Source: Spirochaetia bacterium
GTDB taxonomy: Bacteria > Spirochaetota > Spirochaetia > DSM-2461
NCBI GenBank assembly: GCA_963668315.1
Contig: OY764216.1
Span: 4,576,001 to 4,640,000, forward strand
Reading direction: 5' to 3'
DNA: 64,000 nucleotides
How positions within the stretch are numbered: position 1 is the first letter of the stretch; each line of letters starts with the position of its first letter. The notes under the pieces are model-generated. The model was not told the origin of the DNA. It ran no database searches and saw nothing but the letters and a program-made list of their open reading frames with translations. Both the position numbers and the translations under genes were made by a program. This document shows, in pieces, positions 1 through 64,000 of this stretch.

Positions 1-221
1 AAAGAAAGAAGCTGGGAAGGACAATATCCCTCACGCGGCTAATATCCGAACGGTTATTTTGCAGGTAGAAGAGAATACTCGGTGTGGAAAATACTATATA
101 AAAAAGCAGAAGAAAGAAACTCAGCGTTTCCTGACCTTGCCTTCGCTGCATACGGGGCCTCCTTTTTTCCTAAGTATAATCGATGTGACGGTCCTATCAA
201 AGGAAATAAGCCATTCTATGG

Positions 222-283
222 CATGACCATGCTCAGGAAGCCGACCTGACTTATGGCAGGTTAAATTCCTGACCTATTACAGG
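222..283 (+). promoter_or_regulatory. Three tandem C(C/A)TGAC-N6-CAGG boxes at 23-bp period upstream of the efflux operon (candidate operator array)
   Basis: catgaccatgctcagg (222), cctgacttatggcagg (245), cctgacctattacagg (268). Confidence 0.5.
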
Positions 284-364
284 AGCTTTCCTGTACAATT
301 TCACTACATCTTCGCCGGAAACAATGAGATCCTTGTTATAGATCATGAAAACAGGAGATTATGC

Positions 365-1699
365 ATGAGAAAAATAACGGCTATACCGATTCTATTGCTG
401 GCGACCGCATTCTTTCTTTGGTCGGACCCCCTGGTCCTGGACAGAGATACTTGCGTGAATCTGGCCTTGGAAAAAAATCCCGATTTCCTTATATCGGGAA
501 TCGAACTCGACGCGGCGGACAGAGAGTACCGGAACTCATGGAACTCTTTTCTACCCGAGGTTTCAGCCACGGTGGGTCTTTCGGAAAGCAATTCCCTTTT
601 CGACAGCCGGGATTTGGATACGAGCTGGAGTTTCTCCGGGTCTCTGGATCTGAGTTTGAATCTCTCCGCCGGAATGGCGAACACCATCAAGAGCATCCGC
701 CTCGCCTACGAAAGCGAGCAAATAGATTTCGAATTGGCCAGAATCAGCCTGATCAGTCAGGTGGAAAGCGGCTTCTACTATCTACTGGCCAGCAGAAAGG
801 ATATGGAGATTGAAAAGAACAACCTCGACCTGGCTGTCAAACGGTACGAACAGACGAAAACCAACTTCGAAAACGGCTTCACGTCGGAGCTCTCCGTTCT
901 CCAGGCGCGGGTTAGCGCTGAAAACCTGAAGCCCGATTACCTTCAGACTACAGCCGATTACGACGCGGAGATAAGGGATTTTCTCATTATACTGGGCCTT
1001 AATCCGGACACGGAGGTGGTTCTCGAAGGCGACCTGAAGACCGAGATCCTGATGTTTGACAAGGAAAAACTTATCGACACCTACATAGGAAACAGACAGG
1101 ATATCCGCTCCCTGCAGAACAGTTTGGAATCGGCCAAGAACACAAAAAGCATGACCGCGCTTGACAGTAAGGCTCCTTCGGTCCAGCTGTCAGCCGGATG
1201 GAACACGAACGTATCGGACGCATTCGAGAACGAATCCTGGGATTCCGGCTCCTGGCAAGACGGGGTTTCCCTGGGCGCTTATCTCGTCATTCCCTTGGAC
1301 GACTGGGTCCCCGGTTCCTCAACGGACACCACGCTCCAGTCCCTGGAAGACAGCATCGAATCGGTCGCCATCAATCTGGCGAAAACCACCGATACGGCCC
1401 GGGCGGAGATAATCAACCTGGTGGACCAGCTGGAGACGACCGCTTCCCAGCTGACACTTTCGGAACTCAACGTGGAACTGGCCCTGGAATCGTACAGAAG
1501 GACCGAGGACAGCTACGCGAAGGGGTCCACGGAAAGGCTTGACGTGGAAGACGCCCAGCAGGATTACCAATCGGCGGAGCAGTCCTATATCTTAAGCCAG
1601 TATAACTATATATCGGGTCTGATCAGCCTCCGGACGGCCCTAGGGCTGGAAGAGACGGAAGAACTGATAGCTTTTACACAGAATACATCCCGAAATTAA
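365..1699 (+). CDS. TolC-family outer membrane efflux protein
   Basis: Signal peptide, ALEKNPD motif, YYLL and G...L.V..A repeats of the OEP family; first gene of an MFP/RND operon. Confidence 0.9.
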   Translation: MRKITAIPILLLATAFFLWSDPLVLDRDTCVNLALEKNPDFLISGIELDAADREYRNSWNSFLPEVSATVGLSESNSLFDSRDLDTSWSFSGSLDLSLNLSAGMANTIKSIRLAYESEQIDFELARISLISQVESGFYYLLASRKDMEIEKNNLDLAVKRYEQTKTNFENGFTSELSVLQARVSAENLKPDYLQTTADYDAEIRDFLIILGLNPDTEVVLEGDLKTEILMFDKEKLIDTYIGNRQDIRSLQNSLESAKNTKSMTALDSKAPSVQLSAGWNTNVSDAFENESWDSGSWQDGVSLGAYLVIPLDDWVPGSSTDTTLQSLEDSIESVAINLAKTTDTARAEIINLVDQLETTASQLTLSELNVELALESYRRTEDSYAKGSTERLDVEDAQQDYQSAEQSYILSQYNYISGLISLRTALGLEETEELIAFTQNTSRN

Positions 1700-1709
1700 G
1701 GAGATTGCC

Positions 1710-2708
1710 ATGAAAAAGGACAAGAAGGAAAAGAAAGAGAAAAAACCTCTGGGCGACAGAATTATGCAGATTGTTCTGCTGGGACTCATCGCTCTGGGAA
1801 TATTCACCATACCAGCCATGGTCGGCGGCGGTCCCGGAGCAGGGAGTGGCGGCCCCGGCGGAATGCCCGGCGGCGGCATGCCGGGAGGAGATATGCCGGC
1901 CATGGCCGGGGAAGAGGGCGACACCAAAGCGGTCGCCGTGGACGCGGCGGAAGTCGGTCTTTCGATGATCAGGGAGTACATCCGGGTGAACGGCGACGTG
2001 TCCCCCACCGCCTCGGTGAACCTCTACCCCGACGTATCCGGAGAGATCGTTTCGGTCCCCGTAACCATCGGGGACACGGTCTACAAAGGGCAGACAATAG
2101 CCGTGGTCGATCCGTCCCTACCCGGCCAGATATACAGCACAAGCAAGATGGATACCACGATAAGCGGTACCGTCACGGCTCTGAATTACGACATAGGCGA
2201 GACCGTGACGACCTCAACGGCTATCGCTACGGTGGGCAACCTGAACGAGCTGGAGATAGTCACCTACGTGCCGGAAAGGTACTCCGACTCCATACATACG
2301 GGGCTTAAGGCGGAGACCATGTTCGACGCATTCTCCGACGAAACCTTCACCGCCACGGTGACAGAAGTCAATCCCGTGCTGGATACATCCTCCCGTACGG
2401 TAAAGGTAACCCTGTCCCTGGATGGATCAGACAGACGGATTAAGGTAGGCATGTTCGCATCGATCAGACTCATTATCAAAGAAGAGGCCGACGTCGTTTC
2501 AGTTCCCGCCTCGGCTCTGACAAAGAATTACGAACAGAATGTAGTCTACGTCGTGGAAGACGGTATCGCCCGGATGCAAGAAGTGGAAGTGGGTCTGACC
2601 TCAGATGAGAACGTTCAGATAACAGAAGGCCTCTCTTTGGGAGAAAAGGTCATCACCCGGGGATTATCCGGCGTCGTGGACGGCTCTTCTGTCCGGATTG
2701 TCAATTAG
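1710..2708 (+). CDS. RND efflux periplasmic adaptor (membrane fusion protein)
   Basis: N-terminal TM, Gly/Pro/Met linker, lipoyl-like GD.V.KGQ, GMFA, VP..A, GL..GE.VI motifs. Confidence 0.92.
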   Translation: MKKDKKEKKEKKPLGDRIMQIVLLGLIALGIFTIPAMVGGGPGAGSGGPGGMPGGGMPGGDMPAMAGEEGDTKAVAVDAAEVGLSMIREYIRVNGDVSPTASVNLYPDVSGEIVSVPVTIGDTVYKGQTIAVVDPSLPGQIYSTSKMDTTISGTVTALNYDIGETVTTSTAIATVGNLNELEIVTYVPERYSDSIHTGLKAETMFDAFSDETFTATVTEVNPVLDTSSRTVKVTLSLDGSDRRIKVGMFASIRLIIKEEADVVSVPASALTKNYEQNVVYVVEDGIARMQEVEVGLTSDENVQITEGLSLGEKVITRGLSGVVDGSSVRIVN

Positions 2709-2717
2709 GAGGCAAGA

Positions 2718-5700
2718 ATGAATATATCGGAACTTGCGGTTAGAAGGCCGGTCACCATAGGCATCATCACGGTCCTGCTGGTGAGCATGGCCTTTTTCAT
2801 GATACCCAAACTGGCCGTGGCCATGATTCCCGACGTGGAAGCGCCCGTCGTTCTCGTCAGAACGTCCTATAGCGGAGCCAATCCCCTGGAAGTGGAGCAG
2901 AGCATAACGGAAATTCTCGAAAAGCAGCTCTCAGACGTGAGCGGCCTTAAATCGGTTACGTCCACGTCCTCTTCGGGAAGCAGCATCATCGTCCTGGAAT
3001 TCGGTTACGACAAGGATCTGACCGAAGCGGTCAACGATATCCGGGATTCCCTGGAAGGGGCCACGGACATGCTGCCCGACGACGCGGATTCGCCGGTCAT
3101 AATGAAGATAGACCTTAACAGCGAACCCATCATGAAGCTTATCATGGAGGGGGACGAATCGGCTGACACGATGAAGTGGCTGGCCGAAGATACGGTCCAG
3201 CCCCTCCTCGAGCGGATCGAGGGTGTGTCATCCGCCGACGTTACCGGTGGGGAAACGAGAGCCATACGGGTCGATCTTTCCCTTAACCGGCTGGAAGCCT
3301 ACGGCTTGACGGTTAGCCAGATCACTTCAGCCCTTTCTTCGCAGAATCTCCAGATGTCCGGGGGAACCCTTAATCTGGACAACCTCAACTACGACCTGAA
3401 AGTGGATGAGGAGTACGCCACGGTAGAAGAGATCGCCCGCACCGTGGTGGCGACCCTGAACCCTGAACTGGAACCGGGCGAGTCGGTGAACCGGTCCAGC
3501 ATAGTCCGTCTCGAGGACGTGGCCCATGTCTACGAGGGCTACGAGGAGAAGGAAAGCCTCTTCTATGTGAACGGCAAGCCGGCTATTTCCATAGAAATAA
3601 ATAACGAAAGCGACACCAATACGGTGAACGTAGCCAACTCGGTCAAGGAAGTTCTTCCCACGATCAACGAAAGCCTGCCCGAAGGGGTTAGCATCAAAAT
3701 ACTCGTGGACGATACGGACTATATAAACTCCGTTCTGAATCAGGTCTACTCATCGGCCTGGCAGGGAATCATTCTGGCCATGGCCATTCTTTTTCTCTTT
3801 CTCAGGAACTTGAGAAGCACCTTGATCATAGGCCTTTCCATTCCCGTTTCCATAATCATTACTCTCATGTTCATGTACTTCTTCGATATTACCCTGAACA
3901 TGATGTCCCTGACCGGGCTCATACTGGGGCTGGGCATGATCGTGGACAACTCCATAGTTATTCTGGAGAACATCCACCAGTACAGGGAGAGGGGGGCCAA
4001 GCTGAAGCCTTCCGCCATTCTCGGTTCCCAGGAGATGATCAATTCCATCACCGCGTCCACGCTGACGACGCTCTGCGTCTTCCTTCCCATGATCATCTGG
4101 AAGGACGGCCTTGAGATGATCGGAGAGATGTTCAGCGACATGATGTTCACCGTGGTCATCAGCCTGGTGGTCTCCTACCTGACCGCCGTGGCCCTCGTCC
4201 CCGCCCTGAGCAGCAAGTTCATCAAACTCTATACCCATAAGCAGCGCCCCATAAAGAATCACGTCCTTACAAAACTGGACCGACTGGGAAGCTCCGCTCT
4301 CGAAGGGATTGAGCGAGGATACAAAACCGGACTCGGCTTTGCTCTCAGGAACAGGCTCATGGTTATCACCTTGATCGTCGTCGCCCTCGTCTTCTCTATC
4401 GCCGGATTTTCCACTCTGGGCATATCCATCTTCCCCACGGACGATTCGGACGATTCGGTCATCATCGATGTGGAGATGCCCGTGGGAACGGACCTGGACA
4501 AAACGGAAGAAGTCCTCCTCCAGCTGAAGGATATCGTGACCGAAGAAATTACCGGATACGAGGAGCTGATTTTGTCTGTAGGCGGCTCGGGAATGTTCAG
4601 TTCAGGATCGACCAATGAGGGTTCCATAGAAATAACCCTGCCCGATCTGGAGGACCAGACCATTACGGCGGCGGAGATAGAGAACATACTCCGTCCCTAT
4701 ATCTCCCTCTTTCCAGATGCGGAGATAACCTTTGACTCGGGACAAGACTTCGGCTCCGGTAGCCCAGTAGACCTGGTCATCTACTCCAACGATTTGGATC
4801 TGGCCAGCGAAACGGCTACGACGATAAAGAATCTCATAAAGGAGCTTCCCGAGATCGTCGATCCCGTAACCGATATGGATGACGGTTCGCCGGAATACCG
4901 CGTAGTCATAGATAAGGACAGGGCTGCCGTCTACGGTCTTTCTGTCCAGGAAGTGGCCAGCGTCATAAACGGTCTCGTGGACGGGAGCACGCCCACCACC
5001 TATTGGGACGATTCGGAAGAGCTGGACGTGATCGTGCAGCTGGCCGAGGAGGACCGGGCGGGACTGCCCGACCTGGATGCTATCTACATCCTCACCGGAT
5101 CGGGGCAGAAGATATCCCTATCCAACCTGGCAACCTACACCCTGAGCGTGGGGCCGAAGGATATCAGCCGGGAAGACGAGACCAGAACGGTCCACGTCAC
5201 GGCCGATCTCACGCCCGGCGTAGGAGCGAACCAAATCCAGCCCCAGATCCAGTCCCTTCTGGACGAGAAGCTGATTCTGCCCGACGGCGTTTCCTATGAA
5301 TTCGCCGGAGACCAGATGGACTTCAAGGATATGGTCCCCACTCTGATCACGGTTTTCGTGGTGGCCCTTCTGATGATATTCGCCATCATGGCCAGCCAGT
5401 TCGAATCCCTGGCCGACCCGTTCATTATCTTCTTTTCCATTCCGCTCCTTCTGATAGGAGTTATGGGGATCTATCTGGTATCGGGCGCCGTGTTCAGCCT
5501 CTTCTCCTTCATAGGAATGGTTGTTCTCATGGGTATCGTCGTTAACAACGGTATCGTCATGGTGGACTACATGAACCTTCTGAGAAAGAGGGGTTACGGT
5601 CTTGACGAGGCGGTCATGGAGGGAGCCGTCAGCCGTCTCAGACCTGTTCTCATGACCAGTCTGACCACGATTCTCTCCATGGTGCCCATGGGATTCTTCC

Positions 5701-5879
5701 CCGGAGAAGGAACGGACATGATCCAGCCCATCGGGCAGACGATCGTGGGCGGGCTGACGTCCAGTACGCTCATCACCCTGTTTATCACGCCGGTCGTGTA
5801 TACCCTGGTGAACAGGGAAAAGAAAATTAAGAAATCCGACGCCGGTCCCGAAGAACCGGCCGGTAAGGCGATTGCATGA
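2718..5879 (+). CDS. RND efflux permease (AcrB/AcrD/AcrF family)
   Basis: 1053 aa; RRPV start, GMIVDNSIVILENI, GIVVNNGIVMVD and RLRPVLMTSLTT motifs. Confidence 0.96.
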   Translation: MNISELAVRRPVTIGIITVLLVSMAFFMIPKLAVAMIPDVEAPVVLVRTSYSGANPLEVEQSITEILEKQLSDVSGLKSVTSTSSSGSSIIVLEFGYDKDLTEAVNDIRDSLEGATDMLPDDADSPVIMKIDLNSEPIMKLIMEGDESADTMKWLAEDTVQPLLERIEGVSSADVTGGETRAIRVDLSLNRLEAYGLTVSQITSALSSQNLQMSGGTLNLDNLNYDLKVDEEYATVEEIARTVVATLNPELEPGESVNRSSIVRLEDVAHVYEGYEEKESLFYVNGKPAISIEINNESDTNTVNVANSVKEVLPTINESLPEGVSIKILVDDTDYINSVLNQVYSSAWQGIILAMAILFLFLRNLRSTLIIGLSIPVSIIITLMFMYFFDITLNMMSLTGLILGLGMIVDNSIVILENIHQYRERGAKLKPSAILGSQEMINSITASTLTTLCVFLPMIIWKDGLEMIGEMFSDMMFTVVISLVVSYLTAVALVPALSSKFIKLYTHKQRPIKNHVLTKLDRLGSSALEGIERGYKTGLGFALRNRLMVITLIVVALVFSIAGFSTLGISIFPTDDSDDSVIIDVEMPVGTDLDKTEEVLLQLKDIVTEEITGYEELILSVGGSGMFSSGSTNEGSIEITLPDLEDQTITAAEIENILRPYISLFPDAEITFDSGQDFGSGSPVDLVIYSNDLDLASETATTIKNLIKELPEIVDPVTDMDDGSPEYRVVIDKDRAAVYGLSVQEVASVINGLVDGSTPTTYWDDSEELDVIVQLAEEDRAGLPDLDAIYILTGSGQKISLSNLATYTLSVGPKDISREDETRTVHVTADLTPGVGANQIQPQIQSLLDEKLILPDGVSYEFAGDQMDFKDMVPTLITVFVVALLMIFAIMASQFESLADPFIIFFSIPLLLIGVMGIYLVSGAVFSLFSFIGMVVLMGIVVNNGIVMVDYMNLLRKRGYGLDEAVMEGAVSRLRPVLMTSLTTILSMVPMGFFPGEGTDMIQPIGQTIVGGLTSSTLITLFITPVVYTLVNREKKIKKSDAGPEEPAGKAIA

Positions 5880-6169
5880 AAAAAATAGAAATTGTAGCGA
5901 ACCAGGCCGTCGAGGAAGATATAGTCGAACTTCTGACCGAACTGGGATACGGAGAATCCTTCACCTACCAGCATCCCGTCTTCGGGCGGGGCAAAAGGGG
6001 CCGCCGGGAAGGATCGGCGATCTGGCCCGAAACGAATGTCATGTTCCTCCTCTATTTTGACGGAAGTGATGTGGATTCTTTCTTGAAGAGCTTCAGGGAA
6101 CTTAAGAACCGTTTCCCGGAAGAAGGCATAAAATGCTGGATTGGCGACGGATTATATGAGACTCTGTAG
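5876..6169 (+). CDS. PG0541-family, PII-like transporter-associated protein
   Basis: ATGA overlap with the RND gene; V.GRG..G.R.GSAIWPE.N motif. Confidence 0.8.
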   Translation: MKKIEIVANQAVEEDIVELLTELGYGESFTYQHPVFGRGKRGRREGSAIWPETNVMFLLYFDGSDVDSFLKSFRELKNRFPEEGIKCWIGDGLYETL

Positions 6170-6309
6170 ATGATTGTCATAATCTTTATTCTGTTCTCTC
6201 TGATAATACCGGGAGAACGGAATCATAGTGAGCAGGAGCTGAAAGGATCCAATACTTCAACCAGTCTAACTGGGGAGCAAATGAAAGAAGCTCAATTATA
6301 ATCTCTCCG

Positions 6310-6343
6310 GAGCATAAGCCTTATGGGCCTATGCTCTTTTTTC
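6310..6343 (+). terminator. Rho-independent terminator of the efflux operon
   Basis: gagcataagcc...ggcctatgctc hairpin followed by a T-run. Confidence 0.7.
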
Positions 6344-6396
6344 TTTGGCAATCGGCATAGCATCGGCTACAATATAAGTATGAGTTCTGAAAAAAA

Positions 6397-7650
6397 ATGT
6401 TTATCTCCCTCCAGTACAAAATCTCTTTTATCGTTTTCTGTTCCTGCCTGTTCGTTCTCCTGTCGGTGACGATTTTAACCCCCATCTTTATTTCAAATCA
6501 AATTGAAAAAGATATAAAGACTCATCTGAACGCTGAAATCGGCGCTATTCTTCTTGCGTTTATACAAGAGCAGGAAGATACCACCTGGGGAACAATTCAA
6601 TCGGCCCAGGCCTTCGCCGTGCAATTCTCTATACAGGACCTCACCCTTATCGAGGGTCTGGAACATATCCCTTTTCCCCGGAATAATCCAGGCGAACCTC
6701 CTTCTCCGGGGGACCGTCTTTTTTTTCGTCTGGCCGATATGAACGGCTTTGCCCTTCTGGGGTTCGATGAATACCCGGCGGGGTCGCAGATCCCTGCCGG
6801 AGAATTGAACAGATTCTCGCCTTTGTACGTTAAAGACAAACCGGCAGCATATATTTATTATCTGTCCCCCCCGCCCATGACCCGGAAGAATGAAGCACTC
6901 GTAGAATCGATGAAGAACACCATGAAGATCGGATTTTATATTGCCCTTATCGTCGCCCTTCTTGTCGGAATTGTATCCGGTTCAGGTATAACGAAGTCCT
7001 TGAGGCACCTGACCGAAATGGCCGCTAGTCTGAAAGAAGGATTAAGGGGACAGCAGATAAGAGAGATCAACTCCCGAGACGAAATCGGCCGATTGGCAAA
7101 AGTGCTGAATGAAATGAGCATTGAACTGGAAAAATCCCACAGGACAATAAAGGAGCTGGCCCTGACCGACGAACTGACAGGCTTGTACAACCGCCGGTTT
7201 TTCAATGAACAGATTAAGATTCTCGCTTCCAACGCCCATCGCTATGATCATAATCTGACAGTAGTTCTGGGAGATGTGGACCATTTCAAAAAGGTCAATG
7301 ATAATTTCTCCCATACCGTCGGAGACAAGGTGCTCACCCGCATAAGCGCAATTATCCAGGAGGGCGTCAGGGAAGGAGATCTCACGACCCGCTACGGAGG
7401 GGAAGAGATTGTCATTGTCCTTTCAGAATCGGACAGAGAAGAATCGGTTCGGATCATAGAGAGGATCAGGCAGAGCATAGAGTCCTGGCGATGGGAGGAG
7501 ATCGCTCCGGGGCTTAAGGTGACGATGAGCTTTGGCGTCTGTACGCTGAAAGCTCCTGAATCCTACCGGGAAATGGTGGAAGAGGCGGACAGGAGGCTAT
7601 ATATCGCGAAGGATTCGGGGAGGAACCGGGTAGTCGCCGAAGGAATATAA
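6397..7650 (+). CDS. Membrane-bound HAMP-GGDEF diguanylate cyclase
   Basis: Two TMs, HAMP (DEIGRLA..LN.M), TDELTGLYNRR, DVDHFK.VND, RYGGEE active site, RxxD I-site (REGD). Confidence 0.93.
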   Translation: MFISLQYKISFIVFCSCLFVLLSVTILTPIFISNQIEKDIKTHLNAEIGAILLAFIQEQEDTTWGTIQSAQAFAVQFSIQDLTLIEGLEHIPFPRNNPGEPPSPGDRLFFRLADMNGFALLGFDEYPAGSQIPAGELNRFSPLYVKDKPAAYIYYLSPPPMTRKNEALVESMKNTMKIGFYIALIVALLVGIVSGSGITKSLRHLTEMAASLKEGLRGQQIREINSRDEIGRLAKVLNEMSIELEKSHRTIKELALTDELTGLYNRRFFNEQIKILASNAHRYDHNLTVVLGDVDHFKKVNDNFSHTVGDKVLTRISAIIQEGVREGDLTTRYGGEEIVIVLSESDREESVRIIERIRQSIESWRWEEIAPGLKVTMSFGVCTLKAPESYREMVEEADRRLYIAKDSGRNRVVAEGI

Positions 7651-7673
7651 GGCGTCGATTGCCGTAGAACCGG

Positions 7674-8438
7674 TTAGCTCTTATCCTCCTGGGAATTCAG
7701 AATCAGAACACCGATCCATACGACCAGTAGGGAAAGTAGAACTGATCCAAGAGCTCCAAGATTTGTAACCGCTTTGTTCATGCTGGAGGAGATAGCGAAC
7801 CATGCGGGAAGAGACGGCGCGCCGTGGACAATGAAAACGAGCATGGGAAGGACGGGGAGGAATATCCATTCTCTGGCGCCTTTCAATATGTGGGAATGCA
7901 AGAGATAGACCAGAATCGTCAGACTGAGGATTGAGCTTCCATTGACAAATCCCCACCAGAGGGGAACCGTTCCGAAAAGCTTTACCGGCTGGTTAGAGCC
8001 GTAGTAGGTCCAGACGCCCAGTTTAACGAAAACCAGTTCCACGAGAAAAGCTCCCAGTACGGATACAGCGTAGGCAATCCACCATTTCCGGGGTGTAAAT
8101 CGGCCTTTCTTGAGCATGAACTCGATGATCAGTACTACGGGTATGGCGAAATACCAGGAATAGGCCAACATCGTCCAAACCGGGATCGGTCGGTCCAATA
8201 CGTTGACCGCTACGATCTGCCCGGTCTGGGGATGAAGACAATGCCCCAGAAGATTATTGACCGCTTCATAGGGGATCGCTATAAGCGAACCGATCAGGAC
8301 GAACAGGGGGTAGAGGGTTTTATCCTGGTTATACTTGACAATACTGTAGACAAGCATCGCCAGAACTCCGCCCCCCCAAAAGAAAATAGAGACGGTCTGG
8401 AACGTCTGCGGCATAACCGCAACGGGTGTTTCAATCAT
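7674..8438 (-). CDS. Hypothetical multi-pass membrane protein
   Basis: 254 aa, about 7 hydrophobic helices, ggag RBS; RPIP.W and GVWTYYG motifs. Confidence 0.75.
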   Translation of the reverse strand: MIETPVAVMPQTFQTVSIFFWGGGVLAMLVYSIVKYNQDKTLYPLFVLIGSLIAIPYEAVNNLLGHCLHPQTGQIVAVNVLDRPIPVWTMLAYSWYFAIPVVLIIEFMLKKGRFTPRKWWIAYAVSVLGAFLVELVFVKLGVWTYYGSNQPVKLFGTVPLWWGFVNGSSILSLTILVYLLHSHILKGAREWIFLPVLPMLVFIVHGAPSLPAWFAISSSMNKAVTNLGALGSVLLSLLVVWIGVLILNSQEDKS

Positions 8439-8544
8439 TTTAAACTCCGGTTAAGTAATTTCCGAAAGTTTACGGTGTAATTGAAAAGGATTGAAGGACA
8501 AAAGAATCGGGCCTGTATCCTAAGTAACAAAGAAGCGAAAAATG

Positions 8545-9111
8545 TTACCTTTCCAGAATCTCGGCGAGCTTTTCGGCTCCTTTCCAGAAGATATCGGAAG
8601 TATGGCGGGAGAGATCATCAAGGGGCAGATCAATCCTGCCTTCGAACCAGGAGAAATAGGCGGCGATAACGCCGCCGCTCAGGTATTCCGCATACAGGCC
8701 CATCTTCTTCTCATTGCCCCCTTTTCCTTTAGCGGCGATGATCCGACGGAAGAGTTCTTTCATGTCATAAACAAAGACATGGTAGAAATCCGTCACGACA
8801 AGTCTTCTGTAAAAATCGATATTGTTTTCGATTTCCCTGTTCAGGGAGACGAAGAGATCGCCCACGCTTGACGAATCGGTGATAAAATCGTTTCTGTAAA
8901 ATATCCCCTCAAGATTCTTCAGTATGGCTTCTTCGATTTCTGTCATGACATCATGGACCGAATCATAGTGGCTGTAAAAGGTTTTCCTGCTGATTCTCGC
9001 TTGGGAGGCGACTTCCGAGATAGATATGTCGCCGATGTTCTTTTCCATGAAGATTCCCAAAACGGTTTCTCTGATATTCTCCTTTGTTTTCTCGACTCTC
9101 AAATCGCTCAT
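8545..9111 (-). CDS. TetR/AcrR family regulator
   Basis: DLRVEKTK start, ISRKTFYSHY helix-turn-helix. Confidence 0.9.
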   Translation of the reverse strand: MSDLRVEKTKENIRETVLGIFMEKNIGDISISEVASQARISRKTFYSHYDSVHDVMTEIEEAILKNLEGIFYRNDFITDSSSVGDLFVSLNREIENNIDFYRRLVVTDFYHVFVYDMKELFRRIIAAKGKGGNEKKMGLYAEYLSGGVIAAYFSWFEGRIDLPLDDLSRHTSDIFWKGAEKLAEILER

Positions 9112-9695
9112 TGCCGGATAGCCTCCCCGTATAAACCGTCGGAACCAATCCGGCTTCGGTCAAAAATCTCCTGGGCTATGAGGGACAAAGTTTCTATGGG
9201 AATATTCCTCTCGCCGACAAGCCAGTTGTTATACACCGATATAATGCCCGCTGAGGCATACTCGGCACAAATATCGCCAACATCGGGATTGATGTCACTA
9301 TCGGCGGGAAAAATAGATAACAGAGCCTTCTTCAAAAGCCCTTTAAAACGAAGAAGGAAGAAATTATACGATGGAGACCGACAAACATGCCTGAAAAACA
9401 CCTGATTCTTCAGGGTAATGGCATTCAGACCATTGAAAAAACGAGATACGCTGAACTGGTCCATCTCCGCCAGAAGACTCTGAACGTCTTCCTCCAGGTC
9501 CGACACGATCTCATCGATCAGATCTCCCACGGAAGAGTAATGGGCATAGAAAGTTTTCCTGTCTATCTCGGCCCTCCGGGCGATAGCCGAGATAGTAATG
9601 GATGACAGATCATTTTCCAGCATTAGCTCGTGAAACACTTCACGGATTCTTCTTTTCGTCTTGACGACCCGCTTATCTCCACAAAAGTTCCCCAT
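9108..9695 (-). CDS. TetR/AcrR family regulator (paralog of the neighbour)
   Basis: DKRVVKTK, IDRKTFYAHY HTH; ATGA overlap with the next TetR gene. Confidence 0.9.
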   Translation of the reverse strand: MGNFCGDKRVVKTKRRIREVFHELMLENDLSSITISAIARRAEIDRKTFYAHYSSVGDLIDEIVSDLEEDVQSLLAEMDQFSVSRFFNGLNAITLKNQVFFRHVCRSPSYNFFLLRFKGLLKKALLSIFPADSDINPDVGDICAEYASAGIISVYNNWLVGERNIPIETLSLIAQEIFDRSRIGSDGLYGEAIRQ

Positions 9696-9808
9696 CTGTG
9701 GAATATTCCCTATTTACGGGATTTTTGTCAATTGCCCCTCCGGGAATCCCCCCTTATATTGTCAGCGTCTTTCGACAAAGGAATTATATATCATCGGAGG
9801 TATCCATT

Positions 9809-10564
9809 TTGGACAAACTAATCGCCATTTATCCTTCGCCCTATTCCCTGGAAGATTTTATCAGGGCCTTTAATCCGGATAACGGACAATTCATTTTATT
9901 ACTGATCGTTTCAGGGCTGACGTTTCTCTTCGGCTTTCTGGAATACATCTACAGCTTCCTTCTGGTAAGGAAGGACAAGAGCGCTCCCTTTCCCCCGTGG
10001 ATGCACACGTTCTATTTAGCCCATGACAGCATGGGAATCTTCGTATTTTTCTCCGCCTCAAAAGAGGTAGGCGGGTTCTGGTTCTTCGACGCCGCAGCCC
10101 TCTCCCTCGTCGTCTGGAATCTCTTCGAAGTCTACAATCTGTATAAATGCGTTACCACGGAACGGCAGGATTTGTGGGGACACCTCTACGAAGAACCAGT
10201 GACCCTGGCAAACGCGTTGATAAAAATCGTTGGACAGATCCTAATCTTCATAGGAATCGTCCATGTCTTAAGGATATTCATGCATGACAGCGCCATGTAC
10301 CAGTGGTTCCTCTTCACCAATGTCGTGATGGCCATCGTCCCCGGCCTCTACTGGGAGAAGAGGAAGTCCAGGAAGGGTACATCCCTTCCCCTAGCGATTG
10401 TGATCCTTCTTGGGACAGTCATCACTTTCCAGCCTTGGAGCATGTGGGCCCTGGTCAGCAATTATTTTTCAATGGGAGAGAATCCCTGGCTAATCTTTCT
10501 TGGTGCCGTATGTATTGGCAGCGCGGTGAGGAATATTATTGTACTCAAAAAACTTCCCAAATGA
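9809..10564 (+). CDS. Hypothetical multi-pass membrane protein with weak resemblance to Pyr4/PaxB-type membrane proteins
   Basis: Start moved to TTG 9809 (GGAGG at 9796-9800); about 7 TMs; PFP.WMHTFYLAHD and SRKGTS...LLGT segments. Confidence 0.7.
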   Translation: MDKLIAIYPSPYSLEDFIRAFNPDNGQFILLLIVSGLTFLFGFLEYIYSFLLVRKDKSAPFPPWMHTFYLAHDSMGIFVFFSASKEVGGFWFFDAAALSLVVWNLFEVYNLYKCVTTERQDLWGHLYEEPVTLANALIKIVGQILIFIGIVHVLRIFMHDSAMYQWFLFTNVVMAIVPGLYWEKRKSRKGTSLPLAIVILLGTVITFQPWSMWALVSNYFSMGENPWLIFLGAVCIGSAVRNIIVLKKLPK

Positions 10565-10819
10565 CCTCAAGTGTAATAAATAAAATGAAAAAAATGGAGA
10601 ATCAGTTATACTTCTCACTACAATCAGCGTCGAAAACCTGTCATGAGAAATAATCATAAAAGAATCAGTCTTTCATATAAAGTAGCTCATGCCTTCTTTT
10701 CATAATTTCAGGATCACTATCTTTATAAAATTCGCGAGTAATAGTAATGCTATACAACGAATCTATATCATTTTAAAAGAAGTGATATTGAGAATCCCGT
10801 AACTCTCTCCAACAGTCTT

Positions 10820-10840
10820 AGACCGGAAGTTTTCCGGTCT
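10820..10840. terminator. Hairpin between convergent genes
   Basis: agaccggaa-gtt-ttccggtct. Confidence 0.5.
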
Positions 10841-10880
10841 TCTATTATAAATGGGAACCTTTGATATATCGGTCTCAATT

Positions 10881-11309
10881 CTAGGAATGAAATAGATCCA
10901 ATAATTCCTCTTTATTGTTTACTGAATCATATAGATTCAACATATACTTATTATCTATTTCTGAACGATGAAAGCTCAAAGAATGATTAGCGGAATTATA
11001 AGTAATATTATCTGAGTTTGAAATTAATACAAATACTACCGCAGTACATATCTTCAGTGCTTTCTCGTTTTTTAAAACATCATCTGTAGTATTAATTACT
11101 AAACAATAGGGTTCTTCATCAGTCTTAAGGTAAAAACCATTGTATTCAAGTTCTAGTAGGGACAGAATGTTTCCAATAGCGGCTGCATTACCAATATATG
11201 ACCCTTTATATTCCATTAACAAATCATATGTATCTTTTTCATTCCCAGAATCAAAACATCCAGCCAATAGAACAAGCATAAAAACAATCAATAGAGAATA
11301 TCTTTTCAT
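10881..11309 (-). CDS. DUF4825-like lipoprotein
   Basis: Lipobox LLAG-C; YKGSYIGN, LKTDEEPY and FVLISN motifs; AT-rich. Confidence 0.8.
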   Translation of the reverse strand: MKRYSLLIVFMLVLLAGCFDSGNEKDTYDLLMEYKGSYIGNAAAIGNILSLLELEYNGFYLKTDEEPYCLVINTTDDVLKNEKALKICTAVVFVLISNSDNITYNSANHSLSFHRSEIDNKYMLNLYDSVNNKEELLDLFHS

Positions 11310-11370
11310 GATTATATTTTACAACTTTTCTATTATTGATAATAGTATGGGAAGAATAATACTTCCCCTA

Positions 11371-11553
11371 TTACACCAAGAAAATGACACCAAAATTCAG
11401 GTATAATATGATATCTATTGACATCATCTGCTATTTTATTTCCCCTCCCCTCTTCCCTAAATCGAAACATATGCTATAATTAGACAACACTTGATAGAAA
11501 TGCAGGACGGCCTCATAACCCGAAGGCCGGAGGTTCGAGTCCTTCCCCTGCTA
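11371..11553 (+). mobile_element. attR-like island end: T(T/G)ACACCAA arm-type repeats plus the 3' half of tRNA-fMet
   Basis: ttacaccaagaaaatgacaccaaaa at 11371; ctcataacccgaaggccggaggttcgagtccttcccctgcta at 11512-11553; 11371-11529 is repeated at 45748-45906. Confidence 0.85.
11512..11553 (+). pseudogene. 3' fragment of initiator tRNA-Met(CAT)
   Basis: CTCATAA anticodon loop, CCCGA stem strand, GGAGG-TTCGAGT-CCTTC T-arm, CCCTGCT-A acceptor strand; no D-arm upstream. Confidence 0.88.
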
Positions 11554-11560
11554 AATTATT

Positions 11561-11593
11561 AAAGAGTAAGGTTTTAACCTTACTCTTTTTTTT
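11561..11593 (+). terminator. Rho-independent terminator after the tRNA fragment
   Basis: aaagagtaaggtt/aaccttactcttt perfect stem plus T-run. Confidence 0.85.
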
Positions 11594-11646
11594 GTTATAA
11601 TCACACAGTTAGGTCGAAATCTGACAGTATTAGTGACAACAGAAAC

Positions 11647-11782
11647 GGGGGAAAGGCTCGAAACGCAAGAAGCGCCGACCCGTGGGAGGAAGAGCGCACA
11701 GGACGTGCGCGGCAGCGACTGGAGGCGCCTGGAGCGAGGAAGCAGGATGCTGACGAGTGCAAGGCGAGTCCTTCCCCTGCTA
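11647..11782. repeat. GC-rich tRNA-linked palindromic element
   Basis: Ends in a second copy of cgagtccttcccctgcta (11765-11782) and starts with an imperfect inverted copy; internal hairpins gcgcac-aggac-gtgcgc and agca-gga-tgct. Confidence 0.7.
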
Positions 11783-11902
11783 AATATTATTATTTCTTTT
11801 GTAGAAAAGAAATATGATACTAACTACCGGAAGACCAGCGTTTCTATCAAAATCCAGTTACACCAAGAATGACACCAAAACCATTCTTGTAAGGGAGTTG
11901 AT

Positions 11903-11943
11903 ATGAACCGCCGGTCTTTCTATTTATACCGACGAAATTCCGA
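11903..11943 (+). pseudogene. Probable N-terminal stub of the island integrase, cut by IS256
   Basis: RBS agggag + ATG, MNRRSFYLYRRNS, right after the arm-type repeats at 11858-11878; the frame does not resume after the IS. Confidence 0.35.
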
Positions 11944-13238
11944 TAAAGCAACCCTTTTGTCTGTAAAATCAGAAAAGGTTAATCAGTCTCCATATTCAAG
12001 TATCGCTTGCCAGTAAGCCATTGTTCATCTATTTCCATTAACAGAGCGGCTATCAAACGATCAACGGATTTCCTGTTTGGAAATATCATGGCTACCCTTG
12101 TTCTCCTCTTTATTTCTTTCATCTGGCGTTCTGCCAGATTTGAAGTTCTTAACCGTCGCCAGTGAGTCCTTGGCATTGAAAATACAGTCAGAGATTCTGG
12201 GATATTTTCATCCATCCAGCGGCTCAGATTGGGTGCGGTTACTTCATATTTTTTCACAGCCATGGAAAGAAAGCGTTTTGCTTCTACCCCATTGGGGGCG
12301 TTAAAAATAGTTCTGATATCTTCTGCTACCTCCTTTTCCATGCTTTTCTTAGGGACATGGTGGGATGCATTCTGTTGGAGATGAAACTGACAACGCCGCC
12401 AGGGGACCGTAGGAAAAACGGCCTCTATTGCCAATTTCAGACCACTGTGTGCATCAGAGGTTATTATTCTGATTCCATGCAGTCCTCGATCAACCTGTCC
12501 AGACAGAAACTTTCTCCAATGAACATCAGCCTCGCTGAGTTCTGTTGAAATCCCAAGAACTCTTCTCATCCCTTTATTATCAATACCATAGGCAATTAGA
12601 ACAGCAGCAGAGACCACCGCTCTATCAACACGAGCTTTTTCGTAAGTGGCATCTACAATGAGATAGCGGAAAGCTCCCAGTGGACGATTCGCCATTTGGA
12701 AATTTCCTCATCTAGCATGGTCGTTGCCTCTGACACCTGAGATTGAGAAACCTCGAAACCGCAGAGCTGCTCAACAATTTTAGTTACTCGGCGAGTGGAT
12801 ACGCCTTGAATTACATCTGAGCAATGGCCATTTTCAGCGCTCTTTCGCTACGGCACCCCTTTTCAATACTGCCTGGATAGAATTCCATCCCGCGGACCTG
12901 TGGTATCTCGATAGGGATCTCGCCGACTCGAGTCCGAATCTTCCTGCTCTTGTACCCGTTTCTATGGCCAATACGATCGTCATTCCGTTCATAATGACTG
13001 GCTTTAATTGCCTTTTCTTGCTCTAACCGCATGGATAAATTCATTATTGAACTTATGACCTTTGTTAATCCTTCTCTATTATCTGCCTGGAGATCTTCAA
13101 TCATCTGATCGAAAACGCTATAATAATCTTCGTTAGTCATGATGCCTCAATTTGTTTTTCGTCGAACTAATCGAAGACTGATTGACTAACTTTTTCAAGC
13201 CCCCTTTATTTCTAATTTACAGACAGAATTGTACACTA
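11944..13238 (-). mobile_element. IS256-family insertion sequence, inactive
   Basis: Imperfect terminal IRs sharing tgtctgtaaa; about 1.3 kb; no target duplication evident. Confidence 0.88.
11979..13140 (-). pseudogene. IS256-family transposase with two frameshifts
   Basis: RNGY, IPQVR, GVSTRRV (in a third frame), DATY.K, SDAH.GL, RCQFH, RTSN..ER motifs; breaks near 12811 and 12692. Confidence 0.92.
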
Positions 13239-13429
13239 GCCCCTACTCCACAAGAGATTCCTCTGGCTATTCTCTCCGTATTGTCCATTCGGGAAGAGTT
13301 AAACCATTAATCCTTTACCCATCTTTTTAGAAAAAGCCTACTAACAGCGGTTTAATATCCGCCAGCAAGAATAGACAATAATGGCCTGCTACTAAGCAGG
13401 AAATTATACAACTAACGGAAGAAAAGCAA

Positions 13430-13927
13430 TCAGATCTCATCCATAATCTGTTTTGTCCAGTCAGATATTCGATCATCACTCAAATCGGCCTGATTATCTT
13501 CATCGAGAGCCAGGCCGATGAAAGCACCACCTTTCACGGCTTTTGATTCTGTAAAATGATACCCATCAGAAGACCAGGCGCCAATGAAATTGGCTCCCGT
13601 TCCGGACAGGGATTCGTAAAGGATTCCCATGGCGTCTACATAAGTATCTTCATAACTTTCCTGATCTCCCAATCCGAAAAATCCAACTTTCTTCCCGTTC
13701 AGGTCCAGTTTACCCAGATCCCCAGATATAGCCTCCCAGTCATCCTGCAAATCCCCGAATCCCCATGTGGATGTCCCCATAAGAACCACATCATAACCGC
13801 TTAACTGAGAAAGGGAATTTCTATCGGCCCCCATTAGATCAGCGTCTCCCAGAGCAGCTTGAATTCTCTCCGCAGCCTGCTGAGTGTTACCTGTGGTAGA
13901 TCCATAAATAATTGCAATTCTTGACAT
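13430..13927 (-). CDS. fldA: Long-chain flavodoxin
   Basis: YGSTTGNT, STWG.GDLQDDW, FGLGDQ, GLALDEDNQ motifs. Confidence 0.95.
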   Translation of the reverse strand: MSRIAIIYGSTTGNTQQAAERIQAALGDADLMGADRNSLSQLSGYDVVLMGTSTWGFGDLQDDWEAISGDLGKLDLNGKKVGFFGLGDQESYEDTYVDAMGILYESLSGTGANFIGAWSSDGYHFTESKAVKGGAFIGLALDEDNQADLSDDRISDWTKQIMDEI

Positions 13928-13939
13928 TATATACTCCTC

Positions 13940-14278
13940 TTATACTACCCTCTTAAAAGAGGGAATTGTTTTTCTTTTCAAATATCGCTGACATTGCTGC
14001 AAGCGGCCATAACCAAGCATGGTTCCGAGAATAAAATCTTCTTCGCATGTGAATTCATTCAGAGGCTTATAGCCGAAGCTGGTGATAATATCCACACAAG
14101 CCTGTTCCCCAAAAAAGATATTTATTTTCTTATTGCTTAATTTCCGGATAAGGTAAGGAATCTTGTTCTGAATAAGTTTTTTCTCAGCCTGCTCTTCATA
14201 GGGAGAAGGTAATGTATGAAGGACAAGACTTCTCAATCCTTTTTTATATTCGTATATATGATGATAAAATACTTTCAT
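13940..14278 (-). CDS. DUF2023 family protein
   Basis: MKVFYHHIYEYKKGLR.LVL.T and EEDFILGTMLGY; RBS ggaggag; sits next to flavodoxin. Confidence 0.85.
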   Translation of the reverse strand: MKVFYHHIYEYKKGLRSLVLHTLPSPYEEQAEKKLIQNKIPYLIRKLSNKKINIFFGEQACVDIITSFGYKPLNEFTCEEDFILGTMLGYGRLQQCQRYLKRKTIPSFKRVV

Positions 14279-14539
14279 AATCTCCTCCCCAAAAAACAAA
14301 AAGTGGTCTCCTTTACCACAATCTGTCGGAGACTCCCTTTACACCCGTAACAAGATCATACATATTTACAGGTATTTTAGCATATCTACCTTTATTAGTC
14401 TATCCTATTTTTTATTATTATTTATACATGCCACACTATGATATTCTATATTAACATTATTAGTTGACACTATATTTTATTTAACATAAGATCTTTGCAA
14501 TAATCTATTCTAATTTATTAAATATAAGGAGAATTTCTT

Positions 14540-15562
14540 ATGGAAAAACCTATCCTACTATTAGGGCTGATGCTCCCCTGCCTGCTCTTTTCCAACGGTC
14601 AGTCAGAGAAGTATTTTGGAGAAGCAGGTAAAATCACCGCCTACATTTCCGGTCCAGAGAATATGCTTAAAGCCCTTGAAGCAGCCTTCGAAGAAGACCG
14701 GGGAGATGTTATCGATTTTGTACAAATGGGCTGTGGTCCGCTCAGGCAGAGGATCTGGGCGGAGTGGGAATCGGGGCAAATACGAGCTGATCTATTTTGG
14801 GGATCGGATCCTCTTATCTATAACAGGCTTGACGATGAGGGAGCCCTGGAAGAGTATCATTCTCCTGCCCTGGATATGGTTAAGGAGGATTACCAGACGG
14901 AAAGGAACTATACATTTGTCAGCGAAAGATACGGAGTTATTATCTATAACGAGGATCTCCTTGCCGAAAATCCCGTTCCTGTCTCCTACAATTCTCTCCT
15001 CGAAGCTCAGTACAAGAACCTGGTCATTCAAGCCGATCCCGCCCAATCTTCTACCGCTTTAGCCATTACAGCCTGTCTCTGGTTAATGAAGGGAGAAAAT
15101 TGGGATTTCTACAAAGGACTGGTGGAGAATCAGTCCCTTATGCTGGCCAAAAAGAACAGCGACGTTCCTTCCCGCATACAAGAGGGAGAGTTCCTGGCAG
15201 GTATTGCACCCCACGATGCGGTGCTGAGGCTGCAGAAGAAGGCAAAGAGCGAGGGTTATCCCATGCCGCTTAAGATATCCTGGCCCCAAGAAGGAGCCAT
15301 GGCCATCGTACGGCCCATCGCTATCAGTAAAAATGAGGCCCGTCCGGAAGTCAACAAACAGCTGACCCATGAATTTATAGACTTTCTACTTAGCCAGCAG
15401 GCGCAAAAAATTACTTCAAATTCCGGATTCGTCAGTGTGAGAAAAGATATTCCCGCACCCGTGTGGCTTCCTGAAAGTACAGTAATAAACAGAATGGACT
15501 GGGAATTCCTCGGTGAAAATCAGGAAGAAGTGAGACAGAGTTTCAATGCTCTTTTTGAATAA
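14540..15562 (+). CDS. ABC transporter substrate-binding protein (Fe3+/AfuA-like)
   Basis: Signal peptide, ADLFWG, DP..SS, FIDFLLS..AQ motifs. Confidence 0.85.
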   Translation: MEKPILLLGLMLPCLLFSNGQSEKYFGEAGKITAYISGPENMLKALEAAFEEDRGDVIDFVQMGCGPLRQRIWAEWESGQIRADLFWGSDPLIYNRLDDEGALEEYHSPALDMVKEDYQTERNYTFVSERYGVIIYNEDLLAENPVPVSYNSLLEAQYKNLVIQADPAQSSTALAITACLWLMKGENWDFYKGLVENQSLMLAKKNSDVPSRIQEGEFLAGIAPHDAVLRLQKKAKSEGYPMPLKISWPQEGAMAIVRPIAISKNEARPEVNKQLTHEFIDFLLSQQAQKITSNSGFVSVRKDIPAPVWLPESTVINRMDWEFLGENQEEVRQSFNALFE

Positions 15563-17189
15563 GAAAAAGAGACATCCGACGGTATTGCTTCCTGTTGTCA
15601 TATTTCTCTGCCTTTTTATTATATATCCCCTTTTCCGACTCTTTCTGGAATCTCTCGGAGAGGGGATCTTAACTTGGGATAGAAGTGTAACAGTAGCGGT
15701 TCTTAATACTCTTGCAGTCAGTACGCTAACGACAATCCTGACGATTTCCCTATCCGCCCCCCTGGCATGGCTTACAGCGCGAACGGATATTCCCGGTAAA
15801 AAACTGATTGAAAAACAGGTATGGCTGACATTTTCCGTTCCCGCCTATATCCTGGGAATCGCATGGATCGAACTACTCGGAAGAAACGGTTACCTTTTTC
15901 GTCTACTGAAGGAAGGCATGAAATATTCCAATTGGTCTTTTCCCTGCTATTCCCTCGGTGCTGTTATTGTAATTCTCTCCATTCATCTTTACCCCCTCGT
16001 TTTTATGAGTTTGCTTCCTCTATTCAGGTATCAGGATCCTAACCGGGAACAGGCCGCGGCGCTTTGCGGTTTTCCGCCCCTATCCCGCTTTTTCAGGATA
16101 ACCCTTCCCCTGATATCCCCCGGTCTGACGGCGGCCGGCCTCATGGTTTTCTCCCGCAGTGCGGCTAATTTTTCCATCCCCGCCCTTCTCGCCCTTCCTA
16201 TAAGAAAGGAAGTGCTGACCACCAAAATCTTTTCGGCATTAAGCCGATTGGATGTGGGAAAAGCCTCTTTCTACTCTTTTGTGCTTATGGGGATCTCCGC
16301 CCTGCTTTTTATGTTTCAGCAAAAAATGCTGTTGGGAAAAAACTATACCTCCGAATCAAGAACCCAGAGGGAAGACATAGTAAAATTGGGGAAATTGCGG
16401 TATCCCCTTTTTTTTCTCCTATCCCTCTTCCAGTTTTCCACAGGAATACTCCCGGTGGCGGTTCTTATTATCTCTTCCTTTCTCAAAAGGTGGGGACTCC
16501 CGCTCACCAGAGAGTTTCTTACCTTACATAATTACAAAGCTCTTTTTTCCGGAGAAACCAAAGCACTGATGGCCCTGGGAAATAGTTTGACCTACGGTAT
16601 CATTGCGGTAATAATAGCGGGAACAGCGGCTCTTATCGTTTCCTACTATTCGGTTTATCATCCCTCGCGTATAACCGGATTCGCGGAAGGGACAGCCGGC
16701 CTTCCCCTGGCTGTTCCCAACATCGTTCTAGCCATGGGGGCTATTCTGTCCTGGAATAATTCAGTGTTTCCCCTTTACGGCACATCATGGGCCATTATTC
16801 TGACCTATGCGGCTCTTTTTTTACCTATAATGTTGAAAAATATCACCGGTCTTATGAATTCCATTAAAAAAAACACGATTCAGGCCGCCCGTCTTGCCGG
16901 CGCTAGTTCGTTCCGCTCTCTCTGGGACATTCTTATTCCCCTTCTCATCCCGGGATTGGAAGCGGGAGTAATGGTCTGCCTGCTGATTGCCCTTCGCGAA
17001 ATTCCCATATCCCTTATGCTTTACTCCTCGGGACAGGAAACTCTGGGGATACTTCTTTTCGGCATGCAATCCCAATCCTACGGATTAGAAATGACTTCAA
17101 CCCTGGCCGTTTTTATTATTGTACTAACGATGACCGGGCAGAGTCTGGGAAGGAAAATAAAAAAGAACATGAGGAAAATCTATGCTTAA
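15546..17189 (+). CDS. Fe3+-type ABC permease (FbpB/AfuB-like)
   Basis: Duplicated permease with two EAA-like loops (EQAAALCG, QAARLAGA). Confidence 0.88.
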   Translation: MLFLNKKKRHPTVLLPVVIFLCLFIIYPLFRLFLESLGEGILTWDRSVTVAVLNTLAVSTLTTILTISLSAPLAWLTARTDIPGKKLIEKQVWLTFSVPAYILGIAWIELLGRNGYLFRLLKEGMKYSNWSFPCYSLGAVIVILSIHLYPLVFMSLLPLFRYQDPNREQAAALCGFPPLSRFFRITLPLISPGLTAAGLMVFSRSAANFSIPALLALPIRKEVLTTKIFSALSRLDVGKASFYSFVLMGISALLFMFQQKMLLGKNYTSESRTQREDIVKLGKLRYPLFFLLSLFQFSTGILPVAVLIISSFLKRWGLPLTREFLTLHNYKALFSGETKALMALGNSLTYGIIAVIIAGTAALIVSYYSVYHPSRITGFAEGTAGLPLAVPNIVLAMGAILSWNNSVFPLYGTSWAIILTYAALFLPIMLKNITGLMNSIKKNTIQAARLAGASSFRSLWDILIPLLIPGLEAGVMVCLLIALREIPISLMLYSSGQETLGILLFGMQSQSYGLEMTSTLAVFIIVLTMTGQSLGRKIKKNMRKIYA

Positions 17190-18264
17190 AATTGAATCAC
17201 TGACGATTAAATATGGGGATTATACCGCCTTAACTGACTTTTCAACAGAAATCCCCGACCATAGGATAACAACCGTGCTCGGTCCAAGCGGATGCGGAAA
17301 AAGCACGCTCCTCGGAGGAATTGCCGGAATTCGACAGCCTCTGAAGGGACGGATAAATCTCAACGGCAGAGTATTCTATGACGGCTGTAGAGAAATCAGT
17401 CTTCCTCCGGAAAAAAGAAATATCGGTTTCGTTTTTCAGGATTACGCTCTTTGGCCCCACTTGACTCTGGCAAAAAATCTCGATTATCCCCTGCGTGTCC
17501 GAAAAATAGACAGAAATAAAAGAAAAGAAGCCCTTGCATCCGTTCTGGACCTTATTCGCCTTAAAGGAAAAGAACACCGCTATCCCCATGAAATGAGCGG
17601 AGGAGAACAACAGAGGGCCGCACTGGGCCGTGCCCTTATTACTATGCCGGATCTTCTGATTATGGACGAGCCCCTCAGTAATCTCGACGCACTACTCCGA
17701 GAGGAGATGCAGGAGGAAATCAGGGCCCTGCAAAAAAAACTTCGCCTGACAATTCTCCATGTGACCCATGATCAGTCGGAAGCCCTGGCTATGAGCGACC
17801 ATATCATCCTGATGAACCAAGGCCGGTTGGAACAGGAGGGACCGGCCCGCTGGATCTACAGGAAACCGGCGAATTCCTTTTGTGCCGATTTCCTGGGCAA
17901 AAGCAACTTGATAGAAGGGGAAATCATACGGCGGGACGGGTTTGACTGTTTCTCCTGCGGGGGAAAGATATTCTCCCTTCCCCCCGGAGTTTTACATTCC
18001 GCCGGGACTATTATAGATCGGGCCAAAGGACTATTTTCTCTTCGTCCTGAAGATATTCAGATGAAAGAAGGAAGTAGCCAAAAACTTTTCCTGGAGGCGG
18101 GATGGGGGATTATCAGTCATATAACCTACAAAGGCCCCTATTCCCTTTATCACGTACAATGGGAAAATCATGATCTCCGTATATGGGACAGAACCGGCAT
18201 AGCTTATAAGGAGGGAGACACTGTTCCCCTCCAGTTCAAGCGGCTTGTCCGTCTGGAAAGATAG
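17182..18264 (+). CDS. ABC ATP-binding protein (FbpC/PotA-like)
   Basis: GPSGCGKST, MSGGEQQR, DEPLSNLD, VTHDQ.EA, TOBE-like tail. Confidence 0.93.
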   Translation: MLKIESLTIKYGDYTALTDFSTEIPDHRITTVLGPSGCGKSTLLGGIAGIRQPLKGRINLNGRVFYDGCREISLPPEKRNIGFVFQDYALWPHLTLAKNLDYPLRVRKIDRNKRKEALASVLDLIRLKGKEHRYPHEMSGGEQQRAALGRALITMPDLLIMDEPLSNLDALLREEMQEEIRALQKKLRLTILHVTHDQSEALAMSDHIILMNQGRLEQEGPARWIYRKPANSFCADFLGKSNLIEGEIIRRDGFDCFSCGGKIFSLPPGVLHSAGTIIDRAKGLFSLRPEDIQMKEGSSQKLFLEAGWGIISHITYKGPYSLYHVQWENHDLRIWDRTGIAYKEGDTVPLQFKRLVRLER

Positions 18265-18383
18265 TCTCTTCCTCCGAATTGTTCAACTCTCTGCATCATC
18301 TGTTATCTCTTCTTAGGAGAACCTTGTATTGTCCGGCTAGTTATTACGCTTTTCTAAAAATCAAAAATTGTTTCGCTCTTAAC

Positions 18384-18438
18384 TTGACAGTTGCAGAGAG
18401 AGGGGTTACAATACAAATGAAAATGATTTTCATTTTCA
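18384..18438 (+). promoter_or_regulatory. Sigma70 promoter and Fur-type box
   Basis: TTGACA(18384)-17 bp-TACAAT(18407); palindrome aatgaaaatgattttcatt at 18416. Confidence 0.8.
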
Positions 18439-18451
18439 AAGGAATTAAACA

Positions 18452-18931
18452 ATGAGACATGGTTACGGAAATGGACAGGGACGCGGTCGTCAATGGGGCA
18501 GACAGCTTGAAAACCACGGAATACGGCCTACGGCCGCCCGGGAACTGGTATTCTCTGTCATGAGGGAAACCAGGGAGCATTTAAGCGCGGACGATGTTTT
18601 TCAGGAAGTGAGAAGGATAGAACCGGGAATCGGTCTTACTACGGTATACCGGAGCCTTGAATTGCTCTATCAAAATGGCCTCGTGAAAAAATACGATTTC
18701 GGAGACGGAAGGGCTGTTTTTGAACTGAACGATAAATACAGCGGCAAAGGCCCCCATCACCATCTTATCTGCCGGAAGTGCGGAAAGATTCAAGATCTGA
18801 CCAGTTGTCTCTCTGAAGAGAGGTCTTTTACCGATACAATGAAAATCTGTATCGAATCGGAATATCAGTTTGCGGCGGAAGAAACAGTTATCCGTGTATA
18901 CGGCCTCTGTTCGGACTGCCGAAAAGAGTAA
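18452..18931 (+). CDS. Fur family transcriptional regulator
   Basis: HLSA, TVYRSL, HHHLICxxC, C-terminal CxxC. Confidence 0.95.
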   Translation: MRHGYGNGQGRGRQWGRQLENHGIRPTAARELVFSVMRETREHLSADDVFQEVRRIEPGIGLTTVYRSLELLYQNGLVKKYDFGDGRAVFELNDKYSGKGPHHHLICRKCGKIQDLTSCLSEERSFTDTMKICIESEYQFAAEETVIRVYGLCSDCRKE

Positions 18932-18946
18932 TTTTTTTTAAGTTTT

Positions 18947-18969
18947 AATGAAAATGATTTTCATTTTCA
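18947..18969 (+). promoter_or_regulatory. Second identical Fur-type box
   Basis: aatgaaaatgattttcattttca, identical to 18416-18438. Confidence 0.8.
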
Positions 18970-18994
18970 TGCAGTGTTATAAGGAGGTACAATT

Positions 18995-19333
18995 ATGGCA
19001 CGCGGAGATAGAAGAGGACCCGAAGGAAGAGGTCCGATGACAGGACGGGGCGCCGGTTACTGTTCCGGCAGCAGTGTTCCCGGATTTATGAACAAAGCTC
19101 CCCGCTGGGAACAAGGACTCGGTATGGGCCGGGGCAATCGCGGTATAGGGATGGGCAGAGGAATGGGCCGTGGATTCGGCTTTAGCGCTTATCTTACCCA
19201 GGGGGGAGACTACTACCCTACTCCCGTCGATGAACGGGAGATGCTGAAAAACGAGGCGGAAGGATTGAAAAAAAGCCTCGAGATCATTATAGCCCGCCTT
19301 GATGAGCTTGAAAAAAAGGATTCCGAATCCTGA
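18995..19333 (+). CDS. DUF5320 family Gly/Arg-rich protein
   Basis: GD..GP.G.GPMTGRGAGYC start, C-terminal coiled coil. Confidence 0.88.
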   Translation: MARGDRRGPEGRGPMTGRGAGYCSGSSVPGFMNKAPRWEQGLGMGRGNRGIGMGRGMGRGFGFSAYLTQGGDYYPTPVDEREMLKNEAEGLKKSLEIIIARLDELEKKDSES

Positions 19334-19361
19334 ACCGAATAGTTTCTGAAATGTAAAGAAT

Positions 19362-19399
19362 GAGGATTGTCCCGCAGCACAGATTGCCGGATAATCCTC
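19362..19399. terminator. Hairpin between convergent genes
   Basis: gaggattgtcc...ggataatcctc. Confidence 0.5.
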
Positions 19400-19401
19400 T
19401 G

Positions 19402-20058
19402 TTATTTAACGCATCTGAACCAGGCTATACTTTTCTCGCTTTCCAGATCCACAAAGGAATAGTATGATTCAAGTTTTTCCTTAAGTTCAGATTTCGTCAT
19501 AAAGGGAGGAGTGAACCATCCCTTTCTTGCAAGAACTTGCGAGACGACCAGATCGGTTGTTCTTTTCTCACCTTTTACATAGAAACATCCGGTGAAAACC
19601 CCTCCCTTTTTCAGAACCCGGGCCGTTTCTGAAAAGGCTTTTTCCTTTTCGGGAAAGGCATGAAATCCATTCATGGACAAGAGAATATCGAAACAGTCCC
19701 GGTTGAAGGGAAGCTTCCCCACATCTCCCCTCAAACAGCAGACATGGGCTAATCCGGCATTCTCAAAACGATCCCGGGCCTTCTCCAGCATCTCACTTGA
19801 ATAATCCAGGCAGATTATACGGCTTTCTTTTAGACGTTTGTAAGTTTCGCAGGTGAAAACAGCTGTTCCCGCGGGAACATCCAACAGGAGTCCGTCAAAG
19901 TTATCGGGGATATTCTTCAGAACCTCTTCGGCTATCACAAAATCGTCTACACCCCAGAAAAGTTTGATATAAAGTTTTGAGAGAATATTTGCCCTGGTCA
20001 ATACATCGTCATAGATGTTTTTTGATGCTCCATAGGTTTTTTCTATTTTATTTTTCAC
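19402..20058 (-). CDS. Class I SAM-dependent methyltransferase
   Basis: LLDVPAGT motif I, DYS..ML, GDV..LPF, RVLKKGG. Confidence 0.9.
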   Translation of the reverse strand: MKNKIEKTYGASKNIYDDVLTRANILSKLYIKLFWGVDDFVIAEEVLKNIPDNFDGLLLDVPAGTAVFTCETYKRLKESRIICLDYSSEMLEKARDRFENAGLAHVCCLRGDVGKLPFNRDCFDILLSMNGFHAFPEKEKAFSETARVLKKGGVFTGCFYVKGEKRTTDLVVSQVLARKGWFTPPFMTKSELKEKLESYYSFVDLESEKSIAWFRCVK

Positions 20059-20068
20059 AACTTGACTC

Positions 20069-20722
20069 CTAAACCACTAAGGGTGCTGGCGTTTTTATCT
20101 GACTGTTCTTGTTCTCCTCAATTTCACTGTTGACTCTGTTCAGGAGGGCATCTAACTCACAGGAAAGAGAAAGGAAGACGTCGCACGTTTCCGGGCATAA
20201 CTGCCGGGATGATTCACACTTTATAATACCAATAGCCTCATCCATTGAGAGTGCCTTACTATAGGGGCGTGAACTTGTCAGAGCGTCAAATGTATCAGCG
20301 ACGGCAATAATTCTGGCTCCGAAGGGTATGTCTTTCCCTGCCAGTCCAAGGGGATACCCCTTCCCGTCCCATCTCTCATGATGATGGCGGACATAAAGGG
20401 CTATTTTTTCCAGTGACGGGATATTCTTCACAATATTGTAGCCGATCTCGGAATGATTTTTTATAATTTCGAATTCAGAAAAACTCAGTTTTCCCGGCTT
20501 ATTAAGAATATTATCGGGTACGCCGATTTTCCCTATATCATGAAGATGGGCGGCGACATGGATGACATCTTTCCATTCCGGTGAGATTCCCATCTTCCCC
20601 ACGATACTTTCACAGAGAGCGGATACTCTCCAGGAATGGGCAAACGTATAGGGATCCCTGGAATCCAGGATTTTTACGACGACCTCCATAAGCTCATGTA
20701 TAGTATATGTTGTATCCAGCAT
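20069..20722 (-). CDS. HD-GYP cyclic dinucleotide phosphodiesterase
   Basis: HS.RV, LHDIGK, HHERWDG.GYP, AVAD.FDA. Confidence 0.93.
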   Translation of the reverse strand: MLDTTYTIHELMEVVVKILDSRDPYTFAHSWRVSALCESIVGKMGISPEWKDVIHVAAHLHDIGKIGVPDNILNKPGKLSFSEFEIIKNHSEIGYNIVKNIPSLEKIALYVRHHHERWDGKGYPLGLAGKDIPFGARIIAVADTFDALTSSRPYSKALSMDEAIGIIKCESSRQLCPETCDVFLSLSCELDALLNRVNSEIEENKNSQIKTPAPLVV

Positions 20723-20831
20723 TATAGCCTCCCGGGAAGATTATAGAGGAAATAGTTAGATCTTACAATCATAATTATGCATGCCTAATGCTGTCGACAT
20801 ATCACCCAAAAGAAGGATTTTCCCCAAGACA

Positions 20832-20874
20832 CCGTTCAGATGACCTTCCTTTGAAATGACAGCCATCTGAACGG
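20832..20874 (-). terminator. Hairpin after the ABC pair
   Basis: ccgttcagatg...catctgaacgg. Confidence 0.5.
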
Positions 20875-20890
20875 AAAGCTTCCTGCCTTT

Positions 20891-22624
20891 TTAACTTGCC
20901 TTATATTGTCGATTCAACATGGAAGAGAAGAATCCTTCCTTATCACGCAAATCACCGGGAGTCCCCGTTTCGGCGACGGAACCGTCTTTTATTACGACGA
21001 TTCTATCGGCGCCGAGAACCGTTCTCATCCTGTGGGCAATAATCAAAACCGTTTTATCCTTAATCAATTCGCTTAAAGCTGACTGTATGCGGCTTTCGTT
21101 TTCCGCATCCAGCGAGGCGGTCGCCTCATCGAGAAGAATAATCGGCGCATCCTTTAAAATGGCTCTTGCGATGGAAATTCTCTGTCTTTCACCACCGGAA
21201 AGTTTTTCCCCGTTCTCTCCTATCATGGTATCGTACCCCTGAGAGAGTCTGCTGACAAAATCATCGCACTGGGCTAGTTTGGCTGCGCGAATGACTTCTT
21301 CGTCCGTGGCGTCTTTCTTTCCCAACCTGATATTGTCCCGGACAGTCGTATTAAACAGCGTAACATCCTGGAACACAATGGAAAACTTCCTGAGCAGCGT
21401 TTCCGGATCGACAAGGGAAATATCCTTTCCCCCCAGGGTAATTCTACCCCTATCGATATCCCAGAATCTGGCCGAAAGTTTTGCGGCGGTACTCTTGCCG
21501 CCGCCCGAAGGACCGATCAAAGCCGTGACGTCCCCTTGCCTGGCTGTAAAATTAACATTCTTAAGCGTCTGGATTCCCTCTTCATAGGAAAAATCCACAT
21601 TATGGAACTGGATATCATAATTCTCCGGCTGGAAATCGGTCGTCCCCTCCTGCCGGGGCATATGGTCCATCTCCTTCATTCTGGCGATTCTGACCTTAAG
21701 GAATATCAAAAGCGCGAAATGATCCATCGTCTCCATTATCGGGTTATAGATTCTTCCGGCCAGTATGATAAATACCAGATAGGTGAATATGCCGATGGAA
21801 CCGGAGGAAAGCAGATAGGCTCCCGCGATAATGACGCTGGGAAGCCCCAGCTTAAGAAAAACATAGGAAAGATTAATCAGCGCACCTATGAGAAGCTCCG
21901 CCTTAATCATAATCTTTTCGTAAGCCTTAAGTTCCGAATCCAGATTATCCGAATAGTCTTTCTCCTTATTGCAGGATTTGATTTCATGGATAGACTCCAG
22001 TCCCTCCTGCATTTCATCGGAAATATTTCTTTTGACCACATAGAGATTCTCATGGGTTTTCTTCTGATATTTACTGGACAGCAGGAATACAAGGGCCGCC
22101 ACAGGCACCACCCAGAGCGCGGCCAAAGACATCTTCCAATTATAGAAAAACATGAGTACTCCCATAATCAAAACATTGACTACCGCCGCATAGATTTGAG
22201 GGACGGCATGGGAGAAAAGCATCTCTATCTGGGTGGCATCTTCCATGATGGTACTGCTCAGGTCGGCGATATCTTTCTTGCCGAAGAAAGCCAGGGGCAG
22301 TTTTCTCAAAGTTTCCCCCAGGCTGATTCTCCGTCTGGCGCTCTCCTCGTATATCTTCGTATAGGTGGAATTGTACTGGAGATAGGCAAGGACCGTCATA
22401 ACGATAAGCATGATAAGCGAAATCAGCCCATAGGAAAGAAACCCTCCTGCTTTCAGTGTCTCTATATTCAAGAGGGGGCCCAGATATTCATTCAGAAACT
22501 GAAATCCCAAAATGACCGGCAGCATAAAACTCAAGTCTAAAGCGATAGTCCAGAGGACCGAGTGAAAAAAATCCCGGGCTCCCTTCTCTGACATGGCGTA
22601 TTTTTGTTGGAAATATCTAATCAT
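20891..22624 (-). CDS. Fused ABC permease/ATPase (IrtB/YbtQ-like)
   Basis: TMD plus GPSGGGKST, LSGGERQR, LLDEATASLD. Confidence 0.9.
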   Translation of the reverse strand: MIRYFQQKYAMSEKGARDFFHSVLWTIALDLSFMLPVILGFQFLNEYLGPLLNIETLKAGGFLSYGLISLIMLIVMTVLAYLQYNSTYTKIYEESARRRISLGETLRKLPLAFFGKKDIADLSSTIMEDATQIEMLFSHAVPQIYAAVVNVLIMGVLMFFYNWKMSLAALWVVPVAALVFLLSSKYQKKTHENLYVVKRNISDEMQEGLESIHEIKSCNKEKDYSDNLDSELKAYEKIMIKAELLIGALINLSYVFLKLGLPSVIIAGAYLLSSGSIGIFTYLVFIILAGRIYNPIMETMDHFALLIFLKVRIARMKEMDHMPRQEGTTDFQPENYDIQFHNVDFSYEEGIQTLKNVNFTARQGDVTALIGPSGGGKSTAAKLSARFWDIDRGRITLGGKDISLVDPETLLRKFSIVFQDVTLFNTTVRDNIRLGKKDATDEEVIRAAKLAQCDDFVSRLSQGYDTMIGENGEKLSGGERQRISIARAILKDAPIILLDEATASLDAENESRIQSALSELIKDKTVLIIAHRMRTVLGADRIVVIKDGSVAETGTPGDLRDKEGFFSSMLNRQYKAS

Positions 22625-22636
22625 TTTTCTCCTCCC

Positions 22637-24430
22637 TCAGCTTAAAACCACAGATTTTTCGCCGATCTTCCATACGGCCGATTCCTGATACTCATCCCAC
22701 ATTCTCCGATAGAGACCGTCCTTTATAAGCAGTTCGTCATGGGATCCCTCTTCGGCGATCCTTCCCCGGTCTACCACGATAATTCTGTCGGCATCGGTAA
22801 CGCTCGTCAGCCTGTGAGCAATCATCAGAGTCGTTTTGCCCTGTCCCAGCGAAACCAGTGCCTTGCGGATAAGATGCTCGTTTTCGGGATCGGCAAAGGC
22901 CGTGGCCTCATCCAGCAGAACGATGGGAGAGTTTTTCACCATGGCCCTCGCCAGGGCTATCCTCTGTTGCTCTCCGCCAGAAAGATAGGTGCCTTTCGTG
23001 CCGATCTCTGTTTCCAGTCCGTCTCTGAGATTCTCAATAATCTCCCTGGACTGGGACAGATCAACCGCCCTTTCTATATCAGTCTCTCCTGCCGATTCAT
23101 TACCGAATAGGATATTTTCGCGAAGGGTTCCTTTTCTCAGCTTCGTCGTCTGGAAAACGAAAGAAACCTTATTCATAAGCTGCTCTTTGGGAATATCTTT
23201 AACGTTAACCCCTCCGACAAGCACATCGCCCGAATCGGAGTCCCAGAACCTGGCCGCCAGTCTGGCTATGGTCGTTTTCCCTCCCCCCGAAGCACCGACA
23301 AGGGCGACAGTTTCCCCCTCATTGATCTTGAAACTGACCCTGTCTACAGCCGGCTTATCCGTTCCGTCATAGGAAAAAGTGACATTCCGGAATTCCACGC
23401 TGTTCTCATAAATCTCCGCATCCACTTCAATGAACTTCATTTCCGGATATGCCAAAAGCGCTTCGAGCCGGTCTATCGCCTGTTCCGCGATAAGAGAATT
23501 CTGCCGGAAATGCATACTTTTCATCATAAGCAGGGCGAACTGGGGAGAGATAATCAGGTAAAGAATAAAATCCGCCAGGACCACGGCCGGGGCTCCTCCC
23601 CGTCCGATAAGGAGAATGGCCATGGGAACAAGGAAGAACACGGCCGCCTGCATGATCGCCGTATAGAAGGACATGGGGCCCCTCCATAGCAATGTGTAGG
23701 CAAGAACCATCTCCTTGTACCTGATAATGCTGTCATGGAATCTCCTAAAAGAGAAAAGGGACTGACCGAAGGTCTTGACCACGGGAATACCCCGTATGTA
23801 CTCAACCGATTCGGCACTCATTTCCTCAAGGGAATCGTAGTAAAGCTTCTGGAATTTCTGCCCCTCCGCCGTCATCATGAAGCTCATGGTTACGAAGCCG
23901 AGGAGTACGGGGACAAGCGAGGCGAGTCCCATCCTCCAGTCAAAGAGAAAGATCATGCCCAGCAAAATGATCGGTGATATAACCGAACCGGCGAGGTCGG
24001 GCAGCTGATGGGCGAGATAGGAGTGGGTCGTTCCCGCGCCGTCATTCACGATTTTCCTTATTTTTCCTGTGGAATATTTATCATAAAACCCGAGAGGCAT
24101 GGCGATAAGCGCTCTCATCCCCTTCTCCTGCATGCCCACTTCCACCCGGAAAGCGGCGAGATGGGAACTCATAAGCGCGAAGAAATAGATGACGACCCCT
24201 CCCAGAGCACTGGCAAAAGCGAGCCAGGCATAGGTCCCGATGGACGAGAAATCGGCTGTAATAGCTCCCGACAGAACCTCCCGAACGATAAACCAGACCA
24301 GAATAAAGGGCATAAGATTCAATATGGCAGACAATCCCGAAAGAAAAAGGGAAAGGGGCAATAGGGCTTTCTTCCTTCCCATATAGGGCAGGAATCTTTT
24401 TAACAAGTGCTGTTTTCTTTGCTTAGGCAT
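22637..24430 (-). CDS. Fused ABC permease/ATPase (IrtA/YbtP-like)
   Basis: SHLAAF, LAHQLPD, VEYIRGIPVVKTFG, LLDEATAFADPENE. Confidence 0.9.
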   Translation of the reverse strand: MPKQRKQHLLKRFLPYMGRKKALLPLSLFLSGLSAILNLMPFILVWFIVREVLSGAITADFSSIGTYAWLAFASALGGVVIYFFALMSSHLAAFRVEVGMQEKGMRALIAMPLGFYDKYSTGKIRKIVNDGAGTTHSYLAHQLPDLAGSVISPIILLGMIFLFDWRMGLASLVPVLLGFVTMSFMMTAEGQKFQKLYYDSLEEMSAESVEYIRGIPVVKTFGQSLFSFRRFHDSIIRYKEMVLAYTLLWRGPMSFYTAIMQAAVFFLVPMAILLIGRGGAPAVVLADFILYLIISPQFALLMMKSMHFRQNSLIAEQAIDRLEALLAYPEMKFIEVDAEIYENSVEFRNVTFSYDGTDKPAVDRVSFKINEGETVALVGASGGGKTTIARLAARFWDSDSGDVLVGGVNVKDIPKEQLMNKVSFVFQTTKLRKGTLRENILFGNESAGETDIERAVDLSQSREIIENLRDGLETEIGTKGTYLSGGEQQRIALARAMVKNSPIVLLDEATAFADPENEHLIRKALVSLGQGKTTLMIAHRLTSVTDADRIIVVDRGRIAEEGSHDELLIKDGLYRRMWDEYQESAVWKIGEKSVVLS

Positions 24431-24494
24431 TCTTTCCTCCTTTGAAGCCTTGTAGACAAAATAATTCTTCGACCTCTTGATACTTCATCTCCGC

Positions 24495-25607
24495 TTACTC
24501 CCTGGGATAGACAAATTGACCGTGATTGATTACGTCTGCGTCAACTTTTAGAAAGCGGTCGAAGTATTCCTGATGTAATTCGGCGGGATCCATCTGAGCA
24601 AACAGGTCGGGATGGAACCACTTTGCCAGATAGGAAAAGCCGATGATGTGCCGGGACGTTCCGAAGAATTCATCGGCGAGCATATAGACTCTATTATTCA
24701 TCACGGCGGCAGAACCGACAAAATAAGGTAATTCCATGACCCTTTCCCGATATTCGGCCAGACGGCCGGTATCATCGACCAATGGACCGTATCCGTCGAT
24801 AAGGGGATCTCCGATAATCAGGACGTCAAAATCCTGCTGCGCCACCCATTCCGGATCGATGGAGGGAACCCATCCCCCCTGGGAAGGGAGATCGGCGGCA
24901 ATGTTGACAGCTCCGGAAAAGCGGTTTCTCGCGGGAACATAGGACATGTCGTTGCTGAAGGTCATCAAGTCCTCCACGCTTCCGTAACCGGTCTTATAGA
25001 ACATTGAGGTTTTGTCCTCTTCTTTAAGTGCTCCCGTCTTTTCCAGGATTGCACTCTGAACGCTCTTAACCCAGAAGGAAAAATCTTCCGCTTCTTTCTC
25101 TTTCCCAAGCAACTGCCCCAGAATCTCAAAGCTGTGGAACATTTCCCCCGGATCGTAGGTCTTCACGGTGACCACGGGAATAATTCCCTCCAAGTCGGCG
25201 AGTAGCTCTTCAATGCCGGGCATGGGAATGACTTCGAGAATGAGCAGATCGGGATTAAGATCGAGGAGCGCTTCCAAATTAGGAGTATAGGGTCCCTCCA
25301 TCATTTCCGTAACGGCCGGTAAGGAATCTATACCGGGAAAAATCAATTCGTCATGGGTGTATCCGTCTCTCCCGACAACTTTGTCCCAGGCTCCGAGAAC
25401 CTTCAGAGCCTCGGCGCTCGCATAATGGGTGAAAGCAACTCTTTCAACCGGAATCTGAACCTTGACCGTTCTGCCGAGGCAATCGGTAACGGAAACGGTA
25501 TCTTCCCCATGATCTCCGTCTTTTTCCAAGTTTTCAGGACTCCCTCCGCAATAGAGGGAAATCCCGGCGGATAAAAACATAACAAGTGAAATCGTCCATC
25601 TTTTCAT
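24495..25607 (-). CDS. Iron-siderophore/corrinoid-type ABC substrate-binding protein
   Basis: Start set at MKRW (RBS aaggag); TDCLGRTV, PNLEALLDLNPD, AKWFHPDLF. Confidence 0.85.
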   Translation of the reverse strand: MKRWTISLVMFLSAGISLYCGGSPENLEKDGDHGEDTVSVTDCLGRTVKVQIPVERVAFTHYASAEALKVLGAWDKVVGRDGYTHDELIFPGIDSLPAVTEMMEGPYTPNLEALLDLNPDLLILEVIPMPGIEELLADLEGIIPVVTVKTYDPGEMFHSFEILGQLLGKEKEAEDFSFWVKSVQSAILEKTGALKEEDKTSMFYKTGYGSVEDLMTFSNDMSYVPARNRFSGAVNIAADLPSQGGWVPSIDPEWVAQQDFDVLIIGDPLIDGYGPLVDDTGRLAEYRERVMELPYFVGSAAVMNNRVYMLADEFFGTSRHIIGFSYLAKWFHPDLFAQMDPAELHQEYFDRFLKVDADVINHGQFVYPRE

Positions 25608-25638
25608 AACTGTTCTCCTTAATATTCCTATTTTCTTT

Positions 25639-27003
25639 TTAGACCGATAGGCGCCGGTCAAGGGGTTTCATATACTTCAGCTCTCTCAATTCTCCGGCAA
25701 CGAGAAAAAGTCCTAAAACTGTAACAAGCCCATCACCCAATGGATAGGAAAGCCACATCCCCGTTTCACCCATGAGACGGGGAAGAGCAATGGCCAGAGG
25801 TATAAAGAAAAGGATTTGCCGGCCTAGTGTGATAAGTGCCCCTTTACCGGCTTTTCCCAACGCCGTGAACAGCATGATGCAAACAGCGATAAAGCCATAA
25901 AGGATAAAACTCGACATGAATGTACGAAATCGCTGGACTCCCTGAACCACTATGGAACCGTCGGTTATAAACCAGGAGAGAATGAAAGGAGCGAAAAGCT
26001 GAAAACACGCCCATAGACAAAGGGTAATAGCCATGGCAATTCGTCCGAAATACCAGAAAGCTCTGATAACTCTTTCATACTGCCCCGCGCCATAATTCGT
26101 ACCGAGAACCGGTTGTAGCCCATAGGAAATACCGAATACTGGAATATAGAAGAAACTCATTACCCGAAATGAAGCACTCATGACAATATTGCTTCCCTCT
26201 CCGTATTGAGAACTCAGAGAAAGAAGAATAGAAAGTTGTAAAGCCACGGCTATGGACATGACCATCCCCGAAAGCCCTATCATAAGGCTCTCCGCTAGCA
26301 AAGATAAGGAGAGACTGAAACTTTTCCTCTCTAAGCAGAGCACAGAACGTTCGGAAGTAAGATGCAACATATCACCGACGACGATAAGCGCCTGGCCTAT
26401 GATGGTCGCCACGGCTGCTCCTTCCACTCCCATCCCGAAAAACTCTATGAAAATCGGATCAAGTATAATGTTCGCGATTGTTCCCGAAGCCATTATCGAC
26501 ATGGCCTTCTTCATTTGTCCTTCCCCGCGGATAAGAAAATTCATTGCCGGTCCCAGGGCTCCGAAGATAAATCCGAGGGAGAGCATATCCAGATATTTCT
26601 CGCCGAGAACTAGAATAGTACCGCTGGCACCAAATAGCTGAAGGATTTCTTCTGAAAAACTCCTGACCACAAGGGTCAGAAGGATGGAAAAGATAGAGAC
26701 TGGCCAGAAAACGATTCCGAATAGGGAATCCATGATCTTCCTGTCTTTTGCTCCCATAGCCCGGGAAAGCAATGACATGGCTCCCGTAGCGAATAAGCTC
26801 AAAATTGCCTGGTTCACAAGAACGACCGCGTACCCCATCGTTACAGCCGAAACGGCTTCGGGGCCAACGAACTGTCCGACGAAAATGCTGTCGACCAGAT
26901 TATATAACCCGATCACCAGCATTCCGATCATCCCGGGAACGGCCATTTTTACAAAAAGCCTTCCCATGCTTCCCGTAAGAAGCTCCTGCCTATTATCATT
27001 CAT
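25639..27003 (-). CDS. MATE family efflux transporter
   Basis: LYNLVDSIFVG, NIILDP, GVEGAA.AT, NYGA. Confidence 0.93.
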   Translation of the reverse strand: MNDNRQELLTGSMGRLFVKMAVPGMIGMLVIGLYNLVDSIFVGQFVGPEAVSAVTMGYAVVLVNQAILSLFATGAMSLLSRAMGAKDRKIMDSLFGIVFWPVSIFSILLTLVVRSFSEEILQLFGASGTILVLGEKYLDMLSLGFIFGALGPAMNFLIRGEGQMKKAMSIMASGTIANIILDPIFIEFFGMGVEGAAVATIIGQALIVVGDMLHLTSERSVLCLERKSFSLSLSLLAESLMIGLSGMVMSIAVALQLSILLSLSSQYGEGSNIVMSASFRVMSFFYIPVFGISYGLQPVLGTNYGAGQYERVIRAFWYFGRIAMAITLCLWACFQLFAPFILSWFITDGSIVVQGVQRFRTFMSSFILYGFIAVCIMLFTALGKAGKGALITLGRQILFFIPLAIALPRLMGETGMWLSYPLGDGLVTVLGLFLVAGELRELKYMKPLDRRLSV

Positions 27004-27153
27004 TTTCCTTCACCTCACGATTCCCTTTTTCACTGGATAATCCTCCCGTTACTAATTTCAATTCTGTACTGCATGAATAAGTATTACACACTCCTAATGG
27101 GTGTATACTTATATTACATTGTTAGCTTTGACTAACTTTGTGACTAAAAAAAA

Positions 27154-27780
27154 CTACACTTCACCCCCCAGAAACAAAGAATAACTATGCCGAACGAGAG
27201 AAGCGATAAGCTTGATGTAGGAGTCCAAATCACCAGAGTCAGGCTCATGAACCAAAATCTCTTCAATAAATCGCAAATAAAGAGAAGCCATAGTATGTAT
27301 AAACATCTCTGCATAACTTCCCTCTCGATCCACACTGCTTTTAGGGCAACAGAGGCAGGTTTCATAGGCGCTTTTCGTATAGATTTCAAAAATCTCTTCA
27401 CGGAAATTTCCCAGGGATGACCCGGCAGAGTGCAAAAATAGCAGCTCCAGCTCATCTCTTCGCTTAAGAAGATTTTCTATATACTGAAGGAATTCTTTCT
27501 GACTCGTCTCTATCGCTTCCTTACCGGCATCCAACATCCCCCCGAGAAATTCCTCATCTTCATGGGGTTTAATGGTGGCCTTTAAAAAATCATAGGCCGG
27601 AGAGGCAAGCTCCCGAAAAAGCTCATCCTTGCTACCGAAATAGGTATAGATATTGCCCTTTGTTACTTCCGCTCTGTCGGCAATACGTCTGAGAGAGGCT
27701 TTCTCAAATCCATACTCGAAAAATTCCTTTGAGGCGGATAATAGGATTTTCTCCCTGACTTCTTCCTTTTTTATCTGCAT
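27154..27780 (-). CDS. TetR/AcrR family regulator
   Basis: MQIKKEE, GFEKASLRRIA, GNIYTYF.SKDELF; imperfect palindrome at 27795-27817 upstream. Confidence 0.9.
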   Translation of the reverse strand: MQIKKEEVREKILLSASKEFFEYGFEKASLRRIADRAEVTKGNIYTYFGSKDELFRELASPAYDFLKATIKPHEDEEFLGGMLDAGKEAIETSQKEFLQYIENLLKRRDELELLFLHSAGSSLGNFREEIFEIYTKSAYETCLCCPKSSVDREGSYAEMFIHTMASLYLRFIEEILVHEPDSGDLDSYIKLIASLVRHSYSLFLGGEV

Positions 27781-27863
27781 GACATATCTTTTCCAATAAA
27801 TACCATCGGTCATTATTAATATCCCTTAACAGATGTTTAGTCAAGTATGGAATGGACTGACAT

Positions 27864-29063
27864 TCAAAAACTGATACTTCCCCTGATCCAAAGAGCTGAA
27901 ATTTCTTCCATGGAACCGAATGCGCCGTCGCCTGTCGGCCCCGGAAGATAAAGATCGCATCCTAATGTGCCATGGAAACCATCGGATATATCCCACTCGG
28001 TTTCAAAAGAGGAAGCGCTGTCTCCATCAACCAGGTGTACCATGGATGATAACGTAACGGTGACAATTTCACAGAACAGTGTTTTGGATACATTTAGAGT
28101 ACAAGCCGGTTCTCTCAGATTGCGGGTGTATGTGTCGTTGCTGGAAAGAATGATATCTTCATAATACTGGGCGGTAAGAGTCCAACCGCCAGAAGGATTC
28201 CAATCTAAACCGGCAAGGACAAGAATCTGCGTCTCTTCCCCGTAACCGGAACCGTTTGAATATTCAAAGCGCTCCCCCCCGATCAAGGCCCCTTCACCCC
28301 GCAGAAGAATAGCCCTGACCGGTACTGCCATATCGACCCCACCCATTATTATGCGGTAGTATTCCGGGGTCAGCCTTACCATTGAGCCGTCCAATTCACT
28401 GATGAACACCGCATCATCTTCCCAGCCGGAAAAACAGGAAAAACTTAAATCCATGAAGGGCAGGAAAAAAGAGAGATGGGCTGCCCATTCACTTTCTGAT
28501 AACTTGTCGGGACGATTCCCCTCATCCACTTCGTGATCGGCTTCTCCGGGAAAATAGAGGGAATAATAGGGGTCGTTCTCATCTTCAGGCAGCTCAGAAG
28601 GGGAAAACAGGGGAATCCAGACGGCTTCCGCCGTGTAGGATATACCAAACTGCCTTAACTTAATACCGCTTACCGGCTGAACATCCCCCCGATAGTCCCG
28701 GGGGCAGAGAATATCGGTTATTTGAATCCCATCGGCTTTCCCCCAGGAGATTACCTGCCGTCCAGCCCTGATATCGAATGAGGCGCCGCTGTATTCAAGA
28801 AAGACATCTCCCAGAGTTACATGGCTGTCTTCGGGAACGAGAAGGTCATATTCTCCCTGTAACTCCGCCTTGATAAACAACGGGCCTCCATATCCCTCCC
28901 ACAGAGGAGAGAAACGTACCTCCGAAGCTGAGACGGCCTGCGGCTCCCGTAGAAACCCTCCGTAAAGAATATCCAGGTCACCGCCGAAATCCCAATCGGT
29001 CTGTGCCGTCAGTGATAATGCAAAGAAAATGAAGATAAAAACGACAGAACAAAGACTCCTCAT
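27864..29063 (-). CDS. Putative outer-membrane beta-barrel protein (DUF1302-like)
   Basis: Signal peptide, GRQVISWGKADG motif, C-terminal Phe. Confidence 0.7.
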   Translation of the reverse strand: MRSLCSVVFIFIFFALSLTAQTDWDFGGDLDILYGGFLREPQAVSASEVRFSPLWEGYGGPLFIKAELQGEYDLLVPEDSHVTLGDVFLEYSGASFDIRAGRQVISWGKADGIQITDILCPRDYRGDVQPVSGIKLRQFGISYTAEAVWIPLFSPSELPEDENDPYYSLYFPGEADHEVDEGNRPDKLSESEWAAHLSFFLPFMDLSFSCFSGWEDDAVFISELDGSMVRLTPEYYRIIMGGVDMAVPVRAILLRGEGALIGGERFEYSNGSGYGEETQILVLAGLDWNPSGGWTLTAQYYEDIILSSNDTYTRNLREPACTLNVSKTLFCEIVTVTLSSMVHLVDGDSASSFETEWDISDGFHGTLGCDLYLPGPTGDGAFGSMEEISALWIRGSISF

Positions 29064-29848
29064 CTGATCCTGCCTCTTTCCAGTGTCGCCACTGCGAAAA
29101 GTGTGTCCTGGACAGGTATGTTAAACTGGACATCGTCAAATTCAAGAATAGTCCTGTGGGCCTTCTGGAGATTATTCATCTCCATACGCCTTGCGGTCCA
29201 GACTCCGTTAATCTCCTCTATCTCAGAACTCTCCAGGATCTTCATGAGATTGCCCTGCCTGTCATAGAACTCGACTTTTACGGGAATAAGCACGTCTTCC
29301 CGTATCCAGCTGACCTTTTTGGAATAGATGTATCCGCTTTCCAGGGGAGTAGACTCAACAACCCAGCAGGGTTCTCCGCAGACATTCTCTTCCTTCAGGA
29401 ACTCATGCCTGTCCTCCTCCACATCCCTGTCACCCATATCGTCATAGGTGAAATCGGTGCCCATGAAGTAGTCATTCCGCGAAGATCCGGAAATTCGCCT
29501 GGACTTCCTCACGGCGGGAAGAAAAAGCCACGTGTCATCATCCCGGCCCCTTTCATCATAGGAGTAGGAAAGATACCCCACTCCCTCCACATCTGCCGGC
29601 TCCCTGAAAACCATGACCGTTTTCTCGTCCTCCCCGTACTTTTTTGTATAGGACAGCATGCTTCTTACCCTTTCGCTGTTCCGGTCATTGATAAGCTTTA
29701 TTGTAGTTATCTGCTTTCCCGAGTCTCCGCCGTAACGCCCGTCCACTTTATTCATGATCTCCTCTCCACTCAAAGAATCGGCCGAGGCCGAAATCAGCGG
29801 AAAGGCCAATAGTGCCAATGGCATAATTACTTGTAAAACCCTTTTCAT
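29060..29848 (-). CDS. Outer membrane lipoprotein-sorting (LolA-like) protein
   Basis: PADV.G...L, DD.WL.LPA..K.RRI, FMGTDFTY.D motifs. Confidence 0.88.
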   Translation of the reverse strand: MKRVLQVIMPLALLAFPLISASADSLSGEEIMNKVDGRYGGDSGKQITTIKLINDRNSERVRSMLSYTKKYGEDEKTVMVFREPADVEGVGYLSYSYDERGRDDDTWLFLPAVRKSRRISGSSRNDYFMGTDFTYDDMGDRDVEEDRHEFLKEENVCGEPCWVVESTPLESGYIYSKKVSWIREDVLIPVKVEFYDRQGNLMKILESSEIEEINGVWTARRMEMNNLQKAHRTILEFDDVQFNIPVQDTLFAVATLERGRIR

Positions 29849-32265
29849 TAAAGATATCCTCCCATCGCGGTAATTTTTCTGTCATTTGTAGTTTTATCTC
29901 CCGGGTATTCCTTCCCAAAGGGTTTGGTCAGAAGAATAAGGGCGGGTGTCATGGTATAATCGGCGACCAGGGCTGCGCACAGTCCCAATGGTCCAAGAAT
30001 CCCAACGTTGCGCATGGTCTGAACCGGCGACAGACTGTAGGCGGCAAAGGAAAAGGAAAGTATCACCGTGGTCATGGCCAGAGTTTTTCCTATGGAAACC
30101 AGAGCGTTGGAAACGGATTGCCGATAGTCACCGCAGCGCTCAAACTCATACTTAATCTGATTGATAAAATGGATTGTATCGTCCACGGCTATCCCCAGCA
30201 GCATGGGCATGATGATCATGGTCATCATATCCAGCTGGAAGTTGAAATATCCCATAACGCCCCCTATGACAAGGACCGGGGAGATATTGGGGATAAGACC
30301 TATAAGCCCTGTTGAAAAGCTGGTAAAAACAAGGGCGAGAAGCATGCCTATGATGACCAGCGCGATGAGGAAAGACTTGAGTTCGGCTATGACGATCTTA
30401 TCGTTCAGCCTGGCGAACCGTACCACGCTCCCCACCACCGTAAGCTCCGCTTCGGGGAAAAGCTCCCGGCCCATCCGGTCAATCACTTCCAACTCACTGG
30501 CGACTTCCGAAGAATCGAATCGTGATATCTCGACCTGCGCCCTGAGTAGAGAGTACTCCTCGTCTACCCACTGATATGTATCGGACCCCCCGGAAATCTC
30601 GTAAAGAAACAGTATCTGAGCTATCAAATCCCTGCTGTCCGGTATCTTGTAGTATTCCCCGTTGTCCCCGTTCAGTGTCTGGTTCATATCCTTTACAATG
30701 TCGAGAAGAGAAAAAATCTTTGGGACACCCGATGTTTTTTTTGTCAGATCGAACCGGCCTATCTCGCCAAGTAGCGAATCGAAATGCTTCAGGACTTCCG
30801 GTTCTTTCACAGCGTCGGGATCATCGAATTTAACGGTAACATTATAGTTCAGATAGGAGCCGAGCTGGGAGTTGACAATGGAATGGAGCCTTCGGATATA
30901 AGGGATCTTCAGTCCCATGAATTTGAAGCTGTCCATGTTAACTTCTATCTTCAGAATTCCGGGAACGGCGGCGACGGCTAAAAGGACGAACACCATTATA
31001 ATGAGTTTACTCCTTTTCATTACTCCGTCCCCCAAGGCTAAAAATGCCTTATCCGCCCGGCTGTGTACTGTTACGAACCCTCTGCCTTTTTCGTAATAAT
31101 CCCTGCCGAAGCTGAAAAGGATGGGTATCAGAATTATGACATAGAGGAAAACGGCCAATACCAATGCTGCACAGGTCAGGCCGAGCCATCGGACGGGTTC
31201 TATCCTGATGAAGGCAAAGGAGCACATGGAACCGATCGTGGTTAATACGGTGAACAATATGGGCCATCCCGTTTTTTCCACGGCAGAAATTATTGCTTCA
31301 CGGCGGCTTTTTCCCTGACGGAAGAGTCTTTTGAAGGAGTTGACCAGATGGATAGAATATCCCACGGACAGAGCCATTCCCAAAAGCAAGGGCAAAGTCA
31401 TGAGCATGGAATCTATGCCGATGTTCAGCCAGCCCATAGTCCCGAAAACCACGCCGATTCCTGCTCCGGTAGTAAACAGGGGAACGGCGACTCCCCGAAA
31501 AGAACGCAGAAAAACCGTCAAAAGCAGTATCATTACGGCGAATCCGCTTATCACACGGGTACTGGCTTCGGTGGCCATGAAGTCCCTCTCTTCCGTTTCC
31601 GTATAGGGCATGCCCGCCGCTTTTATAGTGTAAGCATCGCTTACCCAGCGGGGATCGGTCACAACGGCAATAGCCGCTTCACCCGCCTCGTACATGGGAT
31701 CTTTCCCGGTCTTCTTCCATTCCCCCTCTTCGGGATACTCCCTCAGCGAAAGACTAATCCAGGTTTCGGTTCCGTCTTCGGAAACAAGTTTGTTAACCAG
31801 GGAAGAGCGGGACAGAACGAAATTACGGATATTTTGAAGCGTTTGCGGATCGGAAGGAATGATATCCCCAACAGGGTTAACAACAGCAATGCCCTCTTCA
31901 TTTCCGACAGACACATCCACTTCCGTCAAAGACGTGATACTGTCAGCATAGGGGACTTTCAGAAGGAGCTCGTCCCCCATTTCGCGTATCATCGCAAGGA
32001 CCTCTGTCTGAAAGACATCATCAGCTTCCACTAGAATGCCCACCGTATCATTATTACCGAAGCGGTTTTCGAATTCTTCCGTGGCAATCTGTATCTGCTC
32101 CCGGTCATCAAACCATCCTTCATTGGAACTTGCCATTTTTATCCGCCCCATACCGGCTAAGCCTAAAATCGTTATAACCGCGAGAAGGGCTAGAAACGGC
32201 CATCTAAAACGTAACAGATTTTCCGCAGAACGCCGGAAAAATCGGTTTATGTTCATTAATTCCAT
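29848..32265 (-). CDS. MMPL/RND-superfamily transporter
   Basis: Two repeats; SVGYSIHL...F and GIAVDDTIHF. Confidence 0.9.
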   Translation of the reverse strand: MELMNINRFFRRSAENLLRFRWPFLALLAVITILGLAGMGRIKMASSNEGWFDDREQIQIATEEFENRFGNNDTVGILVEADDVFQTEVLAMIREMGDELLLKVPYADSITSLTEVDVSVGNEEGIAVVNPVGDIIPSDPQTLQNIRNFVLSRSSLVNKLVSEDGTETWISLSLREYPEEGEWKKTGKDPMYEAGEAAIAVVTDPRWVSDAYTIKAAGMPYTETEERDFMATEASTRVISGFAVMILLLTVFLRSFRGVAVPLFTTGAGIGVVFGTMGWLNIGIDSMLMTLPLLLGMALSVGYSIHLVNSFKRLFRQGKSRREAIISAVEKTGWPILFTVLTTIGSMCSFAFIRIEPVRWLGLTCAALVLAVFLYVIILIPILFSFGRDYYEKGRGFVTVHSRADKAFLALGDGVMKRSKLIIMVFVLLAVAAVPGILKIEVNMDSFKFMGLKIPYIRRLHSIVNSQLGSYLNYNVTVKFDDPDAVKEPEVLKHFDSLLGEIGRFDLTKKTSGVPKIFSLLDIVKDMNQTLNGDNGEYYKIPDSRDLIAQILFLYEISGGSDTYQWVDEEYSLLRAQVEISRFDSSEVASELEVIDRMGRELFPEAELTVVGSVVRFARLNDKIVIAELKSFLIALVIIGMLLALVFTSFSTGLIGLIPNISPVLVIGGVMGYFNFQLDMMTMIIMPMLLGIAVDDTIHFINQIKYEFERCGDYRQSVSNALVSIGKTLAMTTVILSFSFAAYSLSPVQTMRNVGILGPLGLCAALVADYTMTPALILLTKPFGKEYPGDKTTNDRKITAMGGYL

Positions 32266-32375
32266 AAAAACCTCCTGAATTGCAGACTAATATTGTTTGT
32301 TTATGCTATTTCGATAGGATATTCTACATACTAATTCCCATACTACCGAAAAAGGGATTAATTGCGGAGATTCTT

Positions 32376-33404
32376 ATGGAAATGCGATTCCGGGAAATAG
32401 GAGAATTAACGACCAGTCTCCAGACTTATATGAACAACTTCTCCCCCTACGATAGCTGCGATGCCGCCTGGCTTTTCGAAGCTCATGGTCTTGAGGGACA
32501 TTTTGTCACGCGCACGCTTGCACCGGGATTTTCCGTAAGCTTTGTCGACGCCTCCCTGGACACGGTATTCCGCTTCAAAACGAAGTCCAGTCAAACCGGT
32601 CTTGTTAAGATAGGAATAAACCTTGAAGGTATTATGGAATCAAAAATTAAAGGGTATCGCCATGAAATTTGCGGGTTTCCAGGTCAGAGTTATATTTCAC
32701 GGGTAGACGGGGAGATGGAAATGGAGAGTCTAATTTCGCCACAGAAAAGGATAAGACTTCTGGAAATCCATTTTGGGAGGGATTTGTTCCGCAGTCTCTG
32801 CGACGATTCGGAATGTTCCCTGACATCCTACCTGAAATCTGTCGCCGGAGAGAATGGAAATGCCTTTACATACTGCAGTACGGTACTTCCCCCGGCACAG
32901 GAAGAAACCGCCCTGGATATAATTAATGCTCTCTCAAGGCCGGAGAAGGAAGCAGCAGAGGCGCTTTGCCGGGAATTCGCCCAAAGGACCATAATTCATG
33001 TGGGCCGGGGAATGCAATCGGCGAGTACTGTGATATCGGCGAGCGATATAGAGAAGATACGCCAGAGCCGTGCCTTATTGGAGGAGAACCTGATAACACC
33101 CCCTTCCCTCAAGGAAATGGCCGTAATAATCGGATTGAACGACTATAAATTAAAAGCCGGTTACCGTCAGGCATACGGATCGACTTACCACAGGACATTA
33201 ACAGAATTGCGCCTGGAAAAGGCCCGCAGGATCCTTCTTAAGAAAGATCGGTCCGTATCTGAAACGGCTATGGAGGTCGGTTACGGAAACCTGGGTGACT
33301 TCGGGATCGCCTTTAAAAAGCGCTTCGGTATGACTCCCCGTATGATGCTGGTTAATGCTTTGCCATCAGAAATAACCCAAGTTGTTGACACATTTACAGA
33401 TTAA
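32376..33404 (+). CDS. AraC family regulator (PchR/YbtA-like)
   Basis: PPSL.E.A..IGLN..KLK.G, VGY.N...F..AFKKRFG.TP; divergent from the MMPL operon; start moved to 32376. Confidence 0.88.
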   Translation: MEMRFREIGELTTSLQTYMNNFSPYDSCDAAWLFEAHGLEGHFVTRTLAPGFSVSFVDASLDTVFRFKTKSSQTGLVKIGINLEGIMESKIKGYRHEICGFPGQSYISRVDGEMEMESLISPQKRIRLLEIHFGRDLFRSLCDDSECSLTSYLKSVAGENGNAFTYCSTVLPPAQEETALDIINALSRPEKEAAEALCREFAQRTIIHVGRGMQSASTVISASDIEKIRQSRALLEENLITPPSLKEMAVIIGLNDYKLKAGYRQAYGSTYHRTLTELRLEKARRILLKKDRSVSETAMEVGYGNLGDFGIAFKKRFGMTPRMMLVNALPSEITQVVDTFTD

Positions 33405-33422
33405 AAATAACATATCATAAAA

Positions 33423-33439
33423 GTATTACAATGTAATAC
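33423..33439. promoter_or_regulatory. Perfect palindrome, candidate metalloregulator operator
   Basis: GTATTACA-A-TGTAATAC just upstream of the permease start. Confidence 0.55.
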
Positions 33440-33448
33440 CATATATAA

Positions 33449-34402
33449 GTGAGGCTCCCCGTGATTACATCATTCACTGAAGAATTTTCCCTTTATTTTA
33501 TTTCTCTTATCATCGAAGCCGCCGGATTCGTATTAATAGGAAGTATAATCGGAAGTGTGATAGAAGAGTTTCTTCCGGAAGATACTATTCCCCGACTAAT
33601 GCGGAATAAAACCTTCGGAGCGATACTCATAGCCGGTTTGATAGGATTGCTTCTTCCCATCTGCGAATGCGCCATAGTACCCATAGCCAAAAAGCTTATG
33701 CAAAAAGGGACTCCCCCCGCCGTGGCTATCACCTTTATGCTAGCCGCTCCCATCGTGAATTCCATCGTAGGGTTATCGACTTTCGTGGCTTTCTCTTCTG
33801 ACGTCCAGATGGTTCTTATCCGCCTGTTATCCGGTTACGTCCTCTCCGTCCTCATAGGAATGTTTTTCATTTACCCCCTAAGGAAAAACAGGGACAGTCT
33901 TATCCTTTCCGAAGACAATCACCGCAACGGATGCAGCTGCTGCCATGATTCTCATGACCATGGGCCGGTACCTGTAAAAGAGAGATTGGGACATATGGCT
34001 AAGCATACGTGGAAAGAATTTTCCGGAGCCGCCGGCTATCTGTTTATCGGAGCGGGCATAGCGGCATTTTTCCATAGTACAGTTCCCATGGGGCTTCTCG
34101 ACATATTCCACCGCTTTCCCGGAGGGGACAAGCTTTTCATGATGGCATCCGCTTTTATCCTGAATTTGTGCAGCGAAGCGGACGCTTTCGTCGCCCGCAG
34201 CTTCTCCGGCCAGTTTTCCCCCTCCGCCCTGATGGCGTTCATGGTGCTGGGCCCCATGCTTGATATAAAACTTCTGGCCATGTACAGAACCATATTCAAA
34301 CCGCGGATGATCCTTATTCTCGGCATTACGATTTTCCTATCCGTCTTCCTGTGGATTTCATTACTCGATGGGGTCGGCATTTTCCGGGGGATATCCCTAT
34401 GA
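33449..34402 (+). CDS. DUF318/YcgR-like permease (probable Zn/metal uptake)
   Basis: PICEC, FMLAAP, His/Cys-rich loop, LCSEADAF, GPMLDIK. Confidence 0.88.
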   Translation: MRLPVITSFTEEFSLYFISLIIEAAGFVLIGSIIGSVIEEFLPEDTIPRLMRNKTFGAILIAGLIGLLLPICECAIVPIAKKLMQKGTPPAVAITFMLAAPIVNSIVGLSTFVAFSSDVQMVLIRLLSGYVLSVLIGMFFIYPLRKNRDSLILSEDNHRNGCSCCHDSHDHGPVPVKERLGHMAKHTWKEFSGAAGYLFIGAGIAAFFHSTVPMGLLDIFHRFPGGDKLFMMASAFILNLCSEADAFVARSFSGQFSPSALMAFMVLGPMLDIKLLAMYRTIFKPRMILILGITIFLSVFLWISLLDGVGIFRGISL

Positions 34403-35136
34403 AGAAAAATTATTTTTCTCTCCATCTGCTGATGGTCAGCATCGGCGGACTCTTCTGGGGCACCCTCTGCCGGAGAGACTCCGGACATTGCCTGGCCGAA
34501 AAGTTCATCCATCCCCGATTTCTCTGGATTCCCTATCTTACCATGTTCATCTTCATGGCCATCACCTTGTATTTTTTGTATCTCGCTTTTTCCGGTAAAG
34601 AAGTAAAGATAGAGACTCCGCCCCCCTGGTTCCTCATAATCCCCCTTCTGCTTCTTCACCCGGCCATTAAAGCCCAGCCGGGTTCGGACGCGGTAAAGCG
34701 GCGGGGAGACGAAACTGTTCTGACCGAGACCGCCGGAGAGACTCCGATTCAAAATCCGACTTTCAAATCGAAATATCCCCTGGAACCCAAAGTCTATTCC
34801 GACGGATTGAATCATATTTCCCATATTGTTATGAATGACCAAACCTATCAGGGAAAGGACGTGGAAATCATCGGACAGGCGGCTTTTTCTGACCGGCTGC
34901 CCGAAGGTGCATTCTATCTCTTCCGTTTTATTATCTATTGCTGCGCCGCCGACGCAGTGCCCGCCGGGTTGATCGTGACAGGTTATAACGGGGAGGATAT
35001 CGAAGAGGACGGATGGTATAAGATAAAAGGAAAAGTCGGTTATCTGAAAGTGGAAGGGAAAGAGTACGTCTCCTTACAGGGCGAAAAAGTCATTCCTGCG
35101 GAAGCTCCGGATTTTCCCTACGAGAATTTGAATTAA
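34399..35136 (+). CDS. TIGR03943/YcgQ-like (DUF1980) membrane protein
   Basis: FIHPR, RFII.CCAADA, W.KI.G; ATGA overlap with the permease. Confidence 0.85.
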   Translation: MKKNYFSLHLLMVSIGGLFWGTLCRRDSGHCLAEKFIHPRFLWIPYLTMFIFMAITLYFLYLAFSGKEVKIETPPPWFLIIPLLLLHPAIKAQPGSDAVKRRGDETVLTETAGETPIQNPTFKSKYPLEPKVYSDGLNHISHIVMNDQTYQGKDVEIIGQAAFSDRLPEGAFYLFRFIIYCCAADAVPAGLIVTGYNGEDIEEDGWYKIKGKVGYLKVEGKEYVSLQGEKVIPAEAPDFPYENLN

Positions 35137-35174
35137 TACTTCGTATAACGAAGCGAATACTATAAGATAAGGTT

Positions 35175-36341
35175 ATGTTTATGAGATATGGTGCTATTTA
35201 CTTTACATTTTGTTTTCTTCTCCTGCCCAACGTTCTGTCGGGGCAATCCAAGCCCGCAGAAACGGCTCCATTTTTCGATCTTCGGGAAACGGAATACGTC
35301 GTCACGGTAGATCTGTCCGAACAGGTAGTCTCGGTCTATCTGGAGGGAAGCCTCGTAAAAAACATGATTTGCTCCTCGGGAATTCCCACGGCGGACAACG
35401 CCACGCCCAAGGGCCGTTTCATCATAGACGAAAGCGGAAAGAAACGGGGCGAATGGTTTTTCTCACGCACATTCAAAGAAGGTGCTGAATACTGGGTGGG
35501 CTTTATCGGAGGGATTTATCTTTTCCACTCGGTACCCATGAACGAAGAACGGGAGGTTATTCCCGCCCAGGCGGAACTATTGGGACAACCCGCCTCACAT
35601 GGCTGCATCAGACTTTCCGTGGAAGATGCAAAATGGTTCTACGAAACAATCCCTTCCGGTACGGTTCTCCATATTTTCGGAATAACTCCGGGAGAGGAGG
35701 GACTTCCCGAACCTCCTATTCAGAAAAAGGACGAAGCGACGCTCTGGCTGACCCATAATCATCAGAGTTATTACCAGAAGCATCTCCTTAGCTGCGAGGC
35801 TGCCTTGATCCGCCTTTTTCTGGCCATGGCCGGTATAGATGAGGAGGAAGAAAAGATTCTGAAGCAGATGCCCCAAGGCAACGATCCAGAGCAATCCTTT
35901 GTCTGCCTGAATATTGATCACGGACGCAGAGGAGAGGGAGGAGAGATTATCTGGGATAATTACGGCACCCATCCTCCCGTAGTGAAGGAGAGTATCGAAT
36001 ATTGGCTGGAACAGAATAAAAAGGACAGTCTCTACGATATCAGGGAAGAAAGGCTTTCCGATGGGGAACTTAAAGAGCTTTGTATCCATGACGACTCTTT
36101 TCTGGGAGCCATCATCTGGGTAATCGGCCATCCCACCCGGTGGGGAGAACCTGCCCGGGTAAACGAAAGGGGAATGGTTCTGGGCGAACATGTCAGATTC
36201 CTGAACCCCGAGCTGGACAGTTCCGGCGATTTTCTCGTCTGGGATCCGGAAGTCAGCACCGACCAGCCCCACCATTACACCTCTTTCCCCACCCGATCGG
36301 CTTTTGATTTCCGTGTATTGACGATACGTAAGAAGGAGTAG
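35175..36341 (+). CDS. L,D-transpeptidase (YkuD) fused to a C39-like peptidase domain
   Basis: VDLSEQ, TPKG.F, FHS...ASHGCIRL; C-terminal Q....SCEAA...H...WDP. Confidence 0.8.
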   Translation: MFMRYGAIYFTFCFLLLPNVLSGQSKPAETAPFFDLRETEYVVTVDLSEQVVSVYLEGSLVKNMICSSGIPTADNATPKGRFIIDESGKKRGEWFFSRTFKEGAEYWVGFIGGIYLFHSVPMNEEREVIPAQAELLGQPASHGCIRLSVEDAKWFYETIPSGTVLHIFGITPGEEGLPEPPIQKKDEATLWLTHNHQSYYQKHLLSCEAALIRLFLAMAGIDEEEEKILKQMPQGNDPEQSFVCLNIDHGRRGEGGEIIWDNYGTHPPVVKESIEYWLEQNKKDSLYDIREERLSDGELKELCIHDDSFLGAIIWVIGHPTRWGEPARVNERGMVLGEHVRFLNPELDSSGDFLVWDPEVSTDQPHHYTSFPTRSAFDFRVLTIRKKE

Positions 36342-36372
36342 ATGACAACCGGCCGATATGCCGCCTCATGGT

Positions 36373-36723
36373 TCAACTACCGATCAAATGATTTGAAATA
36401 ACGGGGGCGATTTTCACCCCCGCGATAACGAAAAGAGCGATGACAAAGGTTTCTATTCCAGCCTTCATGCTTATCTCTTTCATTAAAAGTGCCGCGGCCA
36501 GATCAGTTATAACGCAAACTGCAAGAGCTCCCCAGATTCCCGTTTTCGATGAAACGAATATCATCAGAAACAACAGGGGCACCGATACCAGAATCCCCAA
36601 AAGCGCCACCAAGAACATCGGAGCGGCCGAATAGGACTTGATGATATGAGACATCCCTGCCATTCTCGGACACACGACAAAAAAACCGAAGGCAAAGGCC
36701 GATACAATTACTTCTCTGGTCAT
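36373..36723 (-). CDS. Small hypothetical membrane protein
   Basis: 4 TMs, CPRMAGM motif, gaggtg RBS. Confidence 0.7.
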   Translation of the reverse strand: MTREVIVSAFAFGFFVVCPRMAGMSHIIKSYSAAPMFLVALLGILVSVPLLFLMIFVSSKTGIWGALAVCVITDLAAALLMKEISMKAGIETFVIALFVIAGVKIAPVISNHLIGS

Positions 36724-36791
36724 ATTATCACCTCATTATAATGAAATACTAAATTAAACAGTTTACATAGGCTCCCGGTCGCCCAGTTGAA

Positions 36792-37583
36792 TTAGACGAC
36801 TGTGACCAGCGAGGCCCCGCTCCGTCTGATGGGAGTAACGGAGAGGACTCCCTCATGGCAATGTATATCGGCTTCGACCCCGTAGACCTGTTCCACATTT
36901 TTCGCAGTAAGAATATGCTCCGGTTTTCCGGAGGCATAAACCCGGCCGTCCTTCATCATGACGATTTTGTCGGCGTAGCGGGAAGCGAGGTTAAGGTCGT
37001 GAATAACCATGAGAACTCCGATAGACCTCTTATGAACCGAATTATGGATAATCTCCATCACCTCAAGCTGATGGGCTATATCAAGGGCCGAAGTAGGTTC
37101 GTCCAGAAGTAAAAAGCGCGGTTCCTGGGCAAGAGCCCTCGCGATAAGGACCCGCTGCTGCTGTCCTCCGGAAAGGCAGTTGAACTCGTTCATGGCAAGG
37201 TCCTCGAGTCCCATCTGCTCGAGGACATCGGCCACCACATCTATATCCTTATCGCTGCATCTCCATGAGAAATGGGGTTTGCGCCCCATCATGACCGTAT
37301 CGAATACGGACGCCGAAAACAACTGGGAACTGATCTGAGGAACATAACCGATAAGTCTGGCTATTTCTATTCTACTCAGGAAACCGGAATCGCTCCCGTC
37401 CAGATAAATCTTTCCGCGATCAGGTTGCTGCAGTCCCTCGATACACTTAACCAAAGTACTTTTACCGCTCCCGTTTGGCCCTACGACACAGACAATATCA
37501 TTGTCTTTTATCTCAAGATCTATCCCCTTGAGAACATCCTTCCCGGGATATGAGAAGTATAAATCCTTTGCTTCAACCTTCAT
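36792..37583 (-). CDS. FecE/BtuD-type ABC ATPase
   Basis: GPNGSGKST, LSGGQQQR, DEPTSALD, HDLNLA. Confidence 0.93.
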   Translation of the reverse strand: MKVEAKDLYFSYPGKDVLKGIDLEIKDNDIVCVVGPNGSGKSTLVKCIEGLQQPDRGKIYLDGSDSGFLSRIEIARLIGYVPQISSQLFSASVFDTVMMGRKPHFSWRCSDKDIDVVADVLEQMGLEDLAMNEFNCLSGGQQQRVLIARALAQEPRFLLLDEPTSALDIAHQLEVMEIIHNSVHKRSIGVLMVIHDLNLASRYADKIVMMKDGRVYASGKPEHILTAKNVEQVYGVEADIHCHEGVLSVTPIRRSGASLVTVV

Positions 37584-38665
37584 GTTAGTCCTCCGTTTTT
37601 TTTCATGATAAGATAAACAAAGAGGGGTACGCCCAAAAAGGCCGTTACCGCTCCTACGGGAAGAATCACCGGCGACATAATCGTTCTGGCGATCGTATCG
37701 GCAAGAACCAGCAGGACGGCGCCTACCAGACCGGACGCCGGAACAAGAACCCGGTTATCGTTTCCTATGATCATCCTGACCAGATGGGGTGCGACAAGAC
37801 CTATAAATCCTATGGTTCCGGTAAAACTCACTATCCCGGCGACCATCACGGTACATACTACCATGGTAAAGATTCTCGTGCCCTGCACGTTTATCCCAAG
37901 GCTCCTGGCGCTGGCATCCCCTGTATTCATAATATTAAGGTCCCCCGATTTCCATATAAGAAGCGCTTCCCCCAGGAAAACAAGCGGAGCCGCTATGGCG
38001 ATCTTATTCCAATCCGCCTTACCGAGGTCGCCGACCGTCCAGAACACGGCGGCCTTCACGGCATCGGAATCCCCGAAATATTGGACAATTGTCGTCATGG
38101 CTTGAAAAAAGAACAGCAGGGCAAGTCCCGTAAGCACCATGGATTCGGGCGTTGCCCCCCTTCTTCCGGAAATAAGGAGAATGAGACCGGAAGACAAAAG
38201 GGAAAAAAGAAAGGCATTACCTATAATCAGATAAGAACCGCCCAATACGCCTACCCCCAGAATAATAGCCAGGGAGGCACCAAAACCGGCGGCCGATGAG
38301 ATCCCCAGCATATAGGGATCGGCCAGGGGATTCTTTAGGACAACCTGCATGGTGGCCCCGGCTGATCCAAGGGCCATTCCGGCCAAAACCCCCATGATAA
38401 TACGGGGAAGTCTCAATTTCCATATGATAATTTCCGAATTGACCGCCCCTCCGGCATGATTGCTCATGGGAAATAGCTTACGGAATAGAGTTCTATAAAC
38501 ATCGGGAAAGGAAATATCCGCTGACCCGAAAGCCACAGCCAAACCGATCAATATAAGAACTACCGGAATCAAGATGAAAACAAATAGCCTTTTTTTAAAG
38601 CAATGCTTTTCATAAGCCGCCTTAATTCCGAGGCTTCGATTCCTTAGAACCCCAATTTCAGACAT
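37580..38665 (-). CDS. FecCD/BtuC family permease
   Basis: RLPR, NPLADP..LGIS, G.IGFIGL..PH. Confidence 0.93.
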   Translation of the reverse strand: MSEIGVLRNRSLGIKAAYEKHCFKKRLFVFILIPVVLILIGLAVAFGSADISFPDVYRTLFRKLFPMSNHAGGAVNSEIIIWKLRLPRIIMGVLAGMALGSAGATMQVVLKNPLADPYMLGISSAAGFGASLAIILGVGVLGGSYLIIGNAFLFSLLSSGLILLISGRRGATPESMVLTGLALLFFFQAMTTIVQYFGDSDAVKAAVFWTVGDLGKADWNKIAIAAPLVFLGEALLIWKSGDLNIMNTGDASARSLGINVQGTRIFTMVVCTVMVAGIVSFTGTIGFIGLVAPHLVRMIIGNDNRVLVPASGLVGAVLLVLADTIARTIMSPVILPVGAVTAFLGVPLFVYLIMKKNGGLT

Positions 38666-38837
38666 ACTAACTCCTTAAAACGCCAGAAAAGAATCTATAA
38701 CTTCAGCGTACAATGTTGCATGTTGCTAAAGATATTATTAATGCCTAATGCCTAGGCCAATAATAGTTTTCGTTTTAATTTAAAGAAAAAACCATTGTTA
38801 CGTATGGGACATGAACAATTCAGAAAACGTGAAGCTT

Positions 38838-39947
38838 CTATTCAGAATAAATAAACAAACCTCTTTCTGAAATGTCAAAATCAGTTTTGATAAATCGTGT
38901 TAAAAACTCTTGATGAATCGCTTCCGGGTAAAAGTTATGAAGTAAATCGGGATATAGTTGTTTAGCAACATAGCACACGCCTAAAAACCATAATTCCTGA
39001 CGCAGTCCGCCGTCGATAACGCATACATCACCGTTTTTTACAGCCTCCGTTCCTTCAAGGGCCGAACCGGTTTTTATCAGATCCATAATTTCTTTTGCAA
39101 AGTGATTATCCGGCGCATCATAACCGATGGCATCGCCACCCGATTGGGAGGCGAACACATCACGTACAATATAATCTGGATTCTCCATGATAACCCATTC
39201 CGGATCTACAACTATCCAGTCGCCCTTTTGCGACGATGCAATATTTATCCCGCCTGCCATGGTAATGATCGCATTGCCCAAGGGACTTTCCTTTCCATAG
39301 GTCCCGTACGGAGGGCCTTCGGTTAATCCGTATTCTCCTCCGTAAAATTCAAATACCCGTTTTCTTTCATCAACCGGTACGGCAGCTATTTTTTCCTTTA
39401 TGATGTCCAGCTGCCCCATATACCATTCGACAAAAGTTTCGGCCTCGTTATCTTTGCCGAGTATATGACCTATAAGACGAATATTTTCATCGTAAGTCTC
39501 GGGTTCAAGACGAAGGCGGACAATCGGAATAGCTCCGTTTACGGCCTTGTCGATATCTGTCGGAGTCCAATAACTGAGAAAGATTACATCCGGATTAATT
39601 TCCAGTATTTTCTCTATATCGGGAGCTGTATAATCTCCGACTTTAGGAATCTCCCCCAATAAAGGGAATATTTTTTCCGTGGAGTCCGTCATTTTACCGA
39701 TTCCGCCGACAAGTCCTTCTGCCCCTATCGCCTGAATAATGGGAACGGCATCGGGATCGACAACGACAATTTTCCTTATGGATCGGGGAATCAGCACTTC
39801 CCTTCCGGTATAATCGGTTATAGAGAAGCAGTCCTGCCCCTCCCCGGGTTCTGAAATATCACGATATTCCCGATTCCCCTCTGCTGGCAGTCTCATTACG
39901 GAAATAACGGTAAAAGTCAGAAAAAACAGAAACTTAAGTTTATCCAT
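38838..39947 (-). CDS. Iron-siderophore/corrinoid-type substrate-binding protein
   Basis: TDYTGREV, PDIEKILEINPD, VDPEWV; start set at MDKL (RBS aaggag). Confidence 0.85.
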   Translation of the reverse strand: MDKLKFLFFLTFTVISVMRLPAEGNREYRDISEPGEGQDCFSITDYTGREVLIPRSIRKIVVVDPDAVPIIQAIGAEGLVGGIGKMTDSTEKIFPLLGEIPKVGDYTAPDIEKILEINPDVIFLSYWTPTDIDKAVNGAIPIVRLRLEPETYDENIRLIGHILGKDNEAETFVEWYMGQLDIIKEKIAAVPVDERKRVFEFYGGEYGLTEGPPYGTYGKESPLGNAIITMAGGINIASSQKGDWIVVDPEWVIMENPDYIVRDVFASQSGGDAIGYDAPDNHFAKEIMDLIKTGSALEGTEAVKNGDVCVIDGGLRQELWFLGVCYVAKQLYPDLLHNFYPEAIHQEFLTRFIKTDFDISERGLFIYSE

Positions 39948-40010
39948 AGAATCACTCCTTATCAAAGACAATCGTCTTCATTACAGATAATTATTTGTTA
40001 TGGAAAATTA

Positions 40011-41192
40011 TTATTTCGCTGAATAAGTAAACAGACCTTGCGTCTTAACATCAAAATCAAGTCTTTGAAAGCGGGTAATATACTCCTGCTGCATCTCTAC
40101 GGGATCGATGTCCTCAAAAAGTTCTGGATGGAGCCATTTGGCCATATAGGCGAGACTGATAAACCAGGAATCTTCCGTAAGATCGCCATAGAGCAAATGT
40201 ACACGTTTGTTTTTAACAGCATCGCAGCCCTCAAAAGCCGGTTGTCCGCTCATAATGCTATTCATAAGTTCAGACGCGTAATGATCGTTAGTGACATCAT
40301 ATCCTAATTCGGGATGGTCATTTATGATATAGCACTCTCGGATTAATACCGGAGGATTTTGAGCAACGACCCACTCAGGATCAACGGTAATCCACTCCCC
40401 CTCCAATTCCTCGGATATGCTAATGCCGCCGGCCCTACCGATAAGTCGGTTCCTTAGAATATTCTCTTCTCCGAATGTACCATAGGGAGGAGGTGACGCC
40501 ATTCCGTATTCTCCCCCGTAGTAAATGAATACTTTTTGAAAATCTTCTTTGCATAAAGTCGAAATTCTCTCGTCAATAAGGGTCGTATAGCTTTTAATCC
40601 ACTCAACGAACTCCTCCGCTTCCTTTTCTTTTCCTAATATGGAACCCAATATCCGATAGGCTTCCGTGGAATTGTAATTCAACTGTACAATGGGGATTTC
40701 ATCCAGGACAGCCTGATTGAAAAGAGAGAGCCAGAAAGGTGAAGTCACGATAAAGTCAGGATTCAACTGGAGAATCAGCTCATTGTTGACGGATTGCTCC
40801 CCGACAGTAAAGGCAGGAAGCTTGGAAAGCTCTGGAAAAAAACGTTTATTTCTGGTAACGTAATCACATACGGCTCCCACAGAATCCTGTGCATTCAATG
40901 CCTTCAAGGCGGCATAGGACTGCCCCATTCCCGTTGAGAGCATTGAATTTATCGGTTTTGCAATAGTAACCCTATTCCCATAACTATCGATGACCGTAAT
41001 ATGATCTTCGGTATTTTCCATTATCCTTTCGGATTCATCTAAATCTTTTTTTTCCTCCTCCAAGGCTGATTCAGCTTTTCCCCAATTATCCTTTACTTCA
41101 TATCCGGCGTCCCCCTGCCCCGATGCGGACAGAACTCCCGACAAACAAAATAAGCTTAACAGGAACATAGATTGCACTCTTTCTCTTTTCAT
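40011..41192 (-). CDS. Iron-siderophore/corrinoid-type substrate-binding protein (paralog)
   Basis: DSYGNRVTI, YGGEYG...PPYGT, VDPEWV, AKWLHPELF. Confidence 0.85.
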   Translation of the reverse strand: MKRERVQSMFLLSLFCLSGVLSASGQGDAGYEVKDNWGKAESALEEEKKDLDESERIMENTEDHITVIDSYGNRVTIAKPINSMLSTGMGQSYAALKALNAQDSVGAVCDYVTRNKRFFPELSKLPAFTVGEQSVNNELILQLNPDFIVTSPFWLSLFNQAVLDEIPIVQLNYNSTEAYRILGSILGKEKEAEEFVEWIKSYTTLIDERISTLCKEDFQKVFIYYGGEYGMASPPPYGTFGEENILRNRLIGRAGGISISEELEGEWITVDPEWVVAQNPPVLIRECYIINDHPELGYDVTNDHYASELMNSIMSGQPAFEGCDAVKNKRVHLLYGDLTEDSWFISLAYMAKWLHPELFEDIDPVEMQQEYITRFQRLDFDVKTQGLFTYSAK

Positions 41193-41368
41193 GATACTCC
41201 TTCATAAAATATATAGGAATGACATATTTAAATAGCTTTGCCAAACATTTGGAATAAAAATTACTATATGCTTACCATTATAAAGTGTCAATACGGATAT
41301 CACATAAACAGAAAAACCATCAGTAATCGTCCCTTGACAGAATAGAGACTTAGGGTTAACTATTAGGC

Positions 41369-42025
41369 ATGAAGAGATTCTTACTTATTTTGCCCGTCTC
41401 TTTATTCTTTCTTTTCCCTCTGGCAGCGCATCCCCATATGCAGCTCTATTCTCAATGTTCCCTGGATTTTACAGATGGGGAATTAACGGGACTATGGATA
41501 CAGTTTGAATTTGATAAGTTTTTTTCCAGCGAAATAATATGGGGTTATGATACCGATGGAAATGGAGAATTCGATGATGCCGAAACCGGCGAACTGAAAA
41601 AATCAGTATTATCCAGTTTTCAGGATTATAATTATTTCACTTTTATTCGTCTGGGCAAAGAGCGCATGTTTCCCGATAGGGCTGAGCATTTCTCGGCCAG
41701 GTATAAGGAGGAGGATGACCTTTTTTTTCGATTCAGAATTCCCCTTGATGATTTTCCCTACAGAGATTTTTACATAGCCATTTATGACGCCACCTTCTTC
41801 TGTGCCTGCAGACTTAACAGGGGCGATCCTGCTGCTTTTACAACGGAAACATTCTTTCGTACAGAAGGAACGGGTATTCCTCCGGTGGAAATATCCATTG
41901 AAGAAAATGATAACTACCCCGTCTACTATAATCCCCAGGGAGCCGTCAGCGATATGACCACTTACAATAAATGGAAGCCCGGTCTCCAAACGTTCATTCC
42001 AGAAGAAATTCATGTGCAATTTTAA
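41369..42025 (+). CDS. DUF1007 family periplasmic protein
   Basis: Signal peptide ending AHPH, W..F.FD..FS, D.D.NG.FD..E, YD.TFF. Confidence 0.8.
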   Translation: MKRFLLILPVSLFFLFPLAAHPHMQLYSQCSLDFTDGELTGLWIQFEFDKFFSSEIIWGYDTDGNGEFDDAETGELKKSVLSSFQDYNYFTFIRLGKERMFPDRAEHFSARYKEEDDLFFRFRIPLDDFPYRDFYIAIYDATFFCACRLNRGDPAAFTTETFFRTEGTGIPPVEISIEENDNYPVYYNPQGAVSDMTTYNKWKPGLQTFIPEEIHVQF

Positions 42026-42129
42026 AAAAGAACCGTCTGTTTCTCCATTCCAATTACCCCGGTGTATTTAAAAGAAAAGAACACTGTTTTTCGGAACTTT
42101 CCTTTGTTTTCTTTCCCTTCCCCTGATCC

Positions 42130-42430
42130 CCCAACCCCATATTTTTATCACTACCGGATGCACCCTTGATTATAAAGACGCAGAGTTTTCCGGATTAAGG
42201 ATGCGTTTTGACTTCGCCAGGATTCATAGTTCCAACATTATCGTTACCCATGACGGGGATAAGGACGGACACTTCGATGAGCATGAGACAGAGGAAATTT
42301 ATAGCAATGCCTTTGTCAATTTGGAATTTTCCCTCTTTTCAAGCTGACAGAGAAAAAAAATGAAATTTTCACCTTATACTACAATCCCCAGGGGAGTACC
42401 GTTGATGATACGGTCTACGAATACTGGTTG
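42130..42430 (+). pseudogene. Degenerate, internally deleted DUF1007 paralog
   Basis: Reads QPHIFITTGCTLDY...FDF...HDGDKDGHFDEHET, then a YNPQG fragment, matching both ends of the upstream gene. Confidence 0.7.
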
Positions 42431-42446
42431 TTAGGCCTGTTGTCAT

Positions 42447-44744
42447 TTACTCCCGAGGAGATTCATATCCGTCTTCCCTGATCTCCCTGATCTCCCTGAT
42501 CTCCCTGACCGCTTTGACCATATTCTCAAGAGCCGGCTTCACTTCTTCCCATCTTCTTGTTTTCAAGCCGCAGTCGGGATTGACCCAGAAAAGAGAGCTA
42601 TCGATGACTTCTAGTCTCTGTTCTATTTGCCCCTTGTATTCTTCTATAGAAGGAATCCGAGGCGAATGGATATCGTAAACGCCTGGTCCAATCCCTTTGG
42701 AATATCCGACCTCTTTGAAAATATTCAGTAGCCGGTTTCCGCTTCTGGCAGTCTCGATCGTGATGACATCTGCATCCATCAATTCTATGGTTTCTATGAT
42801 ATCATTGAATTCACTATAGCACATATGGGTATGTATCTGCGTTTCCTTTCTAGCTTTTGAGACAGTTAGTTTGAAACTGTTAACTGCCCATTCCTCATAT
42901 TCGGGGATATTCTTCATTCTTAGGGGATACCCTTCTTTGAATGCCGCTTCGTCGACCTGGATAATCTTGATCGCCCTGTTCTGAAGGTCATCTATCTCAT
43001 CGGCCAGCGCCAGGGCTATCTGCTTTGATATTTCCGAGCGAGAAAGATCGTCCCTGACGAAAGACCAATTGATAATCGTTACGGGGCCGGTCAGCATTCC
43101 CTTCATGATCTTTTTGGTCCTGCTCTGGGCGTATCCAATCCAATTAATCGTCATCGGTTCTTTCCTGCTAATATCTCCATAAATAATCGGAGGCTTAACG
43201 CAACGGCTCCCATAGCTCTGAACCCAACCGTTGCTCGTAAAGTGAAAGCCCTTCAGCTGCTCACCGAAGTACTCAACCATATCATTCCTTTCCGGTTCGC
43301 CATGTACCAGCACGTCCAGTCCGACGACTTCCTGAATATGAATGCACTCATCGATGTATTTTCTCATCTCCTCTTCGTACTCATCGCAGGAAATCCGCCC
43401 CATTTTATAATCCCTTCTCGCCCTGCGAATTTCCGGCGTCTGGGGAAAGCTTCCTATAGTTGTGGTGGGAATGGAAGGAAGATCGAGAAGCTTTTTCTGC
43501 ACGTCAAACCTATCGGCAGCCGTCTCTTTCCTGCTGCCGTTCCCTTCCGCCCTGACCCGTTCCGTGACATAAGGACAAGTAATTAATTCTGATTTCTTTC
43601 TTTCTTCGTGGGACATCATATTCTCCACAACCCCCTTCTCTTCCTCGGAAGAGAAAGGTTCATCCCTAAAAAGTTTATCGACAAGCACTACTTCTTCTAT
43701 TTTTTCAATGGCGAAGGAGAACCACCTGTTCATATCATTTTCTGGTTCGTTTTTTACCGTGTAAGGAATATGAAGTAGAGAGCAGCTAGTGGAAACAATG
43801 ATTTTCTCCCGGTCAATCTTCTCCGCGATTTCGCAAAGTAAAGCCTTCGTTTTCTGAAGATCATTTCTCCAGATATTTCGTCCGTCCACCACACCGGCGA
43901 CAAGATGCTTGTCCGCAAGCCAATCCAGCACGGAAAGGTTATCCCTTCCATTTATAAAATCCAGTCCAACTCCCCAGATTCCTGTTCCGGCTAACTCCTC
44001 TACCGCTTCGCAGGAGTTTTCAAAGTAAGTTGTGACAATGATTTTTATTTTAGTCGATAGTGATGAGAGCCCATTATAAACGGGGTTAAGAAGGTCCAAA
44101 TACTTTCTGCAAGGATCTTTAACAAAAATTGGTTCCTCTATCTGCAGGTAAATCTCTTCATCTAGTTCGGAAAGTACATTTACTAAAGATTTGTAAACCT
44201 CGAAAATTCTGTTAAAAAAGGAAAAAGTATCGCTTCGCTCGGACATTTTGGACAGTGCGGTAAAGGTAATGGGACCTATAATGTTTATTTTGGGATGGAT
44301 TCCAAGACTTTTTGCATGATGATACTCCTTTAATATTTTCTCGGGATTGAGGTGGAATTCCATATCATTTTCAAGTTCCGGAACTATATAGTGATAATTC
44401 GTATTAAACCATTTGGTCATTTCCATGGCCGCAGCCTCTTTCACTCCCCGAGCCATGGCAAAATAACGCTCGGTTACATTGCGAATGGGGATAAAACGCT
44501 TCGGGACGGCATTGAGCATTACCACAGTATCAAGCATATTATCATAAAGACTGAAATCGTTGATGCTGATAAAACCTATCCCTCGTTTTTTCTGTTCGAG
44601 CCAGTGCTTTTCTCTTAGCTCTCCCGCCTTATCCTCTAGCTCTCCGATTGTACTTTTACCGTTCCAATAACTCTCGACGGCCCGCTTGAGCTCTCTGTTT
44701 TCTCCAATACGGGGAAATCCGGTAATTAACGTTTTTTTAGACAT
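42447..44744 (-). CDS. metE: Cobalamin-independent methionine synthase
   Basis: GFPRIG..RELK, EMTKWFNTNYHY, TTTIGSFPQT, HGEPERNDMV, HTHMCY, NPDCGLKTR. Confidence 0.98.
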   Translation of the reverse strand: MSKKTLITGFPRIGENRELKRAVESYWNGKSTIGELEDKAGELREKHWLEQKKRGIGFISINDFSLYDNMLDTVVMLNAVPKRFIPIRNVTERYFAMARGVKEAAAMEMTKWFNTNYHYIVPELENDMEFHLNPEKILKEYHHAKSLGIHPKINIIGPITFTALSKMSERSDTFSFFNRIFEVYKSLVNVLSELDEEIYLQIEEPIFVKDPCRKYLDLLNPVYNGLSSLSTKIKIIVTTYFENSCEAVEELAGTGIWGVGLDFINGRDNLSVLDWLADKHLVAGVVDGRNIWRNDLQKTKALLCEIAEKIDREKIIVSTSCSLLHIPYTVKNEPENDMNRWFSFAIEKIEEVVLVDKLFRDEPFSSEEEKGVVENMMSHEERKKSELITCPYVTERVRAEGNGSRKETAADRFDVQKKLLDLPSIPTTTIGSFPQTPEIRRARRDYKMGRISCDEYEEEMRKYIDECIHIQEVVGLDVLVHGEPERNDMVEYFGEQLKGFHFTSNGWVQSYGSRCVKPPIIYGDISRKEPMTINWIGYAQSRTKKIMKGMLTGPVTIINWSFVRDDLSRSEISKQIALALADEIDDLQNRAIKIIQVDEAAFKEGYPLRMKNIPEYEEWAVNSFKLTVSKARKETQIHTHMCYSEFNDIIETIELMDADVITIETARSGNRLLNIFKEVGYSKGIGPGVYDIHSPRIPSIEEYKGQIEQRLEVIDSSLFWVNPDCGLKTRRWEEVKPALENMVKAVREIREIREIREDGYESPRE

Positions 44745-44787
44745 AATGACGCCTCCTAAGTATAGAAGGAGTATAAAGAGAAATTTA

Positions 44788-44818
44788 CATAACTAAAAAT
44801 GATATATTTTTAGTTATG
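44788..44818. promoter_or_regulatory. 13-bp perfect inverted repeat upstream of metE
   Basis: cataactaaaaat-gatat-atttttagttatg. Confidence 0.55.
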
Positions 44819-45039
44819 CATGAATATTACTTATAGATATAACAATTAAACGTAAGACTATTATGAGGAAGGGCTCAAAGCGAATCCCGATGCTATATTG
44901 CAGTCATAATAGTTCTGTCTGGAAAAATTGTATTTCTTAACCAGTTCTGTACCATAGCGGATGGTTATCCATCATCCTCGGCCGTACATGCAATCCCATC
45001 GAATCGATGCGTTTCATGAAATTATTACTTACATAAGCA

Positions 45040-45314
45040 TATCAATTTAAGCAGCCGCGAATCGGATCTGTATAAGGCTTATAATTATCTACTTTTTAAC
45101 GGTTGCTTGAAGAAAGTCCCATTCGACTCATTAGTGAATAATAAAGCCTCCGATATAGACTTACCTATTAAGTGCCTGTCTATAATAGAGATTTCCATGT
45201 TTACGAAGAATTGCATAGAACATTAAGCCACTCCTTCGATCTCGTGGGATGGGATTATAATCACGCTTTTTCACCCGAGATCCTTAATAAAGGGATATTA
45301 AATTGTGTCTCCTG
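45040..45314 (+). pseudogene. Decayed minimal nucleotidyltransferase (MNT antitoxin)
   Basis: Fragments ..KAYNYLLFNGC..FDSLV...ASDIDL...FDLV..GILNCVS across a frameshift. Confidence 0.6.
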
Positions 45315-45730
45315 AAAATTCCAATTCAAGGAAGATTTCTTATGAATTATCACAAATAAAAAAAGGACTCAACGTAGTATCAATACTAGACAAAAAGTAG
45401 AATTATAAAAACTCGGCCTGTCAGAACTTCAAGCAGCAGCCTCTTCCCTTCAATCTATCGATAACGGTTAATAAAGATATCAGTCCTTAACCTTAAAGAT
45501 CAAAATTTTTCCATCCCACATAGCCATACCTGACATTTAGAGTTTTTGGAATTATGTAAAGATAAACATACCATCTCAGAACGACTCGAATCGAAACTCA
45601 GAGATCTAATAGATTTTAGATATTTCTTTCATCATACTTATATTTTCATGCATGCTCTATTGCACTCCGTGAGCATATGCTCTCTTTCTTTGAATTATTC
45701 AAAAAGGAAGTAGAAGTTAATTCTAGTGGA
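45305..45730 (+). pseudogene. Decayed HEPN/HepT-like RNase toxin
   Basis: ELQAAASSLQSIDNG, IP.S.T*H.EFL, FRYFFHHTY (Rx4H); several stops and frameshifts. Confidence 0.62.
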
Positions 45731-45747
45731 GATATCAACATTATCTG

Positions 45748-45906
45748 TTACACCAAGAAAATGACACCAAAAACCATGTATAACCTGCTTATTACTGACA
45801 TCATCTGCTATTTTATTTCCCCTCCCCTCTTCCCTAAATCGAAACATATGCTATAATTAGACAATACTTGATAGAAATGCAGGACGGCTTCATAACCCGA
45901 AGGCCG
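45748..45906 (+). mobile_element. Second attR-like island end with truncated tRNA-fMet fragment
   Basis: Near copy of 11371-11529 (offset 34377); tRNA match stops after gaaggccg. Confidence 0.85.
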
Positions 45907-46270
45907 ATGACTATAGATTTGGTTTTATGAAAACAATCTATATTAAGAAGCACCTATCCCACTACCCTATTTATTCAAAGAAAACGGCAGGAGAAATATT
46001 ATATTTAGCAGCAAGCTTCTGAATATGTTGTTTATTAAGTTCTCTCTTACCCGAAATAATCTCACTGATAACCGATTGGGGAGCAATATCACTCAAATCT
46101 GATTGTTTATGCTGGTGCTCTTCCATTAATCCTTTTAACATATCAATAGAAGATACTTTTGGCGTAGGAATATTCCCTTCATATTCATTAAGCAGATTTT
46201 TTATGTAATGATATAACCCTTTCAAATAGGTTTTCTTTTCTTCAATAATTAACCCATTTAGCTGAAGAAG
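45866..46270. repeat. 405-bp direct repeat, copy 1
   Basis: Aligns with 53076-53480 at a constant offset of 7210. Confidence 0.92.
45971..46270 (-). pseudogene. higA: 5'-truncated HigA-like antitoxin copy
   Basis: Near-identical to the C-terminal part of 53172-53591. Confidence 0.8.
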
Positions 46271-46322
46271 CCTCAATTCGACAAGACTTTATACACTTTT
46301 CAGTATCCCTATTATCTTACTA

Positions 46323-47011
46323 TTGATTCTAGCTTTTTTACAAATAATCAGCAGGCTTAAAAAATCACTTTTACAACAGAACATCAGCATAGACATGATC
46401 ATTTTGTCAATGTCATTACTGGCAGAGCTTAAGTATCAGGAAACAGGACGCCATATTCTTCGGACCAAACAATACTGTCAGATTCTGTCTGATGCGCTGA
46501 GACATGGCAGGAAGTACAATAATGGTCTCAACTACAGTGATATAGAAAATATCGAGAGATTAGCCCCACTTCATGATATAGGAAAGGTAGAGATTCCTGA
46601 AAAGATTTTCCTTAAGCCTGGAAAACTTAACGAAGAAAAATTTGAAGTAATGAAAACCCATCAATTATGGGAGCTTATGTGCTGCAGTCTGCTATAGAGC
46701 AATTGGGAGAGTCCTCCTTCCTCTCTACCGGGATACAAATGATACTTTATCATCATGAAAAATGGGATGGTTCAGGATATCCGTATGGATTACTTGGAGA
46801 AAACATTCCTCTGGCCGCCAGGATCATGGCGGTTGCGGATGTTTACGACGCCTTAAGAAGTAAGCGCCCCTATAAGAAGCCGATAAGCCATGATGAATCA
46901 ATCCGCATTATCAGGAATGGTTCAGGGAAACACTTTCAGCCGGAACTGGTTGAAGCCTTACTGAGGATAGAAAAGGACTATGAAAGAATATCGATTGAGC
47001 TGGAAGATTGA
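46323..47011 (+). pseudogene. HD-GYP (RpfG-like) phosphodiesterase, frameshifted and probably 5'-truncated
   Basis: ETG.HI.R and APLHDIGK in one frame; HHEKWDGSGYP in another; break near 46665. Confidence 0.85.
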
Positions 47012-47068
47012 AAATACCGATATTTTTTTATTTTTTATTTGACAGCTAAAAAATCCCATGTTAGGCTT

Positions 47069-47091
47069 TACTTGTCTGATAAGCAGACATC
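47069..47091 (+). promoter_or_regulatory. FadR/GntR-type operator, copy 1
   Basis: tacttgtctgataagcagacatc (TGTCTG-N5-CAGACA), just after TTGACA-17-TAGGCT. Confidence 0.75.
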
Positions 47092-47188
47092 ATCTATGTA
47101 TATGTCTACTTATCATTACTCTTCTTCATCATGAAGAAGGGACAGCTTATCTATAAGCTGTATTAAAAACATGTAAAAAGAGTGCCTT

Positions 47189-47755
47189 ATGGAATACGAA
47201 ATAACAAAAGAATTAGCCGACCGTGTAGTAGACATCGTTCATGGTATAACAGGTGGGGATGTGAATATCATGGTAGAAAAAGGCCTGATTATATCATCTG
47301 CCGATCCGGATCGGATAGGAACCACTCACGAGGGTGGTGTAAAAATCATGAATAGAGAACTCAGTGAGATAGCTATTACCTCTCAGATGGCTAGCACAAT
47401 CAAAGGGACAAAAGCTGGATATAACGGCGGAATCTACTATAAAAATCATTTAATCGGATGCATAGGTATCGGCGGCAATCCGGAAATTGTTAAGCCCCTG
47501 CAAAAAATGGCTGCGATCATCGTAGAGGAGACAATCGGCAGGGAAGAACAAAGAAAGGCTGAAGAAGTGTTAAGGAACGAGGCTGTTTCAAAAATTACTA
47601 ATATAGCGGAAGCAATGAATGTTCTGTCTTTGAATGGCTCAATACAGGCGGCAAAAATAGGCAGCAAAGGAAACGCATTCAAGGTAGTAGCCGTAGAAAT
47701 GAGAAATCTGGCTGAATCAATTAACAACGCTATTGATTTTTTTAAAAGGAGCTGA
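47189..47755 (+). CDS. Sugar-diacid recognition (CdaR N-terminal) domain fused to a short MCP signalling segment
   Basis: VNIM..G.II.S.D..RIG..HEG, IGI.G.P; LSLNGSIQAAK.G..G..FKVVA.EMR.LA. Confidence 0.8.
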   Translation: MEYEITKELADRVVDIVHGITGGDVNIMVEKGLIISSADPDRIGTTHEGGVKIMNRELSEIAITSQMASTIKGTKAGYNGGIYYKNHLIGCIGIGGNPEIVKPLQKMAAIIVEETIGREEQRKAEEVLRNEAVSKITNIAEAMNVLSLNGSIQAAKIGSKGNAFKVVAVEMRNLAESINNAIDFFKRS

Positions 47756-47817
47756 CGGGTGATTTGCCTTTAAAGTCTAATAATGCTTTGACAAATGGAA
47801 AGAAAGACAGGTATTGT

Positions 47818-47840
47818 TACTTATCTGATAAGCAGACATC
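47818..47840 (+). promoter_or_regulatory. FadR/GntR-type operator, copy 2
   Basis: tacttatctgataagcagacatc, one mismatch to copy 1, downstream of TTGACA at 47788. Confidence 0.75.
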
Positions 47841-47862
47841 CTATAAGTAACTGGAGTTACAC

Positions 47863-48558
47863 ATGAGAAGAAAAACAAGACTGTCTGAACAAGTTGTAGA
47901 AGAGATCGATCGAATGATCAGGGAGGAAGGATTCGGCAATGGAGACAAATTCTACTCTGAGAACGAATTGACCAAAATGCTTGATATCAGCAGAGCGTCG
48001 GTCAGAGAGGCTGTGCGGATTCTTGAGATATCAGGCCGGGTTATTGTTCGTCAGGGTAGAGGTATTTTTATACAAAATAAAATTGAGCAGGGGCTAGATA
48101 GTTTTGCCTCGTGGCTTAAGAGTAATAGTTCCCAGTTGGATGAGCACTTTGAATTGAGAATGATTCTGGATCCGAAGGCGGCAGCTTCTGCTGCCCGAAA
48201 CGCTACGGATGAGGATATTCGTGAGATGGAGAAAGCTCTTTCAAGTTTTAATCATCAGGAAGAAACAGATAACCTTGAAGGTGAAATCAAAGATGACCGG
48301 CGATTCCACCTCTCCATGGCTAAATCAACAAAAAACCGTAGTCTTTATGTTTTGATGAAAACCATGGCTGAAAATCTTAATGACGGCTGGATTTCCAGTC
48401 TTAGAATACCAGGCAGAGCACGGAAAACCATTCGGGAACACAGGGATGTTTTTCAAGCCATAAAAGATCGCAATCCGGAAAAAGCGGAAAAAGCAATGCT
48501 GAAGCATTTGGAAAACGCGTTGAAAGAGATTAAAGAATATATGAAGGAAAATAACTAA
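47863..48558 (+). CDS. FadR/GntR family regulator
   Basis: SENEL...ISRASVREA..G.G.F; FCD domain D..FH, EH..V. Confidence 0.93.
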   Translation: MRRKTRLSEQVVEEIDRMIREEGFGNGDKFYSENELTKMLDISRASVREAVRILEISGRVIVRQGRGIFIQNKIEQGLDSFASWLKSNSSQLDEHFELRMILDPKAAASAARNATDEDIREMEKALSSFNHQEETDNLEGEIKDDRRFHLSMAKSTKNRSLYVLMKTMAENLNDGWISSLRIPGRARKTIREHRDVFQAIKDRNPEKAEKAMLKHLENALKEIKEYMKENN

Positions 48559-48587
48559 CCGGATTCGGTTCATATTAGGAGAATACT

Positions 48588-49427
48588 TTGTTTATCAGAA
48601 TAACGACTCTCGTGGAAAACAGCAAGGGAGAACATCTCGGTTTAGTCCATGAACACGGGCTTTCATTTTTGATAGAAAAGGACGGAAAATCCTTCCTTTT
48701 TGATACAGGACAGGGAGATGCTATCATTCGGAATGCACAGAAGCTTGCTCTGGATATTTTCAGTGTGGGCGATATTATTCTCAGTCACGGCCACTATGAT
48801 CACAGTGGAGGAATCACCTCCCTTTTAAAAGAAGGGGGTTCCGCGTTTACTCCGAGAATTCATGTCCACAAAGGCTTTTTCATCCCCAAATACGGCATGC
48901 ATAATAATCGAGCAGAATTTCTAGGCAATGATTTCACTCCAGAAGACCTTAGAAATCATGGTTGCCCGATCAGTACATGTCATAGCGGAATTAAAACTAT
49001 TGCAGAGGGTGTCTGGATCGTTGGCGATTTTGGAAAAAACCATCCCGAGGAGGTTATCAGCGAGCGCTTCTGCCTTTTAACTGACAAAGGAATGGAACCG
49101 GATATGTTTACCGATGAAATCATGATGGTTATTGACAGCCCTAAAGGACTAATCCTGTTAGCCGGATGCTCCCATCCGGGAATTATGAATATGATTGATA
49201 CGGTCTGCAGCCATTTTGACAAAAATATCTATGCCATATTGGGAGGGACCCACCTTGTTGAAGCCGGTGAAACACAGCTGAAGAGCGCAACAGGATATCT
49301 TTACGATCTGGACTGTCAGGTAATAGGCGTTTCACACTGCACAGGCAAGGATGTCATGGAGACTCTGAGCAAAACCGATCAAAGATTTTTTCACAACCGC
49401 ACAGGAAGTTCGCTGATCATCAGCTGA
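48588..49427 (+). CDS. Metallo-beta-lactamase-fold hydrolase
   Basis: EHGLS, FDTG, SHGHYDHSGG, GCSHPG, GGTHL, HCTG. Confidence 0.9.
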   Translation: MFIRITTLVENSKGEHLGLVHEHGLSFLIEKDGKSFLFDTGQGDAIIRNAQKLALDIFSVGDIILSHGHYDHSGGITSLLKEGGSAFTPRIHVHKGFFIPKYGMHNNRAEFLGNDFTPEDLRNHGCPISTCHSGIKTIAEGVWIVGDFGKNHPEEVISERFCLLTDKGMEPDMFTDEIMMVIDSPKGLILLAGCSHPGIMNMIDTVCSHFDKNIYAILGGTHLVEAGETQLKSATGYLYDLDCQVIGVSHCTGKDVMETLSKTDQRFFHNRTGSSLIIS

Positions 49428-49465
49428 CTTTTTGAATAATAACAAAATTCCCAAGGAGGAAGTTT

Positions 49466-50809
49466 ATGACCAGTGGATTATTTCTATTCGGAATAATTAT
49501 CATTGCAATCGTCGGGATGATTCTGCTCATCTCCAAGCTTAAATGGCACCCCTTTTTAGTGCTCATTCTGGCTGCGTACTTTATAGGACTGGCAACAGGT
49601 ATGCCGGTGGACAAGATTATCGATGTCATCAAGTCCGGTTTCGGAGGTATCCTCGGCAGTATCGGAATTGTCATCATCGCCGGAACAATCATTGGAACCA
49701 TTCTGGAAAAAACTGGCGCTGCCCTGACCATGGCTAATTCCATTCTGAATCTTGTAGGCAAAAAGAGAGCCCCGCTGACTATGAGCCTAACAGGTTATGT
49801 AGCCAGTATTCCCGTTTTCTGTGATTCGGGGTTCGTCATCCTATCGCCTATCAACAGAGCTCTGGCTGAAAAATCGGGAGTATCTCTGGCTGTTATGGCC
49901 ACGGCACTCAGTTCCGGTCTTTACGCGACCCATTGCCTTGTTCCCCCCACTCCCGGCCCTATCATCATGGCAGGAACCCTGAACGCTGATCTGGGACTAG
50001 TCATCCTTACCGGTCTTCTTGTCTCCATTCCCGTTATGCTTGCCGGATATTTTTACGCTATAAAAGTGGCTGCCCGCTATCAGATCGATGCCAATCCCGA
50101 AGTCAGCCTGGATGATCTCCTGGCAAAATATGGAAAACTTCCCGGTGTTGTTCCGAGTTTTGCTCCCATTATCCTGCCCATTATCCTGATCGCCTTCAAG
50201 TCTATTGCGGATTTTCCCTCTGCGCCCTTCGGTGACGGATTTATAAAGAACTTTTTTGACTTTATCGGTAACCCCGTAACGGCCCTGATCATGGGGATCG
50301 GACTGGCCACAACCCTTATTCCAAAGAAAGAGAAAAGTGAAACTTTCAATTGGATTTCGGAAGGGATAAAGCATTCTGCTTCTATTCTTGCTATCACCGG
50401 CGCCGGCGGAGCGTTGGGGCAGCTGTTAAGGGAACTTCCCTTGGCAGATGCTCTGAGCAATTCCCTGCTCCAGATGAATCTGGGCCTTCTGATTCCCTTT
50501 ATCATAGCGATGCTGCTTAAATCAGCCATGGGGGCTTCTACTGTTGCCATGATCTTAACCTCAGCTATGGTAGCTCCCCTTATGGCTCAGATGGGCCTGA
50601 CAACCGAAATGGCTAAAGTCCTGACTGTTTTGGCAATAGGAGCCGGTTCGATGACCGTTTCTCATGCTAATGACAGCTATTTCTGGGTGGTTTCACAGTT
50701 CTCCGATATGGATACTCAGACCGCATACAAATGTCAGACGGGCGTAACCCTGGTTCAGGGAGTCGTATCTATCGTCATTATCCAGATCATTGCTTTGATT
50801 GCCCTTTAA
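49466..50809 (+). CDS. GntP family permease (glycerate/sugar acid)
   Basis: IPVFCDSGF, HCLVPPTPGP, SHANDSYFWV. Confidence 0.93.
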   Translation: MTSGLFLFGIIIIAIVGMILLISKLKWHPFLVLILAAYFIGLATGMPVDKIIDVIKSGFGGILGSIGIVIIAGTIIGTILEKTGAALTMANSILNLVGKKRAPLTMSLTGYVASIPVFCDSGFVILSPINRALAEKSGVSLAVMATALSSGLYATHCLVPPTPGPIIMAGTLNADLGLVILTGLLVSIPVMLAGYFYAIKVAARYQIDANPEVSLDDLLAKYGKLPGVVPSFAPIILPIILIAFKSIADFPSAPFGDGFIKNFFDFIGNPVTALIMGIGLATTLIPKKEKSETFNWISEGIKHSASILAITGAGGALGQLLRELPLADALSNSLLQMNLGLLIPFIIAMLLKSAMGASTVAMILTSAMVAPLMAQMGLTTEMAKVLTVLAIGAGSMTVSHANDSYFWVVSQFSDMDTQTAYKCQTGVTLVQGVVSIVIIQIIALIAL

Positions 50810-50935
50810 GGCTAGTTAAAGCTGATCCGGATAAAACACCAGCGACAGGAGTGCAATCATCAACTGCGAAACGATGTCACCGCGCCCCTGTCTGCTGATT
50901 TATATAAATGATATTACATAAACGGATAAACCGCA

Positions 50936-51580
50936 ATGAACAGAATCAAATTGTTTTTTTTCAATCGTTTTGCACTGAATGCATATATCAGTCAGGACTA
51001 TCCAAAGGCTCTTTTCTGGTATGAGAAGATTCTCAATACGAATACGGAAAGAGTTGGTCTGATGCATAATATCGGTTTGTGTCACTTTGCCATGAATGAC
51101 TATGACAATGCGGAAACTTTTTTGCTGGAAGAACTCAGCCGCTACGGAGACACGGATGGAAGGTTGAGGACTCTGGGCGATCTATATTACCGCTGGAAAA
51201 AAGGAGACCAGGCCCTTGTATTTTACAGGAGGCTCCATGATTATCTCAATCAGGATGAATGCTGGCTGAAGATTCGTATCGCCTTGCTGGAAAATGGAGC
51301 GAAAACACAAAAGGCGCTCTGTGCAGCTGATAGGCTGGATGAAGCTCTTGAGAAAATGAAATGCGGATTAGCGGATGATGCACGAAACCTCCTGGAACTG
51401 GGAGCAGAAGAAGATCCCAGCAGTTTTCAGATTCTGAACAACCTCGGAATCATTGCTCTGCAGGAAGATAACGATGCTGCTAAAGCGGTCTCCTTCTTCG
51501 AACAAGCCGAAAAACTGATGCCGATTCCCATGCACAGAGCCAACTTGAAAAAAGCCCGTAGTATTATGCTGCAGGAATAA
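50936..51580 (+). CDS. Tetratricopeptide repeat protein
   Basis: NIGLCHF...YD.A and NNLGII TPR patterns. Confidence 0.8.
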   Translation: MNRIKLFFFNRFALNAYISQDYPKALFWYEKILNTNTERVGLMHNIGLCHFAMNDYDNAETFLLEELSRYGDTDGRLRTLGDLYYRWKKGDQALVFYRRLHDYLNQDECWLKIRIALLENGAKTQKALCAADRLDEALEKMKCGLADDARNLLELGAEEDPSSFQILNNLGIIALQEDNDAAKAVSFFEQAEKLMPIPMHRANLKKARSIMLQE

Positions 51581-51661
51581 TAAGAAAAAACAGATTTTTT
51601 TGATATAGGGACCAATGTATTCACACTGTGGATTTAAGGAATAGAGGAGAAAAGTACATTC

Positions 51662-52801
51662 ATGAAAATTGTCATAGCACCGGATTCTTTTAAGGGAACA
51701 AACACCAGTCTAGCGGTAGCCAGCCATATAGAAGAAGGCATTTTAAGGGTTTACCCTGATGCTCAGTGCATAAAAGTACCTGTTGCGGATGGTGGAGAAG
51801 GTACCGTCGACTCGGTTATCGATGCGCTTGGAGGGAAAAAAGAGACTGTAAAGGTCTGCGGACCGCTAGGAAAAAAAAGAAATGCCACTTATGGTCTTGC
51901 CGGAGAAACTGCGGTTATTGAGATGGCAGAAGCATCTGGGCTCCCCCTTATTCCTGATGACAAGAGAAATCCCATGTTAGCGACAAGCCGTGGAACCGGG
52001 GATTTGATTTTAGACGCCCTGGATAAGGGGTGCCGCAAAATCATTATGGGAATCGGGGGAAGTGCCACAAATGATGGGGGAACCGGACTGGCCCGGGCAC
52101 TGGGATACCGATTTCTGGATGCTGACGGCACTGAACTTTTAGAAGGCGGTGGTTCTTTAGATAACTTAGCTTCTATAGATGTTTCCGCCGTGGATAAACG
52201 ATTAAAAGATGTGGAAATCATGGTGGCCTGTGATGTAACAAACCCTCTTCTGGGTGAAGAAGGGGCATCCTTTGTTTACGGTCCGCAGAAGGGAGCCGAT
52301 CCCTCTATGGTACGGCATCTGGATAAAGCCCTGGAACGCCTGGCTGATATCGCGGAAAATTGCTTGGGAATAGAAGCCCGGAATATCCCGGGAAGCGGTG
52401 CCGCCGGTGGACTTGGATTCGGTTTGATCGCTTTCTGCGGTGCGGATCTGAAATCGGGAATCGATATAGTCCTGGATACGGTAAAATTGGACAGTTATTT
52501 CGGGGATGCCGACTTGGTTATTACCGGAGAAGGGAGAATGGACAGTCAGTCAGTCAATGGAAAAGTTCCCGTCGGAGTCGCAGGAAGAGCAAAAAAACAT
52601 GGGCTCCCTGTGCTAGCAATCGTCGGCGATATGGGACCGGGCGCCATGGATGTGCTGCCATACGGGGTTGATAGTATAATGAGTACGGTGAACAGAGCTA
52701 TGCCTTTGAACGAGGCTTTAGATAAGTCGTCCCCTCTAATGGTGGAAGCAGCCGAAAGAGCAATGAGAATGATTGCTATGGGTATGTCTCTTAATAAATA
52801 A
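51662..52801 (+). CDS. glxK: Glycerate kinase (GlxK/GarK family)
   Basis: APDSFKG, ADGGEGT, GGSATNDGG, GPQKGA, TGEG..D.Q. Confidence 0.96.
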   Translation: MKIVIAPDSFKGTNTSLAVASHIEEGILRVYPDAQCIKVPVADGGEGTVDSVIDALGGKKETVKVCGPLGKKRNATYGLAGETAVIEMAEASGLPLIPDDKRNPMLATSRGTGDLILDALDKGCRKIIMGIGGSATNDGGTGLARALGYRFLDADGTELLEGGGSLDNLASIDVSAVDKRLKDVEIMVACDVTNPLLGEEGASFVYGPQKGADPSMVRHLDKALERLADIAENCLGIEARNIPGSGAAGGLGFGLIAFCGADLKSGIDIVLDTVKLDSYFGDADLVITGEGRMDSQSVNGKVPVGVAGRAKKHGLPVLAIVGDMGPGAMDVLPYGVDSIMSTVNRAMPLNEALDKSSPLMVEAAERAMRMIAMGMSLNK

Positions 52802-52952
52802 TAATCTCTGAAAATCAATTGTATTTATTTTTAGATGCTATGAGAAACAAAACCATGTCGCAACAAAAATCACGCCATGCTTAGCACCCTAACCTAAAAC
52901 AACGGCACAGTATACAGAGTAAGAGATAGACCCTTATGCTCTTTATATAATG

Positions 52953-52981
52953 AGCACTTTCTCCGGAAGGTGCTTTTTTTT
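52953..52981 (+). terminator. Rho-independent terminator
   Basis: agcactttc...gaaggtgct plus T-run. Confidence 0.8.
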
Positions 52982-53020
52982 ATATAGTACTATTTCCGGG
53001 ATTCATCCTTTCCAATCAAA

Positions 53021-53116
53021 TTACACCAAGACTCCAGAATCATGATATAATATGCTATCTATAGTAGTAGAATAAACTTGATAGAAATAGAGGACGGCCT
53101 CATAACTCGAAGGCCG
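53021..53116 (+). mobile_element. Third, degenerate attR-like island end
   Basis: ttacaccaag at 53021; acttgatagaaat..aggacggcctcataactcgaaggccg. Confidence 0.7.
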
Positions 53117-53480
53117 ATGACTATAGATTTGGTTTTATGAAAACAATCTATATTAAGAGGCACCTATTCCACTACCCTATTTTTTCAAAGAAAACGGCGG
53201 GTGAAATATTATATTTAGCAGCAAGTTTCTGAATATGTTGTTTATTAAGTTCTCTCTTCCCCGAAATAATCTCACTGATAACCGATTGGGGAGCAATATC
53301 ACTCAAATCTGATTGTTTATGCTGATGCTCTTCCATTAATCCTTGTAACATATCAATAGGAGATACTTTTGGCGTAGGAATATTTCCTTCATATTCTTTA
53401 AGCTGACTTTTTATGTAATGATATAACCCTTTCAAATAGGTTTTCTTTTCTTCAATAATTAACTCTTTCAGCTGGAGAAG
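53076..53480. repeat. 405-bp direct repeat, copy 2
   Basis: Matches 45866-46270. Confidence 0.92.
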
Positions 53481-53591
53481 AATATCTTCGGCCCTAATAG
53501 CATCGGAATCAGTTTTTATTTGGATAGAGGTCAATTCTTCCATAACTGAAATATTTGCTTTATCTAAAAAATTATCCAGTGAAGTAATCAT
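53172..53591 (-). CDS. higA: HigA-like HTH antitoxin/regulator; no toxin partner seen
   Basis: LMEEH..KQSDL....QSVISEI..GKR.LN..HI.KL. Confidence 0.85.
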   Translation of the reverse strand: MITSLDNFLDKANISVMEELTSIQIKTDSDAIRAEDILLQLKELIIEEKKTYLKGLYHYIKSQLKEYEGNIPTPKVSPIDMLQGLMEEHQHKQSDLSDIAPQSVISEIISGKRELNKQHIQKLAAKYNISPAVFFEKIG

Positions 53592-54225
53592 AATTAACTC
53601 CCAACATGATATTATCAAAAAACACCAAATAGTCTCTTAAACAATATCCTATATAGATTATAGTTTAGCTCTATACGACAAGGATTTACAAGAAACGTTT
53701 TATTATATTCCGTTTTAAATCAAACTTATCTTTCTATGTATCATTCCTTTTCATTTGATAAGTTCAAATAAAATCACCAATGCTGAAACGATAATCATAC
53801 TTCTCTTATATCCTATCAAAAGTTACGTTCTATCCTTCGTAAATATTCTTCTGATCTTCTAAATCCTTTAAACAATGCCGATCAATATTCTTTCTTTTAA
53901 AACAGCTTGTCAATCATCCGTTCATTAATGTCTTTGTTTTAGAAGCTTGAAATACTTTTTTTATTTCTTTACAACATAGAGAATTACAAAACGAATCGCG
54001 CGCTATTTTATTATATTACAAAGATTTACGCAATATAGCGTTTACCCATATACAGCCTTTGTTTTACAACTATATACACATATAACAAAGATTTAACTGT
54101 TAGCGCTTTACATGCTTTATCTTGCATAGCTAACAGTTAAGGATAAAGTTAAGAAAATCAATATATAAATTACACAATAGATTTAAATAACTGAATGAGA
54201 AAAGATCAGAATTAAAAGTAATTTT

Positions 54226-54255
54226 CCCAAAAAGGTCACCGGTGACCTTTTTGGG
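54226..54255. repeat. Perfect 30-bp palindrome
   Basis: cccaaaaaggtcacc|ggtgacctttttggg. Confidence 0.95.
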
Positions 54256-54501
54256 GATTTAACAGGAATTTGACATTAAACGAGAGCCTTCCGATCTACA
54301 TACTCCTGATATTCATATCTCAAAAAGAAACATATTATTGTCTATATTTTTTCTAAAGAAAAAGCCTATAATCTCCATTAAGAACTCTTGCCAGGGATAT
54401 TGTCTTTGAAGATTCTTGCTTCATTCCATCTAATGATCGTATTTTTCCTCCCTGATGGTAGGCTGACGATCCATTTCTATCTACCCTGATGTGATAAGTA
54501 C

Positions 54502-54921
54502 TCACAGATCTGATACATCTCCAAATAAATCCAGCATAAATCTTCCATTATTTTTAGAAATTGATTTAACAAAAGATTTCCTAAAATTTTCATAACGTGA
54601 AGTAGCACTTTTTCTAGCACCTTCCCTCTTTTCATTATTATCAGGCAATGCAGGATTATAGATAAAAAAGCCGTAAAGAAAAGAATCAAAATACTTCATG
54701 AACAAATCTAGTTCTTTATACAATCTATTTATATTCTCAGAGCTTTCTGAAATAGATTTTGATAATACATCAATCATGCTTGATTCCTTTTCCAATTTCT
54801 CATATGCAGCGTCTCTAATAAAATCAGAGAGAGTATAGTTCTTACTACAGAAATTATCCATTATTTTCTTTTTAATATTTATTGGTATACGAATATTAAT
54901 ACTAGTTTTAACACTTGACAT
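54502..54921 (-). CDS. Ribbon-helix-helix-like DNA-binding protein with coiled-coil tail
   Basis: SINIRIP strand, TLSDFIRDA helix; aaggag RBS; inverted repeat at 54966-55020 upstream. Confidence 0.6.
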   Translation of the reverse strand: MSSVKTSINIRIPINIKKKIMDNFCSKNYTLSDFIRDAAYEKLEKESSMIDVLSKSISESSENINRLYKELDLFMKYFDSFLYGFFIYNPALPDNNEKREGARKSATSRYENFRKSFVKSISKNNGRFMLDLFGDVSDL

Positions 54922-55114
54922 AGTTTTATACTCCTTATTCTATTCTATATAAACAATTAAAAGTCGTAAAAACCTCATAAAGTATCATTATATAATATTC
55001 TATCCCGTATGAGGTTTTACAATATAGAGAGTTTATCTTACGAATCTATACTTACTCTAAAGGGAATTACGATTATACTCCCTTTATCTAGCAAAGATCC
55101 TAAAAAAGCTATAA

Positions 55115-56026
55115 CTATTCAGATTTCCATGGTACTCTTTCATTCAATTCTTTCAAATTGGATTCATTAAATGGAAACTCCCCCCTCGACCTCTTTGCCA
55201 GATTCTCTTTATCACTTGAATGAAACGAAGATGAAAACTTCTGGCTACGATTAGGAAGATTAGGATCGGTATGAGGCCTTTCCTTCCATTTCTCAGAACG
55301 TAACCAACTAATGGCATTTGGAATAAATTTCCGATTATCCTTTTGCCATTCTTCAGTAGTCATCCAATCAGAAACAAGAGCAATATGATCTTCAAGAACT
55401 GGCAGATTATGAATATTCAAAAACAAAGCTAAGGTCTCATTCTTGTCACACTTTCTTGGATAGTGTTCCCACCATTTCTCAAAATCCAGTTTTTTCTGTT
55501 TCAGGTCTTCATTCTCTTCTAGTTTAGGTTCTTCTTGTCTTTTCTCTTCTAGTCTAGCTGTGACAGTCTGTGACTCGTCATTGACTGTCACAGACATGTC
55601 ATAGACAGCCTCATACGCATCAAACCAATTAGGGGTAGCCAGCCTACCAATCTTTTTCTGCTCTGCCACTTGTGCCTTATAGACTTTAATCAGCTTTTGG
55701 AGTTTCTTTGAACGCGTCGCTGATGTAAGAAGGAATTTATAGATCTTATGACAGGAAATCTCTCCTGATTGTTCAAGGGTTAATAGATCTTGATTACACA
55801 TGAAATGAATCATCTGTTCAACTCGCGAAGTATTACCATTGTAAAATTGGGCAATATCTTCACATGTTTCCTCCAACGTCGGTAGAGGGCTATAATCTTC
55901 TATAGCCTCTGTAATCGACTCAATAATCAAACAGTATAATCCATAGCCTTCAATACCATATCTTTCGAATACTCTTCTGATTTTTGGATCATGCCTCATT
56001 GTACCCAGGTGCTGAAAATATCTCAT
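55115..56026 (-). CDS. Phage-type replication initiator (replisome organizer-like)
   Basis: YFQH....DPKI.....YG.EGYGLY N-terminus; repeat-rich linker; FEKWWEHYPRK and FIP...WL...W C-terminus. Confidence 0.8.
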   Translation of the reverse strand: MRYFQHLGTMRHDPKIRRVFERYGIEGYGLYCLIIESITEAIEDYSPLPTLEETCEDIAQFYNGNTSRVEQMIHFMCNQDLLTLEQSGEISCHKIYKFLLTSATRSKKLQKLIKVYKAQVAEQKKIGRLATPNWFDAYEAVYDMSVTVNDESQTVTARLEEKRQEEPKLEENEDLKQKKLDFEKWWEHYPRKCDKNETLALFLNIHNLPVLEDHIALVSDWMTTEEWQKDNRKFIPNAISWLRSEKWKERPHTDPNLPNRSQKFSSSFHSSDKENLAKRSRGEFPFNESNLKELNERVPWKSE

Positions 56027-56217
56027 CTGGCCCCCCTAATCCTACTATCCTGAAAATCCGCTGTGATCTTTTGGGATTTAGTTCCAGACCACTCAATCCT
56101 AACCAGTCTAGAATCATGCAGGTGGACTTTAAGTGAAATACAGCCATACGCTGGAATAGTCTGAAATACCTCCAAAAAATCTGGAGCAATTTCTTCTAGA
56201 AGTTCTTTAGCTTTCAT
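56023..56217 (-). CDS. Small hypothetical protein
   Basis: Overlaps both neighbours; gggagg RBS. Confidence 0.6.
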   Translation of the reverse strand: MKAKELLEEIAPDFLEVFQTIPAYGCISLKVHLHDSRLVRIEWSGTKSQKITADFQDSRIRGAR

Positions 56218-56404
56218 CTATAACCTCCCAACCATCATATGACCCATTAAGAAGATTATCTATAAATGACTCGGGAACACGTATCTGCTTCCCAATTCTT
56301 ACGTGTGGAATCGCATCATTTGCGATATGACGTATGAATGTTGAATAACTGATACCTAATCTATCAGTAACTTCCGTAGGTGTTAAAAATTTATCATTAC
56401 CCAT
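56207..56404 (-). CDS. Excisionase-like HTH protein
   Basis: FLTP.EV..RLGIS.ST......IP.VRIG..IRVP. Confidence 0.85.
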   Translation of the reverse strand: MGNDKFLTPTEVTDRLGISYSTFIRHIANDAIPHVRIGKQIRVPESFIDNLLNGSYDGWEVIDES

Positions 56405-56524
56405 CTTTCTACTCCAATAATTATTATTGATTGCAATCATTGGGTAAATGATAGAATTCGTATCAATTTACGAATACGTGTAAAAGTAGTGGAAAATGGG
56501 TAAAAAACAGGGAGGAAGAAGCTA

Positions 56525-57053
56525 CGAGCCACCCCGTGTTTTCCTGAGACACAATTATTTGAGAGAATAGTTTCATGAAAAAGCGGATCATCTATATTCT
56601 TCCATATAAAAGTTGGCTGATGGGTTTTACAATCTATGAATACAGATTCAACCTTGGATGCCTTGGAACAAGCTATTTTTGCTCGATCCCAAGAGAAAAA
56701 TCTTATCCATCAAAGTTACAGAGGTATTCTGTATTTATTAATTAGGTACTCAGAACGCCAATCTGAATCAGGATTTTCTCCATCAGTTAGTAGCGTTAGT
56801 CATATAATAATGCCACGGACGAGACAATCAATGGTCGTTTTTAAGCGGAGATGATTTGGAAAAGAAGTTCTTGGAAAACAATGGAAGACTCAGAATTAGC
56901 CATTCTGGAATAGGAGGACTGGTTCAAGAATCACAGACTTTTGGTGCCAATCGTAGATAATCTTCCCTAAGAATACGAAATGCTGTAAAATAAAAGAGTT
57001 AAAGGTTCGTCTGAATTAGTAGGACTCAAATAAAAAAATCTCTGGGCGGTTCA
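56525..57053 (+). mobile_element. Internally deleted IS3-family (IS51-like) remnant with 3-bp target duplication
   Basis: Ends cgagccacccc... and ...gggcggttca, flanked by cta/cta; LDALEQAI..R...LIH integrase-core remnant. Confidence 0.78.
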
Positions 57054-58037
57054 CTATTTCAAGGGGAAACATTTGTGCCAATTATCTTCAAGAGACCGTT
57101 CAGAAAGAACCTCCCCTGTCTTTTTAATTAAATTGGGAAAATGTACTTTGGGGTTTAAATCGGGAGAATCTTTATAATGCATCTGAACGAATTTAATTAT
57201 TGAACATGTTAATTGATATCGACCATCGCCGATCCTCTTAATATATTGCTCTTTTTCTAGATTTTTCAAAACTGATAATACTTGTTCGTATGGATCATGA
57301 ATTAAATCATCCTTTAATAAAATCTCATTCAGAAGGATTTCATAGTCTACCAAATGTAACAGATGCAAATTGAATAGAAACTCCTGATTCTCATTATACT
57401 TGAAAGCCGTTCTCTCTTCTTTAAGTACAATAAGAATTCTAGGGATAATATCCGCAAAACTAAGAAGTTCACAAGCATTTACAAAATCAAGAACAGAAGT
57501 TTCCTCTGACATTCGAATAACCTGTTCTATAACACGAGGATTAATATCCTCTGATTCATTTCGATATAGAATAGAAGCAAGTAAGATTAAAAATCTCTTT
57601 GCATCATTAACATTTCTTATAATGATTTTCTTTTTTTGTTCATGGCTCAATACATCATATCTATTTTTTAAATAAAGCTCATATTCTATCTGTTCATCCG
57701 TAAAGAACTTTACATTTTCCTCAATATACTCAAACTGTTGATCCAACTCGCGCTTAAGAAGCTCTTGGGATGGATCAAGTTGATCTAGTTCCTCTGATAT
57801 GTTCTTCTGCTCTATTTGAGTATGTTGTAAAAGCTGATTTTCAAAAAATGTTTCTTGATAAAAAGAGAATAATGCATCATCCTCAAGATTTTGAGGAATG
57901 GGTAAAAATAAATCCGCATATTTCGCCCGGAAGAAAAGATCATTGGTTTGACCGCTTCTTATAGCATATTCAACATTTTTATAAATCTCAGTTCTTAGTG
58001 ATCCATCATCCGGATAATATTTATGTATTCTAATCAT
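57054..58037 (-). CDS. Hypothetical protein
   Basis: 327-aa ORF in AT-rich DNA, overlapping the XRE gene end. Confidence 0.75.
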   Translation of the reverse strand: MIRIHKYYPDDGSLRTEIYKNVEYAIRSGQTNDLFFRAKYADLFLPIPQNLEDDALFSFYQETFFENQLLQHTQIEQKNISEELDQLDPSQELLKRELDQQFEYIEENVKFFTDEQIEYELYLKNRYDVLSHEQKKKIIIRNVNDAKRFLILLASILYRNESEDINPRVIEQVIRMSEETSVLDFVNACELLSFADIIPRILIVLKEERTAFKYNENQEFLFNLHLLHLVDYEILLNEILLKDDLIHDPYEQVLSVLKNLEKEQYIKRIGDGRYQLTCSIIKFVQMHYKDSPDLNPKVHFPNLIKKTGEVLSERSLEDNWHKCFPLK

Positions 58038-58251
58038 TCAATGCTTCTTCTATTGATCTAACTATCTCCCACGCAGGACATCCAATACCACGTGCTATTC
58101 TTATAATTGTTTTCAATGAAGGCATCTTCTTACCGGTTTCTATTTCGGATAAAAAAGCTTTACTCATATCTATACGATTTATGAGTTCATCTTGGGATAA
58201 TCCGGATTTTTTTCTATAGTTACTTATTACTGAACCTATAACTTCCTTCAT
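58030..58251 (-). CDS. XRE-family HTH regulator
   Basis: RKKSGLSQ.EL......FLSEIE.GK..PSL. Confidence 0.9.
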   Translation of the reverse strand: MKEVIGSVISNYRKKSGLSQDELINRIDMSKAFLSEIETGKKMPSLKTIIRIARGIGCPAWEIVRSIEEALND

Positions 58252-58677
58252 TGGAGATAATTATATTAGTTTACGCCTTACAATATGATACGCTATTGAA
58301 TATCATCAATAGTCATATGGATGTATAGGTTACATTAAAGACCTTCTTCCCTGTAACTATTCTCATAGTAGAAAAAAAAAGCCTGCCTTCTCCACCAAGC
58401 GTTACAACGAGTTTTATCAGTATTTCTTATCTACTAAAGCAGCCTTGTCATAGGCATTGTCAAACAAATCGTAATTATTAAAGCCAAATGAGTTATACCA
58501 TACGTATTATTATGAACATAGATTTCTAATATAATAATCTATTACGCTAAAGCGTTATACCAAGTATACCTAATCGTCAATACTATATAATAATGAATTA
58601 AGATAGTTGGAATTATCAATTAATGATGATATTTTAAAAACATTGAATCTTTATTTTTTTTACCTGGAGATATATTT

Positions 58678-58989
58678 ATGGAACAAAATTCGGTTTGTCG
58701 TACAAAACAGTTCTGGGGGATTTGTTTTAATGATAGAAACACAAATTCACCGTATGAGGGAGATTATCTACTGGGAGAAGCTATTTTAAGATTTCACAAT
58801 GGATATCTACATAGCCGTTTAGAAAACGGAAATATAATCCCGGCAGTTGAGTTTCCAGATTTCCATATGGAATACTACTATGAAGGAAAACTACACCGTG
58901 AAGAAAAAGCCGCGATCAGCTCAGATTATGGTAGTATTAAGGAATACTGGGAAAATGGAGAACTTATCAAGGTAGAAACATTTGAATAA
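58678..58989 (+). CDS. Hypothetical protein with MORN-variant-like repeats
   Basis: NGYLH..PAVE, EGKLHRE..AAI, EYWENG; ggag RBS. Confidence 0.7.
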   Translation: MEQNSVCRTKQFWGICFNDRNTNSPYEGDYLLGEAILRFHNGYLHSRLENGNIIPAVEFPDFHMEYYYEGKLHREEKAAISSDYGSIKEYWENGELIKVETFE

Positions 58990-59004
58990 GTATTATTTTT
59001 CTGT

Positions 59005-59130
59005 CTATCTTCAATAGTTGCTTTCTAACAGTCTATCCCGCTCCTCCTTCAAAAGTACATTGTCGGGCAAAAAAACCGCAGCACGGCCGGTCTCTTTCAA
59101 CATAGTGCGAATGTACTGTAGAAAGTTAAG
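59005..59130 (-). pseudogene. hsdM: Fragment of a type I restriction-modification methyltransferase
   Basis: LNFLQYIRTMLKETGRAAVFLPDNVL, frameshift, then EGGAG*TVRKQLLK. Confidence 0.75.
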
Positions 59131-59427
59131 ACCATCCGAGGTCCAATAAAGCCTTGATTTGCTGCTGTTTTTCTATTTTCAGTACATTCCCCACACTCTA
59201 TCCTCCAAATAGAGGATAAAGGTTAAAAATATTGTCTGAAAATGGCCGCTTTTATGTGCCCGTTAACACAATAGCATCATTTTCGTTTTTGATCTCAAGT
59301 ATTATTTTTTCTTCCACCTCCATTTTCTTATACTCAAGAGAATCATAAATATAAGGCTCATCATCACCCTGATCATGCATTTTATCAAATGCTTCCTTCC
59401 AGCCTATCCGAGTCCCTGCGGATAATC

Positions 59428-59679
59428 TCATTCTATTAACTTAAGCTGGTTATCCCTATTTTCCAGTTTTAGTACAGGTCGATTTGTAGCAGATCCCATA
59501 TCTATTATGCATGCCTTCAATTCCTCAAGACTTGAACCAAAAGGGATAAAAGGTTCTGCATCCCAATAGAGGATATCATCTTCTTAATTGTAATAGACTT
59601 CCCGTATTTGAAAATCTGCTTCTTTAGTCTTCTTTATATAAATAACTCAAAAATCAAAACTATCAATTTCATTATTCAT
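59428..59679 (-). pseudogene. Small phage-type hypothetical gene with two in-frame stops
   Basis: DF*VI...IREVYYN*EDDI.YW..EP..P.G.SLEELK...PVL; stops at 59647 and 59584. Confidence 0.55.
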
Positions 59680-59701
59680 TTCGTCACCAATTCCTTAAGA
59701 T

Positions 59702-60496
59702 CTACTCATCGAGACGACGATCAGAATAACTTGGAATACCAAGATCATTTTTTTCAAATGCATCAAGATTGAGAATACCCCTTGAATCAAATTCACATGG
59801 AATATAATTATCCTTAACAAGAATCAATCCCTTCTCAACCATGTATTGGATTATGTCATTGGAATAATAGTTAAGTTCAAGAATCATTACTGGAAGTTTT
59901 TTAAAGTCATTTAAAATAGTGGAAAAAATAATATCTATAATTTCGTATAAAAATCGTGGATCAGAATCATAATTAAACGCACATAATTCTAAACAATGAC
60001 TTCTGTAGAATGTCCTACCAATAATGAATCGTTCAGTAGACAATCTAGTCCAAATTCCTATTGAACCTTTGACTACTATATGCTTACCAGCATCCCCAAT
60101 ATTTGGATTTCTCAGAAAAAATAGGCCATCTTGGCACCTAGAATGGATAGAAATATGATTTGATAAAATTCGAGAATAGCATTCTTTCTCTGATAATGAA
60201 AATTCAGATAAATTCATCTCAAAAGAATCGAAAAAACGATATAATTCTTCTTCAGGAATACCATATCTAGAAATGGCTTTATATAAAAGGGGAAGATCGA
60301 CATTTACATTCCTATGAATTATCTCTTCATCTGAGCCAAAGTGATACCTAATATCCGATATGTTATCTAAACCACCGAAAGAGATCAACTCATCATATAA
60401 ATCATTTAATTTAATTTTCGGATTTAGTTTTTTACTATAATAGTAAACAGGTCTGACGATCTTTTTGATAAAAGATCTATACTCTTTTGCATTCAT
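59702..60496 (-). CDS. Hypothetical protein
   Basis: Long ORF in AT-rich DNA; start moved to MNAK (RBS gaggag). Confidence 0.72.
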   Translation of the reverse strand: MNAKEYRSFIKKIVRPVYYYSKKLNPKIKLNDLYDELISFGGLDNISDIRYHFGSDEEIIHRNVNVDLPLLYKAISRYGIPEEELYRFFDSFEMNLSEFSLSEKECYSRILSNHISIHSRCQDGLFFLRNPNIGDAGKHIVVKGSIGIWTRLSTERFIIGRTFYRSHCLELCAFNYDSDPRFLYEIIDIIFSTILNDFKKLPVMILELNYYSNDIIQYMVEKGLILVKDNYIPCEFDSRGILNLDAFEKNDLGIPSYSDRRLDE

Positions 60497-61099
60497 AATT
60501 ATACTCCTCTCATTGCAATCTAACCCCTCTTTACTGAATCGCAATAATTGTAAAATTATGATAAAAAAGAATAAAAACTTATGTTGGCATCTAGGAGGAG
60601 AACCTGTTTAAGCTTTACTTCACTAAGTATAAAATGTTTAATAACATTAATCAATTATTTGAGGGTAAGAAAGAAAATTGTTCAAACTAGACTTCCCCGA
60701 TTTCTATACAACGTAAGATTTCTATCCTGCAGAACCCAAATAAAAAAAGTCCCCCTGGTAGCATCCATATCGTCAAAACATCCACCGCTTCTGCGGGATA
60801 GAACTCGTTGTACTCAACCGACTGTATGAAAAAGCTTTCTCCATGGGTCTTGTATTGAATTTCCAGCTTACATGAAAAGTATAATACTGTTCCCTTAATT
60901 AAGAAATAGTGATTTTCCCACTTACCGTAAGAAATAATCCCTATTCCCCTTTGGGAAGAATTATAAAAAGGGCTTTCCCGGGGAAAGTGAGGCATAAAAG
61001 AACAAAGCTCCCCCACGAATCCTATGAACAGGACACGGGTGAGAATAATCGTTCGTATTTTTCCATCAACAATTATCACAGGCCGAGGGCCTGGTCACT

Positions 61100-62259
61100 T
61101 CAGGATACCCTGCAAGGATTTGGCTCAGGACCATGAATACTCCGCCTATTTCCATACAATCCCATGAAGATCATCTCTTTTCCGCATTTGCAACAGACTT
61201 TTTTCTCAAAGTCCCAAGTCTCGACATCCTTATGCGACTCATACTCATTCGCTGGATTTTCTCCTGGTTCATGGGAAAAATCGGGGAGTTCCGTTATGAA
61301 TTGCCGCACTTGCCTTAGGGATTCCCGCCTGTTATGATTACTCATATAACCGAAATATCGTATCTTTCTCATCCCCTTGGGCAAAAGATGAAGAAGAAAA
61401 CGATCAATGAATTCCTCCAAAGGGAGAACCATCCTTTTTCTCTTGTGGCCGGAGGCTCTGTCAATCCATGTGAAATTGACTCTGTCTCCATCTGTGGCAA
61501 CAATCCGCTGCTCGCTGATTCCCACACGGTGTGTATATCGGCCCAGGTACTTAACAACCTGAGCAGGATTTCCAAAAGGCTTTTTGGCATAAACCACAAA
61601 GTTTTTCCGCGCGGCACTCTGTAGATTTTTCTCATAGAGAACCCTGTCGCCAAAGAGAGCCCCCTTATCACAGTATTTTCTGAGTGAACTCAGCAGCTTC
61701 CCCCGAAAAACGACAGACAATTTCTTCACCGGCACCAGATATTTGGGATTCCCCTCAATCCAGTGAGATTTATCAGGAGAGAGGCCTCCCCGGGTAGAAT
61801 ACAGTGCACATGAGGATGATAAAGCAGTTTCTGCGTCCATGTATGAAGAACTGATAATCCCCCTACACCGGCCCCGAGATTCTCCGGATTCTGACATACC
61901 TCAAGAAGTGTCTTATGGGCACTATGAAAAAGAGCTTTGTAGAATAGTTGATGATTCGCACCAGCCAAGTGAAGCAGTTCATGGGGAACCGTAAAGACCA
62001 CATGAAAATAGGGAACCGGCAATAATTCTTCCAGCCGCTTGTCCACCCACCGGACACGGGACGCTCCCTGGCACAAGGGGCAGTGCCTGTCCCGGCAGGA
62101 ATTGTAATGAGTTTCTTTATGCCCGCATTCGCAAACCAAGGTATTACCACCCATCCGATGGGTATGGCAATCCGAAATATGTCCCAGAACCACCCGTTCT
62201 CTCCTGTTCAAACCGGGAAGAGTTTTCCCTATCTCTGCTATTTCTCCCAATTTACTCAT
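61100..62259 (-). pseudogene. IS91-family Y2/HUH rolling-circle transposase, 1-bp frameshift
   Basis: Zn-binding C.C..YNSC..RHCP.C, YFHVVFTVP, LHTW, HPHVH, YLGRY, IRYFG; frame breaks in the C4 run at 61788-61791. Confidence 0.93.
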
Positions 62260-63115
62260 GAACCGCTTCCCCTCCCTTCAAAGAATCAAGAGGATTGCGG
62301 ACGGTTCTTATATGATGGGCGGCAATATGCAAATATTTTTCCGTCGTCTGGATATCGGAATGGCCTAGAAGAGCCTGTATCGTTCGCAAATCAGTTCCGG
62401 CCTCAAGAAGGTGCGTGGCAAAGGAGTGACGAAAAGTATGGGGAGTCACATGTCTCTCCAATCCTGCTCTCACGGTAAGATTTTGGATGAATCTCTGAAT
62501 GGTAGAGGTATGCATCTTCACATGCCCCCCTCTGCCGGGAAACAGCCATTCATCGGGTTTGACACGGCAGGACCGATAATAAGCCCGTAAAATCTCCAGC
62601 AAATCGGCGCTTAACTGGACTTTTCTATCCTTACCGCCTTTCCCCTGGCGGACATGAAGCAGCATATTCTTACTGTCGATATCGGTGATTTTTAGATTAA
62701 CAAGTTCGCCTATTCTCAAACCGGTACTGTAAAGAGTGGCGACAATAGCATAGTGGCGGGGATTTTTCCGGACTTCAGAAAGCAACAGGGATACTTCCTT
62801 TTTGTTCATTACCTCGGGTAGTTTTTTTCTCATCTTCTGAAAAGGAATATGATTCACCGGCCAATCGACGCCTCTTACTTTCTGAAAATAAAACCGGAGC
62901 GCACAGACCATTTGGTTAAAATGGGACCAGGAAACCTTTTCCTGGTGCACCAGATAATATTGCCATTCATGAATATCTTCGAGTGTTACCAAATCAATGG
63001 GCTTCTCTAGATGGGTCAGATACTTTTTCAGTACGGCGACATAGGTTGATATCGTTTTTTCTGCATAATTGCGGATCACCATGGCTTTGCGCATGGCTTC
63101 TAATTCTTGTGTCAT
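62252..63115 (-). CDS. Tyrosine recombinase (site-specific integrase)
   Basis: N-terminal SAM-like domain, TGLR..E, GKGGKDR, HTFRHSFATHLLE, LGH, TEKY. Confidence 0.95.
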   Translation of the reverse strand: MTQELEAMRKAMVIRNYAEKTISTYVAVLKKYLTHLEKPIDLVTLEDIHEWQYYLVHQEKVSWSHFNQMVCALRFYFQKVRGVDWPVNHIPFQKMRKKLPEVMNKKEVSLLLSEVRKNPRHYAIVATLYSTGLRIGELVNLKITDIDSKNMLLHVRQGKGGKDRKVQLSADLLEILRAYYRSCRVKPDEWLFPGRGGHVKMHTSTIQRFIQNLTVRAGLERHVTPHTFRHSFATHLLEAGTDLRTIQALLGHSDIQTTEKYLHIAAHHIRTVRNPLDSLKGGEAVHE

Positions 63116-63228
63116 ATAACACCTCCGCCTCTATTGTGAAAAGAGTGACGGATTTATATAACCGGGGAATCTTGATAGGTGGAGAAAAGTGTGATGGTGT
63201 TGAATCCACCGCTGGGTACAGCGGTTTA

Positions 63229-63336
63229 GTTCAACGCCCGCATAACCTGTTTTCCGTACATGGCAGAAATCCTGCCTGCGAAGCAGAAAAGCAGGATTTG
63301 TGCCATAGGAAAATCAGGTTCATGCGATTGTTATAC
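63229..63336 (-). other. Integron attC recombination site
   Basis: Minus strand: R'' GTATAAC, 5 nt, L'' CATGAACC, long imperfect stem, L' GGTTATG, 5 nt, R' GTTGAAC; extrahelical base in L''. Confidence 0.85.
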
Positions 63337-63523
63337 GGTCCGTTCTTTTTCCCACATCTTTCTCGCTCCCGCCGGAACACAGGAAATGGGTGAAGGTGAT
63401 TCTTATTGATCTATTTTTCATTCTGCTCCATTACCATACTTGAAAGCAAGTCCGAAAACTGATCTGGATGCTTTTCCTTGATTCATATTAAATTGGAATT
63501 GGCAGTAGTCTTCATCTCTGCTG

Positions 63524-64000
63524 CTACTGGTCAAAAAGTAAGCAAGTTGGCGTATAGTTACAGGCACCGCTCCACTCATAACACTGGACAGGTGCTGTCG
63601 CATTTAGCCTATGTCCTAAGAAGAGGGCCAGATGGGAGGGCCCCGCGAAAAATAAGTGTATCTTATCTATAGAAGTCTTGGAAAGCTCAGTGGTAATTGC
63701 CAGCTTCAACTGATTCACCACAACATTTGTATGTTCTGGTGATAAAATAGGAGATGAGCTATTTAGGCTAAGAATTGAAGCTTCTCCAAGGTTTAGCGAA
63801 GGTAGAGCGGGCTTTACATTTTCCTTTATATCACGTGCGATCCCTATAACAATAACCAGATCGGAGCTTATACCATTGTCTTTTATGATAGTGAACTTGT
63901 ATGGTGGTGTTTTTTCGTTTGGAAATGAATCTGTAGACCAGATTTCATTTCGATATATGAGATCAATCGCAAATCCAGAAACTGCAGAGAATATAGACCC
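63524..64000 (-). CDS. SAVED-domain protein, C-terminal part (CBASS Cap4-like effector); 5' end outside the window
   Basis: Frame open from 64000; IHLFFAGPSHLALFLGHRLNATAPVQCYEW...Y.P. Confidence 0.88.
   Translation of the reverse strand, partial: GSIFSAVSGFAIDLIYRNEIWSTDSFPNEKTPPYKFTIIKDNGISSDLVIVIGIARDIKENVKPALPSLNLGEASILSLNSSSPILSPEHTNVVVNQLKLAITTELSKTSIDKIHLFFAGPSHLALFLGHRLNATAPVQCYEWSGACNYTPTCLLFDQ

Follow-up and report, generated by a model that had tools for sequence, protein, structure and literature searches.

How pieces of an attachment site for the initiator tRNA gene come to lie inside an island that belongs to another tRNA gene is the question raised by a 64,000-nucleotide stretch of a Spirochaetia bacterium genome (GCA_963668315.1, contig OY764216.1, positions 4,576,001 to 4,640,000; referred to here as the window). 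Positions of up to five digits refer to the window and seven-digit positions to the genome.

Three junctions for tRNA-fMet

Three units, J1, J2 and J3, start at 11371, 45748 and 53021, as the original prediction held, and their 7-nt anticodon-loop sequences are at 11512, 45889 and 53099, respectively. In both J1 and J2, TTACACCAA, TGACACCAA and TTGATAGAAA occur at -141, -127 and -21 from the loop. J3 has TTACACCAA at -78 and TTGATAGAAA at -21, so that the expectation of the same repeats in all three units holds for J1 and J2 but not for J3, which has one intact arm repeat instead of two. Each motif by itself is abundant in the genome (16, 14 and 31 copies), and therefore only the combination of motifs is informative. 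On both strands of the 5,624,497 bases, the composite unit occurs at three sites, all of them inside the window; the genome-wide scatter that the prediction had counted against itself is not seen in this 5.6-Mb genome. The 18-nt core is found at five sites, which are J1, J2, J3, tRNA-fMet and one real island junction.

The J1 and J2 arms are identical at 130 of 141 positions. The J3 arm has lost 63 nt and is identical to the J1 arm at 63 of 78 positions; in a variable 17-mer of the arm it agrees with J1 at 16 positions and with J2 at 11. The tRNA 3' half is complete (42 nt) in J1 only, and the fragments in J2 and J3 end after 18 nt at the same base. A tRNA fragment starting with CTCATAA had been expected in each unit, but the loop of J2 differs by one base (TTCATAA). 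The predicted degeneration from J1 to J3 is visible, but it is in part a single truncation common to J2 and J3. J1, J2 and J3 are real scars of mobile DNA aimed at the initiator tRNA gene.

Location of the tRNA gene and the integrase

The sole tRNA-fMet gene of the genome (4839184-4839256) is 199 kb to the right of the window, and the fragments in J1 to J3 are located 210-252 kb upstream of it. Of the three tRNA genes with a CAU anticodon in the genome, none that carries the fMet fragment sequence is located in the island region to the left. An intact integrase of the family designated B is encoded at 4859354, 219 kb to the right of the window. This tRNA-fMet-specific protein of 440 amino acids keeps the positions of the R-K-H-R-H-Y motif. 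The gene is flanked by the same arm motifs as are found in the window, and its junction holds the same tRNA-fMet 3' half, which supports the view that the units are att junctions of one tyrosine integrase family that crosses over at the anticodon loop. The intact tRNA and active integrase that had been expected to the left of the window are not there, and in this assembly no co-oriented tRNA-fMet is found upstream of the junctions, an outcome that the original prediction had itself named as damaging.

Three integrase families, A, B and C, each have their own repeat pair on both sides of the element, 117-169 nt from the loop. The array at tRNA-fMet consists of A and B elements; it lacks a family-B right end and has nested IS256 copies at 4872359-4875015. 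The intact family-B element carries genes for SSB, a Gam-like protein and RecT, and no relaxase was found among the 12 of its ORFs that were scanned. The gene behind its integrase matched only unnamed, mostly viral clusters in the Atlas. Among the 14 matches to PF00589 in the genome, none falls between 4523222 and 4638318 and none in 11-53 kb of the window, and in 4.455-4.652 Mb the remnant at J1 was the only trace found of a family-B integrase or P' arm.

Element E2 between J1 and J2

The segment from 11512 to 45888, designated E2 (34.4 kb), is the sole segment with both ends. Its features, together with the J1 arm, are as follows.

11371..11500, plus strand: left (P-type) arm of J1, family B, with direct repeats at 11371 and 11385 and a 10-mer at 11491
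11512..11553, plus strand: tRNA-fMet 3' half of J1, from the anticodon loop to the discriminator, identical to the tRNA at 4839184-4839256
11554..11782, plus strand: native tRNA-fMet downstream DNA, 75% match to the DNA behind tRNA-fMet in congener G001
11783..11902, plus strand: P'-type arm, family B, with inverted 10-mer TTTCTATCAA at 11841, arm repeats at 11858 and 11870 and a ribosome-binding site; 81% match to 4859204-4859392
11903..11941, plus strand: family-B integrase stub of 13 codons, beginning with the ATG at 11903
11942..13241, minus strand: IS256-family element, transposase in two ORFs, interrupting the integrase after the stub
13430..44744, strand unassigned: E2 cargo, with flavodoxin, Fur, iron/B12-type ABC uptake, MetE and others

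The prediction that arm repeats and an inverted 10-mer (11841-11878) precede an integrase stub is confirmed, since 11 of the 13 residues match the start of the intact 440-residue integrase. The distance from the loop to the 10-mer exceeds that in the intact family-B element by 217 nt. The rest of the E2 integrase was not found with tblastn, and the IS256 element is not flanked by a target duplication. The cargo further includes ABC and MATE exporters, MMPL, an ArsP-type permease and L,D-transpeptidase; no relaxase, coupling protein or T4SS families were detected among the E2 ORFs scanned. RND efflux genes are located to the left of J1, and the earlier labels of efflux, metal uptake and glycerate use are appropriate for the three segments.

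Repeats linked to tRNA genes exist, for example, behind E. coli tyrT. In J1, a terminator scan places an intrinsic terminator at 11561-11597 behind the tRNA half, and at the end of a tRNA-linked repeat of about 190 nt the tRNA 3' end is found a second time, over 18 nt. A terminator and a unit of this kind are found behind tRNA-fMet in G001, G006 and G010, which resembles the arrangement at tyrT. Unlike the tyrT repeats, one unit here has become enclosed in an att site, with the core on one side and the P' arm on the other, and the sequences are unrelated as far as tested, in that no Rfam family was matched in the window.

J2 and J3 as copies of one joint

The region from J2 to the flank right of J3 (X) contains the following features.

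45748..45906, plus strand: J2, with full family-B P arm, loop TTCATAA and 11 more tRNA nt
45907..46270, minus strand: X', a copy of the flank right of J3, 95% match to 53117-53480 over 364 nt
46323..52801, plus strand: cargo of segment E3, with HD-GYP pieces, CdaR-like, GntR, MBL-fold, GntP permease, TPR and glycerate kinase
52926..53011, plus strand: tract like the terminator region that follows tRNA-Leu(GAG) and its att copies, 79-82% over 65-87 nt
53021..53116, plus strand: J3, with shortened family-B P arm, loop and one change in the next 11 nt
53117..53591, minus strand: X, a hairpin spacer and the intact HigA-like HTH_3 gene of the tRNA-Ile2 island

X' contains the 3' part of the HigA-like HTH gene, which breaks off and runs into an HD-GYP gene without its 5' end; runs X2, X3 and X4 each have a single short-read contig that spans this joint. 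The spacers of X and X' are identical at 62 of 64 positions. With a common breakpoint and a common right flank, J2 and J3 are two copies of one joint rather than two insertions. No P' arm or integrase was found in 45889-53098, including the left end of E3, and no left border is present to the left of J1. Together with the common breakpoint of J2 and J3, these results leave the claim of three independent insertions at tRNA-fMet without support.

The surrounding island at tRNA-Ile2

The window lies inside a 125-kb island, island C, which is integrated at tRNA-Ile2 on the minus strand, opposite to J1 to J3. The tRNA-Ile2 gene (4649123-4649050), whose identity is based on 81% likeness to tRNA-Ile(GAU) and on elimination, and the island C integrase (4649016-4647736) are 8-9 kb beyond the right edge of the window. 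The far end of the island is a 46-nt copy of the Ile2 3' end with C-type arms at 4524047; a further Ile2 attachment copy is at 4482985, and both are to the left of J1. Island C thus has what the canonical definition of a tRNA island requires, namely the tRNA, an integrase and a downstream, co-oriented 3' fragment, with a length of 2-200 kb. PHROGs gave integrase and replication-initiator matches for the island. In congener G003, an element D abuts tRNA-Ile2 directly (96% over 3.6 kb), which places the insertion of island C at that tRNA gene, in front of D. That island C is a mosaic of siblings is shown by several AbiEi/AbiEii modules and by another C-type arm, at 4528297. Parts of the island within the window are listed below.

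10724..11049, minus strand: 3' part of a DUF4825 gene and terminator, 91% match to a truncated repeat 13.6 kb to the left (4573117-4573441)
54502..64000, minus strand: head of island C, with a replication-initiator-like gene (55115-56026), an IS91-type transposase and a CBASS SAVED effector
61100-63115, minus strand: the IS91-type transposase with its own tyrosine recombinase, in the head of island C

The tyrosine recombinase (62252-63115) was considered as the island integrase and rejected, as it is XerA/integron-like and adjoins the IS91 transposase. Cross-talk through the CTCATAA loop, which tRNA-Ile2 has in common, was likewise rejected, given that J1 to J3 are on the opposite strand and have no adjoining Ile2 sequence.

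Proposed history and its alternatives

The reading preferred here, with modest confidence, is that J1 to J3 are fMet att junctions stranded in the Ile2 island, that J1 and J2 likely bound a single E2 inserted into an orphan fMet att fragment, and that J3 is likely an unoccupied sibling of that fragment. The history would begin with the joint present in the window, in which a family-B arm, the loop and 11 nt of tRNA are linked to the higA flank X. This joint would have arisen once, by illegitimate deletion or graft, plausibly in a host with two CAU tRNA genes facing each other as in G001. A family-B circle that had acquired a tRNA terminator and linked repeat would then have crossed over at the loop of the orphan site, leaving the old arm, new tRNA half and P' arm as J1, and the new arm and X' as J2. 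The J2 arm is close to that of J1, but the 17-mer of J3 sides with J1, which fits an old J1 arm and a J2 arm that arrived with E2. IS256 has removed the E2 integrase, and E2 would now be mobile only with island C or through an integrase acting in trans. Finally, a deletion may have joined the island copy to a sibling copy with an empty, decayed site (J3), and in doing so brought in the glycerate genes. The arms match only this genome among 41 genomes in a set with no close relative, and neither an empty site nor a sibling island turned up in other places, so the suggested order of events rests on one genome. Counting against this history, the DNA to the left of the J1 arm and that to the left of the J3 arm are unrelated. 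The J3 arm (81%) is more altered than X (95%), which also fits an origin of J3 from a different family-B element, and the crossover, within the common 18-49 nt, could have been homologous rather than integrase-made.

It is rather unlikely, but not far-fetched, that ordinary tandem accretion at a genuine tRNA-fMet gene, here or in a donor, produced J1 and J2, and that IS-mediated or illegitimate recombination afterwards moved the finished block into the Ile2 island, in which case the orphan site was never a target. The tRNA-fMet array closes with nested IS256 copies and has no family-B attR; this missing family-B right end speaks for a transplant from there. J1 also has a native terminator and linked repeat that are absent from the tRNA-fMet locus of this genome, other island pieces have moved in this genome, and decay grows away from J1, as described for arrays at tRNAs (PMC7563491). 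A single graft, however, predicts the same arm in J2 and J3, yet J3 sides with J1; the DNA to the left of J1 has neither a left border nor a P' arm nor an integrase that would belong to a further element, and the P' arm in the window is not the end of the resident family-B element, whose own P' arm it matches at only 81%. An improbable variant places tRNA-fMet once to the left of J1, facing tRNA-Ile2, and moves it across later, so that the history first proposed would be right and the map changed. Both tRNAs are indeed convergent and 29 kb apart in G001, beside the same core genes, and many rearrangements separate G001 from this genome. The Ile2 attachment copies left of J1 nevertheless nest J1 to J3 in island C, and an extra move is needed anyway; moreover, the gene next after the fMet attR in G003 is still located behind the fMet array here, and the two tRNAs are far apart in G007 and G012.

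Strain variants or a long-range misjoin could have produced the tandem order or a wrong placement, which is very improbable. The last 200 kb of the contig have 58-63% GC compared with about 51% overall, so that the assembly may hold foreign DNA, and short-read contigs break at common repeats and cannot fix long-range order. On the other hand, the unusual joints lie within single contigs (11532-11971; 46224-53137), the second of these intervals being unbroken in short-read contigs of two studies; the window and the tRNA-fMet locus have no repeat of at least 200 nt at 95% identity or more in common; and all pieces have similar depth in run X4 (202-249), with both X copies at single-copy depth. 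Runs X1, X4 and X5 are one sample, possibly the source of the assembly, and independent support comes only from X2 and X3. Depth steps in X3 (15, 9, 5, 4) follow GC, reverse in X4 and were left unused, and X6, with 0.46 of the words, gave short low-depth pieces only. No excision joints, or loose ends beyond known repeats, were seen in the runs, which consist of contigs and are uninformative on this point either way. The version of the original prediction, three successive insertions at a tRNA-fMet gene just left of the window, accounts for the co-oriented units, the single arm family and the rightward decay, but it retains almost no probability given the positions of the CAU tRNA genes and PF00589 matches and the one breakpoint of J2 and J3.

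Comparison with known systems

Islands with att sites at the anticodon loop (A-subsite) of tRNA genes, and tandem arrays of them, are described in the Islander report (PMC4383910). Features in common with that type are a tyrosine integrase, a displaced 3' piece of the tRNA that begins at the anticodon loop and arm repeats on both sides, and the arrays at tRNA-fMet (A, B) and tRNA-Ile2 (C, D) of this genome fit it fully. The fragment in J1 extends from the crossover to the tRNA 3' end, as in the Islander definition; those in J2 and J3 lack that end. Unlike Islander-type fragments, which lie downstream of an intact, co-oriented tRNA gene and have an integrase for each member, J1 to J3 are upstream of the tRNA with no integrase between, the stub at J1 being the only trace. 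The Islander filters for configuration, length and integrase, as described there, would reject all three.

Based on studies of Streptococcus CIMEs and site-specific accretion (PMC7563491, PMC5704250), E2 resembles a CIME, a decayed element that keeps both att ends and cargo but has lost its integrase. Both ends of E2 are present, with the P' arm displaced by 217 nt and one base of the J2 loop altered, and may still serve as attL and attR; its integrase is lost apart from the stub, and transfer genes are absent from the ORFs scanned. An ICE or IME ancestry is putative. As in the history proposed here, incoming elements in Streptococcus are described as entering resident att sites to give elements within elements, but there the att site includes the target gene's end, whereas here that gene is missing and the site lies in an island of other specificity. 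Prochlorococcus tycheposons, as described in a preprint (bioRxiv 10.1101/2020.12.28.424599), are likewise cargo-carrying integrase elements at tRNAs, with fragmented integrases and partial tRNAs across islands, replication-type genes and nutrient-uptake cargo. They belong to a different phylum and are compared here by description rather than by hallmark profiles, and the partial tRNAs described for them are copies of the island's own tRNA, whereas the fragments here are from another tRNA.

Accretion, decayed cis-mobilizable elements and nested islands are already in print, and only the placement is unusual. A literature search that covered a minority of subscription journals turned up neither an account of this element family nor one of a tRNA att fragment serving as a target in the island of another tRNA. 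If the proposed history is true, the target specificity of an integrase does not dictate where its cargo settles; a stray tRNA fragment in another island can serve as a target, and islands of one specificity can gather and carry the elements of others. Nested elements of this sort would escape island finders that demand a fragment downstream of the tRNA. What is gained is a single unusual example and a substrate open to testing, rather than a new mechanism. A broader and more doubtful suggestion is that islands of this lineage carry broken-off att fragments as landing pads, so that an fMet integrase could load a 34-kb element into an Ile2 island, which would carry it along as a single 125-kb unit; further cases might be a tRNA-Leu fragment in a tRNA-Pro island and a core at 2668402, and the integrase and its partner gene might form an undescribed family.

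Occurrence elsewhere

An exact pattern scan of metagenome contigs returned no copies of the junction, and searches for the family-B integrase gave 51 candidates in metagenome contigs and two in viral contigs, none of which was confirmed. The HigA-like gene had matches in 25 of 401 genomes, mostly at 32-50% identity outside this genome, and at six further distant loci. No J1- or J3-like sequence was present at 25 non-self HigA-like loci that were fetched, which are too distant to reveal an empty site. A family-B-like integrase is present in 1 of 37 other genomes of the family, where it has 41% identity and is located at tRNA-Thr. Within the genome studied here, a tRNA-Leu fragment lies inside a tRNA-Pro island, and the family-B core at 2668402 is decayed.

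Position and anatomy of the junction units

The three units, each combining attachment-site (att) arm repeats with a tRNA-fMet fragment, lie where the original prediction located them (offsets are relative to the anticodon-loop heptamer).

11371: J1, heptamer at 11512; repeats at -141 and -127, 10-mer at -21
45748: J2, heptamer at 45889; repeats at -141 and -127, 10-mer at -21
53021: J3, loop at 53099; single repeat at -78, plus the 10-mer

The composite unit occurs three times in the 5,624,497-base genome, always within the window, and its 18-nt core occurs in five places. The entire tRNA-fMet 3' half is present in J1. The tRNA part of J2 and J3 ends at the identical base after 18 nt, where an identical flank begins; the two share 413 nt at 94% identity with the core included, or 364 nt at 95% to the right of it. 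The J2 arm agrees with that of J1 at 130/141 positions, and the J3 arm retains 63/78 with 63 nt lost. In the sole stretch in which the J1 and J2 arms diverge, J3 agrees with J1 at 16/17 positions and with J2 at 11/17. The left neighbors of the J1 and J3 arms are unrelated DNA.

An intact tRNA-fMet and an active integrase had been expected to the left of the window, where neither tRNA-fMet nor a family-B integrase is present. No tRNA gene was found within the 64-kb window, and the initiator tRNA (4839184-4839256, plus strand) lies 199 kb to its right, so the fragments are upstream of tRNA-fMet, a configuration rejected by Islander (PMC4383910). None of the genome's 14 PF00589 matches falls between 4523222 and 4638318, and searching 4.455-4.652 Mb with relaxed settings revealed no further family-B right arm and no tRNA-fMet 5' half. 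Two defining features of a canonical tandem array at tRNA-fMet are missing from J1-J3, namely a fragment downstream of the tRNA and an integrase belonging to each member, so they do not form one. The array at tRNA-fMet itself is an ordinary tandem: integrase A comes first, with CRISPR-Cas cargo, and integrase B (440 aa) lies past the junction at 4859180.

Repeat pairs are specific to one integrase family each and flank the element on both sides, 117-169 nt from the loop; the window repeats are those preceding integrase B. Positions 11765-11941 are 81% like the integrase-B junction, and a 13-codon stub starting at ATG 11903 resembles integrase B in 11/13 residues before it is interrupted by an IS256 element, for which a target duplication is absent. 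The arms, loop and integrase stub had thus been correctly identified, since motifs and stub match the integrase-B junction. Their position and the established att anatomy of tyrosine integrases suggest that the repeats bind the integrase.

Between the J1 tRNA half and the right (P') arm are a terminator and a unit of ~190 nt, at the end of which the tRNA tail appears a second time. The insert is native downstream DNA of tRNA-fMet: it is 75% like DNA behind that tRNA in the congener G001, with similar units in two other genomes of the family (G006 and G010). Exactly this insert would be carried by an element that had recombined out of the chromosome at the second tRNA tail. Neither a J1-type insert nor a right end of family B is present at the genome's own tRNA-fMet locus, where nested IS256 copies (4872359-4875015) adjoin the gene found behind the fMet attR in the congener G003. 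The ~190-nt repeat with its tRNA-tail copy (window 11554-11782; loci L010, L014 and L022) lies behind tRNA-fMet in several genera of the family, as tandem copies in some genomes, and has no Rfam match. A related unit lies behind tRNA-Gly(CCC) at 1235684.

The host island at tRNA-Ile2

A second CAU tRNA, 81% like tRNA-Ile(GAU), is located on the minus strand 9 kb right of the window and can be read as tRNA-Ile2. Integrase C follows it, and 46 nt of the tRNA 3' half recur, accompanied by C-type arms, 125 kb away at 4524047. In G003, element D lies immediately at tRNA-Ile2 (96% over 3.6 kb versus the genome under study); therefore, C inserted ahead of D and the window is wholly inside C. Integrase C has relatives in 11/401 genomes, and its ten other loci are at CAU tRNAs (three), tRNA-Leu (five), tRNA-Lys (one) and a site with no visible tRNA (one).

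Element D (4524047-4520436) is 96% identical to G003:C79:14-3620, with integrases at 99%. Because core genes are only ~75% alike, D appears to have been transferred recently between the two species. Elsewhere in the tRNA-Ile2 array, 4487701-4494397 is a 6.7-kb repeat (96%) of the tRNA-Leu(GAG) island at 1663994-1670692. An IS91-type transposase, encoded in two overlapping ORFs (window 61100-63115), has a 287-aa tyrosine recombinase of its own ahead of it. The head of island C (window 63524-64000 and L004:1-6850) encodes a CBASS operon (SMODS, E2/E1, JAB and SAVED effector) and an OLD-like nuclease; other defense cargo comprises SIR2-HerA in island B and type I CRISPR-Cas in island A.

Number of insertions and possible histories

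Three separate insertions are not supported. Both ends are present only in 11512-45888 (element E2, 34,377 nt); 45889-53098 begins with a truncated copy of the J3 flank instead of a P' arm, and no left border for anything left of J1 was found in the relaxed search. In the simplest reading, the J1 arm joined to the copy of the higA-like flank right of J2 would be one original orphan site, a sibling of J3, into which E2 integrated at the anticodon loop. Two sibling copies of C would later have become joined by a deletion running from the higA-like copy (cut at 46270) to an HD-GYP gene. Duplications in C fit such a mosaic of siblings: AbiEi/AbiEii modules recur, a further C-type arm lies at 4528297, and a truncated 327-nt copy (91%) is present left of J1. 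In G001 the two CAU tRNAs are convergent and 29 kb apart. A single deletion in a host with that layout would bring an fMet attR next to the higA flank, oriented as observed; restoring the far end of C would then require an additional exchange, and the two genomes are otherwise heavily rearranged.

Alternatively, a ready-made fMet array could have been transplanted into the present position, which we consider unlikely, though the absence of a right end in the resident fMet array favors it. Still less probable is a rearrangement starting from the tRNA order of G001. Counting against the orphan-site reading, the DNA left of the J1 arm is unrelated to that left of the J3 arm, and no second example came to light. 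Family-B arms matched only the genome under study among 41 genomes, family-B-like integrases (E<=1e-40) occur in 1/37 other genomes, and scans of three sequence collections yielded no second example of the junctions or of the integrase.

The orphan-site reading concerns a kind of arrangement that is already known, in an unusual placement. Comparable features are the partial tRNAs and broken integrases of Prochlorococcus islands (bioRxiv 10.1101/2020.12.28.424599). The literature searched contained no description of the family-B element family or of such placement.

Assembly support

The region 45000-54500 is present in six short-read runs from two studies, five of them at 0.99 of words, and 46224-53137 is unbroken in contigs of X2, X3 and X4. 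Depth in X4 is 242-247 for both copies of the higA-like flank and 234-249 for unique DNA. Positions 11532-11971 form one contig in X1, X4 and X5, which are a single sample that may be the assembly source; long-range order and excision are beyond the reach of these contigs. The final 200 kb of the assembled contig (5420000-5624497) has a GC content of 58-63% versus ~51% overall and may be foreign DNA joined during assembly.

Related features elsewhere in the genome

Behind each of four integrases that target tRNA genes and are 25-41% alike lies one member of a set of related genes (137-213 aa).

L005:9369-11107: integrase and partner gene
L006:9354-11314: integrase and partner gene
L004:7131-9016: integrase and partner gene
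G000:C1:3448448-3446476 (genome under study): integrase and partner gene

The three partner genes scanned had no Pfam or PHROGs match, and the Atlas lists unnamed, mostly viral clusters for the gene, which is a candidate family marker or accessory factor. Repeats of ~100 nt between short single genes in islands B, C and others were found with two queries in 14 places (4547450, 4865650, 4867050, 4868350 and ten more), and, judged by eye, they resemble integron attC sites.

A decayed family-B core (2668402-2668370, minus strand; 91% over 33 nt versus J1) borders a ~12-kb block flanked by two copies (75% identical) of the 3' part of a gene. The block contains a paralogue (74%) of the L,D-transpeptidase gene of E2. 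A 59-nt tRNA-Leu(GAG) 3' fragment with terminator (3446448-3446390, minus strand) lies immediately behind the second gene of the tRNA-Pro(GGG) island, 1.8 Mb from tRNA-Leu, and is a second displaced att fragment within the island of another tRNA.

Follow-up and report, generated by a model that had tools for sequence, protein, structure and literature searches.

A two-gene recombinase and IS91-family transposase element with the build of an integron cassette: a candidate selfish cassette

The window, meaning the whole 64,000-nucleotide stretch of spirochaete DNA that was analysed, carries a two-gene element that is flanked by two G|TT crossover points and was scored as one cassette-sized unit. 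On balance, its sequence features make it probable that this is a selfish cassette, in which a short tyrosine recombinase would move a circular form and an HUH enzyme would amplify it by rolling circle. Proposed more tentatively is an autonomous cassette, with the HUH protein initiating replication from an origin that only the circle possesses, and an insertion-less relative of IntI recombining the folded single strand into integron sites and other recombinase sites. A single type of folded site may be shared by elements of this kind and the arrays headed by short integrases, which together may reveal an origin of single-strand recombination, and of attC, that precedes the IntI insertion.

Extent and genes of the element

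The ends of the element were set by alignment with five close relatives (L016, L017, L018, L094 and L095), which have recombinases of 80–92% identity and the same end motif at 60712. The features are as follows.

60712..63234, minus strand: whole element, 2523 bp
63209..63234, minus strand: left (ter-like) end, with TT, the IS91-type GAAC and a GC hairpin at 63224-63209
62252..63115, minus strand: tyrosine recombinase, 287 aa, catalytic R-K-H-R-H-Y intact, without the IntI insertion
61726..62259, minus strand: IS91-family transposase, first frame, with the zinc-binding domain and the HUH motif at 61818-61804
61100..61897, minus strand: IS91-family transposase, second frame, with the Y2 motif at 61549-61535
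60807..60824, minus strand: subterminal box that matches the left end in inverted form (14.5 of 17) and closes with an R''-like AAC
60710..60813, minus strand: right-end (ori-like) hairpin, the element's own, inner stem 60806-60796 with 60727-60717
60697..60711, minus strand: right flank, beginning like another cassette of the host genome (G000)
63229..63336, minus strand: canonical attC of the host, at the end of the upstream CBASS cassette; its part 63235-63336 belongs to the host and the last R' bases are element-derived
63524..64000, minus strand: 3' part of Cap4 (SAVED) of the four-gene CBASS cassette, a neighbour outside the element

The initial annotation had given 60925..63336 for the element together with its attC; the ends shared by the five relatives put the element itself at 60712..63234. 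An end at 60925 was rejected because homology continues for a further 213 bases to 60712, and the best position for the left boundary is the TT that precedes GAAC, at 63234. The shared ends, the G|TT junctions and the variable flanks agree with its being one mobile unit with junctions at the integron crossover, as had been supposed. The host genome contains one copy.

The recombinase matches the profiles PF00589/PF13495. Against TIGR02249 (IntI) it scores 198.5, below the cut-off of 265, with the match split, and the match to 2a3v is likewise split. In alignment with two IntI proteins there is a gap in the recombinase where the IntI-specific insertion sits, and the catalytic residues R, K, HxxR, H and Y are all aligned. 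The score and the gap uphold the early description of a tyrosine recombinase that lacks the insertion. A single-sequence structure model had a pLDDT of 46 and was too poor for use.

The second gene was correctly recognised as an HUH/Y2 transposase, its two halves matching NF033538 at 184 and 173 bits against a cut-off of 125. Its reading frame breaks near 61787, directly past the HUH motif. Contigs of two other samples (X4 and X6) read identically there, with no indel at the frameshift site, so the break is not an assembly error. A programmed frameshift was also rejected; four relatives (L016, L017, L094 and L095) have the transposase in a single intact frame. The transposase of this copy is broken. 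In the close clade both genes are under purifying selection, with dN/dS of 0.02–0.09 for the recombinase over the five relatives and of 0.03–0.12 for the 5' part of the transposase. The copy being defective, the locus is valuable mainly as an example with clean boundaries.

The upstream attC and the host array

The sequence at 63229-63336 forms one long hairpin with fold z-scores of -9.1 on the plus and -7.3 on the minus strand, and none of 200 shuffles was equally stable. It has canonical attC geometry (score 10.5) and is a member of the host attC family, being 84% identical over 88 nt to the site at G000:3342423. A well-formed attC had been described here, with an R' GTT leading straight into GAAC and a GC hairpin, and both observations hold. 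The possibility that the attC is a component of the element was rejected: the upstream flanks differ among the relatives, each attC being different, and the same attC family precedes other DNA in run X9. The hairpin is therefore not invariant among copies and not owned by the element.

The element stands third in an array within a tRNA-Met island. The array begins with an OLD-family gene cassette, followed by a 5020-bp CBASS cassette with a start that matches its own R''. A candidate head site of the array lies 7.6 kb upstream, and the IntI of the genome is located 1.5 Mb from the element. The CBASS cassette (window 63235-64000 with L001 9235-14254, which is G000:4639235-4644254) is a complete four-gene type II operon, encoding cyclase, E1-E2, JAB and Cap4, within one integron cassette with matching R''/R'. 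The 2.6-kb cassette ahead of it contains the OLD-family nuclease and two ORFs. On the other side of the element, the region 53000-60700 of the window forms the low-GC core of the island. It contains helix-turn-helix genes and a replication-like gene of Lin1244 type, and its segment 59130-59260 is like an insertion sequence end with a truncated reading frame. An empty site of this island was not found in 37 genomes of the host's family.

Element ends and the asymmetric class of cassettes

The GAAC and hairpin of the left end have fold z-scores of -3.8/-4.4, and the motif is present upstream of most loci that pair a recombinase with a Y2 transposase. Both the tetranucleotide and the palindrome are conserved, in keeping with the terIS-like start that had been proposed. 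The same motif and hairpin also open gene-less or unrelated units (L175, L176, L177, L186 and L191), several of which are directly behind attC-like hairpins; the L176 unit is a two-gene toxin-antitoxin-like pair.

While the left end had been recognised from the outset, the element's own right-end hairpin (60710-60824) had been overlooked. This spans from the R''-like AAC to the terminal GTT and has a 3' arm that is 4 nt longer than the 5' arm. The +4 register gives 10/11 pairs, the runner-up 5–6/11, and the asymmetry with its 10/11 pairs is kept in 5/5 close relatives. Taken alone the hairpin is of modest stability (z -2.2/-2.6). It is not a canonical attC, as both the 5/5 spacer and the extrahelical base are absent. 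The asymmetry differs by clade (+2, +3 or +4), and for 8 rows from Bacteroidota a chance AAC further upstream scored higher than the expected one. The R''/R' of the element match at 6/7. A 15-nt string across the right junction is repeated at the cassette start at G000:5021749. The right-end motif had no occurrence in viral contigs. In run X8 a 417-nt contig has both element ends close together (joint 60747-63218, with 22 letters on the shorter side) and is possibly a gene-less mini-element.

A hairpin scan of the host genome, run without a shuffle control, returned 54 matches, many of them isolated and probably due to chance. The clustered sites form two classes, canonical sites of 90–100 nt and asymmetric sites of mostly about 135 nt. 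Seven asymmetric sites belong to an array that has a 266-aa recombinase without the insertion (G000:5010731-5011531) at its head, and four belong to a headless array, with canonical sites mixed into both. The first array is part of an integron-like platform with a divergent head site beside tRNA-Arg/Asp (G000:5010731-5027900; L005, L007). The second asymmetric array, at 3437-3444 kb of G000, is inside another integrase island.

From the 27 adjacent-site pairs in the host genome, 14 with perfect R''/R' were kept, 12 were set aside as imperfect and one is the element. Outer stems (of 17) score 15–16 in six asymmetric cassettes and 11.5–13.5 in eight canonical cassettes; the element has 14.5. Across phyla, 23 elements have outer stems of 11.5–15.5, against a mean of 7.8 and a maximum of 11.5 at control GTT sites (n=460). 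With a 3' arm extended by 4 nt, no canonical L box and a long outer stem, the element has the geometry of the asymmetric class and is thus built like a cassette of that class. The element recombinases do not join the short integrases of the platforms in a recombinase tree with an unresolved backbone, from which 7 rows were left out. Insertion-less recombinases without a transposase were also seen at L038, L047, L049, L053, L055, L056, L063, L064, L080, L083 and L144 (Bacteroidota where named); downstream of these, in the same orientation, are asymmetric hairpins, mostly of about 124 nt.

Crossover position and junction forms

At the left end GTT is followed by GAAC, or by CAAG in one clade. 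Neither tetranucleotide follows the right (ori) end at any of 37 right junctions (0/37), these ends having been found by patterns that finish in GTT; the variant GGAC occurs at 1 of 12 rhizobial right ends in groups A–C. This weakens the proposal, made in the initial annotation, of rolling-circle copy-out from the integrated state. GTT on both sides makes the cut site unreadable in the close clade. Two rhizobial plasmid groups have TT at 7/8 left and 4/9 right junctions, a pattern that puts the crossover at N|TT, where integrons recombine, and two bases away from the nick made by IS91. These are small counts from relatives at about 41% identity, and group D, where the right ends are not true ends, and group C, where the register is unsure, were left out. 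The family is not uniform, as clostridial relatives have TT at 0/4 left and 0/5 right junctions. Their ends are IS91-like, resembling those of IS1294, and these relatives may use other chemistry.

The ori-ter junction forms that had been predicted were found in relatives only. L133 is a closed metagenome contig with a 127-nt terminal repeat, a 2551-bp unit and a single GTT at the ori-ter junction, although it could be a collapsed tandem; L160, likewise from a metagenome, also carries an ori-ter junction, with terminal repeats that are 97% identical. Contigs of 7 runs contained neither an ori-ter junction of the present element nor an empty-site joint. In the rhizobial plasmid copies L270, L271 and L274 the flanks have repeated boxes like the binding sites of other tyrosine recombinases, which we take to resemble RIT-type ends. 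The left ends of L276, L278, L280 and L282 are cut by one identical foreign 40-nt sequence.

Flanking sequences in relatives

Full attC sites, in forward orientation at R' and different from one another, precede the window copy, L016 and L018. All of the full left flanks in the close clade are therefore attC (3/3). L094 has just 4 bases there, which are compatible, L017 starts without a flank, and the left end of L095 is damaged, with no attC. Two more arms of attC type, each 30 nt long and judged by eye against the G000 sites, come from loose ends in runs X4/X5 and X7, and run X8 has a further one of 9 nt. The downstream flanks of the window copy, L016, L094 and L095 start with TT and then diverge; L017 stops at TT and L018 is a 5' remnant.

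The attC had been seen as the insertion target. This view is weakened across the family, where 9 of 54 distinct GTT-core left junctions are behind a scoring hairpin (5 forward and 4 backward), compared with 4/540 controls. A first scorer had given 4/43 junctions and 13/258 controls, and strict family-wide targeting of attC was rejected on both counts. All of the scorers were home-made rather than IntegronFinder and miss divergent sites, that of L018 scoring 8.5 against a threshold of 9.5. The four backward copies (L234, L241, L250 and L075) belong to other clades and do require direct use of such sites. Many of the left junctions without a hairpin share an array-head-like motif about 8–13 bases upstream. 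Among 61 loci for which 300 nt or more of upstream sequence were available, 3 had a tyrosine recombinase match of any kind there. An adjacent IntI-like gene or classical attI was rejected for most non-attC junctions on this basis. On the right, 2/24 flanks passed a strict cassette-start test. Capture of adjacent cassettes by failed termination, also suggested initially, found no counterpart, with no co-moved upstream cassette in 7 multi-copy sets.

A relative of 1.5 kb in the genome G579 has no recombinase gene inside and is present in five full copies. Two of these are at array-head sites beside the gene for a 265-aa insertion-less recombinase or its remnant, and three are behind asymmetric hairpins of the array headed by that gene. 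Four transposase-only copies (L251, L231, L252 and L232) are in one short-integrase array at G579:C3:825829-860813; another, L255 at C1:3097059, is at a second head site, and one 5'-truncated copy is elsewhere. The positions of these copies indicate that forward docking can arise from later insertions at the head, and attC docking may therefore reflect only later cassette insertions. As the copies have spread without a recombinase gene, the recombinase need not be in cis.

Proposed mechanism and alternatives

It is proposed that a short tyrosine recombinase excises and inserts a circular form of the element. Circularisation would join the right-end hairpin to the left end, and the joined ends would create a folded recombination site. 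The circle would also be the first form in which the IS91 tetranucleotide is next to ori, which would make the circle the main substrate of the HUH protein and the form that it amplifies by rolling-circle copying. The folded strand would then be recombined into sites with a GTT core, including array heads, attC sites and the sites of other recombinases. Candidates for the insertion of this copy are its own recombinase, the short integrase of the host or IntI, and entry could have been at the attC or at the array head. Insertion by a tyrosine recombinase, as first envisaged, is still the most likely course when compared with insertion by the HUH enzyme, but the case for the element's own recombinase is weakened by the G579 copies and by the presence of both IntI and a short integrase in the host genome.

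Alternatively, the HUH enzyme might, in the manner of IS91, copy the chromosomal element into a single-stranded circle with ori joined to ter, and the element's own recombinase would then insert this circle, preferentially at attC. This is possible, though rather unlikely. The same junction is present in L133 and L160, GAAC or CAAG follows GTT at ter, selection acts on both genes, and the backward copies in attC (L234, L241, L250 and L075) are impossible by later insertion. The spread of such elements in rhizobia and clostridia, hosts that are poor in integrons (10.1101/2022.02.28.482270), is also as expected. However, the nick at ori would have to be made without a flanking tetranucleotide (0/37), 45 of the 54 junctions have no scoring hairpin in front of them, and the G579 copies do without a recombinase in cis. 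On insertion of the folded circle by the recombinase, this alternative and the favoured selfish cassette agree.

Movement of the element as an ordinary cassette by the host's IntI or short integrase, its own recombinase being idle or regulatory and the attC docking resulting from later head insertions, is improbable. The G579 copies without a recombinase, at head and internal positions, are what it would produce, and G000 has both IntI and a short-integrase array, with asymmetric cassettes behind canonical attC; the window array also has its candidate head site. Against this, the recombinase is under strong purifying selection with intact catalytic residues, the multi-copy spread is in hosts where integrons are rare, and the right end has neither the canonical spacer nor the extrahelical base. 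Least probable by far is an IS91-type transposon that the HUH enzyme alone excises and inserts at a shifted, GTT-type target, the recombinase resolving multimers or acting as a regulator. A bottom-strand cut next to AAC gives the same products where GTT flanks both sides, the clostridial relatives are IS1294-like at their ends with no TT core, and the G579 form carries a transposase alone. Yet the rhizobial junctions put the crossover at N|TT, the targets resemble tyrosine-recombinase sites, and the cassette-like outer stem and asymmetric hairpin are left without explanation.

If the selfish cassette reading is true, integron arrays harbour a cassette that multiplies itself, and recombinases without the insertion are able to handle hairpin sites. 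The IntI insertion has been described as the mark of single-strand recombination (10.1101/2022.02.28.482270). The literature surveyed offers no explanation of what the recombinase does next to IS91 transposases. With a two-gene unit of 2.5 kb whose ends are defined and whose folded site is predicted, this role and the need for the IntI insertion become testable in E. coli.

Comparison with known systems

The pairing of a recombinase with an IS91 transposase, and the kinship of that recombinase to IntI, have been published (10.1101/542381). ISShvi3 is an IS91 element with an Integron-like tyrosine recombinase, and one IS91-like element beside an attC is already in print (PMC9229058). Neither source, in its accessible text, gives ends, a crossover, the element's own recombination hairpin or a mechanism for such elements, and the accessible parts of PMC5737581 and PMC10973501 hold nothing further on the subject. 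The openly accessible full-text literature yielded no account of how such elements end, where they cross over or by what mechanism they move. Added here are the site geometry that links the recombinase and IS91 elements to short-integrase arrays, the evidence for N|TT and the recombinase-less copies at head sites. Further IS91 elements with an Integron-like tyrosine recombinase have ISfinder names, including ISSod25 and ISAzo26.

The IS91 family (IS91, IS801, IS1294 and IS1294b) shares with the element an HUH/Y2 transposase, a ter of GAAC/CAAG with a palindrome and, in relatives, ori-ter forms. IS91 depends on a target tetranucleotide adjoining ori and inserts circles of the bottom strand (PMC13181058), whereas the element family has no such tetranucleotide beside ori (0/37). 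The element also differs in having an upstream tyrosine recombinase in place of orf121, a GTT core at both junctions and a cassette-type inverted box that links its ends.

Like canonical gene cassettes, with their IntI, attI and attC, the element has the G|TT position, the array orientation and matching R''/R' (6/7). In contrast to them, its own site is without the 5/5 spacer and extrahelical base, and it carries a recombinase and an HUH enzyme. Group IIC-attC introns and IS1111-attC elements (PMC9229058) are likewise found at array attC sites. The introns insert backward at R'' and disrupt the site (PMC7923331), whereas the present element points forward at R' and the attC stays usable; the enzymes are unrelated.

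The CTX phage is inserted as a folded single strand at dif by tyrosine recombinases (PMC9345347). The division of labour proposed here would be the same, with an HUH enzyme making single strands and a tyrosine recombinase integrating them. The replication protein of the phage is an HUH protein. In contrast to the phage, the element has no virion, carries its own recombinase and uses integron-type sites.

The arrays of insertion-less integrases (in G000, G579 and Bacteroidota loci) share with the element the +4 hairpin, the long outer stem and a recombinase without the insertion. They differ in that the element's recombinase travels within the cassette, together with an HUH gene, and the tree gives no signal of common ancestry within the IntI-like group. 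The element departs from IS91 in its target rule and from the canonical cassette in its attC geometry, and it is therefore filed as a combination of known kinds.

Follow-up and report, generated by a model that had tools for sequence, protein, structure and literature searches.

A complete type II CBASS operon probably captured as a single 5-kb integron cassette in a spirochaete

Judged from its sequence, a complete type II CBASS operon in a Spirochaetia bacterium has probably been captured as one integron cassette of 5,020 bp, inserted in trans by the IntI of the host. The 5,020 bases that separate two attC sites, the cores of which match, are taken up by the operon; this suggests packaging by the distant host IntI as one cassette. 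The window, a stretch of 64,000 nucleotides, comprises bases 4,576,001-4,640,000 of a single 5.62-Mb contig, so that genome coordinate = window + 4,576,000; coordinates above 64000 continue the window numbering past its edge (Table 1). A first-pass annotation of the last bases of this window had proposed that an effector, or a whole CBASS operon, is packaged as an integron-type cassette or mobilised by the adjacent element. It is the whole operon that is enclosed, with CD-NTase, Cap2 and Cap3 genes upstream of the effector and a second attC bounding them.

Table 1. Positions of the cassettes, their genes and the surrounding features (window numbering unless marked as genome).
Feature	Position	Strand	Remarks
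CBASS cassette, 5,020 bp	63235-68254	-	in-window part 63235-64000
Trailer, 187 bp, Cap4 stop codon to attC	63337-63523	-
attC closing the CBASS cassette	63229-63336	top strand on minus (as SAVED ORF); bottom strand = +	crossover base 63235
Cap4, PD-(D/E)xK nuclease + SAVED, 480 aa	63524-64966	-	in-window part = last 158 aa
Cap3 JAB, 164 aa	64947-65441	-
Cap2 E2-E1, 595 aa	65410-67197	-
CD-NTase, 334 aa	67197-68201	-
Upstream attC	68249-68355	-	crossover 68255; 80.6 bits
First cassette, 2,600 bp	68255-70854	-
ORF, 202 aa, no match in three libraries	68558-69166	-	first cassette
OLD-family ATPase-TOPRIM	69168-70823	-	first cassette
Integrase partner ORF, 202 aa	71131-71739		minus strand; between island integrase and cassette array
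Island integrase	71736-72893		minus strand; abuts tRNA(CAT)
tRNA(CAT)	73050-73123 (window-equivalent)		minus strand; Met by ARAGORN; adjoins island integrase
IS91-like element	60712-63234	-	sits exactly at attC crossover
Tyrosine recombinase of element, 287 aa	62252-63115	-	no IntI insertion
IS91-family transposase	61100-62259	-	frameshifted near 61790
tRNA-Met 3' fragments	11512 (42 bp); 45890, 53099 (17 and 18 bp)
Full intI, over cut-off	genome 3,134,160-3,135,089		heads an array; 1.5 Mb away, nearest full one
Four islands with integrase and partner ORF	genome 3,446,476; 4,647,134; 4,840,724; 4,860,703

The open-ended reading frame at the window edge (63524-64000, minus strand, 158 aa) bears the SAVED domain claimed for it (Pfam SAVED, E 4e-24) and extends at full length to a 480-aa Cap4, the last gene of the operon. 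Cap4 passes the NCBIfam model NF051438 (206 bits, cut-off 160) and matches PDB 6VM5 over residues 10-475 (E 1e-54), with a score for Pfam Cap4_nuclease slightly below the cut-off (25.6 vs 26.2). Residues D57, E75 and K77 align with the D/E/K of PDB 6VM5/6VM6, which we take to be catalytic. On the minus strand the genes run in the order CD-NTase, Cap2, Cap3, Cap4, with overlaps of 1, 32 and 20 bp. The CD-NTase, the sole SMODS match in the genome, is over the SMODS cut-off and matches the PADLOC cyclase at E 3e-137; its GS and DxD...D motifs are intact, and of 21 sequences at least 90% retain G52-S53, D73, D75 and D121. Cap2 gives an E1-E2 match at E 1e-180, and its C91 is found in 15/15 and its C412 in 13/15 aligned sequences, the latter residue being the presumed equivalent of B. 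cereus C403. The zinc motif of Cap3 (E27, H91, H93 and D104) is likewise conserved and intact. None of the four frames is interrupted, and relatives keep the catalytic residues. With the cyclase, Cap2, Cap3 and the sensor-effector protein all present, the locus is by homology a complete and intact type II CBASS operon, the function of which is predicted from that of its relatives. Its span of 4,678 bp falls within the 4,558-4,725 bp found in nine non-cassette relatives with all four genes at full length, indicating that the cassette copy is not streamlined. A promoter scan ran at chance level (31 promoter-like hits vs 32.3 in shuffles) and established no Pc-like promoter.

The attC sites were scored with a covariance model trained on 20 further attC sites from this genome, neither focal site being among them. 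Both sides vary in 24 of the 35 pairs of the training alignment, a level reached in 0/500 shuffles, and the covariation is well above both controls. The site that closes the CBASS cassette scores 76.9 bits on the bottom strand (E ~1e-19) vs 30.4 on the top strand, and is the sole site in the window with E <= 1; the upstream site, at E ~1e-20, shows the same bottom-strand bias. The bottom strand of the closing site folds at z -7.4, and 0/200 shuffles folded as well. It has the inverse core, core, paired L boxes and bottom-strand hairpin expected of a terminal attC. The attC is thus real and on the same strand as the SAVED gene, as the first-pass annotation held, and the gap that it gave as about 190 bp measures 187 bp. 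That annotation had also let the proposal hang on a SAVED HMM match and on a CD-NTase or other attC upstream; the match, the CD-NTase and the other attC are all present. The genome holds 36 attC matches in several clusters; beyond the IS91-like element the model gave no third attC. A loose structural scan, which gave many false hits in GC-rich loci, served as a side check only.

The fit between the operon and its two boundaries is tight. The leader from the upstream attC crossover to the CD-NTase start measures 53 bp, and the trailer is long at 187 bp, those of other cassettes reaching 107-234 bp. The genes are co-oriented with the attC, the covariance model finds no internal attC at E <= 1, and the gene overlaps leave no room for one. 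An attC in an integron array is expected to have an inverse core complementary to the core with which its own cassette begins, the two having been paired in the circular form. Across the genome, the inverse core equals the core of the upstream neighbour in 22/25 neighbour pairs (the focal pair included) and its own downstream core in only 2/21 scorable pairs, both figures being direct counts rather than shuffle-tested values across pairs. The focal match is 9 nt in length, the longest in 12,664 upstream bases, in which shorter matches of 7 and 8 nt occur too, and its chance of arising within 150 nt is ~0.0006. In the circle-junction form the terminal stem is closed and the fold is better (-34.0 vs -30.9 kcal/mol). 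In addition, the first 16 nt of the CBASS cassette are the start of another cassette at genome 4,867,150, and this 16-mer occurs just twice in the genome. Of 26 attC-to-attC intervals listed, that of the CBASS cassette has the greatest length, and its GC content of 39% is among the highest (other intervals, 26-41%), the higher-GC intervals among the rest being short or interrupted by IS copies. The contigs of six of the seven runs listed (X1, X2, X4, X5, X6 and X7, which stem from no more than two studies, one of them perhaps the source; contigs drop rare forms) hold no excised circle or exact empty site. An excision-like joint, 3239-to-8249 in runs X4/X5, was rejected, as its 24-letter side, 7 other letters and gap point to a different attC.

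The CBASS cassette is the second of a short array. The upstream attC matches a single 9-nt core at 70855, and this match defines a first cassette that encodes, beside an ORF lacking library matches, an OLD-family ATPase-TOPRIM protein with no obvious Gabija partner. The start point at 70855 is not an attC and has no BLAST resemblance to the attI region of the complete integron; we read it as a secondary insertion site of the kind described in the accessible part of 10.1101/2022.09.11.507474. A search by BLAST and by eye found no conserved attI-like motif across the island arrays of the genome. The locus has no intI with the specific insertion beside an attI, as a complete integron would, and both nearby recombinases fall under the TIGR02249 cut-off and lack the IntI insertion. 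In substance the array is a CALIN (at least two same-strand attC sites, no adjacent intI), with a gap of 4,912 bp between its sites that exceeds the 4-kb default of IntegronFinder. The search beyond position 64000 that the first-pass annotation had outlined thus yielded the effector N-terminus, the CD-NTase, Cap2 and Cap3 and a further attC, but no local intI, the full one being 1.5 Mb away. In the complete integron headed by that intI, a transposase-like ORF (genome 3,135,519-3,136,822) directly follows the putative attI core, at the very start of the first cassette, and several other cassettes of the genome are broken by IS copies. Another intI-less array, near an island integrase and an apparent CRISPR-Cas locus, holds a PDC-S01-like gene and a SIR2-HerA cassette with two genes in 3,327 bp (genome 4,868,463-4,871,790), the core match of the cassette being 7 nt.

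The array is preceded by a terminator-like hairpin, the 202-aa partner ORF and the island integrase abutting tRNA(CAT), which ARAGORN calls Met and which is likely Ile2; an Rfam search gave the tRNA as its sole match. A 46-47-bp repeat of the 3' end of this tRNA lies 125 kb off, beside another integrase, which leaves the far boundary of the island unsettled. The tRNA-targeted island of the first-pass annotation is therefore real in having a tRNA beside its integrase and a repeat of the tRNA 3' end, but its far limit is not fixed and ARAGORN finds no tRNA within the 64-kb window, where only 3' fragments (42, 17 and 18 bp) of a different tRNA-Met (genome 4,839,184) occur. These fragments may be old attachment sites. 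The pairing of an integrase with an unannotated partner ORF of ~200 aa (one copy split) is common to four islands of this genome, and the partner ORF is present in 3/37 other genomes of the family. An island remnant in the same genus (G013) diverges directly after the partner ORF, and no empty site was seen there. A low-GC block at window 53172-58251, with an HTH antitoxin-like gene, a Lin1244-like protein, an excisionase-like HTH_17 and an XRE regulator, is probably the replication and regulation module of the island.

Related operons were collected from 19 GTDB loci and two plasmid loci, with cyclases 43-65% identical to the focal one; the closest Cap4 homologues are 53-60% identical, and a search of 37 other genomes of the family did not find the CD-NTase. 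An attC was found at 0/21 of these operons, with a lineage-trained model of unproven sensitivity in those phyla and with some contigs ending near the operon. Among 400 other genomes sampled from the class, 23 had SMODS matches (27 matches, covered by 25 fetched regions), and attC matches were found in one of the 25 regions, in a genome of another family (G574). Here a CD-NTase (344 aa), Cap2, Cap3 and a phosphoesterase-SAVED effector make up a unit of 5,106 bp. The operon starts 58 bp after a 9-nt core match, which without an attC forms the upstream end, and ends 57 bp before an attC (79.4 bits), with more attC sites beyond. With a cyclase that shares only 23% identity with the focal one, and a Cap2 that aligns over a ThiF segment only, G574 represents an independent capture. 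The intI of G574 lies 1.5 Mb from the CBASS unit. A full intI is present in 7/23 of the SMODS genomes of the sample, and the model found attC sites in 5/5 other such intI genomes tested, so that the negatives carry weight. CBASS is thus seen packaged as a cassette in 2/8 genomes with an intI and a SMODS gene (the focal genome included), a count in which a SMODS match is not always CBASS and kin are not independent. G574 also carries a ~3.9-kb three-gene unit (G574:C1:1315502-1319387; an unknown ORF, an ORC-CDC6-like ATPase and a CARF-like protein) that begins at a 9-nt core match and is closed by an attC; before it lies a pair consisting of multi-ubiquitin and DUF6791-ThiF-DUF6527. The unit is possibly another large defence cassette.

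One-ended rolling-circle transposition is the mechanism of ISCR elements, and IS91-like and ISCR elements mobilise the DNA on their 5' side. The IS91-like element abuts the attC with the cassettes on its 5' side, and its recombinase is 34% identical to host IntI, features that would be expected if it had brought in the block by one-ended transposition. We consider this very improbable, and with it the mobilisation by an adjacent element that the first-pass annotation had entertained. Both ends of the element are defined: its 3' end recurs in two close relatives (92% and 81% protein identity), the sequences of which part from it directly after the crossover triplet. The transposase, the frame of which is intact near 61790 in both relatives, is broken in the focal copy, and the recombinase lacks the IntI insertion. 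The sequence directly beyond the element is, over 16 nt, a cassette start elsewhere in the genome, which places the element inside the array; and no such element lies beside the CBASS cassette of G574. Most likely the element dropped into the array and is a neighbour rather than a part of the cassette. Still less credible is that the attC is an isolated relic or a chance hairpin beside an ordinary island-borne CBASS. The island has no intI, and single sites are deemed likely false positives in the available text of PMC4889954; against this stand two sites at E ~1e-19 and 1e-20 with a common strand bias, and 9-nt junction matches for both cassettes, which refute this reading as far as sequence allows.

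A more serious alternative, although an unlikely one, is that a small cassette came first and that non-integron recombination later inserted the CBASS operon or replaced the cargo with it, in which case the junction signature would be a legacy of that small cassette and the 5-kb unit possibly immobile. A GC content above that of most neighbouring cassettes, the 187-bp trailer, the 16 nt shared with another cassette and the lack of attC sites at related operons elsewhere are all consistent with such a history, as is the size limit on recombination in V. cholerae, where, in the portion of 10.64898/2026.03.17.712381 available, larger cassettes are captured less and one whose attC sites lie 4 kb apart gave 0 reads. 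However, between the crossover points no IS end, gene remnant or extra gene was seen, the leader is short at 53 bp, and the unrelated operon of G574 fits as tightly (58 and 57 bp), so that the same accident would be needed twice. Capture of the operon as one cassette thus remains our preferred reading.

The family of elements with a recombinase and an IS91 transposase has features of its own. Many relatives have a common left-end motif that starts from a crossover-like triplet, the two closest keep a hairpin right end, and a tandem copy (L109) is joined at the triplet; the element may insert like a cassette by means of its own recombinase. In run X5, as a loose end, the left end of the element lies behind a different attC-like sequence. 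A general targeting of attC by the family received no support, as an attC-like fold lies upstream in just 2/69 loci, a script-derived denominator that takes in about six loci with no usable upstream sequence.

By homology to the B. cereus system, Cap2 would join the cyclase's C-terminal end to a host protein and Cap3 would release the cyclase. Upon infection the cyclase would make cyclic tri-AMP, the binding of which to the SAVED domain would switch on DNA cutting by Cap4 and abort the infection. From integron biology, IntI may recombine the two folded bottom strands to excise the operon as a 5-kb circle, which could reinsert at attI or at secondary sites; the target in this case would have been an intI-less array in a tRNA island, with IntI supplied from elsewhere in the genome. 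Given the size dependence of capture in V. cholerae (10.64898/2026.03.17.712381, in the part available), the present mobility of the cassette may be low.

The CBASS chemistry of the locus is ordinary. The common view holds that the cassettes of integrons are small and that the defence systems they carry are pared down to one or two genes. That two families each have a full-size type II CBASS operon, unrelated to the other, in a 5-kb cassette suggests that a size class has been missed. The integrons of this lineage might build and shuffle operon-sized cassettes of 4-5 kb with full three- or four-gene defence systems, a generalisation that we advance tentatively; if it is true, the reported two-component ceiling would in part be an artefact, produced by the 4-kb clustering default and by Vibrio-dominated sampling, and the close fit of cassette ends to whole operons would limit the ways in which cassettes can be made. 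The finding opens a cheap genome-wide test, in which a larger clustering distance is intersected with defence calls, and provides natural material for asking how large a unit IntI can recombine and how new cassettes are formed.

The element beside the attC resembles IS91-family elements with an extra tyrosine recombinase, which we take to be the ISShvi3 type, in having a recombinase and an IS91 transposase next to an attC; unlike in that type, it is a neighbour and not a carrier, and its transposase is frameshifted. One recombinase-bearing IS91-family element adjacent to an attC is described in the accessible text of PMC9229058. As far as the available parts of PMC4889954 and 10.1101/2022.09.11.507474 go, the array is like CALIN/SALIN arrays and attG insertions, with no local intI, an intI elsewhere in the replicon and a first cassette that starts at a non-attC core (the last after 10.1101/2022.09.11.507474), but its 5.0-kb cassette differs from the ~2 kb given there for the biggest cassettes on record. 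Integron-borne defence cassettes, as far as the preprints of Darracq and Kieffer were accessible, likewise have an anti-phage system as cargo, including brc135, a two-ORF type I CBASS-like cassette (Kieffer preprint, 10.1101/2024.07.02.601719); those cassettes are described as streamlined, whereas the focal one holds a full-size operon of four genes. In the Darracq survey, which ran IntegronFinder with default options and local-max, no type of integron defence system had more than two components (10.1101/2024.07.02.601686). IntegronFinder would likely not join the focal sites, as their separation is greater than its clustering default. A literature search at the level of abstracts and the available part of the review PMC13434031 gave no type II CBASS cassette, and a precedent in supplementary tables, outside its scope, is possible.

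The closest known system is the type II CBASS of B. cereus (BcCdnD, Cap2, Cap3, Cap4/Nuc-SAVED), with which the focal operon shares its four-gene content and nuclease-SAVED effector. Along its entire length the focal cyclase matches BcCdnD (PDB 9SA4; E 8e-133), and the two have the SGSY and PDVDI motifs in common. According to the accessible text of PMC13424991, BcCdnD makes 3'3'3' cyclic tri-AMP, which activates Cap4, and according to that of PMC11153139, Cap2 C91 and C403 and the terminal Ala of the cyclase are needed for immunity; C91 and the C-terminal Ala tail are shared, and the focal Cap2 has C412. In contrast to the B. cereus system, the focal operon is bounded by attC sites as one cassette. 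The locus thus joins a known defence system to a known container in an unreported size class, of which there are two independent cases.
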